From the NCBI GenBank assembly GCA_963706285.1, contig CAVPLU010000004.1, positions 128,001 through 192,000 of the forward strand: 64,000 nt of DNA. Reading direction: 5' to 3'. The notes below the pieces were generated by a model. The model saw nothing but the letters and a program-made list of their open reading frames with translations, did not search any database and was not told the DNA's origin. This DNA is from Candidatus Bathyarchaeota archaeon. Its GTDB lineage: Archaea; Thermoproteota; Bathyarchaeia; 40CM-2-53-6. Shown piece after piece: positions 1-64,000 of the stretch (its first letter is position 1; every line of letters starts with the position of its first letter). The position numbers and the translations under genes were made by a program.

Positions 1-274
1 AAACGGCGTCTATGAAAGCTCCCATTTCCCGCATGATTGCTAGCACTGACATGTTGGAGTTCGCTTTGGCTGCATAGTAGATTCTAGTCCTATCGTAGTA
101 TTTCTCGAAAGCCTTCTGCAATCGAGTGTAATTGTCTCTGATTCGGCTTTCGCTGAGGACGTAAACAGGTGTCTCCAATTCGGAGGCTAGGCCAACAAGT
201 GAAACTCCTTCTAGATACAGTGCCCCTTCGCGCCTTGCTAGAACGCTACTCTTGAAAAGTGTCGTATTAGGCGT
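1..274 (-). CDS. lysA: Diaminopimelate decarboxylase, 5' part (runs off window; one indel near 125)
   Basis: Manual translation gives ETPVYVLSESRIRDNY, then after a frameshift RIYYAAKANSNMSVLAIMREMGAFIDAV (YAxKAN PLP-lysine motif). Lies downstream of dapB. Start uncertain. Confidence 0.85.
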
Positions 275-291
275 ATGAGTTCACCAAGCAG

Positions 292-1125
292 TTAGTTGAA
301 TTGTCGTTGCCCTAGAACGTCTTCCATGCCAAAGATCATATTTCTTGATTCTCCGTTCAGCCACTGGGCAGCGTAAAGAGCTCCTTGCGCGAATACGTTT
401 CTGGAGAACGCTACGTGTTCGATTCTTATCATTTCATGTTGACCAGCAATCATCAAATCGTGTATACCTGGAATCCCGCCGGCTCTGACGGAGAGCAGCT
501 CCAACTGCTTCTCGTTTCTCTTAGACATTCCTTCTCTTCCGTGGATCCTTTCCGAGTACCCTCTCATTGCTGAAATCGTATCAGCCATCTTCTTAGCGGT
601 TCCGCTTGGAGCATCTGCTTTCCCAGAGTGGTGTGCTTCCACGATGCTAAAGTCATAGTCCTTGGGGAAGAGTCTGCACGTTTCTATCATCTTGAACAGC
701 AGGTTCACGCCAATTGAGAAATTTGGCGATATGATGGCAGGCACTTTTCCTTCCAAGGTCCGACGGATGCTTCTCATCTCATCTTCATTGAATCCCGTCG
801 TTCCTATGATCGCTTTCTTGCCCATCTGAACAGCTTTCGGAAGATTGGCCAACTCGGCGGCTGGGGTTGTGAAGGATATGTAGATGTCGGCGCCTTGGAG
901 AGCTTCTTCAAGATTCTGTTGAGGAAGAATCTTGAGGTTGGTTGGTGAAAGGCCGATCTCGCCTAGGCTACGTCCTGCATTCTCGCTGTTTGGTGCGGTA
1001 ACCGCACCCACCACTTCGAAGACCGGCGACTTTGCCTGTTGGATGATGTTGCTGCCCATCCTTCCGTCGGCGCCAACGATGCACAACCTAGTAGCCGTCG
1101 TAGCAGAGATGCCTCCAGGCTTCAT
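292..1125 (-). CDS. dapB: 4-hydroxy-tetrahydrodipicolinate reductase
   Basis: GADGRMG, GTTG, SPNFSIGVN, EAHHSGKADAPSGTA, FAQGAL motifs. Confidence 0.95.
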   Translation of the reverse strand: MKPGGISATTATRLCIVGADGRMGSNIIQQAKSPVFEVVGAVTAPNSENAGRSLGEIGLSPTNLKILPQQNLEEALQGADIYISFTTPAAELANLPKAVQMGKKAIIGTTGFNEDEMRSIRRTLEGKVPAIISPNFSIGVNLLFKMIETCRLFPKDYDFSIVEAHHSGKADAPSGTAKKMADTISAMRGYSERIHGREGMSKRNEKQLELLSVRAGGIPGIHDLMIAGQHEMIRIEHVAFSRNVFAQGALYAAQWLNGESRNMIFGMEDVLGQRQFN

Positions 1126-2125
1126 CGTCGGATAGTCTCTTCTCGAGATCTATGTCGAAGAATTCCTGAACTGGATTGAGAATCTCGGGGGTGCGCTCGT
1201 GGACCAAGCGGATGCTCTTCAACACGACGTTCAGCCCTTTGCTCGTCATCCTTCCGACTGGGGGTCGACACGGTCCAGATGGCAATCCCATGATATTCAT
1301 CAGTGTCTTGTAGGGCAGCGGGTTTCTTGCTTTGCACGAGACTGTACCATATTGAGTTGTTTCCTCACTCTTGACGGTCACGATTTGAAATAGAGGTTTG
1401 AGTGCATTGGCTAGGGTGCCTGCCTTTTCGAGGTCTCCATCACTGATGGCCTTGCACATTTCCTGCACGGCTCTAGGCGCTATGTTAGACGTGACGGAGA
1501 CGACTCCACTTGCCTTGATGTCGTTCGTCATCATTTCGTAAGTTCTATCATCGTCTCCTGAGAGTATGTCGAACTGATCCCCACAGTATTTTCGTGTGAG
1601 TCTAGCATTCTCGTAGTCTCCAGTAGCCTCTTTGACCGCGTTCAAGTTTGGGCACGTCTTGTGCAGAATCGCAAGATCGTGAGGCATGAGCTGCGTGCCT
1701 GTCCGTCCGGGAATTACGTACGGAATCATCTGCATACTAGGTAGGGCTCTTGCGATCGGTTCCACGTACTCTTTCCTGATCTCTAATGAACTTGGACCAT
1801 TGTAGTATGGATCCACTAAGAGCGCGGCCTTCGCGCCGAGGTCCCAACTCTGCTTCGTTGCTTCGAGCGCTTCCTCTGTGCTGTTGCTGCCGGTCCCAGC
1901 CACAACTTGGAACTTGTCACTGGTGTGTTCCAAGGCCTTCTCGATTACCTTCATATGCTCTGCCCAGGTCAACGTAGGTGACTCGCCGGTCGTTCCCGCA
2001 ACGATCAGTCCACTGGCTCCAGACTTCACTTGAAACTCAACAAGTCGCTGAAAGCCATCATAGTCAATCGATGAATCTCTCATAGGCGTGACTATTGCCG
2101 TGTAGCATCCACGAAACATATGCAT
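1088..2125 (-). CDS. dapA: 4-hydroxy-tetrahydrodipicolinate synthase
   Basis: TAIVTP, GTTGESPTL, PYYN, YVIPGRTG, AVKEATG, LSGDD motifs. Confidence 0.95.
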   Translation of the reverse strand: MHMFRGCYTAIVTPMRDSSIDYDGFQRLVEFQVKSGASGLIVAGTTGESPTLTWAEHMKVIEKALEHTSDKFQVVAGTGSNSTEEALEATKQSWDLGAKAALLVDPYYNGPSSLEIRKEYVEPIARALPSMQMIPYVIPGRTGTQLMPHDLAILHKTCPNLNAVKEATGDYENARLTRKYCGDQFDILSGDDDRTYEMMTNDIKASGVVSVTSNIAPRAVQEMCKAISDGDLEKAGTLANALKPLFQIVTVKSEETTQYGTVSCKARNPLPYKTLMNIMGLPSGPCRPPVGRMTSKGLNVVLKSIRLVHERTPEILNPVQEFFDIDLEKRLSDDEAWRHLCYDGY

Positions 2126-2168
2126 TCATGCTCCGAAGTGACGGATCCGCCTGCCATAGCGACGCTAG

Positions 2169-2224
2169 TTTAAAAGATTTGCGTGTTTCGATACGTATTA
2201 CGGATATGCGCTACGAAAATCGTA
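2169..2224 (-). promoter_or_regulatory. dapA promoter: TATA box plus upstream palindromic operator
   Basis: Minus-strand TTTTAAA at 2169-2175; inverted repeat TACGA-AAA-TCGTA at 2212-2224. Confidence 0.5.
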
Positions 2225-2546
2225 ATGCAGTTAGCTGCTAACAAACGGCATGGTCTTCTGGAAGCATCTTGTTAGCGTTCATCGATCGCCCATATTGTCC
2301 AGAATACTCCAACTGTCGTGCATGCGATTGCCATTGATGCTAGAAATACTGCCGCTCTCTGCTAAGTGCAGATTCCCCGCATAGGAGGCGAGATAGAGCA
2401 CGATGAAGGCAAACCACAGCGCTCAAAACAAAACGGTTGCAGAGACTCTCGTACTAAGAGAAACCACACCTTCACGGCCTGCTCAATGATCTCGACTTTG
2501 TCCGTTTCTCTCTTGTCCTCGGCAGTTGTCCGAGTCGCGGCGCTTC

Positions 2547-3878
2547 TCATCTTCTCAGACGAAGGCCGCCAGCTCTGTAGAGCAGCACCAGAGTAATCGC
2601 AAGCGAGAGCAGCAAGACTCCGGCGCTAGCTTCGAGTACTCCTCTCAAACCTCCCATCGAGGCTGAGTATCCGCCGAGGAGGTTGCCAATTACCATGCCA
2701 AGGCTGAGCATCATGCTGTAGATTCCCATAGCGGAGCCTCGAAGCCCACTGCTGGTTCTGTCTCCCACAAGCGCTAGTGCTGAGGGAACGGTGGCTGTTG
2801 CCATGAGACCTCCTGCAACTATGAATGGAAGTTGCTCGTAGATTTGCGGAGGGCTGTGTGAGACAGCGTCCAACGTACTAAAGAGAAGCATGACCAATCC
2901 AATGACACCTATGCCAAGGGTCTTGCCTCTTCCTATCTTGTCCGACAATCTTCCGAACCCCACAGATCCAATGCCTATTCCGAAGGCTCCCAACGAAAGA
3001 GTCAGTCCGACTTCGGAAGATCCGAAACCGGATTCCATGAGCGTTCTAGGCAACACAAAGACCACTCCAAGTATGGAAGTAAGCCCAAGCCAAAGTGGCA
3101 GAATCGCACGCGTGTTCTGATCTAGGGATCGGAGCGGGTTCACTTGATGACTCTGAGTTGAGGAATGGCTTGTTTCTCTAATCCAGACGATGCTCGCGAT
3201 GCTCCCACTAAGGAGTATGATACCGGTCGCAACAAATGCGAGCTCGTAGTTGCGCTGAGTAAAATGTAGAATGGTTGTAGCCAACGAAATTCCGAGCGCG
3301 TAGCCCAGTATGTTCGAAAAGTCGAAGCCACCCATACCGAGGCCTCTGTTGCTCACAGCTGTCAGGTCAGTTATCATAGTGAGAGAAGCGACGGTAACCG
3401 CTGCACCCGAGAATCCCATGACAGCATGAATTATCGAAATCGCGTAGACATTCCTCGTCAATGATATTGCCATTGTGAGCAGGGAGACTGACAGGAGTCC
3501 CAGAAGCAGCATTCGGCGCCGTCCCTTAAAGTCGACGTATGCACCAATAGGTGCCGCCGAAATGAATTCCGCGAGCGGATAAGCTGATAAGGCTATTCCG
3601 ACGCCGAGACTACCCACGGGCAGATACATTGGAAACAGGAGAAGTATCGAACCGAAGCCAATCCTTGTGACAAGCATTGCAGAGTACAGAATGAATAGTT
3701 GCCATTTGCTACCCACTTGTGGAAGGTCAGTGGATGACTGTGATTCATTGCTATTCTGAGAGCCGAGGGCTGCGGTAGTGTCATTGGGCGCAACTATTTT
3801 CTCGGGAGCACCATTTTGGCGGAACGCTGACATCTTCATCTTACCACATATGAATTGTATCCGAGGAGATCCATGCAA
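2547..3878 (-). CDS. MFS transporter
   Basis: About 12 hydrophobic segments; motif A variants GAYVDFKGRR and GRLSDKIGRG. Confidence 0.9.
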   Translation of the reverse strand: MHGSPRIQFICGKMKMSAFRQNGAPEKIVAPNDTTAALGSQNSNESQSSTDLPQVGSKWQLFILYSAMLVTRIGFGSILLLFPMYLPVGSLGVGIALSAYPLAEFISAAPIGAYVDFKGRRRMLLLGLLSVSLLTMAISLTRNVYAISIIHAVMGFSGAAVTVASLTMITDLTAVSNRGLGMGGFDFSNILGYALGISLATTILHFTQRNYELAFVATGIILLSGSIASIVWIRETSHSSTQSHQVNPLRSLDQNTRAILPLWLGLTSILGVVFVLPRTLMESGFGSSEVGLTLSLGAFGIGIGSVGFGRLSDKIGRGKTLGIGVIGLVMLLFSTLDAVSHSPPQIYEQLPFIVAGGLMATATVPSALALVGDRTSSGLRGSAMGIYSMMLSLGMVIGNLLGGYSASMGGLRGVLEASAGVLLLSLAITLVLLYRAGGLRLRR

Positions 3879-3920
3879 CTAGATGGTTGGGCGCTTTGCA
3901 GGCATCATTTCAACTCGGAA

Positions 3921-4142
3921 CTATGAAGCTTCCCATTTCTCTATTCTCGGTCCTCTTGACGGCCTGTTCTTCACCGTGTAAACAATTAGCAGCGCTTCAA
4001 CCACGAGGTTTCCTGAAGCAAAAACGATAGAGGAACTCCTGTCTATTGAATCAATGTAGAGTCCGAGAAGACCTACTAGGACCCAGATAAATATGAAATC
4101 TCTAAGAAATCCAAACTTGCCTCTTGAGCGAGTGCTCTGCAT
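3921..4142 (-). CDS. Small two-TM membrane protein
   Basis: 73-aa ORF with two hydrophobic helices. Confidence 0.55.
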   Translation of the reverse strand: MQSTRSRGKFGFLRDFIFIWVLVGLLGLYIDSIDRSSSIVFASGNLVVEALLIVYTVKNRPSRGPRIEKWEAS

Positions 4143-4176
4143 TCTGGTCTTTTTGCTCTCCTTGACGGGTCGGGGA

Positions 4177-5308
4177 TCACTCTAGGACGTGGATGTTCTT
4201 CTTTGCACAGATCTCCTTGAGGATCTTGGGCCAGACTGTGACGCTGACTTCTCCAAGGTGTGCTTTCTTGAGTAGCAGCATGTATGTTCGTGACTGTCCG
4301 ATTCCGCCACCGATGCTGAGCGGAAGCTCATTCTTGATGATTCCTCGATGGTACGGCAGTTTGAGGAAATCAAGCTGACCGGATATCTCCAACTGCTTCC
4401 TAAGAGTATCCGCATTGACACGGATACCCATCGACGAGAGCTCGTGTCGACGTTTCGTCACGGGGTTCCAAACCAGAATGTCTCCGTTGAGTCCATGCAT
4501 GGCTCTCCCATCCTCCGACCTAGTCTCAGTAATCCAGTCGTCATAGTCGGCTGCACGCATTTCATGCGGATAGCCGTCCTTTAGCACCCAACCGATCCCA
4601 ATGATGAAAATAGCAGGGTACTTCTGCAGTATCGCTGTCTCCCGTTGCTTGCGCGGCAGATCCGGATACATGTCCAAGATGTCTTCAGCGTGTAGGAACG
4701 TGACTTCGTCAGGTAGGCTTGGATACTTGTTCGTCTTCAGCTGAGGGAAGAGCTTCTGCACGTGGGTTTCAGCTCCCTTGAGGACCTTCCAGATTCTTTC
4801 TGACCGTATCCTTCAGGTACTCGAGGTTGCGTTGGTCCGCTGCGACCACTTTCTCCCAATCCCACTGATCCACGTAGGCGCTATGGTCGTGGTCGAGGAA
4901 GTAGTCCTTGCGTACCGCCCGCATGTCAGTGCAAATTCCTTCGCCCACCTTCATTCCAAACTGCTTCAGCGCAACTCGCTTCCACTTCGTTGCAGCCTGC
5001 ACAACCTGGGCATCAACCGGATGCTTGTTGTAGTCGTTAGAAATATGGAACTGAATCGGCGTGCGCGATCCATCGCGGTCGAGCAGATCGTTAACGCCAC
5101 TCTCAACGTCCACAATCAAAGGAACCTGAACCATCATCAGATTGAGTTCTTTGCATAGGGTCTCTTCGATGTAGCTCTTTGCCGCAAAAATGGCCTTCTG
5201 CGTGTCCTTGGGATCCAGCAGCGAATCATAGTCCTGAGGAAGGATCTTCTCCAGCTCTTCATAGCTGCCAATACCGGGACCTGCCAAGTCCGCCTTTTTG
5301 TCAGCCAT
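4177..5308 (-). CDS. asnA: Aspartate--ammonia ligase, E. coli AsnA type (indel near 4790)
   Basis: VVQAATKWKR, YVDQWDWE, HEMRAADYDDW, LNGDI, ELSSMGIRV, SIGGGIGQSR across two ORFs. Confidence 0.92.
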
Positions 5309-5461
5309 TATCTTGTTCCTCTTGGAAATGCGCATTCATGCTGAACGCGGCGAATCCCCGAGCCCTCGCTTAGGTCGACATGTCTCGTTAGGTTGCACTT
5401 TTTGACGACAGTTAAAGCTGTTACTGCGCACAAGTTAGGGTAAGAGACGGAGAGATCCAAT

Positions 5462-6223
5462 TTGATCGACACGCATGCACATCTGCAATGGCCTGCCTTT
5501 GACAAGGATAGGGAGGAGGTTATCGAAAGAGCTTTCGCGGCTGGGTTGAGTGCAATCGTCAACGTCGGATATGATCTCAACGCTAGTCGCCAAGCTGTTC
5601 AAATCGCAAACAATCACAAGAACATATACGCAGTCGTCGGGATCCATCCGCACAACGCGAAAACGATGACCGCTTCGGTGCTTGACTCGCTCCGAGAACT
5701 CGCCCAGAACACAAAGGTCGTCGCAATCGGTGAGATTGGACTTGACTACCATCGGGATCTCTCTCCAAGAGCACGACAAAAGGAAGCGTTTGAACAGCAG
5801 ATACTCCTGGCAAAGGAGCTAGACTTGCCAATTGTAGTACATGACCGTGAAGCGCACAATGATGTCTTGGAAGTGATACGGAGCTTCGGCAAAGATGTGA
5901 ATGGAGTTCTTCACTGCTTCTCCGGCGACCTGGATATGGCTGAGAAAGTCATCGAACTGGGCTATTCGATTTCGATCGCGGGACCCGTGACCTTTCCCAA
6001 CGCAAGAAAACTACATCAGCTTGTCCAACATGTGCCAGACGAATCGATTGTTCTGGAGACTGACTGTCCGTTTCTTACACCTCAATCGAGACGAGGGGAA
6101 AGAAATGAACCCATGTATGTTCTTGAAACTGCGAAGAAAGTCGCAGAGCTAAAAGGAATGCAATTGGATGAACTAGACAAGCTCACGTCTCAGAACTCGA
6201 AACGGATGTTCCAGATCGACTAG
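5462..6223 (+). CDS. tatD: TatD family DNase
   Basis: IDTHAH, GIHPH, IGEIGLDY, HCFSG, LETDCPFL motifs. Confidence 0.95.
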   Translation: MIDTHAHLQWPAFDKDREEVIERAFAAGLSAIVNVGYDLNASRQAVQIANNHKNIYAVVGIHPHNAKTMTASVLDSLRELAQNTKVVAIGEIGLDYHRDLSPRARQKEAFEQQILLAKELDLPIVVHDREAHNDVLEVIRSFGKDVNGVLHCFSGDLDMAEKVIELGYSISIAGPVTFPNARKLHQLVQHVPDESIVLETDCPFLTPQSRRGERNEPMYVLETAKKVAELKGMQLDELDKLTSQNSKRMFQID

Positions 6224-6241
6224 GAACCGACGAGTCTCACG

Positions 6242-7392
6242 CTAAGAACGTGTCAACAACGGGATTCTCTTTCTGAGGTCTTCAATGTTCTTCTTAACCT
6301 GATCTGCACCTGTCTCTGGACTATCTTCTCGTGAAGGCTCACTCCGCAAGGTCTTAGGCGGCGTCACATGCGTGCTTTTCTTTAGCGCGTTTCTCCATTC
6401 ATCTGGAATGTTGTTGGTTGGATGAAGCTCGGCGAGTGAAGCGGCTATCACGGTCCAGCACCGCGCCACGTTCGCCGGATTGTATCCTCCACCGCCAACG
6501 GCCACGATCCTGCCGGACGCAACTTCGTGAGCGAGTCCATGTAGAGTGGTGATGATTTCCTCGTATGTTCGCGTGGTCAATCTAAGATGTGCGAGCATAT
6601 CATCCTCGTGCGAGTCGGCCCCACACTGGGCTATGATGAATTGTGGCTTGTAGGCTCGGACCAGCGGCGGAACGATCTCTCTGAATCCTCTCAGGTAGGG
6701 ATCGTCTCCGGTGCTCGGGAGTACAGGCATGTTGATTTTGAGGCCTTCCGCGTCCTTTTCTCCCGTCTCGAAAGTGAATCCTGTTCCGGGAACAGGTATC
6801 GCCCGTCTTCATGTAGATCCACGTCAAGAACTCCCGCGTCCGCGTAGAACCCATACATGACACCGTCGCCGTGATGCGCGTCCATGTCAAAATACATAAT
6901 CCGCTTGAGACCATACTTCTTCTTCAAACATGCAATTGCGACCGCCGGATCGTTGAAGACACAGAAACCTGAAGCTCTATCTTCATGTGCATGATGGAGA
7001 CCTCCTGAGATATTCATTCCGTGATCCGCTCGACCCTCCATGACCGCGTCGACGGCACCCAGAGTGGCTCCCACTGCCATTGCTGATGCTTCATAGATTC
7101 CTTTGAATGCAGGAGTGTCGCCGAGATCAAGGAGGCCGTGCCCTGACTTGCTCAGCCGTTTCACTAAACTCACGTACTCTTCTGTATGGAAGAGTCTGAC
7201 CTCTTCCTCGCTCGCCACGCGGGGTGCAACCACTTTTACATGCTGATTTTCGAAGAGGCCCTTCGCACGGGAGAGCTCGTAGGTCAACTTCAACCGAATT
7301 GGCGCTAACGGATGGTCTGGACCGAAATCGTACTTCAGGAAGTCGTTGCTGTAGACATAGGCGAGTCTAGGCTTCGCAGATCTCGCACTCAA
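6242..7392 (-). CDS. Zn-dependent deacetylase, HDAC/AcuC family (indel near 6780)
   Basis: GGLHHA, SGFCVFND, DMDAHHGDG, GADSH, GGGGY motifs. Confidence 0.92.
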
Positions 7393-7451
7393 AGCTCGTC
7401 ATTCAATCTAGGGTCAACCGAGGGTAATAGTTCTACTGTGCCCTTGCGGAC

Positions 7452-8483
7452 TTAACGAATTTGCGGATACCCGAGCGTCCGATCGAAGAGCAGCATCATG
7501 CCTGCGTTGATCGCATAATAAGTCGTCAAGAACGGGTAACCATACTTCTTGATTCTCCTCAATGACGTGTACGCAGTCATTTCAGGGTTGAAGACGATCG
7601 GACCCTGATGTCTCATCTGAAGACTGAGCGTCACGTCCTCTGAAAGGACTCTGCTCTCATCGAATCCTCCAGCATCCCAGAATGGTTTCTTGCGGTATGC
7701 ACAGTTGAACCCGGCAACATGTGGGCGTCCCAGCCTCAGCGAGAAGCGTTGCATCCATCCAGTCGCAACATCGTACGCAAGTCTATCCAGTTTCGATCCC
7801 TCATGCGGAAGCGTTGGACCAGTAACTCCGGCAGCATTCGGGTTAGAGTCGAACGTACGAGCGATTTCCTCAATCCATCTCTCACATGCAATAGTGTCAG
7901 CATCGATGAATGCGAGAATGTTTCCCTTCGCGTGCTTCGCTCCGATATTCCGTGCCGCTCCAACCGGAGACGGTTCAACTATGACTTTGTCAGCATACTC
8001 CTCTGCAACCTCTGCGGTGCGATCCGTGCTGCCTCCATCAACCACGATGGTCTCGAATTGTCCTTTTCGAGACTGACGTGAAAGAGATTGAAGACATCTT
8101 GGGAGATACTTCTCTTCATTCAACGCGGGAATTATCACAGAAATATCACAGGCACCGATCACCAAGACGTTCTTGAACTTGGGTCCAAAGGGAAAAGGGC
8201 GTGATCCAATCTCAAGTGACAACAATTCCCCTCTAGCCAACATCTGAGCTATCAGATTCTGTAAGGACTCAAACTGGCACCGAAGAATCGAGAGCATTTG
8301 CAGATGTGAGCTGATCTCGAAGGGTTGTAGAAGCTTCCAAGACTGAGAGATCATTATCGCCCAGAGATCCGGCGCCCTAAGCACAAGGATCAGGGAAATA
8401 CAGAATGTAGTGACAGCAATGATTGCTGATTTCTCGTCTGCCGCTAGTGAAGTCCGTCTCGGTGCGATGGGATGGGCGGACAT
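7452..8483 (-). CDS. Glycosyltransferase family 2 (true start may be nearer 8165)
   Basis: SVIIPALNEE, VVDGGSTD, AARNIGA, FIDAD, GGFDE, SED motifs. Confidence 0.9.
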   Translation of the reverse strand: MSAHPIAPRRTSLAADEKSAIIAVTTFCISLILVLRAPDLWAIMISQSWKLLQPFEISSHLQMLSILRCQFESLQNLIAQMLARGELLSLEIGSRPFPFGPKFKNVLVIGACDISVIIPALNEEKYLPRCLQSLSRQSRKGQFETIVVDGGSTDRTAEVAEEYADKVIVEPSPVGAARNIGAKHAKGNILAFIDADTIACERWIEEIARTFDSNPNAAGVTGPTLPHEGSKLDRLAYDVATGWMQRFSLRLGRPHVAGFNCAYRKKPFWDAGGFDESRVLSEDVTLSLQMRHQGPIVFNPEMTAYTSLRRIKKYGYPFLTTYYAINAGMMLLFDRTLGYPQIR

Positions 8484-8608
8484 GTATTGTCATCTCTTTC
8501 CAAGCGTTGCCTGCGATGCAGGTAGCGCAGATGTAGCCCATGATCTAATACGATAAAAGAATTGCGAGGCACGGAAATCTCGCAGCACGGAATCTCTTGC
8601 TTTCGGGC

Positions 8609-9025
8609 TTAGGGAACGGCCACTTGAAGTGGTTTCCAGGCTTCGCCGGCTTTCTCCTGGAGCTTGACTGCGTAGTCAGTTCCAAGCTCATTAGTGGCCT
8701 TTAGCACCAGCAAGTCTTCGATGTTTCTTAGTTCACACTTTATCCGGGCAGTGATGTCAGCGCCGCAACAGGCCACACAGAAGCCCTCATGCGCGTCAAC
8801 GTCTCTCGGATTTAGGTCCTCCAGCTTTGGATGTCCCTTGCACAGGGTGATGAGGTCCTTGGCACCTCTGAGGGCGTTGTAGATGTCAGGAGGCACATCC
8901 ACGCCGCGTCCTTTCAAGTCGACCGTGGCTTTGCTCAATACTTCCCACACGTCTCCGAGCATAGTGCAGTCTCGTTTCGCTCTCTCTTCACTAATCAACG
9001 CGACTCCCTCAGGATCCTCGCTCAT
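8609..9025 (-). CDS. Conserved archaeal protein, DUF2096-like
   Basis: WEVL...DLKGRGVDVPPDIYNALRGAK pattern recalled for this family. Confidence 0.55.
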   Translation of the reverse strand: MSEDPEGVALISEERAKRDCTMLGDVWEVLSKATVDLKGRGVDVPPDIYNALRGAKDLITLCKGHPKLEDLNPRDVDAHEGFCVACCGADITARIKCELRNIEDLLVLKATNELGTDYAVKLQEKAGEAWKPLQVAVP

Positions 9026-9148
9026 TGTGGCGCATGCGCTATATTTATCGTTGCCCTTTGGGGAGCGAGGGAAGGTGCTCGACCTATATACTCAACTTCA
9101 AGCAGGTAGTCTGAGGCATGCAGAAGTCTTCTCGTGGCTTCCCAATTG

Positions 9149-9634
9149 TCATTCTATCTTGGCGAGGTCACGAGCGATGAATGATATCTTGCCATGTAAC
9201 TCCTCACATAGCACATTCAGTCTCTTTGCGAGCCTGTGTGACATTTCTTCCGACACCGTGTACGGATCCTCGACTTCTATGCCAAGTATGTGGACTTGCT
9301 CGGGCGGGTTGAGGTCGAGCTGCGCCATCATCTTAAGCGCTTCAGGGATACCAACGTAGTGAGAAGTGAACGGTGCATATTGCTGGAAGTCTTCAGGTTT
9401 GACGGTGACGATTTCGCCAACTTCGTGTGTATCAGTCTTCACACTGTCGACTATTACAACCGCTTGTCGGTTCTCAATGTGGTCTATGATTGAGAAGCCG
9501 GTTTTCTCAAGGATCTCTACCTCGTGTCCCTCGGATTCGAGTACGGGCTTCAGCATTTCGCCTAGGAGCAGGCCGATCTTGTCGTCAGCAAGTATCGGGT
9601 TTCCTAGGAAGAGAACGAGGAGCTTCTTGATCAT
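9149..9634 (-). CDS. Hydrogenase maturation protease
   Basis: LGNPILADDKIG, VIVDS, SH motifs; follows mvhA. Confidence 0.9.
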   Translation of the reverse strand: MIKKLLVLFLGNPILADDKIGLLLGEMLKPVLESEGHEVEILEKTGFSIIDHIENRQAVVIVDSVKTDTHEVGEIVTVKPEDFQQYAPFTSHYVGIPEALKMMAQLDLNPPEQVHILGIEVEDPYTVSEEMSHRLAKRLNVLCEELHGKISFIARDLAKIE

Positions 9635-11098
9635 GGAAGCTTATGCTTCACTGTTCGCATGAGTGCTCCGTCTTCGTTGTATAGGTAGATCATGAACGGC
9701 ATCGAGCCAGGGAGCGTGTGGGTTCCACATGCATGGCATGGATCGTATGCTCTGAAGGCCATCTCAACCATGTTCAACATCCCATCATCCACCTTTCCTC
9801 CCTTTATGAAACTGCGAGCGGCCTTATCCACCGATAGAGCCATTCTCGCCGAGTTGTGTTGAGTCGCGACTAGGAGGTTGGCTTTCTTGATGACGGCACG
9901 GTTGTCCGTCTCGTAATGGTGTATCAGAGTGCCTCTTGGCGCCTCGACCACGCCGATGCCGCTCTCTGGAACCGCAGTTGGAAGGATCCTTATGTTCTGT
10001 GATGTTATCTCAGGATCATTTGCTAGTTCTCTAAATCTCTCAGCTGCATAGATCAGCTCGACTATCCTAGCCCAATGATTAGCCAGAGTGTGGTGAACTG
10101 GTTTCCCTCCGAGCGTTGCAAACATTTCCTCGTATGCCTCTTGAGCCCTCGGAGTTGCCATTCCATCGGAAGCGTTCAGCCTAGCAAGCGGTGCGACGCT
10201 CATTATCCCGCTATCCTGTCCTTCGACGAATCCCTTCCATCCCACCTTCTTCAGGAAGGGGAACTTCATGTACGTCCACGGCTCAACATGTTCAGCGATG
10301 TGTTGCACGTAGTCGTGAATGTCGAACTTTGCGAATTCATTTCCAGTGGGACTGACGACTCTAACTTTGCCGTCGTAGAAGTTGACCTTGTTCTTCTGAT
10401 CGACCAATCCCATGTAGTAGGTCTTGATGGGTGTATGCGTCGCTCGTGATCAGGTCTACGTATTGCTTGTTTGAGAGCACGATGTCCTTGAAGACCTTGA
10501 GCGTGAAGACACCGAACTGCAGAGCATCGTCTCCTAGTTTTCTGATGTCTTGAGCTTCGGCAGCACTTATTGGCCGTGAGACTCCGCCTGGTAGTCCCAT
10601 GACCGGGTGAATCGTTCTTCCCGCTAGCATCTCGTTGGTCTTTCGCAGCCTCTTCCTCATTTCAATGACTTTGAGTCCCGTTTCTTTGCCGACCTTGTTT
10701 ATTACGCCAAGTATGTTGCGTTCTGCCTTCGGGGCGGTAGGGCCTACGATGAAGTCTGGGCCTCCAAGAACATAGACATGCAGCGCATGATCCTCAACCA
10801 TGAAGATGTTGTATGCCATTTCACGTATCTTCTTTGCAGCGCTTGGGGGACCGACCTTGAAGAGATCGTCCAAGGTTTTGGTCGAGGCCATGTGGTGGGC
10901 AAACGGGCACACGCCACAGATCCTGGAGGTTATCTGCGGCATGTCTTCAGCGTGTCTGCCTTCGGCGAATTTTTCGAATCCTCTAATTTCCGGCACCTGA
11001 AGGTAGGCTTTCTTGCAGTTACCTGCATCGTCCAGAACCGCAACTATTTTTCCGTGGCCTTCGAGTCTGGTTATTGGGTTGATTACTACTTCTTTCAT
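9631..11098 (-). CDS. mvhA: [NiFe] hydrogenase large subunit, group 3c (indel near 10430)
   Basis: TRLEGHG, L1 RICGVC, EAPRGTL, L2 DPCHACGTH plus C-terminal extension. Confidence 0.93.
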
Positions 11099-12075
11099 TT
11101 CTTGTTCCCCCTAATTCTGCCGCCGAGAGTAGATGCCCCTAACGTGTATCTGTAGAACGTTCCAACCGGGTCGGGTAGCCTATCAATGACCTTGTCTATC
11201 GATTCTTCATCTTGGAAGTCTATTATGCTCGCGATGAAGGATGCGGTTTTTGCTCCATAATCTGTTACTCTGTCAAGCGGTCCGAAACATCCTGTGCAAG
11301 ACATTCTTGCCTTGGGGCAAAGGGCTGTGCACCCTCCTCTCGTTGAAGGTCCCAAGCAGAGTAAGCCTTGGGTAAGCAGGCATTTCTCCCCGTCAGGGAT
11401 GACCTCGTAAGGGCGCTTCAGATCTTGCACCAAGACCCTGTCGGGTTTCGTTTCATTGAGTGGGCATTCGTCGCACAGGGCTTTCTCCGAAGCGCCTATA
11501 GTAGATCCCTTTGGTGGAACCTTTCCGGACAGGAGAGTTGTGACTGCATTCCATGTTACATCAGCCGTAGGAGGACACCCAGGAATATAGTAGTCAACGT
11601 CTATGACTCGATCGATGGGAACAAGGCTGGGTAAGATTTCAGGAAGCGTGAGCTCAACACCATCGATAATGGTGCTCTTTTGTGGTGTCACTTTCTGAGG
11701 GTTATCCACTGTCGGGACTTCATGGTAGGCGCGAGAGGCGAATTCTCCCTCAGAGTAGAGGTTGGCGAGGCTTGGGATTCCGCCCCAAGCGGAGCAAGCG
11801 CCGTAGGCCACTACAATCTTGGACTTCCGTCTCAGGAGTTTCGCCATGTGCTCGTGCTCGCTGGTTCTGATTCCTCCGTTTATCAGGCTCGCTGTTATCG
11901 ATCCGTCCGGAAGCTTCTCGACATCTTCCTCCTTGAAGTCGAGCGCGACGGGCCAGAACACTATATCGACCAGGCTGACGAGGTCAAGAACTCTCTCAGC
12001 AATATCTACTGTAGCTTCCTCACATCCACCGCAACTGGCACACCAGTACATCGCTATTTTCGGTTTGTCCATCAT
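11095..12075 (-). CDS. mvhG: [NiFe] hydrogenase small subunit
   Basis: [35 protein letters not shown] motifs. Confidence 0.93.
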
Positions 12076-12497
12076 CGAGTCACCAGCAGTCGTGGAGCCA
12101 ATGGGCCCAAAGGCTTGACCTGCTCCACCATCTCTTGCGCGATTTTGACAAACTTCGCTGCTTCCGAGGCCGAGATCCATTCGAGTCGCAGTCGTTCTTT
12201 CTCGATGCCCAGACTCTCAAGCATTTTCTGTAACAAAGTTATCCTCCTTAGGGCTTTGTAGTTTCCGTCTATGTAGTGGCAATCGCCTAGGTGGCATCCA
12301 GCTACCAGCACACCGTCGGCTCCATCTCGAAATGCCTCTACAATGAATTGAGGGTCAATTCTTGAGGAGCACATTACTCTGATCACTCTAAAGTTCGGTG
12401 GATACTTCATCCTGCTTGTCCCAGCGAGGTCAAGTGCCGCGTATGTGCACCAGTTGCAGGCGAACAAAGCTATCTTAGGTTCGAATTGGTCGCTCAT
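12072..12497 (-). CDS. mvhD: Methyl-viologen-reducing hydrogenase delta subunit
   Basis: [28 protein letters not shown] motifs. Confidence 0.95.
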
Positions 12498-14453
12498 CTA
12501 AGCGCCCCTCCTCTCAGTGAGTGCGGCAATTTGGGCCATCACTTGAGTGTCTTTGAATCCCGCTTGCTGCATGGCTCCCGACGGACACGCCGCCACGCAG
12601 GCTCCACATGCTTTGCACAGTGCTTTGTCAACTTCGGCGAGCTTCTTCCCGTTCTTGTCTTTCCTGGATATCGCGCCGTACGGGCACATGGCGATGCAGA
12701 TGGCGCATCCGCTGCAGATTTCCTCTGTAACCTGGGCTATTATGGGTTCGATTCTGATCTCTTCTTTTCCGAAGAGGGATGAGGCTTTGGCAGCTGAGGC
12801 GCTTCCAGCCGTTACACTCTCAATTATGTTCTTCGGGCTTGTCACTGATCCTGCGAAGTAGATTCCATCTGCCGGTGCCTCAACTGGACGCAGTTTGAGG
12901 TGGGCTTCCCTTAGGAAGCCTTCAGGGCTGCATCCCACCTTCACCACACTCTGCACTTTCGTCAGGTCTTGGCTTGGGGACATTCCGACCGCAAGGACAA
13001 CTGCATCTACCGGAATCAGAAGATCTTCCTGGAGAGTAGCATCATGTACCTGTACCTCTAGCTCGTCGGAGTGCACATTCACTGTGGGCGGCTTTTCAAA
13101 CAGGATGAACTTGACAAGATGCTCTGCTGCGCTTTCGTAGAGTTTCTCGTCGCCTCTTCCGTAGGTCCTCATGTCCTTGTAGATGGTGTAGATCTCAGTT
13201 TCGGGATACCGGTCCTTTATTGTCAGCATGTTCTTTAGAGCTGATGCACAACACATTCGCGAACAGTACTGATGCGCGTTCTTTGTTGTTCCAAGTGATC
13301 CGACGCACATTATGAATGCCAGGGTCTTCGGAGTGGATCCTTCGAGTTTCAATTCTCCTCCGGTTGGTCCCTCCTTGTCAAGAAATCGCTCTAGCTGAAA
13401 GAGAGTCAAGACCTTCTTGGAACGCCCGTAGCCATATTCTCCTTCAGGAGGCTCGTAGGGGCTAAATCCGGTTGCGAGGACTACTCCTCCCGCGATCGCT
13501 TCAAGATCGTGGGCCTTTTCGTTCAGGTCAATCGCATGCGGTTGGCAGACTTTCACGCATTCTCCGCATCTCGTGCAGGTATCAGGGTCGATCACGGCTA
13601 TTGGTGGATAGGCTTCCTTGAACGGAAGATAGATCGCTTTTCTGGTTGAGATTCCAAACTCATATTCATTTGGAACGTCTACCGGACAAACGCGGAAGCA
13701 TTCTCCGCAGAGCGTGCACTTCGCGTCAACGAACCTAGGTTTGCTCCTGATTTTGGCCTTGTAGAATCCAATCGATCCATTCAGTTCGGTTACTTGGGAG
13801 TTCACAGAAGCGGTCACGTTAGGGTTTGCCACGAGAGGTTTGATGAGAGATTCGACTATGTCGCTCCCTTTCATGTCAATATGAGCAAGTCTGCCCAACC
13901 TAGCCGCTCTTCCTCCGAGGGTTGGTAACTCTTCTACTAGCTGGACTTTGTAGCCTCTTTCCGCGAGGTCAAGTGATGCCCTAAGTCCAGCCACGCCTCC
14001 ACCCAGGACCAAAGCCGCAGGCTGCACGCCAAACCGCAAGTCCTCAAGTGGTTCTAGGAGGTTCGCCTTCGCAACAGCCATCCTGATCAGGTCTTTGGTC
14101 TTCTCCGTCGCTCTTTGTTTGTGGTCGGAATGCACCCAGGAACTTTGCTCTCTGATGTTCACCATCTCCAGAAGGTATGGGTTGAGTCCGGCTTCTTTGA
14201 GCGTCGCCCTGAATGTCTGCTCATGCATAGCAGGAGAACAGGCTGCGATAACAACTCTGTTCAGCCCAAGCTTCTTCACGCTTTCCTTGATGAGATCTTG
14301 GCCGGGAGCAGAGCACATGAACACGTATTCCTTGGCCTCAACAACATGAGGTATTGTCTTGGAGTATTCTATGACTTCCTTCACGTCTATGGTTCCAGCT
14401 ATGTTAACTCCACAGTTGCAGACGAAGACGCCTACTTTCGATTCTTCACTCAT
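12498..14453 (-). CDS. hdrA: HdrA-like flavo-FeS protein (QmoB-like partner)
   Basis: CNCGVNI and ACSP N-domain, GGGVAG FAD site, inserted and C-terminal ferredoxin domains; lacks DKTFPTLDC. Confidence 0.9.
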   Translation of the reverse strand: MSEESKVGVFVCNCGVNIAGTIDVKEVIEYSKTIPHVVEAKEYVFMCSAPGQDLIKESVKKLGLNRVVIAACSPAMHEQTFRATLKEAGLNPYLLEMVNIREQSSWVHSDHKQRATEKTKDLIRMAVAKANLLEPLEDLRFGVQPAALVLGGGVAGLRASLDLAERGYKVQLVEELPTLGGRAARLGRLAHIDMKGSDIVESLIKPLVANPNVTASVNSQVTELNGSIGFYKAKIRSKPRFVDAKCTLCGECFRVCPVDVPNEYEFGISTRKAIYLPFKEAYPPIAVIDPDTCTRCGECVKVCQPHAIDLNEKAHDLEAIAGGVVLATGFSPYEPPEGEYGYGRSKKVLTLFQLERFLDKEGPTGGELKLEGSTPKTLAFIMCVGSLGTTKNAHQYCSRMCCASALKNMLTIKDRYPETEIYTIYKDMRTYGRGDEKLYESAAEHLVKFILFEKPPTVNVHSDELEVQVHDATLQEDLLIPVDAVVLAVGMSPSQDLTKVQSVVKVGCSPEGFLREAHLKLRPVEAPADGIYFAGSVTSPKNIIESVTAGSASAAKASSLFGKEEIRIEPIIAQVTEEICSGCAICIAMCPYGAISRKDKNGKKLAEVDKALCKACGACVAACPSGAMQQAGFKDTQVMAQIAALTERRGA

Positions 14454-14455
14454 GA

Positions 14456-15739
14456 CTATTCACGCACCGCAAGCACCGAGGCTCTCATCGCGGCTGCACT
14501 ACCCTGCGTAACCGAATCAGGTATGTCCTTAGCGCCGGCGACGACGCCGGCGGCGAAGATGCCGTTCACTCCGGTCGAGACAGGATCTAGGTACGGGTTT
14601 GCCAGTTTGACGTATCCGTCTTCGTCTAAGGGCACATGTATGAATGATTCAATCGGATTGATCTTGACGCCGACAGCCAGGACTGCCATCTCGACTTCCA
14701 TCTTGTTGAGGCGTCCTTCATTGGTGTCTTCATAAGTGAGTATCAAGTTCTTGGTCTCTGGAACTTCCTCGATCTTCGCCGGTCGACCCCGGATGAACTT
14801 CACTCCAAATTCAATTCTTGCCCTATCATAGAACTCTTGATATCCCTTACCAAAGGCTCTCAGGTCCATGTAGAACACTGTACAGTCGACGCCTGGCAGA
14901 TGCTCCTTTGCCAGAATTGCCTGTTTGACAGAGGCCATGCAGCAGAAGGCCGAGCAGCTAGGATTCATCCTCATGTCTCTGGAGCAAACGCATTGAATGA
15001 AGGCTATGCTATTGGGATGCTTCTTGTCAGATGCTCGGACGATCTCACCTACGGTCGGTCCAGTGGAAGAGACGAGTCTCTCAAACTCGAGTGAAGTATG
15101 GACGTTTTCGTGCGTTGCATATCCATACTGAGGAATTAGCCGGGGATCCTGTAGCTGAAATCCTGTCGCCACGATTATCGATGCAACGTCCAGCTCAATC
15201 TCCTCTGCCTTCTGTTCGAAGTTTATGGCTTCTGCCGGGCAGAATTTTTGGCAGACCTTGCAGATGCCCTTCGTGAAGTATAGGCAGTGTTCAGTATCTA
15301 TGACCGGGATGAGGGGCACCGCTTGTGGGAAGGGCCAATAGACTGTCTTTCTCTTGCCCATCTCAAGGTTGAACTCGCTTGGAACCGAAACCGGGCATTT
15401 TGCAATGCAATCTCCACATCCTAGACACTTGTCGATCTCAACGTATCTGGGCTTCTTCAGGACCTTGACTTTGAAGTTTCCTGATGTACCTTTGACGTCT
15501 TGAACCTCTGCGTAGGTCAACAGTTCTATGTTCTCATTCTTGGAGGCAGACACCATTTTGGGTGTGAGGATGCATGCGGCACAGTCGAGGGTTGGAAAAG
15601 TCTTGTCGAGTTGCGACATTCGTCCTCCGATGCTTGGGGTCTTCTCGACTAGGTAGGTCTTGATGCCTTGTTCTGAAAGATCAACGGCTGCTTGGATGCC
15701 TGCGATTCCTCCTCCGATGACTAAAACAGGTTTCGCCAT
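14456..15739 (-). CDS. Short HdrA/QmoA-like flavoprotein
   Basis: Starts at VLVIGGGIAG; has DKTFPTLDC and the inserted ferredoxin; lacks the N-terminal and C-terminal HdrA domains. Confidence 0.88.
   Translation of the reverse strand: MAKPVLVIGGGIAGIQAAVDLSEQGIKTYLVEKTPSIGGRMSQLDKTFPTLDCAACILTPKMVSASKNENIELLTYAEVQDVKGTSGNFKVKVLKKPRYVEIDKCLGCGDCIAKCPVSVPSEFNLEMGKRKTVYWPFPQAVPLIPVIDTEHCLYFTKGICKVCQKFCPAEAINFEQKAEEIELDVASIIVATGFQLQDPRLIPQYGYATHENVHTSLEFERLVSSTGPTVGEIVRASDKKHPNSIAFIQCVCSRDMRMNPSCSAFCCMASVKQAILAKEHLPGVDCTVFYMDLRAFGKGYQEFYDRARIEFGVKFIRGRPAKIEEVPETKNLILTYEDTNEGRLNKMEVEMAVLAVGVKINPIESFIHVPLDEDGYVKLANPYLDPVSTGVNGIFAAGVVAGAKDIPDSVTQGSAAAMRASVLAVRE
15237..15609. repeat. Two near-identical tracts, inverted relative to 19601-19973
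   Basis: 15237-15298 is the exact reverse complement of 19912-19973 (62 bp); 15547-15609 matches 19601-19663 at 61/63. Confidence 0.9.
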
Positions 15740-15740
15740 T

Positions 15741-16934
15741 CTAACTCACTCCTGTCACATTGCCTAATTTCATAGTCGCTTTGTTCATCCAGATCGCCAA
15801 CGGCCGATAGATGGCATGAGCAAACTTGGTGAACGGAGCCAATACTATGAGATCGAATACGACGACAAGATGAAATGCATACAAGCTGTACGCTGCAAGA
15901 TCGGAACTAGCATAGAGCGTCGTCGTCAACAAGAGTCCCGTAATGCCAGACAGGAAGAGCAGAAGAATGAACGCCCAGTCCGTAAAATGACTGAACTTCA
16001 CATGTTGCTCATTTTTCTTGACTCTCTTGTAGACATAGTACACGGCCCCGCAGGAGAAGACTATTCCGCTTGCCAACCCCAACACTCGTTGAGGCGGAAC
16101 TGGAGAGAGTGGAACGTTGCCTATGCCAAGCACAAAATCGATGGACGTAGCAACAGCCATGCCGACAAATCCCCAAAACAACGCCATGTGCGCATAGTAC
16201 CTGTTCCTGTTCGTACACTTGAGGTAACCAACTTGAGCGAGAGACTCCTTAACAACGGACGAGACAAGAGTCGAAAACCAGACTCCGATTTTCCTCCCCG
16301 CCGGTGCCTCTTTTTGGGTTCCGTGTCTGATCTGCCTCATCATTATTGCAAGGTTCGCCAAGGCGCTCAGTCCCACAAACGCTCCAAGGATGAGTCCAGC
16401 ATTGTGGATTATTTCGAAAGAGAAGAACTGCTGCAAGTCAACCGGGCTGAAGATCGCAGGTCCTCGAAGTAGCAAAACGCCGAACACGGCCACGAGCGTT
16501 GTGAACAAGAGGCCCATGGCTGAGGAGACCGAACTACCATAGAAGATCGAGGCCAATCTTCCCCACGAGTATCTCTTGATGGCGTATCTTCTCGCAGCCA
16601 TCATGAAAGCGCCAGGATCGGCATCTCTGGGGCAAGTGTCCGAACACTCGCCGCAGAAGTAGCACAGCCAAAGCGAAGGAGATGAGACAAGCTTCTCCTC
16701 AAGACCTAGAATGGCATGTCTTATTGGAGCTCTAGGAAACTCTACGCGCTCCTGGACGACCGGGCAGATGGCTGTACATGTGCCACAATTGTAACATTTC
16801 GCAAGTTTCTTGGCGCCTAGCTTCTGAATTTCAGATGCTAACCTGGGGTGCACCACCGTCAAGGATCTCTGAGCATTCTTACTGTCTGCCTCTTCGAGAA
16901 CTGTTTGAACTCTTAACTGATCACGTTTCAACAT
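15741..16934 (-). CDS. qmoC: QmoC-like membrane subunit (HdrC-like FeS domain plus heme b TM domain)
   Basis: CYNCGTCTAICP, WLCYFCGECSDTCPR, about six TM helices with His, C-terminal HL...PFTKFAHAIYRPLA. Confidence 0.82.
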   Translation of the reverse strand: MLKRDQLRVQTVLEEADSKNAQRSLTVVHPRLASEIQKLGAKKLAKCYNCGTCTAICPVVQERVEFPRAPIRHAILGLEEKLVSSPSLWLCYFCGECSDTCPRDADPGAFMMAARRYAIKRYSWGRLASIFYGSSVSSAMGLLFTTLVAVFGVLLLRGPAIFSPVDLQQFFSFEIIHNAGLILGAFVGLSALANLAIMMRQIRHGTQKEAPAGRKIGVWFSTLVSSVVKESLAQVGYLKCTNRNRYYAHMALFWGFVGMAVATSIDFVLGIGNVPLSPVPPQRVLGLASGIVFSCGAVYYVYKRVKKNEQHVKFSHFTDWAFILLLFLSGITGLLLTTTLYASSDLAAYSLYAFHLVVVFDLIVLAPFTKFAHAIYRPLAIWMNKATMKLGNVTGVS

Positions 16935-17454
16935 TGATCAGGTCCTAAGATATCTGAAACGCAGCAAGTGTGATGTGTTTCTTGATATACCTTGCTGTGA
17001 ATTTTCGTCTTGGCGACTTCACTATAGAGAAAAGCTTCTAAGAACTTATGACGAACATAGATCGTGGGAAAACATGTAGTTAGAATGTACTTCGAAGTCC
17101 CATCATGATCATTAGATCTCATCCAGAGCCGTCTGTGACGCGCTCTGATCGAAGACCTTTGAGCCCTTTCACTGTTCGCCTCTTCAAACACAGTCCGAGT
17201 TTGCAGTTGATCATTATTCAATATCTTGGTCACTTCGTTTACTCAATAGCGCAGCCCTGTGCGCTGCGAAATCTCGTCATCAGATGTTTTCCGATCTGAA
17301 GGATAGCGTATGCTGGAAGCTGGCACAACTTCATGGTCAAGGAGCAGTCGTTCCGAGTCGTTATTTTTTCCTGTCCGAGTAGCGAGAGGGCAGGCCCGAG
17401 GAGTAATCTCTCCTAATATCAATTGCTAATTATTTACTACTATTCTAGTTAGAT

Positions 17455-17480
17455 TTTTCCGGGCATATATAGTCGGAAAA
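17455..17480. promoter_or_regulatory. Palindrome centred on a TATA-like hexamer in the divergent qmoC/hdrC region
   Basis: TTTTCCG-GGC-ATATAT-AGT-CGGAAAA. Confidence 0.4.
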
Positions 17481-17533
17481 TGCTCGGATTTCAACACGTG
17501 ACACATATATCTATGACCTAGCACTCACGGGGC

Positions 17534-18160
17534 GTGACCCGTTTGTACGAGGAACAATCCGAGAGAAGAGCTCACGCACTTAGCAACGTTTTCCTCCACG
17601 CCATATACGGAATCCCCGGCGGGGAGAAGATTAAGGAATGCATCCAATGCGGAACATGCAGCGCCTCCTGCACAACAAGCTATGCAATGGATTATACACC
17701 GAGAGAGATCATCGCCGCATTCAGAGCAGGCCAACTTGAGAAGGTTATGAGAAGCAACACCGTCTGGCTATGCACCTCATGCTACTACTGCACCGTCCGG
17801 TGTCCATCAGGAATCAAATTCACAGACATAATGTATGAACTCAAGCGCCTGGGAGTTGAGTTCGGACTTGTTCAAGAAGGTGCCATTGCACCCGTGATGT
17901 CGAAGACGTTTGTAGAAATGGTCGACAAGTACGGTAGACTGCCCGAGACAGCACTTGTGATGAATGTTCTGCTAAAGACGAACCCGCTTGGACTTCTAAA
18001 GATGATGCCACACGGCTTGAGACTATTCTTACGCGGCAGGATGCCGCTATTCCCTCACCGAATTTCCGGAGTATCTGACTTGAAGAAGTGTTCAGAAGCG
18101 ATGACTAATGCGCTTGTTTCAGACTTGCATTCTAGTTCAGGGGCAGCTCAGGAGGCATAG
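17534..18160 (+). CDS. hdrC: Heterodisulfide reductase subunit C
   Basis: CIQCGTCSASC and WLCTSCYYCTVRCP. Confidence 0.92.
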   Translation: MTRLYEEQSERRAHALSNVFLHAIYGIPGGEKIKECIQCGTCSASCTTSYAMDYTPREIIAAFRAGQLEKVMRSNTVWLCTSCYYCTVRCPSGIKFTDIMYELKRLGVEFGLVQEGAIAPVMSKTFVEMVDKYGRLPETALVMNVLLKTNPLGLLKMMPHGLRLFLRGRMPLFPHRISGVSDLKKCSEAMTNALVSDLHSSSGAAQEA

Positions 18161-18162
18161 CA

Positions 18163-19050
18163 TTGGACTCTCGCATGGGATTCTCATACTATCCGGGCTG
18201 TGCGCTTGAGGGCATGAACAAAGCCTATGACACGTCCACTCGCTTGGTTTCAAAAGAGCTCGGGATTGACCTTACTGAATTGAATGACTGGAACTGCTGC
18301 GGTGCCTCTGCATACGTTTCTATTCAGGAGCTTCGTGCACACCTGCTATCAGCAAGAAACCTCTCACTCGCCGAGAAAGAAAACAAGGATCTTGTGGTGG
18401 TCTGTCCCGCATGCTTCACGACGCTCACAAAGAGCAATCGCTACATGGGCGAGGACCTGAGACTCAGGAAGACGATCACGTCCGCACTCAAGGCTGCAAA
18501 TCTCCAATACTCTGGAACCGTCAAAGTCAGACATCTGCTGGAAGTAATTGTAAGGGATATCGGAGAGCAAGAAGTCAAGGCGAAAGTCACTAAACCGCTC
18601 TCTGGATTGAAGATCGCTCCATACTACGGCTGCCAGTTCACAAGACCGTTCGGAGATTTCGACGACAAGGAATTCCCCATCATGCTTGATACGGTCCTAA
18701 AGTGGATTGGAGCAGAACCGGTTGACTTTCCCCTAAAAGCGAAATGCTGCGGAGGAATGCAGATGACAACTAACGAGCAGGTTGGATTGACGTTAGTGCG
18801 ATCTCTCCTTGACTCCGCAACCCAGAACGGAGCTGAATGCATCGCGACCATATGCCCCCTCTGTCACATGACCTTAGAGGCGTACCAAGGCAACGTCAAC
18901 AAGAAGTTCGCAACAGAATTCCAACTTCCCACGCTCTACTTCACCCAGTTGATGGGCTTAGCATTTGGTTTCAACCGAAAAGAGCTCGCAATCAACCAGG
19001 AACTGATCTCGAGCAAAGCTGTCATAACGAAGCATGTGGAGGTAGTGTGA
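18163..19050 (+). CDS. hdrB: Heterodisulfide reductase subunit B
   Basis: Two CCG domains: YYPGC, WNCCG, CPAC; YYGC, KCCGG, CPLC. Confidence 0.95.
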   Translation: MDSRMGFSYYPGCALEGMNKAYDTSTRLVSKELGIDLTELNDWNCCGASAYVSIQELRAHLLSARNLSLAEKENKDLVVVCPACFTTLTKSNRYMGEDLRLRKTITSALKAANLQYSGTVKVRHLLEVIVRDIGEQEVKAKVTKPLSGLKIAPYYGCQFTRPFGDFDDKEFPIMLDTVLKWIGAEPVDFPLKAKCCGGMQMTTNEQVGLTLVRSLLDSATQNGAECIATICPLCHMTLEAYQGNVNKKFATEFQLPTLYFTQLMGLAFGFNRKELAINQELISSKAVITKHVEVV

Positions 19051-19053
19051 TAG

Positions 19054-21021
19054 ATGTCAGAAAAGATCGGCGTCTACATCTGTCATTGCGGATCAAACAT
19101 CGCTCAGACGGTGGACTGTAAGAGTGTCGTTGAGTACGCTACCGGTCTGCCCAAAGTTGCTGTGGCGCGAGATTATCAATACATGTGCTCTGACCCGGGT
19201 CAGGAGCTTATCAAGAAAGACGTAAAGGAGCTAGGCCTTACGAGGGTCGTGGTTGCCTCCTGCTCGCCTCTAATGCATGAGCCCACTTTTCGCCGTGCGG
19301 TCGAAGAAGCGGGCCTGAATCAGTTTATGTTCCAGATGGCGAACATTCGCGAACAGTGTTCTTGGATCAGCGAGAACAAGGAGATGGCGACCGAACGTGC
19401 GAAGGCAATCGTAGGCGCCGCTGTCAGTCGCGTCTTGTTCCAGGAACCACTCGATGTCAAGAGAGTGCCGGTCAACCCTAATGTCCTGATAGTTGGAGGA
19501 GGAATCACTGGAATCGAGGCCGCACTCCAAATCGCTGACTCAGGGAAGAAGGTCTATCTCGTCGAGAGGGAACCAACGATCGGCGGATACATGGCGCGAT
19601 TCGATAAGACTTTTCCAACCCTCGACTGTGCCGCATGCATCCTCACACCAAAAATGGTGTCTGTCGGTCAGCACCAAAATATCGAGCTTTTGTCATATAG
19701 CGACGTCACTGCGTTCTCCGGATATGTTGGCAACTTCACCGCTCGAGTACGAAGGCGCCCAAAGTATGTTGAAGACGACAAATGCAACGGATGCGGTCTG
19801 TGCACGGAGAAGTGTCCTCTCAGTGTCCCGAGCGAGTTTGATTGTGGACTTGGAAAGCGGAAGGCAATCTACAGGCCGTTTCCGCAAGCCGTACCCAACG
19901 TCCCGGTCATTGATACTGAACACTGCCTATACTTCACGAAGGGCATCTGCAAGGTCTGCCAAAAATTCTGCCCTAGAGGCGCCATAAACTTCGATCAGAA
20001 AGAAACCTTTGTTGACCTGCAAGTGGGAGCTGCGGTTCTGGCAACAGGCTTCGATCTATTCGATGCGTCCAAAGTGAAACAGTTTGGGTATGGTAGGTTA
20101 CCTAACGTCATCACGAGCTTGGAATTCGAGCGACTTTCACACGCGTCCGGTCCAACCGGAGGAAAAATCATGCTCAAGAACGGACAGATGCCCGAGAGCA
20201 TGGCGATTCTACACTGCATAGGAAGCCGCGATACGAACTATAATGAGTACTGCTCGCGCGTCTGCTGCATGTACTCGATGAAGATTGCACACTTGGCTCA
20301 CGAGAAGACCGGAGCAAGAATATACGAGTTCTACATTGACATAAGAGCATTCGGCAAAGGATACGAAGAGTTCTACAAACGAATGCTCAAAGAGGAGACG
20401 ATTTTCATCCGCGGAAAGGCAGCTGAAGTCACTGATGTCGCCCAAACTCCGAGCGAGAGAGGCAAGCTTGTCGTGGTCGCCGAAGATACACTGCTGGGAG
20501 CCGTCCGAAGGATACCTGTCGACATGGTTGTCCTCAGCGTGGGTCTGGAGCCTAGAAAGGACACCGCAGAAGTTGCCAGGACATTCTCGATAAGCAGAAG
20601 TCAGGACGGATTCTTCCTAGAACGTCATCCCAAGCTCGCACCTGTATCAACCGCATCAGATGGCATTTTCATCGCGGGCGCGTGTCAAAGCCCCAAAGAC
20701 ATACCCGACAGCGTGGCCCAAGGCGCTGCGGCAGCAGCCAACGCGCTATCCCTGATCGACAGAAAAGAGGTCACACTTGAACCAACGGTCGCCTTCATAG
20801 ATGAGGAGTCATGCTCAGGGTGCAAGATCTGCATCGGCCTGTGTCCATACAACGCGATAACTTTCGATGAAACAAAGAAGGTATCTCTGGTGAATGACGC
20901 GCTCTGCAAAGGATGCGGTACCTGCGTCGCCGCGTGCCCGTCTGGAGCGATATTGCAGCGCAACTTCACTGATCAGCAACTCCTTGCCGAAGTGGAAGCG
21001 ATCTGCGCCTCAAAACGGTGA
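19054..21021 (+). CDS. hdrA: Heterodisulfide reductase subunit A
   Basis: Canonical full-length layout: CHCG, DKTFPTLDC, CSRVCCMY, C-terminal ferredoxin. Confidence 0.96.
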   Translation: MSEKIGVYICHCGSNIAQTVDCKSVVEYATGLPKVAVARDYQYMCSDPGQELIKKDVKELGLTRVVVASCSPLMHEPTFRRAVEEAGLNQFMFQMANIREQCSWISENKEMATERAKAIVGAAVSRVLFQEPLDVKRVPVNPNVLIVGGGITGIEAALQIADSGKKVYLVEREPTIGGYMARFDKTFPTLDCAACILTPKMVSVGQHQNIELLSYSDVTAFSGYVGNFTARVRRRPKYVEDDKCNGCGLCTEKCPLSVPSEFDCGLGKRKAIYRPFPQAVPNVPVIDTEHCLYFTKGICKVCQKFCPRGAINFDQKETFVDLQVGAAVLATGFDLFDASKVKQFGYGRLPNVITSLEFERLSHASGPTGGKIMLKNGQMPESMAILHCIGSRDTNYNEYCSRVCCMYSMKIAHLAHEKTGARIYEFYIDIRAFGKGYEEFYKRMLKEETIFIRGKAAEVTDVAQTPSERGKLVVVAEDTLLGAVRRIPVDMVVLSVGLEPRKDTAEVARTFSISRSQDGFFLERHPKLAPVSTASDGIFIAGACQSPKDIPDSVAQGAAAAANALSLIDRKEVTLEPTVAFIDEESCSGCKICIGLCPYNAITFDETKKVSLVNDALCKGCGTCVAACPSGAILQRNFTDQQLLAEVEAICASKR

Positions 21022-21452
21022 TTGACATGCAGTCGAACTTTGAGCCTAAGATTGTTGGCTTCCTATGCAAGTGGTGTGCCTACACAGGGGCCGATCTTGC
21101 TGGGACAAGCCGGATCAAGTATCCACCCAACGTCACTCCCATCCGGGTAATGTGTTCAGGTCGCGTCGATCCGGTCTTGGTGATGAAGTCTCTAGCATCA
21201 GGTGCGGACGGCGTTCTCATCGCGGGATGCCATCCAGGCGATTGTCACTACACGAGCGGCAACATGAAGACAATCAGGCGATTCAAACTGCTCCAGAAGA
21301 TGCTCGAACAGTTCGGAGTCGAGAGAGATCGCGTGAGACTCGAATGGGTTTCAGCGTCAGAAGGCGAGAAATACGCGGAAGTCGTCGAGAACATGACTAC
21401 GACACTCCGTGCGCTTGGTCCTCTGAACTGGAACGGAGGAAAGGAGGCCTAG
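21018..21452 (+). CDS. mvhD: MvhD
   Basis: CKWCAY, RVMCSGR, GCHPGDCHY motifs. Confidence 0.95.
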   Translation: MIDMQSNFEPKIVGFLCKWCAYTGADLAGTSRIKYPPNVTPIRVMCSGRVDPVLVMKSLASGADGVLIAGCHPGDCHYTSGNMKTIRRFKLLQKMLEQFGVERDRVRLEWVSASEGEKYAEVVENMTTTLRALGPLNWNGGKEA

Positions 21453-21454
21453 TC

Positions 21455-22413
21455 ATGGCAAATCCAAAGGCAGCTTTCTATTGGGCAAGTAGCTGTGGCG
21501 GATGCGAAATCGCCGTGCTCGAACTTGGAAAGAGTCTTGTTGACGTGTCAAAGAAAGTCGACATCGTCTTCTGGCCAGTTGCTCTAGACTTCAAGTACTC
21601 AGACGTCGAAGCGATGCCTGACAAGAGCATCGACGTATGCTTCTTCAACGGTGCCATTCAGAACGTCCGAAAACGAGCACATGGCAAAGCTGCTCAGACA
21701 GAAATCGAAGATCCTCATCGCTTTCGGAGCTTGCGCCAACGGCGGCGGCATACCTGCATTAGCAAACACAACTAGCAAAGATAAGATTTTCACGCGCGTC
21801 TACAAGGAGACTCCAACCATCGACAATCCAAAAGGCACCATTCCAGAGACCAAAGTGCAAGTGAAGGAGGGAGATACTGACGATCCCTGAATTCTACAAC
21901 ACAGTGAGGACGCTCGACCAGACAGTAGACGTTGACTACTATGTTCCCGGCTGTCCCCCTGTGGGAGAACAAGTTGCAGCAGTGATGGGCAACATAGTTG
22001 GTGGAAAGCTTCCGGCGAAAGGCTCCGTCATCGGCGCATCAGACAGATCACTCTGTGACGAGTGCAAACGTGTCAAGGGAGACAGGAAGATCAAGAAGAT
22101 CGTGCGAACCTACGAGATCGTTCCTGACACGGAGAAATGCCTCTTCGATCAAGGAATAATCTGCATGGGGCCTGCCACCCGCGGAGGCTGCGGTGCACAG
22201 TGTCTCAGCGCTAACATGCCATGCCGGGGCTGCTACGGACCTGTTCCAGGTGTGCTCGATCAAGGCGCAAAGATGCTGTCCGCTTTGTCATCGAACTTCG
22301 ATTCTGAGAATGAGGAAGAGATTGAACGGATCGCAAGCGGAGTGGTAGATCCAATCGGGACTTTCTACAGGTATGGTTTAGCTCGGTCGCTGTTGAGGAG
22401 GGCAAAAGTATGA
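21455..22413 (+). CDS. mvhG: MvhG (two indels, near 21659 and 21875)
   Basis: [29 protein letters not shown] across three ORF pieces. Confidence 0.9.
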
Positions 22414-23873
22414 AAACTATCAGTATAGACCCGGTCACGAGACTTGAAGGACACGGGAAGATTGAGATCTTTCTCAACGACGCAGGAAATGTTGAGAACG
22501 CCTACTTCCAAGTTCCTGAACTGAGGGGATTTGAGAAGTTCTGCGAAGGCAGACCAGTTGAAGAAATGCCTGACATCACAAGCAGAATCTGCGGCGTCTG
22601 TCCCTGAAGCCCATCATCTAGCTGCCACGAAAGCGCTGGATGCGGTCTTTCACGTCGACCCCCCATCTCCCGCCAAGAAGCTAAGAGAACTACTGTACAG
22701 CGCCTTCTACGTGGCCGATCACACAACTCACTTCTACATACTCGCCGGACCAGACTTTGTCATGGGCCCCAATGCTCCCAAAGCGGAGCGAAACATACTC
22801 GGCGTAATAGGAAAGGTCGGACTTGATGTCGGCTCTTCCGTGATTAAACATCGTTCAGACGCACTTGATGTTGTCGGCATGATCGGTGGAAGGAGAATTC
22901 ATCCAACATGCGGAGTGCCCGGCGGAGTCAGCAGACCCATCACTGAAGAGGAAAGAGCAAAGATCGAGGAAATCGCAAAATCAGAGATCGAGTTCGCAAA
23001 GTTCACCTTGAAGCTCTTCGAAGATGTCGTCTTAGAAGAACAAGGACTATGTGAATCTCATAAAGAGCGACTTCTACACGACCCCCACATACTACATGGG
23101 CCTCGTCGACGACCAGAACCGAGTCAACTTCTACGACGGCAAAGTCAGAGTGGTTGACCCTGAAGGAAAAGAGTTCGCAAAGTACAATCCCGCCGAATAT
23201 CAGCAACATCTCGCCGAGCATGTCGAACCGTGGACATACCTGAAGTATCCGTACCTGAAGAAAGTCGGATGGAAAGGACTCGTCGGCGGAAAAGACAGCG
23301 GCGTATACAGAGCCACACCGCTCTCACGACTCAACGCGGCCGACGGAATGGCAACACCTCTCGCACAAGTCGAATACAAGAAAATGTATGAGACGTCTAG
23401 GCGGCAAACCCATTCACGCAACACTCGCAACGCACTGGGCTCGTCTGATAGAGCTCCTCTACGCCGCCGAGCGGATGCATGAACTTAGCCGAGATCCAGA
23501 AATCACAAGCCAGAACGTTCGCACGATTCCCACCGCAACCCCAGACGAAGGCGTTGGAATTGTTGAAGCTCCCCGAGGAACATTGACACATCACTACAAG
23601 ACTGACGAGAAGGGACTCGTGAAGAATGTCAACCTGATCGTGGGCACAACAAACAATCACGCCGCGATAAGCATGTCCATCAAACAGGCAGCACAGGGAC
23701 TGATCAAGAACGGCCAAGTCTCGGAAGGTCTGCTGAACATGGTGGAGATGGCTTTCAGAGCATACGACCCATGCTACGGCTGCGCCACACACACTCTTCC
23801 AGGACAGATGCCTCTCGAGGTCAACATCTACAACAAGGAAAGAGCACTACTGCGAAGACTACGAAATCCATAG
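22410..23873 (+). CDS. mvhA: MvhA (three indels)
   Basis: [29 protein letters not shown] across four ORF pieces. Confidence 0.9.
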
Positions 23874-23938
23874 ACATATCCCACGACTTGCTAGGCCCTG
23901 AAGAGGCCTTCCGAAGCCAGCTCAGGGACTGGATCGAA

Positions 23939-24433
23939 GTGAAGAGACTCGTCCTCGGCATCGGAAACCCGATAATGGGAGACGACGGCGTAGGCATCTA
24001 CGTCGCAAGGATGGTAAGCAATAAGGTTCAATCCCGAGCCGATCTACAGGTCAAGGAACTCGGCGCCAGCGGTCTCAAGCTGGTCGAGGAGATACTCGGA
24101 TACGATGAAGTTGTAATCGTTGACTCCTACGCGGCTGAGAACGCTGAGACAGGCAAGATACGAGAATTCGGCCCCGAAGACTTCGAAGACACATTGCATG
24201 CTTCATCTCCCCATGGAGCGAACTTCGCCACTGCGCTCGAACTATACAAGAACTTCCAGCCCGATCGAATACCCAAGAGTATCCGGATCTTTACGGTTGG
24301 TATCCAACCAACAGACTCATTTGGAGAGACTCTAAGCGACCGCGTCCAAGAAGCCGCAGTGAAGCTTACTGAGATAATTGTCACTTGGATTCAGCAGAGC
24401 GATCAGAATGATGCAGAACTCACCAGACCGTGA
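23939..24433 (+). CDS. Hydrogenase maturation protease
   Basis: LGIGNPIMGDDGVG, VIVDS, SPH motifs. Confidence 0.92.
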   Translation: MKRLVLGIGNPIMGDDGVGIYVARMVSNKVQSRADLQVKELGASGLKLVEEILGYDEVVIVDSYAAENAETGKIREFGPEDFEDTLHASSPHGANFATALELYKNFQPDRIPKSIRIFTVGIQPTDSFGETLSDRVQEAAVKLTEIIVTWIQQSDQNDAELTRP

Positions 24434-24467
24434 TCAAAGGCATCGGACTTAAGCTAGTCAGTTTGTT

Positions 24468-25040
24468 CTATGCTTTGACAACGATCGTTTTTGCGAGCAT
24501 GTCGCCTAAGCGTTGTCTCTTATCTGTGGCTGCTATCAAGATGATTCCGAGTAGATATAGGAACGGTAGATGGTCGACTATTCTGAGAATGTTCCTGACC
24601 AGAGCGGAACCGAGATCGCATCTTGAACCATCTTCCTTGACCACTCTGATGTGAATGAGTCTCTTGCCTAATGTCTGACCAGAGGTACCCTCGAAGTAAG
24701 TGAAGTAGATTAACCAGAGGATCCACATGACTCCCACTATTCCAAGAATTCCGCCGACCCAGGCCGGCCCGAACGTTCCCGTCATTCTAGCTCCGGTCAT
24801 AACCCACGGTACGAGCAAGAAGATGGACAGTATCCCTGCCACAATGCCGATTATGATGTAGTCTATGATTCCTGCAACTATCCGCGATCCCAGGTCACTC
24901 AAAGGGCTGGGCGGATTGTATCCTGAAGGTGTAGGTGCAGATGGCGTGGATGACGCTCCAATTTCTAGTGTTGTGCCACAGTTCGTGCAGAATTTAGCAT
25001 CACTTCGAACTTCCCTACCGCATTTTGGACAGTATGGCAT
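24468..25040 (-). CDS. RDD family membrane protein with N-terminal zinc ribbon
   Basis: CPKCG..CTNCG; RIVAGIID, GQTLGK, QRLGD. Confidence 0.9.
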   Translation of the reverse strand: MPYCPKCGREVRSDAKFCTNCGTTLEIGASSTPSAPTPSGYNPPSPLSDLGSRIVAGIIDYIIIGIVAGILSIFLLVPWVMTGARMTGTFGPAWVGGILGIVGVMWILWLIYFTYFEGTSGQTLGKRLIHIRVVKEDGSRCDLGSALVRNILRIVDHLPFLYLLGIILIAATDKRQRLGDMLAKTIVVKA

Positions 25041-25122
25041 TCTGTATTGCCCTTCGTGGGCGACTGTTTGCAGCAGCTATATCAAGTCATCTTAGATTGT
25101 GGCCCTTTAGCGATAAGAATAG

Positions 25123-26011
25123 TCAGGACTCGCCCACATTCTCCGGCGTTGACTGTTTTCTCAGTAACAGCGAGTTGAGAGCGCCTATCAACGCCTCACA
25201 TGTCGCATGTCGCGCATCTAGGGAATCGTCGGTCTGCATGCCAGCATCAATCTTCTCAATTTCTTTCTGATATTTCGCGATCTGTTCAACAATCTGCAGT
25301 TTTCTTCGCTCGTATTCGTTCCTTAGCTTCTCTTGTTCGGCAGTAAATGATTTCTCAATTCTCTCAAGTTCTTCCTTCGTGGTGCCTAGTTTCCGAGTTG
25401 CTTCAGTCGTCTTCTCTGCCTTGGCTTTCTTTGAGATTCCTCTGAGAAAGCCAGCTCTCATGGCGACTATTCGACTCAGTTCCCCTCGGAGTCTTCCGAG
25501 ATTCTTGACGACAGGTTTGACTGCAAGTTCTCTTTTGCCAGTCATCTCACTAATCTTGGCGGCATATTCCCTATCTGTCTGTGCAAGAAGGCTCCTAGCG
25601 TCGAGAAGTGCGTGGTTGAGTTTGCGAACTGCCTCATGGTTTGACGCTTCTTTGATTCGCTTATCATTCAGAGTCGACTTCGATGTCCGACAGTATGTGT
25701 GAGACTTCGACTTTGAATTGGTCGTCAATTGTGACTGCGGAATTCGCTTGGAAGTCGGAGAGGATGTTTCGAACGCTGAGCAGCCAACGGTCGAAGTGTT
25801 CATGAAATGGAGGAAAGGCAAATCTCTGATCTCCAAGCCGACTTAGACTGTTGAGTGCTCTGCCGGCGACTTCTGCAAGGGTTGTGACGTGTTCCTCTTC
25901 GAGTCGATGCTCCGCCCCAGTTCGCCGCTTCCCAGGCTTGGTCTGAGTTTTGTTCTTTCCTGGTCGTCGACCAAAATCTCTTGGCGTCCGCGCTCGTGGC
26001 TGGAATCCCAT
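25123..26011 (-). CDS. Coiled-coil hypothetical protein (indel near 25670)
   Basis: Two overlapping same-strand ORFs join into a charged helical protein. Confidence 0.6.
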
Positions 26012-26166
26012 GGATCAATTCAAGCATCTCTAGGGTATTTATGAAGAGTCTGCTCCCACGAGACTAGCATCGCTAGGTAGTGTGCCGCTAGCAGACCTGT
26101 TTGGGATGTGACTGGCCAGAAAAGAGAATTCGGTGCTAAGCAGTCCCGAATCATGATCGTCTAATG

Positions 26167-26910
26167 TTAGTATATGCTCTCCTTCGGGAATACTTCGATT
26201 CCGGACGAGTTGATACGGTAAGGCCTGGGCTGCATGTCGATTGCTGTTTCACGCATTTTCTCAACCTGCAATGAGCGAACAATAGATCGGCCTACCTGCA
26301 CTGTCTGCAGGACAATGACTCCATGAGCCAAGTATTCCTCTAGCTGGACAGTTCTCTCCAGTCCAGGGGCTCTCAGCTCCGTTGTGATCATGCATGTTCC
26401 ACCGGTTTCAACGAGCGCCTCGATCAGGTCGAGCACTGCATTTCTTCTCGGCACAATGTCCGGGAACTGAAAAACTAGGGAAGCGATCGGGTCGATGACT
26501 ATTCGCTTTGCACCGATTGCCTTGACTCCAGCTTTGATTCCTTCGATCAGGCTGAGGAGTGAGAAATCCTTCTTACCGATGGTCATCTTTCCTATTTTCA
26601 CTTCCCCAGGAATAGTCCGGATCGGCGATGCGTCGACAAAGGCGAATTTCCGCTCATGCTCAAGTTTGGCTAGATCCCAGCCGAACTTCTCCATCTCCGA
26701 GTAGTAGTGTTGCTTGCTCTCGTCTAGGCTCACGAAGGCTGAGTTCTCACCGTAGTTCTTGATCCCGTTCACCAAGAACTGACTGGCCAAGATGGTCTTT
26801 CCTGCTCCGGGTCCACCCACCAGCAGCACTACTCTCCCTGCGGGTATCCCGCCACCCAATATCTCATCTAGACCCGGAATTCCGGTTAGTGTCCGAGCGG
26901 TCGCTGACAA
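26167..26910 (-). CDS. KaiC-like single-domain RecA-family ATPase
   Basis: TGIPGLDEILGGGIP, GGPGAGKT, RIVID, VEKMR. Confidence 0.92.
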   Translation of the reverse strand: MSATARTLTGIPGLDEILGGGIPAGRVVLLVGGPGAGKTILASQFLVNGIKNYGENSAFVSLDESKQHYYSEMEKFGWDLAKLEHERKFAFVDASPIRTIPGEVKIGKMTIGKKDFSLLSLIEGIKAGVKAIGAKRIVIDPIASLVFQFPDIVPRRNAVLDLIEALVETGGTCMITTELRAPGLERTVQLEEYLAHGVIVLQTVQVGRSIVRSLQVEKMRETAIDMQPRPYRINSSGIEVFPKESIY

Positions 26911-27271
26911 TCAGTAGTCACCGAATCTAAGATAGAATTTGACACCGCTATCAAATATCGCTTTTGCCCACAATTCCACACATTGCACCGTTCTTTGCTA
27001 TTTCGACCAGAATCGTAAGGCGTTAGACACGGAGAATATGCAAGACTGAACGAAGCCAGCGGCATTGGAAGCGACCACTTCTCGTAATCTCTCGCCTTCG
27101 ACTGGGAAGGTCTGGTATGATTAGCAGAATGCCAGTGCAGAGTGCGTTCCTTCAAGATTTGACACTACTGCAAATTCGAAATCAGACTTGCTGGCGAGAA
27201 CGTTTCTAACCCCGCTGGCACGCACTGATGTACGATGATGTTTGATGCTTTGATGGGATGTGGATGCGTCA

Positions 27272-27380
27272 TGGTGGACCGGGCGGGATTTGAACCCGCG
27301 ACCTTCCGCACATTGGAACTGGAGTTTGCCAAGCGGACGATCTTCGGCCCTCGAGGCATACCAGACTGATCTACCGGCCC
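27272..27380 (-). tRNA. tRNA-Ala(GGC) with two introns: 21/22 (27343-27357) and 37/38 (27311-27326)
   Basis: Spliced product GGGCCGG..GATC/GATC..TCCGC-TTGGCAT-GCGGA..TTCAAAT..CCGGTCC-ACCA with G3:U70; relaxed BHB at both introns. Confidence 0.92.
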
Positions 27381-27572
27381 ACGATAATCGCCTAACATCA
27401 ACGATGTACGACCAATCATCATTTGAAGGGTCGTCCGTCTATGCGTCAGCGACGTGTGAGTTGGGTCTGGCCTCGTTAAATGGATTTTGGAAGCCCGAGA
27501 TTATCAGGGAGATTGAGTGATTGGGAAAGTCTTAATTGAAAGCCGAAAGGCCTACAGTCCCATCCCAGCTGT

Positions 27573-27736
27573 GCCGAGGTAGAACCTTCGGGTTCCTTGA
27601 CAGCTCAGCCTGGGAGAGCACCCGATGCCTGTGAGCAGGTGAGGCTGAAGACCGGGCTGACGGCCAGACGGCTGGCCCAATCGAGTGTTCAAAACCGTCG
27701 GGCCAACCGACGGGGAAAATCACTCCCTCGGCACCA
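27573..27736 (+). tRNA. tRNA-Phe(GAA) with four introns: 27581-27601, 27625-27643, 27660-27680, 27694-27719
   Basis: Removing four BHB-delimited inserts gives a 77-nt cloverleaf GCCGAGGTAGCTCAGCCTGGGAGAGCACCCGGCTGAAGACCGGGCTGTCGAGTGTTCAAATCACTCCCTCGGCACCA. Confidence 0.92.
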
Positions 27737-27816
27737 ACTACCCTACTTCCTCGAAGTTGACTCCTAGTCTGCAAAAGATAGATCAATGCCTGCAATAGCA
27801 CTGGAAGCAATCTAGG

Positions 27817-28586
27817 GTGCAAAGAGTGCGCGTCGGTTTCGTACAGATGAATCCACGACTACTTCGAGTAGAGGAGAACGTTGACAAAGCGCTCCGCTTT
27901 CTCGAGAGAAACAAAGCGGACCTAATGGTTCTCCCAGAACTCTTCAACACTGGATACAACTTCTCCAACCGTCGAGAGATCGAGAAGGTGGCCGAAAGGA
28001 TCCCTACCGGCTACACGATGTCAGAAGCTTCTGGACCTGTCGCGTAGTCGAAAGATGACGATCGTTGCAGGCATAGCGGAAAGAAGAGGAACAAGTCTAT
28101 ACAATTCTGCAATTGTAGCCCGTAACGGACGGGCGTCAACCTACCGTAAGGTTCACCTCTTCTTCAGGGAGAAGAAATTCTTCAAACCAGGAAACGAGTT
28201 CAAAGTCTTCGGCGATCTCGGAGTCATGATCTGTTTCGACTGGTTCTTTCCCGAGTCCGCTCGGACTCTGATGCTTAAAGGTGCAAAGATAATTGCTCAC
28301 CCATCGAATCTTGTACTGCCTTTCTGTCCCCATGCGATGAAGACGAGATGTATTGAGAACCGCGTCTTCGCAGTGACCGCGGACAGGATCGGCCGTGAAC
28401 AGCGAACTGAAGTACATAGGACGCTCGGAGATAGTTGACACGAAAGGGCGCATCTTGTACTGTGCTTCATCAAATCGAGAAGAGGTGAGGGTTCGTGAGA
28501 TCGATCTTCGAGAAGCTGCCAACAAGAGGATGACCTCCGTGAACGATATCATTCAGGACAGGAGGCCGGAAGTCTACGTGCGCTAG
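27817..28586 (+). CDS. Carbon-nitrogen hydrolase, nitrilase superfamily (two indels)
   Basis: VLPELF, YRKVHL, MICFDWFFPE catalytic E-K-C motifs. Confidence 0.9.
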
Positions 28587-28712
28587 CTTGGATGGTTCTA
28601 CGGTGATCGACTGTGAAAGTCTGGGCTTCATGCTTGTAAGTACTAGTATGTCTTTCCGTTGGCTTTGAAATAATAGAACGTACCGTATCTTGGGCCTAAT
28701 AACTTTCAGCTG

Positions 28713-29240
28713 GTGATAGCATCGTCATCTGGCAGTGTGCCGAGGGCAAGTGATACTTCAAGGAGAAGGTTTCTGAAGGCTCTCATAGTCTTCTCTGGCG
28801 CCTCGGTGCTTTTTCCTGTTGGGAGGCTGAGTGCGTATCTCCTTGAGAGAAAATCCGGCATAACCTCTTATCCACGCCAGAAGATCGCAAACAACAGCGA
28901 GGTTCCAGCTGGAGAGAGCCTTCTCTTCATTTATCCTCACGAGGATCGATCAGCTGTTCTCATACATTTGGCGTCAGGCGATTTCGTCGCATATGATGCA
29001 GTCTGCACTCACCTGGGTTGCCAGATCCACTTCGATAAGAAACCGATCAAGGGCTGGGAGGACAGAAAGGATAATCTCTTCTGCGCTTGCCATGGAGCTG
29101 TCTTTGATCCCAAGAACGGCAAAGTCTTGGATGGTCCTCCGCCGAGACCCATGCCAAAGATCAAACTTGAGATCGACACGAATGGCGACATCTATGCCAA
29201 CGGCTACGAGAGCGGTCTCCCGCTCTACGGTGAGGAATGA
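28713..29240 (+). CDS. Rieske [2Fe-2S] protein with Tat signal
   Basis: SRRRFLK plus TM; CTHLGC; CACHGAVF; GPPPRP. Confidence 0.93.
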   Translation: MIASSSGSVPRASDTSRRRFLKALIVFSGASVLFPVGRLSAYLLERKSGITSYPRQKIANNSEVPAGESLLFIYPHEDRSAVLIHLASGDFVAYDAVCTHLGCQIHFDKKPIKGWEDRKDNLFCACHGAVFDPKNGKVLDGPPPRPMPKIKLEIDTNGDIYANGYESGLPLYGEE

Positions 29241-29252
29241 GGAGACAAACAC

Positions 29253-29905
29253 TTGTCAAAGCGTTCTCGGTTTGCGCGACTTTGGGATTGGTTTGTAAGC
29301 AGAACCAGAATTGAACCGTTCATCACAAGCCACGTTCCCACGACATGCACTCAGCCCCATATACTGCCTCGGCGGAACAACCTTCCTCCTCTTCGTCGTA
29401 CTCGCGGTTACGGGCGTACTTCTCTCGATGTACTATGTCCCGTCACCCAGTGATGCATTCGACAGCATGATGACAATTACAAAGACAGTGCCCTATGGCT
29501 GGCTAGTCAGGAGCGTTCACTTCTACAGCGCGAACGGAATGCTGATTCTTGCAGTTCTACACATGCTGAGAGTCTACTACACGGGCTCGTACAAGGCTCC
29601 GCGTGAGCTGAACTGGGTTGCAGGCGTCAGCTTGGGTCTGCTGACGCTTGTTCGCTGGATACACGGGATACACGCTCCGGTGGGATCAGGTAGCAGTTGG
29701 TGCCTCAGGGATCGGCAAGGGAATAGCAACATCGATTCCCTATCTCGGGCCGCTATTCGGAAAGATGCTCTGGGGTAGAGGGCCGAGCGATACGCTATCA
29801 CGCTACGCAGGCAGCCATATGCTCCTCATACCTGGCGTAATGATCATCGTCATGGCGATCCACTTCTGGATGGTGAAGAGGCATGGAATCTCAGGCCCAC
29901 TCTGA
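29253..29905 (+). CDS. Cytochrome b6-type N-terminal cytochrome b (two indels)
   Basis: YCLGG, GWLVRSVH, HMLRVYYTGSYKAPRELNW, TGYTLRWDQ, HF..VKRHGISGPL. Confidence 0.9.
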
Positions 29906-30420
29906 ATCTGCGGACTCATCGACGGAAGACGAGATTCCGTTCTTCCCGAATCATCTGCTGAGCGAGATTGCTCTTGCTTTCGCGATACTCGGCTTGATCG
30001 TGATGTTCGCATCGCTTTTTCCAGCGGGGATGGGAGAGAAGTACGATCCGCTGAACCCTCCTGAGGTCCTGGAGCCTGAGTGGTACTTTATGGGCGTCTA
30101 CCAATTTCTAAAAACGCAGGGAGTTCAGCCAATTCACGCGGTTGCTCTACTGTCTGTGCTCGGAATACTTCTTGTTCTAGTGCCCGCTATCGACAGAGGA
30201 ACTCGGCGTGCCCCCAAAGATAGACCGTTTATGATGGCAGCCGCATTAGTTGTTGCCCTAGCAGTTCCTAGTTCTTACGAGCTACGGATATGCCACCCCA
30301 GGAGAGGTCGCATCGTTCTCGAATCCAACATTTCTGGCGATGCTTCTTGTCGTGAATGGAATATCAGTAGCGGCCTTACTACTCGGCGCCTACAAGCAGA
30401 GAAGGATCTCCAGGAGGTGA
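29883..30420 (+). CDS. Cytochrome b subunit IV (indel near 30260; corrected stop at 30420)
   Basis: PFFPNH, PEWYF Qo motif, LVPAIDR...RP. Confidence 0.85.
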
Positions 30421-30428
30421 AGGCTGCC

Positions 30429-30680
30429 TTGCCGAAACATATAGGTGTGTTGTCGATGTTCGCTTTCATAGTCGTATTTGTGATCGCGACTTACGCGATC
30501 TCGCAGCTCACATTGCTAGCCCCTCGCATGCTACAGGCAGCCGCATCGGGACCGGATCTGTTGATAGGTGTCGGATACGCTGCAGTGACTGTGGTTTCGA
30601 TTCTAATTCTTGGTCGCATGATCTACTCGAGCGAGCGCACCGCTGGCAGAGTCAAGCGGAGGATACGATTCTTTGAGTGA
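30429..30680 (+). CDS. Small two-TM protein
   Basis: TTG start after AGGAGGTGA; joined to subunit IV in the ORF track only through the indel. Confidence 0.55.
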   Translation: MPKHIGVLSMFAFIVVFVIATYAISQLTLLAPRMLQAAASGPDLLIGVGYAAVTVVSILILGRMIYSSERTAGRVKRRIRFFE

Positions 30681-30885
30681 GACAACCGGAAGCCGCCCCG
30701 CTTCATTATCGAGGCTGTGGGTTGCTCTGCTGGTAGTGTTCACCCTCATCGAGTTGGCGTTCCTATTCGAAGCCTACATGGCGGGTCTCGCTGGTCTGGA
30801 ACGAGTCTTCGGGATCTTTACCGGCCTTGTATTGGTCACTTTCGGAATCATATTATACGCCGGGAGGTTGATCTTCTATGACTAA
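30673..30885 (+). CDS. Small two-TM protein
   Basis: Hydrophobic 70-aa ORF overlapping both neighbours. Confidence 0.6.
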   Translation: MSETTGSRPASLSRLWVALLVVFTLIELAFLFEAYMAGLAGLERVFGIFTGLVLVTFGIILYAGRLIFYD

Positions 30886-31303
30886 ACGGATCGCACGACT
30901 CTTCGGAAGAGGTGGCGACCTGAATCCCCGGAACATGCGCCTTGGAATCTGGGCGTGGTTGATTCAGCGCGTGTCCGGAATCGTCTTAGTTGTGTTCGTT
31001 GTTGCGCACGTGGTTGCGATTTCTCAGGCAAGTTTCGCGCTTAAGGGCACATTAGTCACGATGCTGGACGGTTTGAGGAACCCGTTCTACTATGTTGACA
31101 GCACTTCTCTTGCTATCGATCTGATCATGCTAGGCATCATTGCGTTCCACGGTATGAATGGAATCCGTATCGTACTATTCGACACAGGTATTGGCGTCGG
31201 CCTCCGTTCGCACAAAGTCATCTTCTGGATCCTAATTGCCATAGCTGTCATCGCAAGTGGTCTCGTGATCTACTACGGTCTTCCGTCGCTCGGAGGAGCC
31301 TAA
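30878..31303 (+). CDS. sdhC: Succinate dehydrogenase membrane anchor C
   Basis: QRVSG..H, FHGMNGIRIVLFD. Confidence 0.88.
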   Translation: MTKRIARLFGRGGDLNPRNMRLGIWAWLIQRVSGIVLVVFVVAHVVAISQASFALKGTLVTMLDGLRNPFYYVDSTSLAIDLIMLGIIAFHGMNGIRIVLFDTGIGVGLRSHKVIFWILIAIAVIASGLVIYYGLPSLGGA

Positions 31304-31305
31304 CC

Positions 31306-31629
31306 GTGAGTGCAAATCCGTCAGCCCCCACGAACGTTTGGCTTTGGCTGTTCCAGAGAGTCACTGCCGTGCTACTGGTCGTCATCCTTGGAGTACATCT
31401 TTGGCTCGCCAATTTCGGACAAGCGTCAGCATCCATTCGTGCGATCCTCGGTGTCACACTTCTCGGACTCGCCCTCTTTCACGGTCTCAACGGCGTGCGG
31501 ACAATAATCTTCGACTTCAGCATAGGCGTTCAAGGCCGCAAGTTTGCAACGATGCTGCTTCTACTTCTTGGCACAGTATCGCTTCTGTTTGGAATGCATG
31601 GCCTCTGGCCGCTGATAATCGGAGGATAA
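31306..31629 (+). CDS. sdhD: Succinate dehydrogenase membrane anchor D
   Basis: WLFQRVTA..H, FHGLNGVRTIIFD. Confidence 0.85.
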   Translation: MSANPSAPTNVWLWLFQRVTAVLLVVILGVHLWLANFGQASASIRAILGVTLLGLALFHGLNGVRTIIFDFSIGVQGRKFATMLLLLLGTVSLLFGMHGLWPLIIGG

Positions 31630-31645
31630 TTGAGGCGCTTGAACT

Positions 31646-34075
<2,430 letters not shown>

Positions 34076-34087
34076 CTGGTCTTCGAT

Positions 34088-34189
34088 TTGAGTTGGTACT
34101 GCCCTAAGTGTAAGACTTCATTCTACGAATATCAACCGAGATGCCCCTACTGTCTTCTGCAATTGAGAAAATCGAAACGATTCGATTAG
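34088..34189 (+). CDS. 33-aa zinc-ribbon microprotein
   Basis: TTG start, WYCPKCKTSFYEYQPRCPYCLLQLRK; below the ORF-track cutoff. Confidence 0.55.
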   Translation: MSWYCPKCKTSFYEYQPRCPYCLLQLRKSKRFD

Positions 34190-34291
34190 CACACAAAAGT
34201 GATGTGTTGCGACGCATGCTGTATCAAGCTGGCAAAGCTGCAAACATGGACCGTAAGGCTTTAGCTATCAGAAGTGCTTCTGTGGACGCGT

Positions 34292-34426
34292 GCGGCCGTA
34301 GTCTAGCCTGGTCTAGGACGGGAACGCGCGCATCTGCGCGCCGCAAGCCTGCCAACGCCGGGCGGACCGCTTCTGACCTACAGCCGTAGGGAAGACACCC
34401 GGGTTCAAATCCCGGCGGCCGCACCA
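34292..34426 (+). tRNA. tRNA-Gly(GCC) with three introns: 29/30 (34324-34346), 37/38 (34355-34367), 45/46 (34376-34396)
   Basis: Spliced 78-nt cloverleaf with GGAGC-CTGCCAC-GCTTC anticodon arm and encoded CCA; BHB at each junction. Confidence 0.92.
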
Positions 34427-35950
34427 TTTCTCACAGCTAGGTAGACACATCGGTGTATATGGCTTTCAAAGACTCCTGTCAAGATTGAGGATACGGATTG
34501 CTGTGCGGCAAGTGTCAGAGTGTGTATGAGTTGGACAGGTTTGTGTATGCTTGAAATGATTGCCCCCTCATGACAGGAGTATTTGTGTGTGGGCACGACG
34601 AGGTGCATGATGAGCTCATTCTTCATGTGGTGGCAAATCGATGTCTGAGACTCGTTTGGGACTTAGGCTCGAGATATTCGGGAGCTCCGCTAAATGTGCA
34701 GGTATTCGTCAATGTGCCTAGTCGCCTAATCGCTCTCTATTACGGTGTCAACGTTGGCGACGGGACAAAGGGGTCAGCTCATGACAAGCTGACAAATTGA
34801 TGTGGTGTACACTAAGTTTCGGATCCAATTCTGCAAGGGGGCGAGGAAGCGTTTTATGTGACTTAGACGTCCCCCTACTGTGAAGGTTGATTTCTTGAAT
34901 TCAAGAAGGATTCTCCTGATCACAACATTATTCATGCTTTTCATATCCCTGCCTGTGAGCATACAGCTGGCTGCTGCTGGAAGCAGCCACGGTTAGCAAA
35001 CAGGTAATGTGCACAGGAATCGACAAGTCCCAGTCGACCTGGCAACCCGTCGGTGTTACAGATACATTCTCAACTGCAGATGAGGCAGTTTACAGTTTCA
35101 TCAATTTGGACGTGAATCCTCCAGTAAGCATCAAGGTCGTTTGGGTCGCTCCACACGAATTTGAGTTTGAAGGTAATAGCTACACCACCATTACTAACGG
35201 CGACCCGACAAAGATTGAGTGGAAGGGGTCCGGCTTCATGTACGATCTCCTTTCGATAGCAGGATCGAATTATGCTTTGCCTGTGGGCGTATGGAAAGTG
35301 CAGGTATACGGAGACACCACTCTCCTCTCAACAGCCCAGTTTACGCTCCAACCTGCAGTTGATATTGTGAGCAAAACCTTCAGCCCCGGAGAGGGTGAGC
35401 CTGTCTACCCGGGAGATATCGTGACGGCCACATATGAGCTCCAGAATGCTGGAAATACGATCTTGAAGGGTGTTAGCTTCGCATTAGAGACTCCACTGCC
35501 TCAAGATGTCAGTCTTGAGGAGGCCACGCCGCCCAGGGATATGCAGCCTGGTTCGACTGAGACTTTTGTGTTGAAAATGAAATTCGCAAGCGAAGGCACC
35601 TACTCGCCTACGATTCAGTTGATTATCAATGAGGAACTGATTGAAGGAGGAGCCCTTGAGGTACAAGTATCTCCGGCACCTTTCTCGTGGACTCTCATCA
35701 TAGCGGGCATCGTAGGAATCGCAGTGATTGTTCTAGTTGCTGTGCTCCTCATGCGTAGACGCAAGCCTTCGCGTCCGGCAGTGCCCCCTATGCCGTATGT
35801 TCCTCCCCAACCATCTCCCGTGATGCCTCAGGCAACGAAGTACTGCACATCGTGCGGTTCACAGATATCTCAAGACGTAAGATACTGTACGAAATGTGGC
35901 GCAAGCCAAGGCTAGGTCGACCTGTCAAAGGTCGAGAATCCGCCGCACCA
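34418..35950. mobile_element. Possible decayed element integrated at the tRNA-Gly 3' end
   Basis: GCCGCACCA at 34418-34426 recurs at 35942-35950; minus-strand SLRHRFATT motif near 34629-34652 in stop-ridden sequence. Confidence 0.35.
34895..35915 (+). CDS. Secreted beta-sandwich protein with TM anchor, Pro-rich linker and C-terminal zinc ribbon (indel near 34980)
   Basis: Signal-like segment upstream of ORF 35007; TM plus RRRK; CTSCG..CTKCG. Confidence 0.75.
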
Positions 35951-36070
35951 AGACCGAGCCGAACCGCCGCAGCCGGCATTCGACGACTCGTAGGTCCACC
36001 AAGCCTATTCGGGAACAGATCGTTTCGCGCCATTCGGCGCGGAGTCTGACCGTGTTTGCGCGTTGAAGCC

Positions 36071-36190
36071 CTATCCGTAAGGCGACGGGGTCTCAGCCGC
36101 AAGCAGCTGGATCCAGATGTCGAAGGTTCCATCGCGGTTTGAAGCGTAGATTATTGCCTTACCATCACGCCTCCACGATGCGTACACTGT
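36071..36190 (-). pseudogene. Orphan TolB/PD40-like repeat fragment
   Basis: YASWRRDGKAIIYASNRDGTFDIWI between two stops, with no upstream gene body. Confidence 0.5.
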
Positions 36191-36316
36191 TCAAGGCCCA
36201 AGGAGAAGCCATCGCTACGAAGAGTCCCCTTGTTGCGTCGATTATTGCGGTCTATTCTCTTGTCCTCAGGTAGGATTATTGAGGACACAATCGCGACGTA
36301 GGTAGAGTGTTGGTCA

Positions 36317-36775
36317 TTGGGAAGCGCAAAAGAGATCGATTTGTTTAGGAAGCAGATGATGTTTGAACGAAGTACAGCGCAAGGTCTTCATGCAACGTGC
36401 GCGAAAACAAAGAATACTGTGCCGAGGCTTCTCTTCAAGGCAATCGAACTCGACTCAACAAAACACGCCCACATGTATGCAACATTGATCGACATGGGGT
36501 CAGGAGCCACGATCTCTAAGGTTGAACACTACGAGATGAGAAAGGAACTCGAACGGCATGTCGCAAATGAGAAGATCATGCTTCTTCAAGCACAGAGAAT
36601 TGCAGCTAATCTGACGGATCCCCGGATGAAGCCGCTGCTCAAGACTATTCTGGCAGATGAGAGAAGACACCACAAAGCACTTGCGGCCATCCTGAAGACG
36701 ATTGCGGTGGAAGAGAAAGTAAGCGAAGACGATTGGTGGGACTACCTCAACAAGTGGGCAGTCTTCTCAACATAG
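36317..36775 (+). CDS. Ferritin-like four-helix bundle protein
   Basis: DSTKH and DERRHH paired carboxylate/His motifs. Confidence 0.75.
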   Translation: MGSAKEIDLFRKQMMFERSTAQGLHATCAKTKNTVPRLLFKAIELDSTKHAHMYATLIDMGSGATISKVEHYEMRKELERHVANEKIMLLQAQRIAANLTDPRMKPLLKTILADERRHHKALAAILKTIAVEEKVSEDDWWDYLNKWAVFST

Positions 36776-36805
36776 TCGAATGATCTCTTAGCGTCTTGGA
36801 GTCAT

Positions 36806-37996
36806 TCATTTGTACTGGGCACGCCAGTTCTTCATCCTCTCCAGTGCTTCTTGGATGTTGCGTTGAGAGGTCGCGAACGACAGTCTCAAGTGACCTTCTC
36901 CTGCTTCGCCGAATGCGCTGCCTGGGATGACTGCCAACTTCGCCTGTTCCAAGAGTTCGTCAGCGATCCTTGCAGAGGGCAGTCCCAGTTCGCTCACATT
37001 GGGGAACGCATAGAAAGTCCCTCTCGGGGGAGTGCAATGGAAGCCATCAATCTCATTCAGGCCTCTCACGATGAGATCTCGTCGCCGACTGTACTCCTCA
37101 ACCATCTCTCTGACGCAGTCTTGAGGCCCTGAAAGAGCTTCTAACGCGGCTTTCTGTGCAGGTGCGGGGGCGCAAGACACCATGTATCCATGCATCTTTC
37201 TAATGCCATTTGTGATGGTCTCGTTGGCAACGACGTAGCCGATGCGCCAACCTGTCATCGCGTACGTCTTGGAAAAAGAGTTCACCGTTATCGAGCAGTC
37301 TTTGAATTCAGGCTTTGAAGCGATACTGAAATGCCTGTTTCCGTCAAAGGCCAACTTCTCATACACCTCGTCCGACAGAATCAGAAGGCCGTGTTGTTTG
37401 GCCAGTTCGGCGAGTTCCAAGAAACAGTCACGCGAGTACATCACACCCGTGGGGTTGTTAGGTGAATTGACTATGATCATTTTCGTCTTGTCAGTAATGC
37501 GATGTATCAGGTCCACGCTTCTTGGTTCAAAGTCCGGACCACGCAAGGAAACAGGTACAGGCACACCTTCGGCTAGTTGGATAACCCCGACATATGAAGG
37601 CCAAGAAGGCTGGAGGACTATCACTTCATCGCCCGGGTTGATGGTCGCTTGAATAGCCGCAAATATTGCGCCATATCCGCCTGAAGTGACTGTGATCTCG
37701 GTTCTTGCGTTTGCTTCAATCCCGTTTTCTTCGAGAAGTCTTCTCGATATCTCCTCGCGTAGTTGAAGCAAACCAGCCGCGTGAGTGTAGTGCGTATACC
37801 CTTCATGTAGGGCTCGGGTGCCGGCCTCAACTATATGTTCCGGTGTTGGAAAGTCGGGCTCTCCTACGTGAAGGCCAATTATTTCAGGTCTTGTCTCAGC
37901 AAGGTCGATTATCTTACGTATCGGTGAAGGTTCGATCGATTGGACTCGCTTCGAAACACTCAAACTTCTGCCCCGCTCAACAAGCCAAGAATCCAT
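36806..37996 (-). CDS. PLP-dependent aminotransferase class I/II
   Basis: GEPDF, NSPNNPTG, DEVY, SFSKTYAMTGWRIG. Confidence 0.95.
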   Translation of the reverse strand: MDSWLVERGRSLSVSKRVQSIEPSPIRKIIDLAETRPEIIGLHVGEPDFPTPEHIVEAGTRALHEGYTHYTHAAGLLQLREEISRRLLEENGIEANARTEITVTSGGYGAIFAAIQATINPGDEVIVLQPSWPSYVGVIQLAEGVPVPVSLRGPDFEPRSVDLIHRITDKTKMIIVNSPNNPTGVMYSRDCFLELAELAKQHGLLILSDEVYEKLAFDGNRHFSIASKPEFKDCSITVNSFSKTYAMTGWRIGYVVANETITNGIRKMHGYMVSCAPAPAQKAALEALSGPQDCVREMVEEYSRRRDLIVRGLNEIDGFHCTPPRGTFYAFPNVSELGLPSARIADELLEQAKLAVIPGSAFGEAGEGHLRLSFATSQRNIQEALERMKNWRAQYK

Positions 37997-38048
37997 AGAA
38001 GACTATTTCGCATTTTGCACAAGCGTAGCTTACCGATATGTGAGCTGG

Positions 38049-39584
38049 TCATTCGAGATGTTCGCGAATCTCATCATAGAGAAATTTGGAACTGAGGGTT
38101 TGCCCAAGTTTCTCCGCCATCTCCTCAACCGTGATGCGGTTTCCCTCTCTCCACAATTCCTTCAACAACGATCCGGATCCTGGATTGGCAAACCATTCGT
38201 CGCCGAACTCTTCGACAAGGTATTTTCGGAGCTGGGCTTCAGCAATCCAAGATCGAAGATACTCTGCGCAGTAGAAACCGTCATCCACGCTGATGAGGTA
38301 GTTCACTGGATTGTAGCGGACTTGGAGTGCTAGTTCGTGCAGTTCCTGGTATAGCTTGTCCTTGTCTTGGAAGCTTTCCGTATGTAGACGAAGTTCGTAC
38401 TCTAGCTTTGCGGTGTACAGTCTCGTTATGTAGAGTTTCGAGAAGTATGCAAAGCGGAGCAATTCGTCCGGTGCATCTATTCCTAAAATCCTTTGCAGCC
38501 ACTTCGCGTTCAGGGTTAGATTCTCAAAAAGAGAAGAATAGGTCTCGGTAAGAGACTTTTCATCTGAGAGACGAAACACGAACGGCATCTCGGCGGGCGT
38601 GTTGGCGCCATGAAGTGCGTGTCCCGCCTCGTGAAGGATTGTCTCATAGTCGTACCGTCCTCCTATCGGCATCGCGCCGAGGATTATCTTCTTTGGAACG
38701 TCGAGTGGGAAGCATGCCGCTCGCGGGTCCTTGTTGGGGCGCTCTTCAAGATCAAGTAGGATATTCGGATGCTTCTCAAGCTGCAAGTCCATTCCATTAA
38801 GTGTCTTTTGAAGCGCTATGATTGCTCCGCCTTTGGGAAAGTAGGTGTCAAATCGCTTTCCACGGTGCAGGTAAAGGATGTCATGTCTGTCAGCGTCTTT
38901 TGGTTCAACGTGAATCGACTTTAGTGCTAGCTGAAGCTGTTCAGCATAGAGTGAATCTGTTGTCTTGAGATGAGTTCTCAACTCGTCGGACAGCCTTTGG
39001 TAGTCGATGCTCTTGATCTCCGAATAGAGGCCGGCGTAGTTCGTGTAGCCCTCTGCCTTCGCGGCTTCGTGAAGTTTTGCCAGCCTCTCTTCAAGGATAG
39101 GGTTGAAAGTGCCAACAGCTGCCTCGGCGAGCTTGTGAATCCTCCCGCGTCGCTCTCTATCATCCTCGTTCATCACCATCGGCTGAGTCGATCGCCACGG
39201 GAGAGCCTTGCCATCAATAGTGATCGTTGTTCGAGTCTCCAGGGTAGTCGCTTTATCGGTTAGCTCAGTGACCTGCCGATCCAAGTGTGTGCCTAGCAGA
39301 CTTCCGAACAGAAGGTTGAACCGCCTGTAGTCATCGCCCGACGAAGCTTCGCGCGCCCTCTTGACCACTGCCATGTTGTCAGGAGTGAACAGTTGACTGT
39401 ACTTCTCGAAGATTCCCGATATGTTAAGCTCTTCTTTGAGCCCAGCCCAGTTCTGATAGTACTCGTTAGTGGCCTCCTTCACGAATTCCTCGTAGTCTCG
39501 TTCAAGCTGCGATATGTCCATCGGCGCAACCGCACGGGTCACCACTTTGTGCGGGACTATTAAGTCTGGAGACAATGATGCCAT
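38049..39584 (-). CDS. M3/M32-like zinc oligopeptidase
   Basis: HEAGH followed by a downstream Glu (LTETYSSLFE). Confidence 0.75.
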   Translation of the reverse strand: MASLSPDLIVPHKVVTRAVAPMDISQLERDYEEFVKEATNEYYQNWAGLKEELNISGIFEKYSQLFTPDNMAVVKRAREASSGDDYRRFNLLFGSLLGTHLDRQVTELTDKATTLETRTTITIDGKALPWRSTQPMVMNEDDRERRGRIHKLAEAAVGTFNPILEERLAKLHEAAKAEGYTNYAGLYSEIKSIDYQRLSDELRTHLKTTDSLYAEQLQLALKSIHVEPKDADRHDILYLHRGKRFDTYFPKGGAIIALQKTLNGMDLQLEKHPNILLDLEERPNKDPRAACFPLDVPKKIILGAMPIGGRYDYETILHEAGHALHGANTPAEMPFVFRLSDEKSLTETYSSLFENLTLNAKWLQRILGIDAPDELLRFAYFSKLYITRLYTAKLEYELRLHTESFQDKDKLYQELHELALQVRYNPVNYLISVDDGFYCAEYLRSWIAEAQLRKYLVEEFGDEWFANPGSGSLLKELWREGNRITVEEMAEKLGQTLSSKFLYDEIREHLE

Positions 39585-39700
39585 TCATCAGGCTCTTCGT
39601 TCTAACGTGGAAGCGATCCAACAAACCGTCCGTGATGTGATAAGCCCATAATGTACAATGCAGATACGCGAGACACAGTTACGTGAATCTGAGTGTTGTG

Positions 39701-40075
39701 TTATCCGCGCCGGAACTTGTCAGTAAGTGATTTCAGTTCACCGCTTTCATAGACCTGAATCTTGGTCTCAAGCCTCACATCCATCCCCAGACTCCGGAAG
39801 AGCCACAACAGTTGCTCAGCAGTGATAGGTCCTTTCAGCTTGCCCTCACGCACCAATTTCGCAAGTTCTGCCTCAAGCATACGCGTGGGTTCGGGATACT
39901 GTGCGGCAGCAGCGTCAAGCACCTCCCATGCGCGTCCGACAAGGATCGTCTTCAGAACTTCCCGAGGAGCTGGCTGCTTCTGAGTTGATGGTTTCTCCTT
40001 CTCTCGCTCGAGGCGCCGCTGCATCTCCTGCATCCTTCGAAGCTTCAGACGCTCCAGTTCAGCGTCCTCGGACAT
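39701..40075 (-). CDS. PDCD5/TFAR19-like paralog
   Basis: DAELERLKLRRMQEMQ N-terminus; helical core resembling ORF 42180. Confidence 0.7.
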   Translation of the reverse strand: MSEDAELERLKLRRMQEMQRRLEREKEKPSTQKQPAPREVLKTILVGRAWEVLDAAAAQYPEPTRMLEAELAKLVREGKLKGPITAEQLLWLFRSLGMDVRLETKIQVYESGELKSLTDKFRRG

Positions 40076-40134
40076 AGCAGATTCTCCACGGAAGCGCGAC
40101 TAATGCGAGACCCATTATTAAGTGCGCGAATGCG

Positions 40135-40849
40135 TCAGCTCTTGAGTCTTTTCTCAGGTAGGCCGATTCCACATTCGTACTCATAGATGATTCTCGCAGC
40201 CACCACCCACGCCTCAAGCGGCTCTTTATCGATCGAGAAGTACATGGTTCGCGAGTTGCCCTGTTGATTGATTGAAGTGCGAGTGGGCAAAACCGCCAAT
40301 CAACACTGCCGGTGCATGTTCGTCCGCTATTCGTGAGCATGCATCCTTCACGCTTGCAGGTTTTCCCAGAGTGCTAAATGCCACCACGATCGAAGCCTCT
40401 AGCTCGTCTATGAGTCTTGGGAGCGTGCACTCTCGGATTCTCAGAAGTGACTGTTCGCCTGGAGGGACGCTGTTCTCGACGTAGAGTTGCTCAAGCAGCC
40501 CAATGAACCTATCATAGTTCCTAGGAATCCTGATTCGTGGATCTACTTCGATGACCTTGTCATCAATTGTGTGAATGTATGTTCGAAGCAACCCCTCTAG
40601 GTTCAGTGGCGATCCTAATACTTGCAGAAGGACGTGAAACACGATGTCGGGCCTTCCTCGCTTCAGGAATTTCTCGGAAGGATCCCGTGTTTCCGCTGCC
40701 TTAATTGCGGAATGATGAAAGCTGCGATCGAGAATCAGAGCGCTTGGTTCTCTATTCTTCCTTCGAGCTTGCGCAATAACCGAGGGATGGCGGATAAGCT
40801 GCGGAGGCATCCTCTCAATCGACGACTCTACAAGGATCAAATTCAACAT
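40135..40849 (-). CDS. nep1: rRNA pseudouridine N1-methyltransferase Nep1/EMG1 (indel near 40240)
   Basis: ILDRSFH, RGRPDIV, SPLN, RIPRNYDRFIGL, IGGFAH. Confidence 0.92.
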
Positions 40850-41026
40850 GTAATTGCCCTCAAAGCGGTATGCGCTTGTTCTCTAGGGCTGTTCACGCCC
40901 AACGGAGAGATGAGCCTTGTCGTTCGCATATTCGCTTCGCGGGCAGGCGAGCATACGCAAATCATAGATGCTCTCTAGACGTACTTCATCTCGCCAAGAG
41001 TCAGGCAAGCGAGCATTGACAGAGCT

Positions 41027-41368
41027 TTGACACGTCAAAAGAGCAACAGTGACATCCGTCATATAGCAGAAGAGCGCATTAGCATTCTCCTGAGGCTCGC
41101 GAGGGATACGGTCAAATCCGACCCATCCCTATCCAAACGATACGTGGAACTAGCGCAACGAATAGCAATGCGCTCAGGCGTTAGGCTCGGCGCTCAACGG
41201 AAGCAGTTCATATGCAAGAACTGTAAGAGCCCTCTAGTTCCAGGCGTCAACTGCAGAGTCCGTGTGCGTACGGAGTACGGCACTCATGTTGTCGTGACCT
41301 GTCTTGAATGCGGCTCAATCAAACGATATCCGGCGGTGAAGGAGAAACGTCTCAAAAGAAAAAGATGA
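41027..41368 (+). CDS. rnp4: RNase P protein Rpp21
   Basis: IAEERI, RYVELA, CKNC..LVPG..RVR..CLECG. Confidence 0.93.
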   Translation: MTRQKSNSDIRHIAEERISILLRLARDTVKSDPSLSKRYVELAQRIAMRSGVRLGAQRKQFICKNCKSPLVPGVNCRVRVRTEYGTHVVVTCLECGSIKRYPAVKEKRLKRKR

Positions 41369-41640
41369 AGGAACTGAAACGTCGATCAGTAGAGAAGGAG
41401 ACTACCGTATGGATTGGAAAAGGCGGTGTCACGAATGCGCTATTGAGCCAGATCAAGAGACAGCTTGATGCAAACGAGATGGTTAAGGTCAAGGTTCACA
41501 AGACCTCTCCGGAGAACGCTGAGGTATCTATGATCGCTGACAAGATAGCTGAAGGAACCGCCTCACAGATAGTCGACGTGAGAGGGCGAACGTTTACCAT
41601 CTACAGACAGAAGAAGACACTTGGAACGCGCCCTAGTTGA
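41365..41640 (+). CDS. YhbY/CRM RNA-binding protein
   Basis: VWIGKGG, EMVKVK, RGRTFTIYR. Confidence 0.88.
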   Translation: MKELKRRSVEKETTVWIGKGGVTNALLSQIKRQLDANEMVKVKVHKTSPENAEVSMIADKIAEGTASQIVDVRGRTFTIYRQKKTLGTRPS

Positions 41641-41733
41641 CCCGATCTCCTTTCACCGCCTACCTCAGCTCAACTTATATTTTGGGTGAAGTTCCCTAGT
41701 GCAAGACTGGTTCAGGAACCGGAGAGACTACAG

Positions 41734-42183
41734 TTGCCAACAGCATATGATGTGGAGGCCAATGTTCTCGTTGAGAGGCTGGCCAAACACCTCAAAGAGA
41801 ACGTCGGTGAAGTGACCTCGCCAATGTGGGCCCTCACATCCAAAACGAGTGCACACAAGGAACGCCCACCCCAAAACCCAGACTGGTGGTACGTTCGATG
41901 CGCTTCGCTTCTAAGGAAGCTCTACATTCACGGACCGATTGGAATCCAAAGACTCCGAGTCGAGTACGGTGGTAGGAAGAGGAAAGGAACAAGCATAGAA
42001 CACGTCAAAGACAGTGGGGGATCAGCGATCCGAGAGCCACTTCAACAGCTGGAGAAAGCCGGTTTGGTGGCGAAGGAAGGTGTCAAGGGAAGAAAACTCT
42101 CAGGAGAAGGCTTGAGTCTACTCAACAGGATCTCGGCTGAGATATTGAAGGGGAGCTCCTCCGGAGAGGGCTCGAAACAATGA
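41734..42183 (+). CDS. rps19e: Ribosomal protein eS19
   Basis: KERPPQNPDWWYVRCASLLRKLY, YGGRK, LQQLE. Confidence 0.96.
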   Translation: MPTAYDVEANVLVERLAKHLKENVGEVTSPMWALTSKTSAHKERPPQNPDWWYVRCASLLRKLYIHGPIGIQRLRVEYGGRKRKGTSIEHVKDSGGSAIREPLQQLEKAGLVAKEGVKGRKLSGEGLSLLNRISAEILKGSSSGEGSKQ

Positions 42184-42524
42184 GTGGGGATGACCTGGGC
42201 GAGGAAGAGCTAGAACAGCTGCGAAGGCGAAGGCTTACCGAGCTTCAAAGAGCAGCATCTGAAGAAGAGAGGCGAGCTGAAGCCCACCAGCAGGTTGAGA
42301 CTCAGAAACAAGCAATCTTGAAGAGGATACTTACAACTGAAGCGAGGCAGAGACTCACGAACATAAGGATGGTCAAGCCCGAATTTGCAGACCAGGTCGA
42401 ACTTCAATTGATCCAGCTTGCCCAATCGGGCAAGATTAAGCGGCCTATATCCGACGTAGAACTTAAGAATGCGCTTGTTCGCCTCCAGTCCCAGAAAAAG
42501 GAAATCAAGATCAGGAGAATGTAA
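42180..42524 (+). CDS. PDCD5/TFAR19-related DNA-binding protein
   Basis: ILTTEARQRLTNIRMVKPE..VELQLIQL; conserved position. Confidence 0.93.
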   Translation: MSGDDLGEEELEQLRRRRLTELQRAASEEERRAEAHQQVETQKQAILKRILTTEARQRLTNIRMVKPEFADQVELQLIQLAQSGKIKRPISDVELKNALVRLQSQKKEIKIRRM

Positions 42525-42525
42525 G

Positions 42526-42681
42526 ATGGCAACGCACAAGCCCGTGGGCAAGAAGAGACGTCTTTCTAGACGACACCGGATGAGACGAGCGGTTCCGACG
42601 TGGGTGGTTGCAAAGACAAGAGGCCATGTGAGAAGTCACCCAAAGAAGAAGAACTGGCGTTCTAGCAAACTGGACGTATAG
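42526..42681 (+). CDS. rpl39e: Ribosomal protein eL39
   Basis: KKRRL..VPTWVVAKT..HPKKKNWR. Confidence 0.92.
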   Translation: MATHKPVGKKRRLSRRHRMRRAVPTWVVAKTRGHVRSHPKKKNWRSSKLDV

Positions 42682-42691
42682 AAGGTAACAG

Positions 42692-43163
42692 ATGTTGAGT
42701 AAGATACAACCCGATTCGGAAGATGTGGTCGCTGAAGAAGAAGAGCCCTCTACGACTCTTCAAGAGGAAAGCAAGGACACCGTCGAGGAGACTGAGGAAG
42801 AAGCATCGAAGGGACAACCCTCGGTTGAGGAAGAGGTTCCTGCCAAAAAGGCTGAGGAAGGAAGAGGAGGAAGCCGAGGAGGAGGAAGAGAAGGAGGAGA
42901 TAGAGATTGTTGAGGAACGAATATGCACGATTCCTTTTCGCAAGGTCTGGGCGACGCCAATGGGCAAGCGAACTCCTCGAGCCTCCAGAGTGCTCCGCGC
43001 GTTCGTGAAGCGTCACATGAAGGCTGAGAATGTCGAGATCAGCAACGAAGTAAACGAGGAGCTTTGGGCCAGAGGTATCAGGAAACCACCCAGACAGATC
43101 ACAGTGCGCTTGGTCAAGGACAAGGAAGGCAGGGTCATAGTATATCCTGCGACCACCGCATGA
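42692..43163 (+). CDS. rpl31e: Ribosomal protein eL31 with acidic N-terminal extension (indel near 42860)
   Basis: EERICTIP..KRTPRA..RHMK..NEELWARGIRKPP. Confidence 0.92.
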
Positions 43164-43256
43164 GCTTCCAAAACCCCAGCCTGAAGGTCTCATTGCTAGG
43201 GCAGTTCAGGGAAGCCAAAAATGCGACCTAATTTGTTGACGTCGGTGATCTCCTAG

Positions 43257-43925
43257 TTGGGGATTCTGCGGGCCGACGTTTATGGAAGTCCAAACATCGG
43301 AGTGTATTGCCACTCCAACGAGACAACAGCCATCCTTCCGCCGGGCCTAACGAAGAAGAAACTCGACAGGGTTCGGCAATATCTAGGCGTTAGAGCCTGC
43401 GTGACGAATATCGGAGGATGCTCGCTTCTAGGAGTTCTGATCACGTCTAACTCGAACGGAATGGTTCTTCCGCACACAATCCATGATCACGAACTGAAGG
43501 CGGTCCAGGATACTCTGGCAATGAGGGTTACGGTTGCTCAGGAACGGTGGACTGCGCTTGGAAACATCGTGCTGGCAAATGACAATGGTGCGGTCATACA
43601 TCCCGGTGCCCCAGAATCTCTCGCAAAGACGGTTGCGGAAACTTTGAGCGTTGACATTGTCACTGCAACGATTGGAGGTCTTCCATATGTTGGATCGCTA
43701 GCCGTAGCCACAAACAAAGGAGTCCTAGCTAATCACGCAATAACAGATCACGAACGAGCGGTCATCGAGAAAGCATTGAAGGTGCCGGTGGAACCTGGAA
43801 CGATCAACGGTGGGACCCCATACATTAGGGCCGGTCTTCTCGCGAATACGAAAGGCGCGGTTGTCGGTCCACTAACCAGCGGACCCGAATTGATGGCGAT
43901 TACAAGAACGCTTGCAATCGAATAG
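43257..43925 (+). CDS. eif6: Translation initiation factor 6
   Basis: GSPNIGVY, LGNIVLANDNGA, GTINGG, TSGPEL. Confidence 0.95.
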   Translation: MGILRADVYGSPNIGVYCHSNETTAILPPGLTKKKLDRVRQYLGVRACVTNIGGCSLLGVLITSNSNGMVLPHTIHDHELKAVQDTLAMRVTVAQERWTALGNIVLANDNGAVIHPGAPESLAKTVAETLSVDIVTATIGGLPYVGSLAVATNKGVLANHAITDHERAVIEKALKVPVEPGTINGGTPYIRAGLLANTKGAVVGPLTSGPELMAITRTLAIE

Positions 43926-43952
43926 TGGTCACAGGCGCACCCAGTCTGAGCC

Positions 43953-44447
43953 TTACGCCTTGAAGAGTTTGTCCCACTTTCCCTCGGAGATCTCTTTCTG
44001 GACGTCTCTGGGGTCTCTTCCGTCAACCGTAATACCCATACTGACGCATGATCCGAGCACTTCCTTGGCGGCGCTACTTTCTGATAATGCGTAGCTTCCT
44101 GGAATTTTCATCTTGGCTATCTTTGCTACTTGCTCAACCGTCAGGTTGCCTACCTTCTCCGCCTTCGGATTGCCTGAGCCCTTCTCTATGCCGAGTTCCT
44201 TCACAATCAGGGCAGATGTGGTAGGGGTACCGATCTCAACCTCGAAATCTTTCGTATCAATATCTACAATTACTTTGACCGGAACCTTCATCCCTGAGTA
44301 TGCGGCCGTGAGCTCGTTGATTCGGTTTACGATCTGAAGCACATTTACTCCAAGCGGCCCGAGAGCCGGTCCAAGTGGTGGACCGGCAGTCGCCTCGCCA
44401 CCGCTTAGGAGAGCCTCAACTTGTTTCTTCTCTCCCAGCTTCTCCAC
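43953..44447 (-). CDS. rpl11: Ribosomal protein uL11
   Basis: GGEATAGPPLGPALGPLG, GMKVPV, GSCVSMG. Confidence 0.97.
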   Translation of the reverse strand: MEKLGEKKQVEALLSGGEATAGPPLGPALGPLGVNVLQIVNRINELTAAYSGMKVPVKVIVDIDTKDFEVEIGTPTTSALIVKELGIEKGSGNPKAEKVGNLTVEQVAKIAKMKIPGSYALSESSAAKEVLGSCVSMGITVDGRDPRDVQKEISEGKWDKLFKA

Positions 44448-44916
44448 CTCCTCGCGTAACCAGCTTCACGTAGTCAGCATGTACCGTGATCGGAAGCGTG
44501 GCAAATCCTTCTTCAAGCAATTCGATAGTCACTTCTTCTTTCATCTTGTCGACATGAGTGATTCTAGCCTTGAGGCCTCTAAATGGGCCTCCAACAACTT
44601 CCACCGAGTCACCAACAGTGAGGTCTTCGATGACAGGTTTTGTGACTATGAATCGTTCCATGGCTTGAGGAGAGACCACTCCCTTCGTTCGAGCTCTCGC
44701 GTGGCGAACACCCGAGATCACATCGTCAACGATATGGGCGCCTGCTGCTTCGATGAAAATGTATCCCTTGATCACTTCAGGCGCAAGTATGCAAAATACC
44801 GGAGCCTTCTTGATCCCTGCTTTCGAAGCAATCAACTCAGTCGCGGTTCTCTCTTGTCCACTGGTTGTCCTGACCGCGAAGATGACGCTCGGTTTCTGCT
44901 GGATCTTTTCGGACAA
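44416..44916 (-). CDS. spt5: Transcription elongation factor Spt5
   Basis: AVRTTSGQE, KGYIFIE, KOW motif GGPFRG. Confidence 0.95.
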   Translation of the reverse strand: MSEKIQQKPSVIFAVRTTSGQERTATELIASKAGIKKAPVFCILAPEVIKGYIFIEAAGAHIVDDVISGVRHARARTKGVVSPQAMERFIVTKPVIEDLTVGDSVEVVGGPFRGLKARITHVDKMKEEVTIELLEEGFATLPITVHADYVKLVTRGGGEAGREETS

Positions 44917-44927
44917 GAAATACTACC

Positions 44928-45110
44928 TCATGGTCCCGTCGGAAGTAATCCGATGAATAGAAAGAGTATTCGAACAACAAAGCCAAGTCCGCCCACTATT
45001 GCGATTCCAAGAAAACTGATCTTCACCATCAGCGACAACTCAGTCCAAGTAGGTCGCGTGGTTACATGGAGTAGCCTTCTCGCAGACGTCAAGAAGTTAC
45101 GAGCGGCCAA
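44928..45110 (-). CDS. secE: SecE/Sec61-gamma
   Basis: RRLLHVTTRPTWTEL..LGIAIVGGLGF; upstream of spt5. Confidence 0.88.
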   Translation of the reverse strand: MAARNFLTSARRLLHVTTRPTWTELSLMVKISFLGIAIVGGLGFVVRILFLFIGLLPTGP

Positions 45111-45433
45111 TTTCCCAACTCCACGTGCTTGTACAATTTCTGTTGAACGCGTTGCCGCCTAATATTTTGGAGCCTTATTTAAGGTAGCTTTCTGATTTTG
45201 CTCGGATATTTGGTTCCTCTACTTGTTCGGTCAGTGACTACGTAGATTCCGTCTGGATATTCGCCCTTTCCATGTATGCCAATCTGGTCCGCCGGTGAGA
45301 TGGTCCGCATAACCGGCTTGCCAGCACACAGAATCAGAGGTCCAAACTACGGCCGCCGCACCACGTGACCCACACACGGCAGCAGAATACCTGCCGCCGC
45401 ATAAGAGGCAGGGCCGGAGTGAGCAATAAGTGT

Positions 45434-45814
45434 CTACAGCTGGGCTCCGCACTTCTCGCAGAACTTGCTCTCTATCGGTATCTTTGTTCCACAGCTGCGA
45501 CAGAACTTGGTTGAGCCAGCTGCTTGAACAACGGGTTCAGCCGGTTGTGTGGGAGCTGGAGGGCTCGGTTTTCCTGCAGATACGTAGACTGTTTCTCCGT
45601 TTTTCGTTTCCTTCTTGACGACGCCCTCCTCTACCAGGCCTTCCATCGTCTCCTCTGCTTCTTCTCGCGACACGCCCTCCCTCGCCGCAATCGTTGCGAG
45701 TGTGACGCCGCCAGCAGCCATTGACATTGACAGGACCGTTGCTCTCGTCAGTCGTCGAAATCCTCTTCGGACTCCTCTTCTGACCATTCTTCTCGCGCGA
45801 AACATATCGACCAC
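45434..45814 (-). CDS. Zinc-ribbon protein with Arg-rich N-terminus and HTH-like middle
   Basis: RARRMVRRGVRRGFRR; TLATIAAREGVSREEAEE..LVEEGVV; CRSCG..CEKCG. Confidence 0.75.
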   Translation of the reverse strand: MVDMFRARRMVRRGVRRGFRRLTRATVLSMSMAAGGVTLATIAAREGVSREEAEETMEGLVEEGVVKKETKNGETVYVSAGKPSPPAPTQPAEPVVQAAGSTKFCRSCGTKIPIESKFCEKCGAQL

Positions 45815-45956
45815 CTAATGGAACTCGTCTGCACCTCGAACTACAGTGAATCAGAATTTAAGACCTGTTCCCTTCTTGATTGCACCACATCGCCTCAGGA
45901 AGAAGTGACAACTGTTATATCCAATCTGGCGGCAGGATTTTCCGAGGGTTCGTGAG

Positions 45957-46088
45957 ATGTGGCGTGTACGTAGAGCCAGAGCTAGGAGAGCTATGTGGGG
46001 AACGTGGGGAATCGTCTTCGTTGTGATAATCATCCTGCTGATTCTCGTCGCCGTGTTGAGATGGCGATGGTTTCTCTGGCGATTCTAG
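45957..46088 (+). CDS. 43-aa single-TM Arg/Trp-rich microprotein
   Basis: MWRVRRARARRAMWGTWGIVFVVIIILLILVAVLRWRWFLWRF. Confidence 0.55.
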   Translation: MWRVRRARARRAMWGTWGIVFVVIIILLILVAVLRWRWFLWRF

Positions 46089-46700
46089 CAACACGGTTAC
46101 TGGATCAAGAGAGTTCACATCGAATAATTCTCGTTCGATCAGTGACATCAAAAAGTAGAGGGGACTGAATGTGGCTCTTGATCCTGTGCTCTCTGCTATC
46201 CTTGTAATATGCTTGCTTCTAGCGCTTGCCAATGCCTCGTCCGAGTTGCTCCCAAGATAGGTTGTCACGTGCTGTTGGTGAAATTCTTGGGAGTCAAGCT
46301 GGTCGCCCGTGGTGGCTGACAACTGAGCAGTGTTATTCCATTGAATCCGGGAGAAACCCACACCTATGAGAAGCTGCTTGCTTGACGTAGGGTCAACCCA
46401 CGTTGCTGCATCGGTCACAGAAAAGCGGGTCTACTTCGTATACTAGCATAGAGCGTATGACTTCTTACACACCATTGGGCCCTCATCTGAGCCCATTTAC
46501 AATTTCTACAGAAATATGGCCAGATAGAAGGGGAACAGCAGTACCTTGCGATTGCCGACGCCAGCCATCGCTAATTCGTAGTATGACCATTTCTTCTTGC
46601 GAAACAACTTCATTTCTTCAAAATCCGTCACGCATTCGAATCCGACCGAGTTCGCAAGTATCTTATAGATCATGGACAGGAGCTATCACGGCTTCGAGCA

Positions 46701-47492
46701 ATGCGCTCCAGTAGACTGTTTGCACTTGTTCTCCTGTTATTGTGTGCTGTGACTGGTCCTGAATCATCCTTTGCCGCAGAGTCTATCCCAAGTTCACCCT
46801 CGACAAATGAGGTTACGGTTGATGGCAAGTGGACCACTCCTGACGAATGGATAGACGCTACAGAGTTGCATGCAGCGGGAGGATTGGGCTATGTATGCAT
46901 CAAAGATGATGAAGAGTCTCTGTATGTTCTCATAGACTTCACATCGGATAGGACTTTAGATGATAGAGACATGGCAAGGGTCAGGTTGGATACTAGAAAC
47001 GACAAGTCGGACAAGCCTCAGGCCGACGATTATGTACTTCTTGTGGACTGGATTGCAGGCAAGATCATTGCCAGAGCCGCCAAAGGTAATGGGAGCGCGT
47101 GGGTCTCAGCAGGAGAGAATCTTGGCTTCAAGATTGAATCTTCAAACGATTCTGAGAATGATCCATATTCCGTACGGCCGCACGTAATCTACGAGTTTGC
47201 AATTCCCAGAGCGGTTCTTGGAGATGAATCAGAGATCGGGCTTTCTGCGACCGCCGGACATAAGATGGGCACGGCAGAAGCCAAGTTCATGAATCTTCCG
47301 AGAAGACATCACTTCTTCAGGCCGTCCACATGGAGCACACTGACATTCGCAACCCAATCTGAAACACAAGCTCCGTTAACTCAAAGGTCCCTGTTCACCG
47401 TGATTATGGTACTCATGGTTGTCGTGGCACTGGCGATTGCTGGCGTCTACTACTTGAGGAAGAGAAAAGGGAAAAAGCGTGAGCTGAAATGA
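46701..47492 (+). CDS. Secreted DOMON/CBM9-like protein with C-terminal TM anchor
   Basis: Signal peptide, VTVDGKW..DEW, SLYVLID, YEFAIP, TM plus basic tail. Confidence 0.75.
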   Translation: MRSSRLFALVLLLLCAVTGPESSFAAESIPSSPSTNEVTVDGKWTTPDEWIDATELHAAGGLGYVCIKDDEESLYVLIDFTSDRTLDDRDMARVRLDTRNDKSDKPQADDYVLLVDWIAGKIIARAAKGNGSAWVSAGENLGFKIESSNDSENDPYSVRPHVIYEFAIPRAVLGDESEIGLSATAGHKMGTAEAKFMNLPRRHHFFRPSTWSTLTFATQSETQAPLTQRSLFTVIMVLMVVVALAIAGVYYLRKRKGKKRELK

Positions 47493-49651
47493 AGAATCGA
47501 ATTCGCATACTTCTTATCATAATTTTGATCTTGGAAATAGCACCGGTAGCACTCGTGGGGTCCGCTGCACTTCCAAGAGGGGTCTCTCTTGAGATAACGC
47601 ATGTAGGAGTAGGGGGCGGGCGGGACCAAGTTGCTGTGGGGGAAGTCTTCGACATATTTCCTGAAATGAAGTATTCTGGCATGCCAGACCGTACGCAGGT
47701 GGATGTGGTCCTATACTACGGGGCAGGAATCTACATCACTCAGGTAATCGACACCTATACTCAGTACGTGACTGGAAGCGGCACCTTCGCCACACGATTC
47801 TCCATGGCGGTCCAAGAAGCAGGACACCATGACGACATATTTGTTGGTTTGTATACTTCACTCGTGTGCATTTCTCATTCAGCATATAGCGACCATGCTC
47901 AAATGGTTCCTTGTTCGATTGACACACAGTACGTTGTCATAGACGCTTTTGATGTGGAAATGAATCTCGACGTAGACTATCCAAACAGCAATTTGGCTGT
48001 AGGCGAGAAGTTTCCAGTCATAGCTACGGTGGAGTATAGCAACATTCCGGTGAATTTCAATATCGAGTATAACATATGGGAGAATAGCGATGAGGCACTC
48101 TATAGGGGGGGGTTATTGGATGGATATGATGACCGGCCTGACCCGATTGGAATCGGTAAGACAGGCACCAGGTCGCATACGTTCACAATCTCACTTGACA
48201 GCCCCGGCCTGACAGAGCTCCGCGTGACGGTTGGATGGGGAGGCGATCCCACCACCACCAACACGGGAGGAAATGCCTACGTAGATACCGAAACCTTCCT
48301 GGTCAACATAGTAAGCGCAGATCTCGCGACGTCAGCTCAGGTATTGATTCTAGATATCGACTATGCCAGTCCTCCCGAGACGGTTCAGGCCCATGAGGAA
48401 ACCCCAATCATCGTCAAAGCCGAATACGATGGTCTAGAACAAGGTTCGAAACTGTCCGTTGACATCTATGACCTGAGTACTGGCTCGTTTCTGGATGGTG
48501 AAGTCTCTGAACTGCTGGGAGGGTTCGGAACATACACTTTCCGCCCGGTAGAAGTTACCCCTACGAGAGCCGGCAGTTGGAGTTTTCGTGTCGAAGTAGA
48601 GGCAACCACGGCCGCTCACACAGTCGCGAAGGTAACAAATGATTTTTCCATGACAGTGGTCGCTGGCGAAGCCGCACAGATAACGATCACAACGATCCAG
48701 TACGTTGGGTCGCCTGAGACAATTGCTATCGGCGAGTCCACGCCCGTAGCGGTGACTACCAAATACTCAAACTTGATTTCTGGCAGCCGACTGATCCTCT
48801 GGATCAAAGACTTGGACAAGAATGTAGCGTGCGAAGGCGGCACGTTATCATCGATTGCTCTCTCTGGGAGTGGAACGTACACGTTCCCCCAGCTCAAAAT
48901 CAAACCATCGAGAGCAGGCGACTGGCGTCTAGAGGCTGAGGTTGAGTTCAACGGTGACACCGTAGCCACGAAGCAGTTCACCATAACGGTCGTCAGTACG
49001 GGCAGCACCCAAGCAGGGCAAGTCATTATCACCAAATTCCTTTATGTCAGATCTCCGGAGACGGTCGCCGTCGAAGAGACCACGCCAATAACAGTTTCGA
49101 TCCATTACCAAAACTTGCCAGGAAACACCAAACTCAAGGCATTCGTCAATGACGAAGGCGCTCACATACAAGTAGGATCAGCAACTTCAACGTCTCTATC
49201 TGGAAACGGGGAATACACCTTCTCCAACATGGCGATAAAGCCCTCCAGAGTTGGAGATTGGCGTCTTACTGTAGGAGTTACAGGCTATCCGGACGCAGTC
49301 GAAGCATTCACGATCAAGGTGGTAGCGCCGACAGGTGAACCTCGGGTTCAAGTCAAAGGCGTGAAGCCGCCGCCCGGCACATTGAAGGTCGGCGAGCCTG
49401 CACCAATAACGGTCGCAATCAGTTATCAGAACTTAGCTCCAGGAACAAAGCTAACAGTCATCGTCCATGATTCTGACACTCACAAGGACCTGACTTCCGT
49501 GACATCGATTGCGCTCTCAGGGACCGGCACATACACCTTCACCACGATCACGATCACGCCAACCAAAGACGGAACCTGGCATCTGGGCCTTATGATCTCA
49601 GACTACCCAGACACCAAGACGGAGTTTACCGTGAACGTCGTGAAGAAATAG
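47489..49651 (+). CDS. Secreted protein with tandem Ig-like repeats of about 110 aa
   Basis: At least four repeats of PET..GE.TP..V..Y..L....SG.GTYTF....P.R.G.W.L. Confidence 0.85.
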   Translation: MKNRIRILLIIILILEIAPVALVGSAALPRGVSLEITHVGVGGGRDQVAVGEVFDIFPEMKYSGMPDRTQVDVVLYYGAGIYITQVIDTYTQYVTGSGTFATRFSMAVQEAGHHDDIFVGLYTSLVCISHSAYSDHAQMVPCSIDTQYVVIDAFDVEMNLDVDYPNSNLAVGEKFPVIATVEYSNIPVNFNIEYNIWENSDEALYRGGLLDGYDDRPDPIGIGKTGTRSHTFTISLDSPGLTELRVTVGWGGDPTTTNTGGNAYVDTETFLVNIVSADLATSAQVLILDIDYASPPETVQAHEETPIIVKAEYDGLEQGSKLSVDIYDLSTGSFLDGEVSELLGGFGTYTFRPVEVTPTRAGSWSFRVEVEATTAAHTVAKVTNDFSMTVVAGEAAQITITTIQYVGSPETIAIGESTPVAVTTKYSNLISGSRLILWIKDLDKNVACEGGTLSSIALSGSGTYTFPQLKIKPSRAGDWRLEAEVEFNGDTVATKQFTITVVSTGSTQAGQVIITKFLYVRSPETVAVEETTPITVSIHYQNLPGNTKLKAFVNDEGAHIQVGSATSTSLSGNGEYTFSNMAIKPSRVGDWRLTVGVTGYPDAVEAFTIKVVAPTGEPRVQVKGVKPPPGTLKVGEPAPITVAISYQNLAPGTKLTVIVHDSDTHKDLTSVTSIALSGTGTYTFTTITITPTKDGTWHLGLMISDYPDTKTEFTVNVVKK

Positions 49652-49803
49652 GCCTCCCTTCGTTGCACACACAAATCTGAAACGATGGGCCATCAAGGGT
49701 TCAAATGCTGACGCCTGCACCAAGGTACCGGGGATATAGGTAATTCGTGGTTTTGGTGTGCCACATGGAAGTCCGGAAAGGCACGTGTAAACCATTCCGG
49801 ACG

Positions 49804-49973
49804 GTGGTGGGAGGATCGACTGCTAACCTGAGGATGGCGGCTTAGGGGTTGGCTCCGATGCAGCCACAGGTTTGCGTCGCTTGCCGAAGTAGTATGCCGC
49901 GACGGCGACCACCACAACCACGAGCAGGACCAAGTAGATCAATCCGCCACTCAACGCTCGTCCCACCCCTTGG
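49804..49973. repeat. 170-bp perfect direct repeat, copy 1
   Basis: Identical to 51385-51554 by manual comparison. Confidence 0.93.
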
Positions 49974-50795
49974 TCTGCCCCACCGGCCTCAGGAGTGGTC
50001 ACAGGCTGAGTTAGTGTTGCTGCGACCGAGGTGAGCCGTGTCGTGGACGCCGAGCCGCCGACTGTAGACAGCTGTGGTTACCGATAGCGTGAACGTTGCG
50101 GTTCTCTGCAAGCTGCCCGCTACGCCGACGACGTTAATCGTGTACGTGCCAGGAGGCGTCTGGGCCGTGGTCGATATCTTGAGGACTGACGTGAACGGGG
50201 AAGTCCCTTTGGCGGTCGAGAGGCTTGCGCTGATTCCGGCAACTGGAGGAATCGTGTACATAAGCGATACCGCCTCTGCTGACCCGCCAATTAGCCCCAC
50301 GTTTACAGTGCATGAGGTGGATTCCCCGGGCCTCAATGATCCGTGGTCGGGATCAACCTTAACGGAGAAATCGAACACACGCTGAACAGTCACTGCTATG
50401 GTGATCTCCTGATAAGTGAATGGCTGGCCGAGCAACCAGGTTTGGCAACTCAAGTGCCAGTCTCCAGGTCTCGTTGGGGTTATGACCATGGAGAACGTAT
50501 GTCTGCCACTGCCCGACAGAGGCACGTACCCTGTGCCAGCAATCAGGTCGTATGTAGTTAAGTCCTGAATCTGGGCCGCTACTTTTGTGTTTGGCAGTAG
50601 GTTGGTGTAGCGAACGGTCACGGTTACGGTGGTGGCTTCCCCGACGGCTATCGTGTCCGGAGGCTTGACGTAGCCGATGTCGACAATCTCCACTGTGGGG
50701 GCCTGGCTTGAAGCGTGGGGAAGTGATAGGAGCGCGCCAGTTATGAAGAGCATCATCAGAACGGCGAGCATGACTCCTTTCTTGAACCTAGCCAT
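49823..50795 (-). CDS. Two-domain surface protein with TM anchor (indel near 50067)
   Basis: Signal peptide; domain 1 like the repeats of 47489; domain 2 and anchor paralogous to 51404. Confidence 0.8.
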
Positions 50796-51112
50796 CTGAG
50801 CCACTTGATCCAAATGCGTCAGATCCTGTGCAAGTCGCCAGTCGGCCCGGTTATGATTTAACACTACCGACTTAGTTGACTCGGACGTTGTTACGCAAGA
50901 GGAAATCATGTGACGAATGAGCGACGGCTGCAATGGGCAATAGCGAGGCTGTCGTTCGAAAGGCTACCAAGGTATCGATGAGCCTAGTCACTTCCACTAT
51001 TGTTTGGACTGATTGCGGGCACACTGGGTGAGTCAAAATCAATGGTTCAAGTCGCGGTCAACATAGCCCCTTATCCAAATTGCTATATACATGAAATCTG
51101 CACGGGTTGTGC

Positions 51113-51274
51113 ATGGTCAACCTAATCGGTCTACTTCTTGTTCTGCTAGTAGTCTTCGTCCTGTTCACCGTTCTAGGATTCGCCTTCAGAGCATTGAAAT
51201 GGCTCATCTCAATCGGCATAGTCGTCGTCATCATCCTACTCATAATTGGGCTCCTTGGAAGGCTGCCGGTGTAG
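51113..51274 (+). CDS. 53-aa two-TM microprotein
   Basis: MVNLIGLLLVLLVVFVLFTVLGFAFRALKWLISIGIVVVIILLIIGLLGRLPV. Confidence 0.6.
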   Translation: MVNLIGLLLVLLVVFVLFTVLGFAFRALKWLISIGIVVVIILLIIGLLGRLPV

Positions 51275-51384
51275 CAAGCTCGGTTGTCTCTCGCGTCTAC
51301 GCAGGGCCACCTGTCTGGAAGCCTAAATGGTCTTTTCACTGAGTATTCTAGGAACCTTCGCCTTTCTGTTCTGCGATCCGGACA

Positions 51385-51554
51385 GTGGTGGGAGGATCGA
51401 CTGCTAACCTGAGGATGGCGGCTTAGGGGTTGGCTCCGATGCAGCCACAGGTTTGCGTCGCTTGCCGAAGTAGTATGCCGCGACGGCGACCACCACAACC
51501 ACGAGCAGGACCAAGTAGATCAATCCGCCACTCAACGCTCGTCCCACCCCTTGG
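51385..51554. repeat. 170-bp perfect direct repeat, copy 2
   Basis: Identical to 49804-49973. Confidence 0.93.
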
Positions 51555-52075
51555 CCCGCCTCACCAGCCTCAGTAGTGGCAATGGTAGGCTGTGTTATTG
51601 TTCCCGCGGTCGAGGTGAGCCGTGTCGTGGACGCCGAACCGCCGCCTGTAACAGCTGTGGTTACTGTTTTCGCGCTTTCAAGTTTCAGCGTAACGGACGC
51701 TACTCTAGTGACTGTCCCTGCGACTCCAGCGACGTTGATTGTGTAAGTGCCCGGAGGAGTTTGGGTCGTGGTGTCTATTCTAAGGGTTGACTTGAAGAGC
51801 GGAATTCCCTTGGTCCTGTCGAGCTTTGCACTGAGTCCGGGGACAGGCGGGATGGTATATGTGAGTGTCACCTCTGAGGGCTGACCGCTAACAACCCCTA
51901 CACTCACTTCAGCTATGGCATACTGTCCCTGCCTTATGGCTACGACTTCGGGCTCAAACTTAAGGGCGAAGTCGAAACTCGCCGCCGCGATAGTTATGGG
52001 GACCGACACAAGCAGCGTAGCAGCAAACAGGATAACAAGAGATGCTGATGCAGCATATCTCACGTGATTGCCCAT
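51404..52075 (-). CDS. Surface protein: signal peptide, beta-sandwich, Thr-rich linker, TM anchor
   Basis: FDF..TPPGTYTINV domain; TM plus KRRK. Confidence 0.85.
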   Translation of the reverse strand: MGNHVRYAASASLVILFAATLLVSVPITIAAASFDFALKFEPEVVAIRQGQYAIAEVSVGVVSGQPSEVTLTYTIPPVPGLSAKLDRTKGIPLFKSTLRIDTTTQTPPGTYTINVAGVAGTVTRVASVTLKLESAKTVTTAVTGGGSASTTRLTSTAGTITQPTIATTEAGEAGQGVGRALSGGLIYLVLLVVVVVAVAAYYFGKRRKPVAASEPTPKPPSSG

Positions 52076-52428
52076 GTGAATATGTCACCCTAATCCAATC
52101 GTTCTGATTGCTAGAACTGCCATCTCCATCGGAGCGCAGCAACGAAGAAGAACGTTAGACCCAACATAGCTCCTTGCCCTCCTTCCTCTTGGCCCCATTC
52201 GAAACCTCTCACTCGTCCGCAGTAGTCCGGTGCATTTTCAGACTTAACACTTGCCTTCTTGACATCTGCAATCGTACCCAATTACCAGCACTGCCGTGAT
52301 TGGGAGTCTCCTAGTGTGCCCACCCGAACCGTCATTGGAGTTGAATTGTGTGTACCTTGGTGCTAGCATCGAGAATTGGACCGTCGTGCGTCGTTGTTTA
52401 GGGTATCCAACTTCCATTGGTCAGCCAT

Positions 52429-53239
52429 TCAGATCATTACCACTTCGCGGCCTGATCTCTTGAGATATTCCACCAGGACCGCTCGCTCGGGTCCGCGCAC
52501 TCCTTTCTTGTCTATGACCGCGCGAGAACAGTCGCCCACGGTTCTACGGAATGCGAGTTCAACGAGAGCTGCGTCATAACTATCGAAAAAGTACTTTGAG
52601 AGGATGTGTCCAAACGCGAAGTCACCTTTCACGACGGCGTCAGTGTGCTTCCAAGAGTAGTGACCTCCGCCGAAGCCGACCGCGGGAGTTGCTTTGGTCG
52701 GGGATGTCGCAGCTGCCCATATTGCGCAGGCCACAGCTTTTCCAGCCATTGGGTCTTCCCATTGTTTGGCAGAGCTACCGATCTCCACAAACATGCAAGG
52801 CACTGGAAGCTCAGTGGGCCCATGATGTGTGGCTTCAAGGGACACCAGATAGGAAAGGCCAAGCTCTTCGCGGGCCTCGGACAGCGACAACAGCGCTGCT
52901 CGCATCCTGTTCGGCTCAACCAGCGCGAGGCTTCTCGGCCTGCCCCCGTACGGCGCCTCGTTCAGAACGTTTCCAGGACAATGGACGGTGAGGCATGGAC
53001 CACCCTTCTCGCTCGTGTGCCTTGAGGCGAAAATCACAGACGTTGCGCCTGCAAACCTCTCTACCGAATCAAGATGGATGGTCTCCTCTCTTCGTTCGAA
53101 CAAGGAGGATGTCGTCTCTGCGAAGGATACTTGGATCTGAATGTTCTGTGGTCTTGTCAAAACCATAGTCGCGGGCGAGACATGATGCTATGTTGAGGCC
53201 CGCGTGATCCTTTTCCGACGCAACTACAAGGACAGCCAT
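52429..53239 (-). CDS. dtdA: D-aminoacyl-tRNA deacylase, archaeal DTD2 (indel near 53085)
   Basis: S..D.AGLNI, SRH, LTVH.PGN, EATHHGP, FVEIGS, GGGHY. Confidence 0.93.
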
Positions 53240-53269
53240 TGATGAGTACGTCTCGCGTCTGGGGTCGTG

Positions 53270-54175
53270 TCAACCGATGATCCTGTTGACGATCGTGGTT
53301 GGGTCGAACGAAATCAGGTCCTCATAGGCTTGTCCCGTGCCAGCGAATATTACAGGTTTCCCGATCTCGGCCGCGAGCGAAATCGCACTTCCGCCTCTTG
53401 CATCAGCGTCAAGTTTGGTTAGAGTAATGCCGTCTATTCTCACAGATTCGCTGAAAGATCGTCCCTGTTCAACAGCGTCGTTTCCGGTTAAGGAGTCCAC
53501 GACGAGCATTACGAAATCAGGAGACGCTACGCGAACGATCTTCTTCATCTCATCAAGTAGGTTTCGCTTGGTCTGCATTCTTCCAGCTGTGTCGATGAGA
53601 ACTATGTTTATTCCATTTGCACGAGCATGATTGATCGAATCAAAGGCCACAGCAGCGGCGTCAGCGCCGTACGTGTGCTTTATAGTCTTCACGTCAAGGC
53701 GCCTAGCGTGTTCTTCGAGCTGTTCAATAGATCCTGTCCGATACGTGTCCCCACACGCAATCACAACAGAGTACCCTCGATTCTTGAGAAGGTATGCAAT
53801 CTTCGCGACCGTTGTGGTTTTGCCCGTCCCATTTATGCCGACAAAGACTATGATCGCGGGCTCATGTGCCTGTTTTTTCATGTTGATTTTCTCAAAGAAG
53901 CTGCCTTCACCGCTCCCCTTAAGCGCGTCGAGGAGAACTTCACGAACGATTGACCTTACTGGTTGACGACGATCACCCAGGCGTGAAACCTGAACGCTCG
54001 CAGCCCTTTGCCTTATCCCATCGCAAATGCGCTCCGCCACAAGATAGGCGACATCGTTCTCAGCAAGCGTCGTCTTAAGCTCCTGCAAGAGTTGTTCAAG
54101 ATCTTTTCCGGTGAGTTCGGTCTTTGAGATCTTATCCACAATCGAGTCTAGATTTGATCTGAGCTTCTCGAACAA
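53270..54175 (-). CDS. ftsY: SRP receptor FtsY
   Basis: GINGTGKTTT, DTYR, DTAGR, TKLDAD.RGG, GTGQ. Confidence 0.97.
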   Translation of the reverse strand: MFEKLRSNLDSIVDKISKTELTGKDLEQLLQELKTTLAENDVAYLVAERICDGIRQRAASVQVSRLGDRRQPVRSIVREVLLDALKGSGEGSFFEKINMKKQAHEPAIIVFVGINGTGKTTTVAKIAYLLKNRGYSVVIACGDTYRTGSIEQLEEHARRLDVKTIKHTYGADAAAVAFDSINHARANGINIVLIDTAGRMQTKRNLLDEMKKIVRVASPDFVMLVVDSLTGNDAVEQGRSFSESVRIDGITLTKLDADARGGSAISLAAEIGKPVIFAGTGQAYEDLISFDPTTIVNRIIG

Positions 54176-54227
54176 CCCGTAGCACCTCGACGGAGTGCAG
54201 TTCGCATGTTATCTCGAATCGAAGTTT

Positions 54228-54692
54228 CTAGATGGTTGTAATGGATTCGCCGCCGTGCTTCTTCACGAGCAGGTTAATCGATTCCCGGTTCTGCTCCATT
54301 TTGGTTAACGTCTGCGTTAGCTGTTCCTCGATCGTGGTCCGAGCCTTATCTAAGTTGGCTATTCTGCCCTTGATTTCGTTGATGGAATCATCGATCGGTT
54401 TCTCGACTGCGACTCCAGCGCCTATGCCCATCACGATCTTTGAAACATCCGCGAGTTTCGCTCGAACATGGGAGCCAGCTCCGATCGGGATGAGAGCTTC
54501 CGTTTCTGTTTTCTGCGTCTTGATGCCTTGAAGAGTAGTTTGGGCGATTGCAGAGTCGCGTAGGGCAGCACTAACCAACTCAAGTCTCTCTTGTAGCGAC
54601 CGCGCGGATTCTTCTAAGACTCTTTGCTCCAACAAGAGTCTCTGGAACTCTTGGTCGTCGCTGGTGACTCTTACACTCGCCACTTTCTTCAA
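54228..54692 (-). CDS. pfdA: Prefoldin alpha subunit
   Basis: Coiled coils flanking LIPIGAG..MGIGAGVAVEK. Confidence 0.93.
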   Translation of the reverse strand: MKKVASVRVTSDDQEFQRLLLEQRVLEESARSLQERLELVSAALRDSAIAQTTLQGIKTQKTETEALIPIGAGSHVRAKLADVSKIVMGIGAGVAVEKPIDDSINEIKGRIANLDKARTTIEEQLTQTLTKMEQNRESINLLVKKHGGESITTI

Positions 54693-54703
54693 CCTCCATG
54701 TCT

Positions 54704-54901
54704 TCAGACTTCAGTCTTCATTTCTTCGATCTTCTTGAGCTTGATCTCAAGTCTTCTGGCTTTGTGCCTACTACCCACCTCAGCATAGACTCGTTCGATC
54801 GCTTCTTGCTCTTTCGTTGCTCTCATTACCAACGCGAACGGAATAACAGTGCGGGGTTTCTTCACTTCACCCGTAATTCTGAAGGTCTTAACGTCAATCA
54901 A
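54704..54901 (-). CDS. rpl18a: Ribosomal protein eL20 (L18Ae/LX)
   Basis: KTFRITG..AIERVYAEVGSRHK.RR..I. Confidence 0.92.
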   Translation of the reverse strand: MIDVKTFRITGEVKKPRTVIPFALVMRATKEQEAIERVYAEVGSRHKARRLEIKLKKIEEMKTEV

Positions 54902-55137
54902 CGAACATCACTAAGGGGGGAGGAGGTTCTATGGAAGATAGTCTCCACTATAAAGCTGCCCAAGGTGCACCACGTCGTCACAAATCATAGCCTTGCTGAC
55001 TGCGCCAGAGTGTTCGACGTCTTGAGGTCGAGATCTGCCGATCTATCTGACCTTGACGGTGGGCGGTGCGAGTTCTCCAAACGTTTTTATGAATCTCCGA
55101 ACATCAGCCTGCGGAACTTTCCAGAAGGAAAACGCGA

Positions 55138-55797
55138 TTGCCCCTAGCTAAGGATCAGCTTCTCACAGCCTTAGCAGGGCTTAGGAAACCGGATGCCAAA
55201 CATGGTTTCACTCACTCCATAGAGCTCATTGTTAAACTCAGAGAGATCGACCTGAAGAAGCCTGAGAACCGACTAAACGAGTCTGTTGAGCTTCCGAACT
55301 CCCTAGAGAAGGAAACAAAGGTATGCGTCATAGCAGGCGGGGACTTGGCAACAAGAGCGAAGGCAGGCCAAGCCGACTTGGTCATGGGGAGAGAAGACTT
55401 AGACAGGCTAGGGAAAGACAAGAAAGCGACCCGTAAGCTTGCATCTGAGTACGACTTCTTTATCGCCGAAGCACCCTTGATGCCTCTGGTTGGAAAGACG
55501 ATCGGCCAGATCCTAGGCCCGAAGGGTAAGATGCCTACGCCTGTCCCGCCTACCGCTCCAATTGATCAGATTGTTCAAAGTCACAGGAAACTTGTTCGGA
55601 TCCGAGTCCGAGAACAGCCTGTAGTCCAATGCCGGATCGGAACAGAAAAAATGCCTGACGAGAAGATCGCTGAGAACGCTCAAGCGATCTACAATCGGAT
55701 CGAAGCAAAGCTGGAACGCGGCGCCAAGAACATACGCCAAGTGCTAGTCAAGACCACCATGAGTGAACCCGTAAAGGTTCAGGTAACGAAGGGTTAG
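55138..55797 (+). CDS. rpl1: Ribosomal protein uL1
   Basis: FTHSIEL, DFFIAEAPLM, LGPKGKMP, KTTM. Confidence 0.96.
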   Translation: MPLAKDQLLTALAGLRKPDAKHGFTHSIELIVKLREIDLKKPENRLNESVELPNSLEKETKVCVIAGGDLATRAKAGQADLVMGREDLDRLGKDKKATRKLASEYDFFIAEAPLMPLVGKTIGQILGPKGKMPTPVPPTAPIDQIVQSHRKLVRIRVREQPVVQCRIGTEKMPDEKIAENAQAIYNRIEAKLERGAKNIRQVLVKTTMSEPVKVQVTKG

Positions 55798-55800
55798 CTA

Positions 55801-56982
55801 ATGCTCACAAGACAAGCCACACATGTGGCTCCATGGAAGAAGGAGATGTTCCAAAGACTAGCAGAACTGATTGAGAAGCATCCGGTCGTGGCGATTGCAG
55901 ATCTTCAAAAAGTGAGATCATCACAGCTCCAAGAGATCCGAAAGAAGCTGCGCGGGCAAGCCGAAGTGCTCGTGGCAAAAAACACCATACTTCAGAAAGC
56001 AGCCACCTCCATGGATGTGAAGAAACCTCACATCAACGACTTCGCCGAGGGCCTCGTCGGCTCGAATCTTCTATTGTTCACAGGCATGAACCCTTATGCG
56101 CTCATCCTCTTTCTAAACAAGAACAAGGTTCGTGTTCCTGCCAAAGCCGGCGACACAGCAACAAGCGAGATCATGATTCCCGCGGGCAATACCGGGTTAC
56201 AGCCTGGGCCCGTTATCAGCGAGTTTGGAGAGGTTAAGGTCACAACTAGGATCGAGGGAGGCAGTATCTGGGTCGCAAAGGACACTGTCGTGGCCTCAAT
56301 AGGCGACACGATATCCCCGAAACTCGCGTCTCTGCTATCGAAACTCGGCATGAAACCAATGGAAGCCGGGCTATCGATAGTTCGAGCCTTCGACGAGGGC
56401 ACAGTCCTCAAACAGGAAGACCTACTCTTCGATCTCGAATCATACAAGAGCGACATTTCGGAAGCATGCAGAGACGCAATCGCGCTAGCAGTCGAGGTAG
56501 AATACATTCTACCCGAAACCGCTCCGATCATCATAGGCAATGCCTACCGCGAAGCGCTCTACATAGCGAACGAGACCGAGTTCGCAACCTCTGAGAACAT
56601 AGCAGACCTCGTCAAGCAAGCCTATTCAGAGATGAGGGTCCTCTCCGAAGCAGCCGCCCAAATCAACAGCGAAGCAGCAGCCAAGGACGCGCCGATCGCT
56701 TCGCCAAGTTCTGGACAAAAACCCGCCGAAACGAAACCTGGAACCAAACCATCCGAAGCGAAACCACCCGAACCTAAACCGGTCGAAGCAAAACCAAAAC
56801 CCTCTGAAACTAAGCCAGTTGAAGTAAAGCCGCCACAAGAGAAACCGCCGACAGTGAAGCCGTCCGAGACGAAGCTACCGGAAAAAGCTTCAGCGGCCAA
56901 ACCATCCGAAACGAAGACGGGAAGTGCGAAACCGCCGGAGAAGAAACGGCAGGAAAAGGTTGAAAAGAAGGCTAAACGGTAG
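55801..56982 (+). CDS. rpl10: Ribosomal protein uL10/P0 with KP-repeat tail
   Basis: [31 protein letters not shown]. Confidence 0.95.
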
Positions 56983-57011
56983 CTGGCGAAGTCTATTACA
57001 AGGTGCGAGTC

Positions 57012-57317
57012 ATGAAATATATGTACGCCGCATTGCTGCTTCACTCAGCAGCACAGTCAGTCGACGAAGAGAATATTAAGAAAATCCTAACCGCAGCCGG
57101 TGTCAAGCCAGAGGAAGCCAGGGTCAAAGCTCTCGTAGCAGCCCTCTCCGAAGTCAAGATTGACGAGGCTCTAAAGGCAGCAAAGGCAGCACCCATTGCT
57201 GTCGCGGCGCCAACAGCCGCTGCACCAGCTGCAGGAAAGAAGGAAGAGAAGAAACCCGAAGACGACAAGAAGAAGGAAGAAGAAGCCCTAGCAGGTCTTG
57301 GGGCACTATTCGGCTGA
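57012..57317 (+). CDS. rpl12: Stalk protein aP1/L12
   Basis: [24 protein letters not shown]. Confidence 0.96.
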
Positions 57318-57453
57318 TTCCATGTGCTTGTCTTGGGCCATCTCTGCCTCAAAACGTTTTTTCTTGCTCTAACCCTTTAGCCAACAAGGCAGAGCAAGAA
57401 AGTTCTTTGTATTCACTGCGTCTTCTGCCTTGTGGGTCCGAAGGGGCGCCATA

Positions 57454-60209
57454 ATGGACATTGACGAGAAAGAGTTCGCGGTTCCTTTCTTCAAGGAGTT
57501 GGGATTCGCTAGACGTCGCTGCATCGGGTGCGGAAGCCACTTCTGGACACAGATGCCTGACCGTGCAACTTGCGGCGATGTTCCATGCGAAGAGTACACG
57601 TTCATTGGGAATTCGCCCGCTCGCAAGAGCCTTTCTCTGCGGGAAGCTCGCCAAACATTCCTATCATTCTTCGAGAGCAAAGGTCACAAGATAATCAAAC
57701 CTTATCCGGTTGTGGCTCGTTGGCGTGACGACGTCTACCTAGTCGGCGCATCCATATTTGATTTCCAACCTCTCGTGACAGAAGGTGTAATTCCACCACC
57801 GGCGAACCCGCTTGTCATCAGCCAACCCTGTCTACGATTCACGGATCTGGATAATGTTGGCCCAACCGCGGGGAGGCACCTTCTCATATTCGAGATGGGC
57901 GGGCATCACGCCTTCAACTATCCAGACAGACAAGTTTACTGGAAGGACGAAACGATCCGATATCACCACGAATTGCTTACTGACCGGCTCGGCGTAAGGT
58001 CAGATCTCGTCACTTACAAGGAACATTTCTGGTCAGGCGGAGGAAACGCTGGGCCCGACCTTGAAGCCTGCGTCAATGGTCTTGAGGTCTCTACGCTCGT
58101 TTTCATGCAATACAAAGCCATCGGCGATCAGCTATTTCCGCTTCCGATCAAGACTGTAGATACAGGCTACGGGATTGAGCGGTGGGCGTGGCTCACCCAG
58201 GCCTCACCAAGCTGTTTCTCAGTCATCTACGGACCGATACTGGATCGCATACTGACGCTTGCAGGGGTGAGCATAGATCCGAAGGTCATGATTGAGAACA
58301 CGAAAGTTTCAGGCATCATGAATATCGAGAAGAATTCAGACCGAATTGAGGCACGCAAGAAGGTTGCAGAGAGGCTTGGGATGGACTGGCATGAGCTTGA
58401 GGCAATTATTGTTCCGATCGAAAGGGCGTCCGCGGTAGCCGACCACACGAAGGCGATCTCTTTCCTGCTGGCCGAAGGCGTTGTTCCATCCAACGTGGCA
58501 GCCGGTTACCTTACACGACTGTTGATTCGAAGGACATACCGCATGCTACGGTTACTTGGAATCGAGGATCGTTTGGGCGAGATCACCGACATGCAGATCA
58601 GCCACTGGGGAGTTGATTTTCCGCATCTCAGCGAGATGAAGAATGAGATACTAGAAGCTCTCCGAGTTGAGGAAGGGAAGTTCAAGAAGACACTGGAACG
58701 AGGAAGTGAAATTGTCAGACGCATCTCAATTGATTTGAAAGCGAAACATCAAGACCGCATACCAACAGAGACACTTGTTCAACTCTACGACTCGCAAGGC
58801 CTCGTGCCGGACATCGTGCGAGATGAAGCCGAAAAGGAAGGAATCCGAGTTGACGTTCCCGGCAACTTCTTTGGGATGGTTGCTCAGAAGCATCTATCCG
58901 CAGCCAGCGAAGCTGAAGACGAATCAGAGAAGTTGCTGAAGGAGAAGGTCGCTCGGTTCCCTGAGACGACGCCTCTCTACTACACAGGATGTCTACCAGC
59001 AGGAATTCGAAGCGAAGGTTCTCGGAATCATAGACGATAATCACCTCGTGCTTGATCAGACGTGTTTCTATTCGGAGAGCGGCGGACAAGTCCGCCGACC
59101 AGGGCGTGATAGTGTCGTCGTTCGGTTCAGCGAAGGTAATCGATGTCCGACGCGTTGGCAAGGTTGCATTGCATTTGATCGATGGCCCTATGCCAAAGGT
59201 CGGCGAGAAGGTGAATGGAAAACTCGATTGGCAACGCCGGATTGCACTGATGCGTCATCACACAGCGACACATGTCGTGTTGGGAGCTGCAAGGAGGGTC
59301 CTCGGGCAACACGCTTGGCAGGCAGGTGCGCACAAAGGCGTCGAGAACGTGCGCCTCGACATTTCGCATTACGAGCGGATTACGGACGAGCAAGTTGCTG
59401 AGATCGAGAGGCTCGCCGGTGAGTTGATCATGAGATGTGTCCCGGTCGAGGCCACATGGATGCCACGAGAAAAGGCGGAACAGGAATACGGGTTCATTCT
59501 ATACCAGGGCGGCGTGGTCCCAGGAAGGGAGATCCGCGTCATCAAGATTGGTGACTGGGATGTTGAAGCCTGCGGCGGAACACACGTGAAGAACACGGGC
59601 GAGATCGGCTTGATCAAAGTGCTCAAGACCGAGCGCGTCCAAGACGGCGTTGAACGTCTCATATTTGCCGCCGGAACGGCCGCACTGAAGGTCATACAAA
59701 ACAGACAGGCAATACTAGAAAGGAGCGCTTCAATCCTCGACGCGCCTCTGGAGAAGGTGGACGAGTACGCGAGCTCCATCTCGGAAGAGAAAGACCGTCT
59801 AATTAAGCGTCTCCAAGACGTTCGGACCCAACTCGCGGCCGTTGAGTCGAAGAATCTTCTCTCACTTGCTGAAAAGATTGGAGAGATCAAACTGGTTACT
59901 GTCATGAAAAGGGTGGGTGAGGAAGAGGACATTGTAGCATTGTCAAACCAAATTGTCGAAGCTGACCCAACCGCCGTACTCGTGGCGACACTCGTCAGAG
60001 ACAACGTGAGGATCTTCGTCGCGGCCGGTAAGGATGCCATCAGGGCAGGGGTGCACGCAGGCAAAGTGGCAGGAGAACTTGCTAAGATAGTGGGCGGAGG
60101 AGGCGGCGGAAAAGAATACTTCGGGCAAGGAGGCGGAACCATGCTGAACAACGCTGAGGTTGCACTCACAACCGCAAAGAAGGTTATCCAATCCCATCTC
60201 AAGAGGTAA
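57454..60209 (+). CDS. alaS: Alanyl-tRNA synthetase (two indels, near 58985 and 59090)
   Basis: PVVARWRDD, FEMGGH, DTGYGIER, HTATH, ACGGTH, GGGGG. Confidence 0.96.
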
Positions 60210-60215
60210 CAGGTA

Positions 60216-63123
60216 GTGGTTGTGGACTGGAAAGCGGTTCAGGAAAAGGTATTGAAGGACTGGGAAGAAGCTCGCATATTCGAGGCTGACCCCGACCCAT
60301 CTAAAGAGAAGTTCTTCATCACAGTCGCGTATCCATACCCTAACTCTCCGCAACACATTGGCCACGCCAGGACGTACACGATCACCGATGTCCACGCCCG
60401 ATACCTGCGAATGAGAGGCTACAACGTACTCTTCCCGATGGCGTTCCATTACACGGGAACACCGATTCTTGCAATGGCGGAGCGAATTGCTAAAGGAGAT
60501 CCAGAACTCGTCGACGACTTCCTCCGCATATATCATGTGCCCAAAGAGAAACTGAAGGATTTCACTGAGCCGATCGAGATAGCTCGCTACTTCCACGAGG
60601 AAGTGAAGCGCGGTATGAGGGACATGGGGTTTTCAATCGATTGGCGAAGAGAGTTCACAACCGTCGATCCAACTTACAGCCGCTTCATCGAGTGGCAATT
60701 TGGGAAACTACGTGAGAAAGGTCTGATCACCAAAGGTAGTCACCCAGTGGGATGGTGTCCGAACGACGGCAACCCGGTCGGCCAACACGATACCATCGGC
60801 GATGTAGAGCCAGAGATTGGACAGTACGTCTTGCTGAAGTTCAAGATGGGCGACGCTTTCCTCCCAACAGCTACTCTCAGACCCGAGACTGTGTTTGGAG
60901 TCACCAACATCTGGGTGAAGCCCGACATAGTCTATGTGAAAGCGAGAATTGATGCGGAGAACTGGATAATCAGCGAGCCGTGCCTCAAGAAGCTGGAATA
61001 CCAGAACCGCAAAGCAAGTGTCATCGAACGCGTGCAAGGAGCCAGTCTGATCGGGAAATCTGCAACAAATCCAATGACAGAGACTCCGGTGATCATTCTG
61101 CCAGCCGAATTTGTGGATCCTGAAAGCGCGACTGGCGTAGTGATGTCAGTTCCGGCGCACGCTCCATACGATTATCAGGCACTTGTAGATTTGGAGCGAA
61201 AGCCGGAAGTTCTGAGTCAGTTCGGTATTGCGAGAGACCTGGTTACGAAGCTTTCACCGATTGGTGTTGTCAAGCTTGAAGGGTACTCGGACGCTCCGGC
61301 GGTTGATGTGGTGAAACATCTAGGCATAGAAAAGCAGACCGATCCAAAGCTAGAGGAAGCCACAAGTGAGGTCTACAGCAAGGAATTCCATTCAGGACGC
61401 ATGAGAGACTACACAGGCACCTACGCAGGCCTATCCGTCTCAGAGGCGAGAGATCGAGTACGGGATGATCTGGTTGCGAAGGGCGGCGCCGATGTGATGT
61501 ATGAGATCATCAACAGACCAGTCACATGCAGGTGCGGCACGCAATGCATCGTGAAGATGTTTGAGAATCAATGGTTCATCAACTACGGCGACCCAAAATG
61601 GAAAGAACTCGCACGCGAGTGCCTCAGGTTGATGAGTATCCTCCCCGAGGAATTCCGAACTGAGATTGACTATGCAATCGGTTGGCTTAAGGAAAAGGCA
61701 TGCGCCCGGAAGTCCGGGCTTGGAACGCGCCTCCCATGGGATAAGGACTGGATCATCGAAAGCCTCTCTGACTCCGTCATATACATGGCGTATTACATAC
61801 TAGCGAAACACATCAGACGCCTCAAGCTGAAACCGGAACAGCTGTCAGACGAGATACTCGACTATCTCTTTCTCAGCCAAGGCGACGCGCAGAAGCTGGC
61901 GAAATCAGCTGGAATTGAGGATTCAAAGCTGAGAGAGATTCGGGATGAGTTTGCGTATTTCTATCCAGTCGATTCGAGACACTCGGGTAGAGATCTGATA
62001 CCGAATCATTTGACATTCTACATCTTCAACCATGCCGCCATATTCCCACGAGAGAAGTGGCCTCGCCAGATAGTTACCAACGGGAGCGTACTAATGGATC
62101 ACGCGAAAATGTCCAAATCATTTGGCAATATTATTCCGTTACGTGATGCAATCGCTCAGCATGGCGCCGATGCTGTTAGACTATCAACAGTCTCAGCAGC
62201 TGAGCTAATCCAAGACGTCGAGTTCAGCCACCAAGCTACCGAATCTCTACGTGAGAGAATCGAGCGAATGTACCTTCACGCTCAATCCATTGTTGCTGCT
62301 GGTCCCGCGAGCAGCACTGCAACCTACGGGGGGAACGAAGAGAAATGGATGCTCAGCAGACTTCAGAGTTGCATACGAGACACGACTGCCGCGATGGAAA
62401 AGTTGCGTGCGCGAGAGGCCGTTCACCATGCACTCTACGAGCTTGAGCAGGATCTGTCATGGTATATGAGGAGAGCCAAGGCGCGTTCGGGAATCAATCC
62501 CGACATTATCATGCGCGTATTAGACGCACGCGTTCGACTGATGGCGCCATTCACACCGTTCATCTCCGAAGCAACCTGGAGCATGATGGGAAAGCAAGGG
62601 TTCGTCTCAATTGCAGAGTGGCCGCATCCTGACATGGCTCTCATGAATGAGAAAGTGGAGGAAATCGAAAGCCTTCTCCAAACAACCGTAGAGGACGTGG
62701 CAAATATACTCAAGACAACCGGGATGAGCGTGAAGACACTCTACCTCTACACATCTGCAGAATGGAAATGGTCGCTGTATCTGAAGGCGCTTGAGATGGC
62801 CTCCAAGGGGTCCGTGGGAGTTCCAGAGCTGATGAAGGCCGCCTCAGCAGACCCAGCTCTGAAAGAGAGAATGAAGGAAATATCGAAGCTCGCTCCTAAA
62901 CTCGCCAAGGATTTACAGGTTACCGCACTTGACATGCAAGAGAAGAGGCGCAGACTAGGCAAGATCAGCGAACGCGAAGCCCTCGACAGACGCCGCAGCA
63001 TTCCTCAGCAAGGAATTCAAATGTGCGGTCACCGTTCACGAAGAAACGGACGAGAGAAAGTACGACCCGAAAGCGCGAGCTCAGACAGCTCAACCCTTCC
63101 GCCCAGCCATCTACATGGAATAG
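60216..63123 (+). CDS. leuS: Leucyl-tRNA synthetase (indel near 62987; corrected end YDPKARAQTAQPFRPAIYME)
   Basis: AYPYPN.PQHIGH, ATLRPET, IESLSDS, KMSKS. Confidence 0.96.
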
Positions 63124-63213
63124 AACCCCATCTTGAGCCAGTGCTGGCTCCTGAGGCTCAACAAGGTGCATAGAAGAAAGCTGATATGAGCAACAGTCCA
63201 GTGTGCGCATAGC

Positions 63214-63342
63214 GGGCCCGTAGCTCAGCCTGGACAGCACCCCCGATGCGCAAGTCAGGGTGTTCAAAGCATCGGCCCTCTATGCCTACAACAGAGCGAG
63301 GCAAGCCGGGGGCCGTGGGTTCGAATCCCACCGGGCCCGCCA
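63214..63342 (+). tRNA. tRNA-Arg(UCU) with two introns: 22/23 (63238-63267) and 37/38 (63283-63303)
   Basis: Spliced 78-nt cloverleaf with A20 and G73; BHB central helices GGAC/GTTC and CCTC/GAGG; C at position 33. Confidence 0.88.
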
Positions 63343-63388
63343 TTTCTACTAAGATATGGTTGGTTTGCCTTGATTGCAGCGTTCTTCC

Positions 63389-64000
63389 TCAGTTTACCCA
63401 GATTGTTTTCTTGCTCGTGAACTCGAGGAGTCCGTAGCGAGAGAGCTCTACTCCCAGGCCGCTCTTTTTCATGCCTCCGAAGGGTAGACGTGGGTCTGAG
63501 GAGACGATTTTGTTGATGAATACCATTCCGGACTCGATTTCGGAGACGAGTTTCTCTGCTTCTTCGGAGTCGCCCCAAATTGAAGCGCCAAGCCCGAAGG
63601 GTGTTTCGTTCGCTAGTTTGACGGCTTCCTCGTTCGTTCTGAATTTCTTGATGATGGCGACTGGGCCGAATACTTCCTCGTCGAAGAGTGTGTCGATTCG
63701 AGCGATGGTCGGCGGGATGAAATTGCCTTTCAGCCCGTCTGCTAGCTGTTCCACTTCGCCTATTGATTTCAGCCTTTTGACTTGGTCAGCTACTATGTCC
63801 TTCTGCTCCTTGCTTGAAAGTGGTCCGAGGAGCGTGTTCTTCTCGAGCGGGTCGCCGATCTTGACCTTGGAGAATTCCTCTTTCATGCCTTTAGCGAAGT
63901 TGTCGTATGCGTTCTCGTGGACTATGAATCTCTTTGATGCGATGCATGACTGGCCGTTGTTCTGGATTCGTGCATAAGCGCAATTCTTGATTGCTTCTCC
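63389..64000 (-). CDS. NAD(P)-dependent aldehyde dehydrogenase, 3' part
   Basis: QNNGQSCIASKRF, EEVFGPV, LPFGGMKKSG.G.E. Confidence 0.92.
   Translation of the reverse strand, partial: GEAIKNCAYARIQNNGQSCIASKRFIVHENAYDNFAKGMKEEFSKVKIGDPLEKNTLLGPLSSKEQKDIVADQVKRLKSIGEVEQLADGLKGNFIPPTIARIDTLFDEEVFGPVAIIKKFRTNEEAVKLANETPFGLGASIWGDSEEAEKLVSEIESGMVFINKIVSSDPRLPFGGMKKSGLGVELSRYGLLEFTSKKTIWVN

Follow-up and report, generated by a model that had tools for sequence, protein, structure and literature searches.

The window, a 64,000-nucleotide stretch of a metagenome-assembled genome (MAG) from an uncultured Bathyarchaeia archaeon of soil and wetland, encodes four tRNA genes, for Ala-GGC, Phe-GAA, Gly-GCC, and Arg-UCU, which carry two, four, three, and two introns, respectively (Table 1). 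The 11 introns occupy nine distinct positions and lie exactly where the original prediction had placed them; as it also held, eight are non-canonical and three canonical, and several of the motifs are relaxed, with Ala 21/22, Phe 46/47, and Arg 22/23 all of the HBh' form. ARAGORN names each of the four spliced sequences as the expected tRNA. The acceptor stem of tRNA-Ala(GGC) contains a G3:U70 pair, and the borders of its D-loop intron can be moved to give lengths of 13 to 17 nt, with a 13-nt version at 27344-27356 scoring about equally; the Ala-CGC and Ala-UGC genes have an intron at the same 21/22 D-loop site. A leucyl-tRNA synthetase gene lies 40 nt upstream of the tRNA-Arg(UCU) gene. The encoded CCA tails of Ala-GGC and Arg-UCU end at positions 27272 and 63342, respectively.

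Table 1. Interrupted tRNA genes of the window and their introns
Feature	Coordinates	Strand	Length	Remarks
tRNA-Ala(GGC) gene with encoded CCA	27272..27380 (27380-27275 without CCA)	-		Spliced form is tRNA-Ala(ggc) by ARAGORN
Ala intron 37/38	27311..27326	-	16 nt	Canonical BHB with helices of 4 bp (central), 5 bp (outer), and 1 bp (inner)
Ala D-loop intron 21/22	27343..27357	-	15 nt	Relaxed HBh' (4,0,3)
tRNA-Phe(GAA) gene with encoded CCA, 4 introns	27573..27736 (27573-27733 without CCA)	+		11/11 orthologous loci solve as tRNA-Phe
Phe intron 8/9	27581..27601	+	21 nt	BHB (4,2,6)
Phe intron 30/31	27625..27643	+	19 nt	BHB (4,2,3); kept in 11/11 orthologs
Phe intron 46/47	27660..27680	+	21 nt	HBh' (4,0,5); kept in 11/11 orthologs
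Phe T-loop intron 59/60	27694..27719	+	26 nt	BHB (3,5,7); in 6/11 orthologs
tRNA-Gly(GCC) gene with encoded CCA, 3 introns	34292..34426 (34292-34423 without CCA)	+		
Gly intron 29/30	34324..34346	+	23 nt	BHB (3,4,6)
Gly intron 37/38	34355..34367	+	13 nt	Outer helix of 4 bp becomes one of 7 bp after removal of 29/30
Gly intron 45/46	34376..34396	+	21 nt	BHB (4,1,5)
tRNA-Arg(UCU) gene with encoded CCA	63214..63342 (63214-63339 without CCA)	+		Same two introns in 9/9 close relatives
Arg intron 22/23	63238..63267	+	30 nt	HBh' (4,1,4)
Arg intron 37/38	63283..63303	+	21 nt	Canonical BHB (4,5,2)

These genes are nearly invisible to standard software. On the unspliced window, ARAGORN called none of the four and Rfam at its gathering score reported no tRNA gene; across the full genome, ARAGORN without introns made just three calls, all misfolded, and Rfam gave 16 matches above the cutoff; full-length Rfam matches span 88 to 129 nt, with none shorter than 88 nt. 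We used a purpose-written solver that combines the cloverleaf with the bulge-helix-bulge (BHB) motif, applied to the complete genome of 2.13 Mb (89% complete, 7.5% contamination, with redundant contigs in which C20 repeats part of C4 and C1 repeats part of C6). It returned 46 loci, and ARAGORN accepted the spliced sequence as a tRNA in all 46, agreeing with the solver on the anticodon in 45; the remaining locus is Lys-CUU after reoptimization. Since standard finders recover almost nothing from genomes like this one, tRNA counts as a criterion of MAG quality will be badly wrong for this group.

The 46 loci represent 43 nonredundant tRNA genes with 43 different anticodons, each present once; tRNAs for Asp, His, and a third CAU were not recovered in this incomplete MAG. 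The solver found no intronless gene among the 43. A total of 106 introns, or 2.47 per gene, are distributed as one intron in 8 genes, two in 17, three in 10, four in 6, and five in 2 (Trp and Pro-GGG), so that, far from most tRNA genes being intronless or single-intron, 35 of them carry at least two. Most introns (78/106) lie outside position 37/38 and are spread over 28 other positions. Their lengths range from 12 to 65 nt (median, 21.5 nt), compared with the about 11 to 120 nt, lacking a ribozyme core, that we used as the criterion for protein-spliced archaeal introns; a check for ribozyme cores gave no Rfam family match in the window. Mature bodies match among isoacceptors (three Ala, three Gly, five Leu, and two Gln), and the only two pairs of similar introns both fall within isoacceptor pairs. 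By the marks of such lineages (an average above one intron per tRNA gene, interruption of the majority of genes, and use of many non-canonical sites), the genome is intron-saturated.

The BHB motif is a bonus in the solver score, which makes motif counts partly circular. Against a control in which intron letters were shuffled and borders refined in the same way (n = 1,060 shuffled introns; this corrects for the search over borders and leaves the choice of solution uncorrected), a 4-bp central helix in exact BHB register was present in 80 of 106 introns (75%) versus 96 of 1,060 (9%), the strict hBHBh' motif in 36 (34%) versus 6 (0.6%), and any motif class (hBHBh' or relaxed HBh'/hBH) in 101 versus 320. 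This enrichment exceeds chance. Three of the five introns first classed as weak resolve to 4-bp helices on reoptimization, leaving weak motifs in Arg-GCG 29/30 (3,1,1) and Ser-GGA 35/36 (3,0,0), and alternative placements exist for some borders, for example those of the D-loop introns of Ala and Ser-GCU. Twelve genes have a 37/38 motif whose outer helix becomes longer only when the neighboring intron has been taken out; with the helix complete only once the stem intron is gone, splicing is probably ordered, the anticodon-stem intron (28/29 to 30/31) preceding the adjoining 37/38 intron. RNA-library contigs over the Ala and Phe genes retain the introns with no joints reported, and contigs of this kind cannot reveal mature tRNA.

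Introns at relaxed and non-canonical sites need splicing endonucleases of broad specificity (the alpha2beta2 or epsilon2 types), and the expectation that such an enzyme would be present agrees with the gene content. The genome encodes two separate EndA paralogs, at C12:149004-149243 (in a 186-aa ORF) and C6:75200-75433 (in a 174-aa ORF), both within the 170 to 190 aa or so expected of subunits of the crenarchaeal-type heterotetramer. The best matches of the first, the putative alpha subunit, are the crenarchaeal catalytic subunits 2CV8, 3P1Z_B, and 2ZYZ_B. Aligned to 2CV8 and 3P1Z_B it keeps the Tyr, His, and Lys residues that we take to be catalytic from the literature on Methanocaldococcus jannaschii, and its loop region is gap-free against 2CV8 (S. 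tokodaii) and offset by one residue against 3P1Z_B (A. pernix), with a Lys at the matching place that is presumably the functional lysine of the crenarchaeal loop. In the second, the putative beta subunit, Tyr and His are replaced (alignment to 1A79). The pair is predicted to form a crenarchaeal-type alpha/beta splicing endonuclease. Two EndA paralogs also occur in 36 of 41 Bathyarchaeia genomes, and because intron-poor relatives have the same endonuclease type, the enzyme permits intron accumulation and does not cause it.

We hypothesize, from the sequence and known enzymology, that each precursor tRNA is transcribed whole and that the four exon bases immediately before the 5' cut form base pairs with four intron bases close to its 3' end, giving a 4-bp helix flanked by 3-nt bulges as a full hBHBh' or a relaxed HBh'/hBH motif. 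A heterotetrameric (alpha-beta)2 endonuclease would cut in both bulges, the crenarchaeal loop of its catalytic subunit allowing relaxed motifs at any position, and RtcB, which is encoded in the genome, would ligate the exons.

Where a relative lacks a given intron, the predicted exon junction is present as contiguous DNA (Phe and Pro-GGG), and across many independently assembled relatives the intron sequences diverge while the mature tRNA is conserved. Among 11 genomes of the family, tRNA-Phe has two, three, four, or five introns, with the first 43 of 74 mature bases identical in all 11; the 8/9 intron is missing at exactly that junction in four of them (G031, G012, G033, and G029). Pro-GGG has five introns here versus three in four congeners, and its spliced sequence equals those of G004 and G002 and differs by one or two D-loop bases from those of G009 and G005. 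Of its 10 loci (this genome and nine relatives), 7 could be solved, and among these the 13/14 intron is found in this genome only. The five-intron solution for tRNA-Trp recurs with an identical mature sequence at the loci of six of nine relatives, the other three giving variant or failed solutions, and extends over two genera; the central helix of Lys-CUU 30/31 covaries between genera (CAGC/GCTG versus CGGC/GCCG). Genomes of the family yield 13 to 14 Rfam tRNA matches each, compared with 30 to 48, many of them 72 to 76 nt long, in most other Bathyarchaeia orders (median of 32 over 49 genomes), and a few further orders are also low, at 17 to 20. Within Bathyarchaeia, saturation is confined to the family and order of the host.

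It is highly probable that the four genes of the window are real, functional, multi-intron tRNA genes of a Bathyarchaeia archaeon and that the whole tRNA set is alike, with splicing judged from sequence. A solver free to make arbitrary deletions could build cloverleaves from almost any sequence and so inflate the intron count over that of the true genes; early versions did place up to nine spurious introns in a region and misread the Arg gene as Leu, and a few final calls were corrected by hand or by reoptimization (the initial reading was Phe for Asn and Gly for Lys-CUU). We nonetheless give this explanation very little credence, as every solution must account for the same total inserted length, namely the gene span less about 75 nt, the long Rfam matches arise independently of the solver, orthologs that lack a given intron carry the predicted junction, and the genes form a set of one per anticodon; false seeds stay under a score of 60 and are not accepted by ARAGORN, whereas real genes score 60 to 83. 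That the interrupted genes are decaying pseudogenes or a bin contaminant, with ordinary tRNAs missing from the assembly, has next to no probability in our judgment: the completeness, contamination, and duplicated contigs of the MAG leave room for it, but the genes amount to a near-complete, nonredundant decoding set over nine contigs (duplicate loci on C1 and C20 excluded), one of them the 479-kb contig on which the LeuRS and AlaRS genes lie as well. Conservation of the mature sequence in other assemblies counts against it as well, and 9 of 10 genomes of the genus have no Rfam match of intronless length among the 151 of 317 matches listed.

Accepting the genes as real and interrupted leaves the history of the load and the reason for its retention. 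A load ancestral to Bathyarchaeia or older and lost elsewhere, instead of a lineage-specific expansion with recent gains, would fit the presence of Phe 30/31 and 46/47 at all 11 loci of the family, the Trp solution shared by two genera, and the few other orders with low Rfam counts. Against it stand the higher counts in most other orders, the restriction of Pro-GGG 13/14 to this genome, and the absence of Arg 22/23 from the more distant relative L014; with polarity judged by parsimony by eye, we consider such an ancestral load unlikely. Introns in tRNA genes have been proposed as protection against integrating elements, and the original prediction cited this idea; the tests made here lent it no support. 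Three or four orphan tRNA 3' ends (T-arm and acceptor strand) do adjoin a conserved repeat, and they resemble the 3' ends of Leu-CAG, Ser-GCU, and Pro-UGG, genes without an intron in that region. Since 35 of the 43 genes lack a T-arm intron, however, three intron-free 3' ends out of three are unremarkable (expected by chance at about 0.5), and a scan of 10 neighboring ORFs revealed no integrase domain; retention of the introns for protection is in our view quite improbable. We favor a lineage-specific expansion, in which introns would have built up within a single family and order of the class, with gain or loss probably ongoing between species of one genus.

The Thermoproteales, among them Pyrobaculum calidifontis and Thermofilum pendens, belong to the same phylum-level group as the host (Thermoproteota/TACK) and resemble it in having short introns with BHB or relaxed-BHB motifs, both at canonical sites and at numerous non-canonical ones, and in neighboring introns that require ordered removal (PMC8450103, PMC4033280), as well as in an (alpha-beta)2 endonuclease with the crenarchaeal loop, here predicted from the genes. 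The original prediction of a genome-wide expansion comparable to or beyond that of Thermoproteales is borne out by published figures: the record there is P. calidifontis, with 71 introns in 46 genes and "up to three" per gene (PMC8450103), so that 1.54 introns per gene at most compare with 2.47 in the host, about 70% of genes interrupted with 100%, and "a maximum of three" introns in one gene with up to five. The movement of introns from one tRNA to another that is reported from Thermoproteales left no trace that we could find among the introns of this genome.

A closer numerical match comes from the Asgard Atabeyarchaeia and Freyarchaeia, for which a preprint gives 92 to 98% of genes interrupted, a density of 2.2 to 2.4 intervening sequences per gene with a maximum of five, and a median intron of 22 to 23 nt, many of the introns lying in the D-arm and escaping standard software; it describes gains that recurred and found no route by which introns generally arrive. 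The values of the host (100% of genes, 2.47 per gene, as many as five in one gene, and a median of 21.5 nt) are almost the same as those given there for the focal families, yet Asgard archaea form a different phylum, and the origin of saturation in the host is therefore independent of theirs. The name Bathyarchaeia does not occur in the preprint. The host carries a load on a par with the most extreme cases known, for which earlier reports come only from other archaeal groups. As it exceeds that of Thermoproteales and is similar to that of the two Asgard classes, we rate it as a new lineage of a known phenomenon and not as unprecedented. On a bolder reading, this family would have the heaviest tRNA-intron load of any genome, acquired independently of Thermoproteales and Asgard archaea and still growing within the genus (two gains in Pro-GGG in this genome alone, and two to five introns in Phe within the family); our judgment on it is evenly divided. 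If it is true, the many close relatives among soil and peat MAGs that differ by single introns would constitute a natural experiment on BHB intron insertion. Work on the origin of archaeal tRNA introns, and on the reason that certain lineages become filled with them, has been based on Thermoproteales and, very recently, on two Asgard classes; the lineage of the host provides a third, independent saturated one, and presence or absence differences among near relatives are material for working out the insertion mechanism.

More distant parallels differ in kind. The red alga Cyanidioschyzon merolae likewise has multiple non-canonical introns with BHB-like motifs but, unlike the host, in a eukaryotic nucleus, with permuted genes too and far fewer genes affected (PMC3728597). 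For the split tRNAs of Nanoarchaeum equitans and Caldivirga, the same endonuclease chemistry operates on a BHB that forms between pieces, which are encoded as separate genes and brought together in trans. Among the loci of this genome we identified neither split nor permuted tRNAs, and the exons of all 43 genes are collinear, each set in a single locus.

None of the 43 tRNA genes that we identified in the genome is intronless. These genes, with 43 different anticodons, remain from 46 loci found by a custom solver in the 2.13-Mb assembly (21 contigs, 89% complete, 7.5% contaminated) once three redundant copies are removed: Met and Thr-GGU on contig C20, which duplicate C4 (the contig holding the window, at 128001-192000), and one of the Arg-UCG loci on C1 and C6. 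Eight genes have one predicted intron, 17 have two, 10 have three, six have four (Arg-CCU, Asn, both Gln, Glu-UUC, and Phe), and two have five (Trp and Pro-GGG), for a total of 106 introns, or 2.47 per gene, with lengths of 12 to 65 nt (median, 21.5 nt). The canonical 37/38 position accounts for 28 of these, and the remainder are spread over 28 other positions, most commonly 30/31, 29/30, 15/16, 21/22, 59/60, 45/46, 22/23, and 8/9. Neither seed set used in the search recovered a tRNA-Asp, a tRNA-His, or a third CAU tRNA from the genome; the seeds require a T-arm (intact or split once) or an encoded CCA, and genes with neither may escape.

Standard tools recover little of this repertoire. In the 64-kb window, ARAGORN and Rfam at gathering score both returned zero tRNA genes, and the sole match at a permissive Rfam E-value was that of the tmRNA model to the T-arm and acceptor end of the Ala gene; by eye, tRNA-like sequence is clear at both ends of the stretch that carries the window genes. 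Over the entire genome, ARAGORN with intron mode off gave three matches, all of them mis-folds over intron-bearing genes from the solver set, and its single-intron mode gave 26, mostly with the wrong anticodon. The Rfam tRNA model gave 23 genomic matches at E ≤ 1 (16 above the cut-off), and the full-length ones all measured 88 to 129 nt against the 71 positions of the model.

Our solver uses dynamic programming to fit a cloverleaf with insertions of 11 to 220 nt permitted at any position, and it awards a bonus to insertion borders in bulge-helix-bulge (BHB) geometry, in which 4 exon bases and 4 intron bases pair, the former stopping 2 nt short of the 5′ cut and the latter 2 nt short of the 3′ cut. 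Running ARAGORN on the spliced product served as an independent check. Seeds were either strong T-arms (58 of 1315 with a score of ≥24) or a 7-bp acceptor stem with U8, encoded CCA, and a T-arm split at most once (116 of 1957 passed); for T-arms scoring 21 to 23, the search was limited to finding an acceptor strand that matches. Two earlier settings were discarded: without BHB weighting, loop introns were placed arbitrarily and the Arg gene received a false Leu reading, and an intron penalty set too low led to over-fitting, with as many as 9 introns called in one region. The final version has a raised intron penalty and a capped motif bonus, accommodates D-loops of 12 nt and one more intron next to a loop, and re-optimises the anticodon arm exhaustively. 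The higher penalty cleanly separated true genes from false seeds, and seeds with low scores and negative ARAGORN results were dropped (22 of the 58 strong T-arms and most of those with an acceptor stem and CCA).

The original prediction had claimed four multi-intron tRNA genes in the window, and the solver returned all four with introns at exactly the positions claimed (see the table). An encoded CCA lies directly 3′ of each. The sole looseness in this set concerns the D-loop intron of Ala-GGC, for which lengths of 13, 15, and 17 nt are all feasible depending on the borders chosen; we prefer 15 nt at 21/22, in analogy to the Ala-CGC and Ala-UGC genes. The Phe gene is on the plus strand, and the solver yields no tRNA from the minus strand of 27380-27760. 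Position 33, near-universally U in tRNAs, is C in tRNA-Arg(UCU), and its anticodon loop, CCUCUAA, is found in all 10 solved orthologs (close-relative loci L001-L009 and the more distant L014).

Locations of the window tRNA genes (window coordinates) and of the orphan T-arm elements (contig coordinates in the same genome)
Feature	Location	Strand	Introns	Support or remark
tRNA-Ala-GGC	27380-27275	-	21/22, 37/38	solver; ARAGORN on spliced form
tRNA-Phe-GAA	27573-27733	+	8/9, 30/31, 46/47, 59/60	solver; ARAGORN
tRNA-Gly-GCC	34292-34423	+	29/30, 37/38, 45/46	solver; ARAGORN
tRNA-Arg-UCU	63214-63339	+	22/23, 37/38	solver; ARAGORN
Orphan element	C4:371096-371290	+		
Orphan element	C4:~81040-81232	-		
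Orphan element	C5:14345-14536	+		
Orphan element	C4:1-33	-		cut by contig end

Four lines of evidence indicate that the predicted introns are real, namely the mature bodies, motif enrichment, the junctions seen in relatives, and compensatory change. After in silico splicing, the mature bodies of isoacceptors match for Ala, Gly, Leu, Gln, Val, Thr, and Pro, and the three Ala tRNAs have the G3:U70 pair and one common acceptor stem. Four central pairs in exact BHB register are present in 80 of the 106 introns, compared with 96 of 1060 controls in which the intron letters were shuffled and the borders refined identically, and the strict hBHBh′ motif is present in 36 of 106 compared with 6 of 1060. 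The other introns have the relaxed HBh′ (39) or hBH (13) form, a single central mismatch (13), or a "weak" motif (5), three of the last being pipeline artefacts that became 4-bp helices after re-optimisation. Compensatory change is seen in the central helix of the Lys-CUU 30/31 intron, which reads CAGC/GCTG in the genus of our genome and CGGC/GCCG in another genus.

The strongest of these lines is provided by relatives that show the predicted junctions. Eleven orthologous tRNA-Phe loci of the family contain 2, 3, 4, or 5 introns, mature bases 1 to 43 of 74 are identical in all 11, and where an ortholog has no intron the predicted exon junction is contiguous DNA. Pro-GGG has five introns in our genome compared with three in four congeners, and its spliced sequence is the same as in two of them (G004 and G002) and differs by one or two D-loop bases from the others (G009 and G005); 3 of the 9 relatives' loci in this comparison gave no solution. 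Because these four congeners have three introns and identical or near-identical spliced sequences, the 7/8 and 13/14 introns of Pro-GGG are probably recent, with gain and loss weighed by parsimony by eye. The five-intron solution for Trp recurs with an identical mature sequence at 6 of 9 relatives' loci from two genera, and the other three gave two variant solutions and one failure. Among the 15 of 26 loci processed for Arg-UCU, which lies behind the LeuRS gene, the same two introns (29-33 and 19-22 nt) are present in 9 of 9 close relatives, and the more distant relative has the 37/38 intron only. An all-against-all BLAST of the 106 introns for signs of intron transposition returned only two similar pairs, both within isoacceptor pairs. 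In a comparison with three RNA-library runs and one DNA run, the RNA-library contigs included portions of the Ala and Phe genes that retain their introns; no joints were recorded, and contigs as such cannot show mature tRNA.

The intron expansion had been predicted to extend across the genome at a level comparable to or beyond that of the Thermoproteales, and our census agrees on both counts. For Thermoproteales, reviews and the tRNAscan-SE 2 paper put the interrupted share of tRNA genes at ∼70%, the maximum for any one gene at three introns, and the record for a genome at 71 introns across 46 genes (PMC8450103, PMC4033280), and the present genome (100% interrupted, 2.47 introns per gene, up to five in one) lies well above these values. 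It is at or slightly above those given for Asgard archaea in a 2024 paper on Atabeyarchaeia and Freyarchaeia (92-95% of tRNA genes interrupted; 228 introns in three genomes) and in an Asgard preprint of October 2026 (averages of 2.20-2.42 intervening sequences, 97-98% of genes affected, and a maximum of five), the latter describing repeated independent gains. Bathyarchaeia are not mentioned in that preprint, and a literature search outside subscription journals found no paper on tRNA introns in Bathyarchaeia or Bathyarchaeota. Because no such report was found and the intron load is near Asgard values, we rate this genome as a new lineage of a known phenomenon, to which it adds many differences in intron presence and absence between close relatives.

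Typing of the splicing endonuclease EndA, as had been proposed alongside the original prediction, revealed an alpha/beta pair of paralogs of 186 aa (alpha) and 174 aa (beta). The best matches of the 186-aa subunit are the crenarchaeal catalytic subunits 2CV8 (4e-40), 3P1Z_B, 3AJV_B, and 2ZYZ_B, and its loop region aligns to the crenarchaeal one without gaps in 2CV8 and with a one-residue offset in 3P1Z_B. This subunit keeps the Tyr, His, and Lys residues, and the 174-aa subunit has lost Tyr and His. From these features the pair is predicted to be of the (alpha-beta)2 type, which is known to cut relaxed motifs at non-canonical positions (PMC5829648; PMC4033280). The gene pair is present in 36 of 41 sampled Bathyarchaeia genomes and, because intron-poor ones have it as well, the EndA type allows the expansion without accounting for it. 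RtcB is also present in the genome; it matches at C4:105729-107043 (minus strand) as two neighbouring segments, each in its own open frame (model positions 1-243 and 236-426), so that the gene is either frameshifted or split.

In 12 genes that combine an anticodon-stem intron (28/29 to 30/31) with one at 37/38, removal of the stem intron extends the outer helix of the 37/38 motif from 1-4 pairs, as in the unspliced precursor, to 5-7. This lengthening suggests a fixed order in which the stem intron would be spliced before that at 37/38, and ordered splicing is described for Thermoproteales (PMC8450103). The Gly-CCC 3/4 intron draws on 5′ leader bases to form its central helix, which implies that this intron would be spliced before the 5′ end is trimmed. 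The longest intron of the set is the 37/38 intron of tRNA-Trp (C13, reverse complement of 48165-48382), with 65 nt, and its counterparts in relatives measure 60-65 nt. In Euryarchaeota, the tRNA-Trp intron at 37/38 contains a box C/D RNA; a simple pattern search of the 65-nt intron found CTGA and no RTGATGA or clean C box.

The LeuRS encoded in the window shares 78-90% identity with LeuRS from MAGs labelled Candidatus Bathyarchaeia and ∼50% with LeuRS from Nitrososphaeria and Methanomethylicia. We used the count and length of Rfam tRNA matches as a proxy for intron load in other genomes. Genomes of the same genus have 6-18 matches each, and none of the matches listed (151 of 317) is of intronless length except on two contigs (one genome, 6% contaminated). 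Counts are 10-17 in the same family, with at most one match of intronless length per genome, 11-30 in other families of the order, and 17-48 (median, 32) in 49 genomes from other orders of the class, where many matches measure 72-76 nt. Since counts are higher and many matches compact in these other orders, saturation is a property of one order, with its peak in the family of our genome. Six genomes from other orders (G066, G071, G080, G092, G087, and G091) have 17-20 matches at 88-98% completeness and may represent further intron-rich Bathyarchaeia lineages.

The genome also contains three to four paralogous orphan elements (see the table) in which a nearly identical ∼70-nt core with a 7-bp hairpin is followed by a variable stretch. 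Their 3′ part contains a perfect T-arm and a 7-nt acceptor-like strand and resembles the 3′ ends of Leu-CAG, Ser-GCU, and Pro-UGG, and the Pro-UGG gene itself is located 1.45 kb upstream of one of the copies. The elements belong to no Rfam family. We considered and rejected the possibility that they are missing tRNAs or split tRNA halves, for which no 5′ partner was found. A reading as att sites gained no support from a scan of 10 neighbouring ORFs, which detected no integrase domain.

A 3′ CCA is encoded in 36 of the 43 tRNA genes, the exceptions being three Leu genes and Ser-GCU (CTT next), Ser-CGA (CCT), one CAU tRNA (TCA), and the Tyr gene, truncated at the end of a contig. The two tRNA-Arg(UCG) loci (C1, reverse complement of 4054-4203; C6:90769-90918) have nearly identical exons, 29/30 and 37/38 introns of equal length, and 40-nt 15/16 introns that are unrelated in sequence, and may reflect two strains in the bin or recent intron replacement. 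Alanyl-tRNA synthetase is encoded in the window by two adjacent plus-strand ORFs in different frames, one of 536 aa with the catalytic domain (57430-59040) and one of 385 aa with the tRNA_SAD and DHHA1 domains (59052-60209). Either the enzyme is genuinely split, or the arrangement stems from a frameshift or an error in the assembly. The window further contains a cluster of HdrA-like flavoprotein and ferredoxin-domain ORFs at 12498-21021 (12498-14453, 14456-15739, and 19054-21021).
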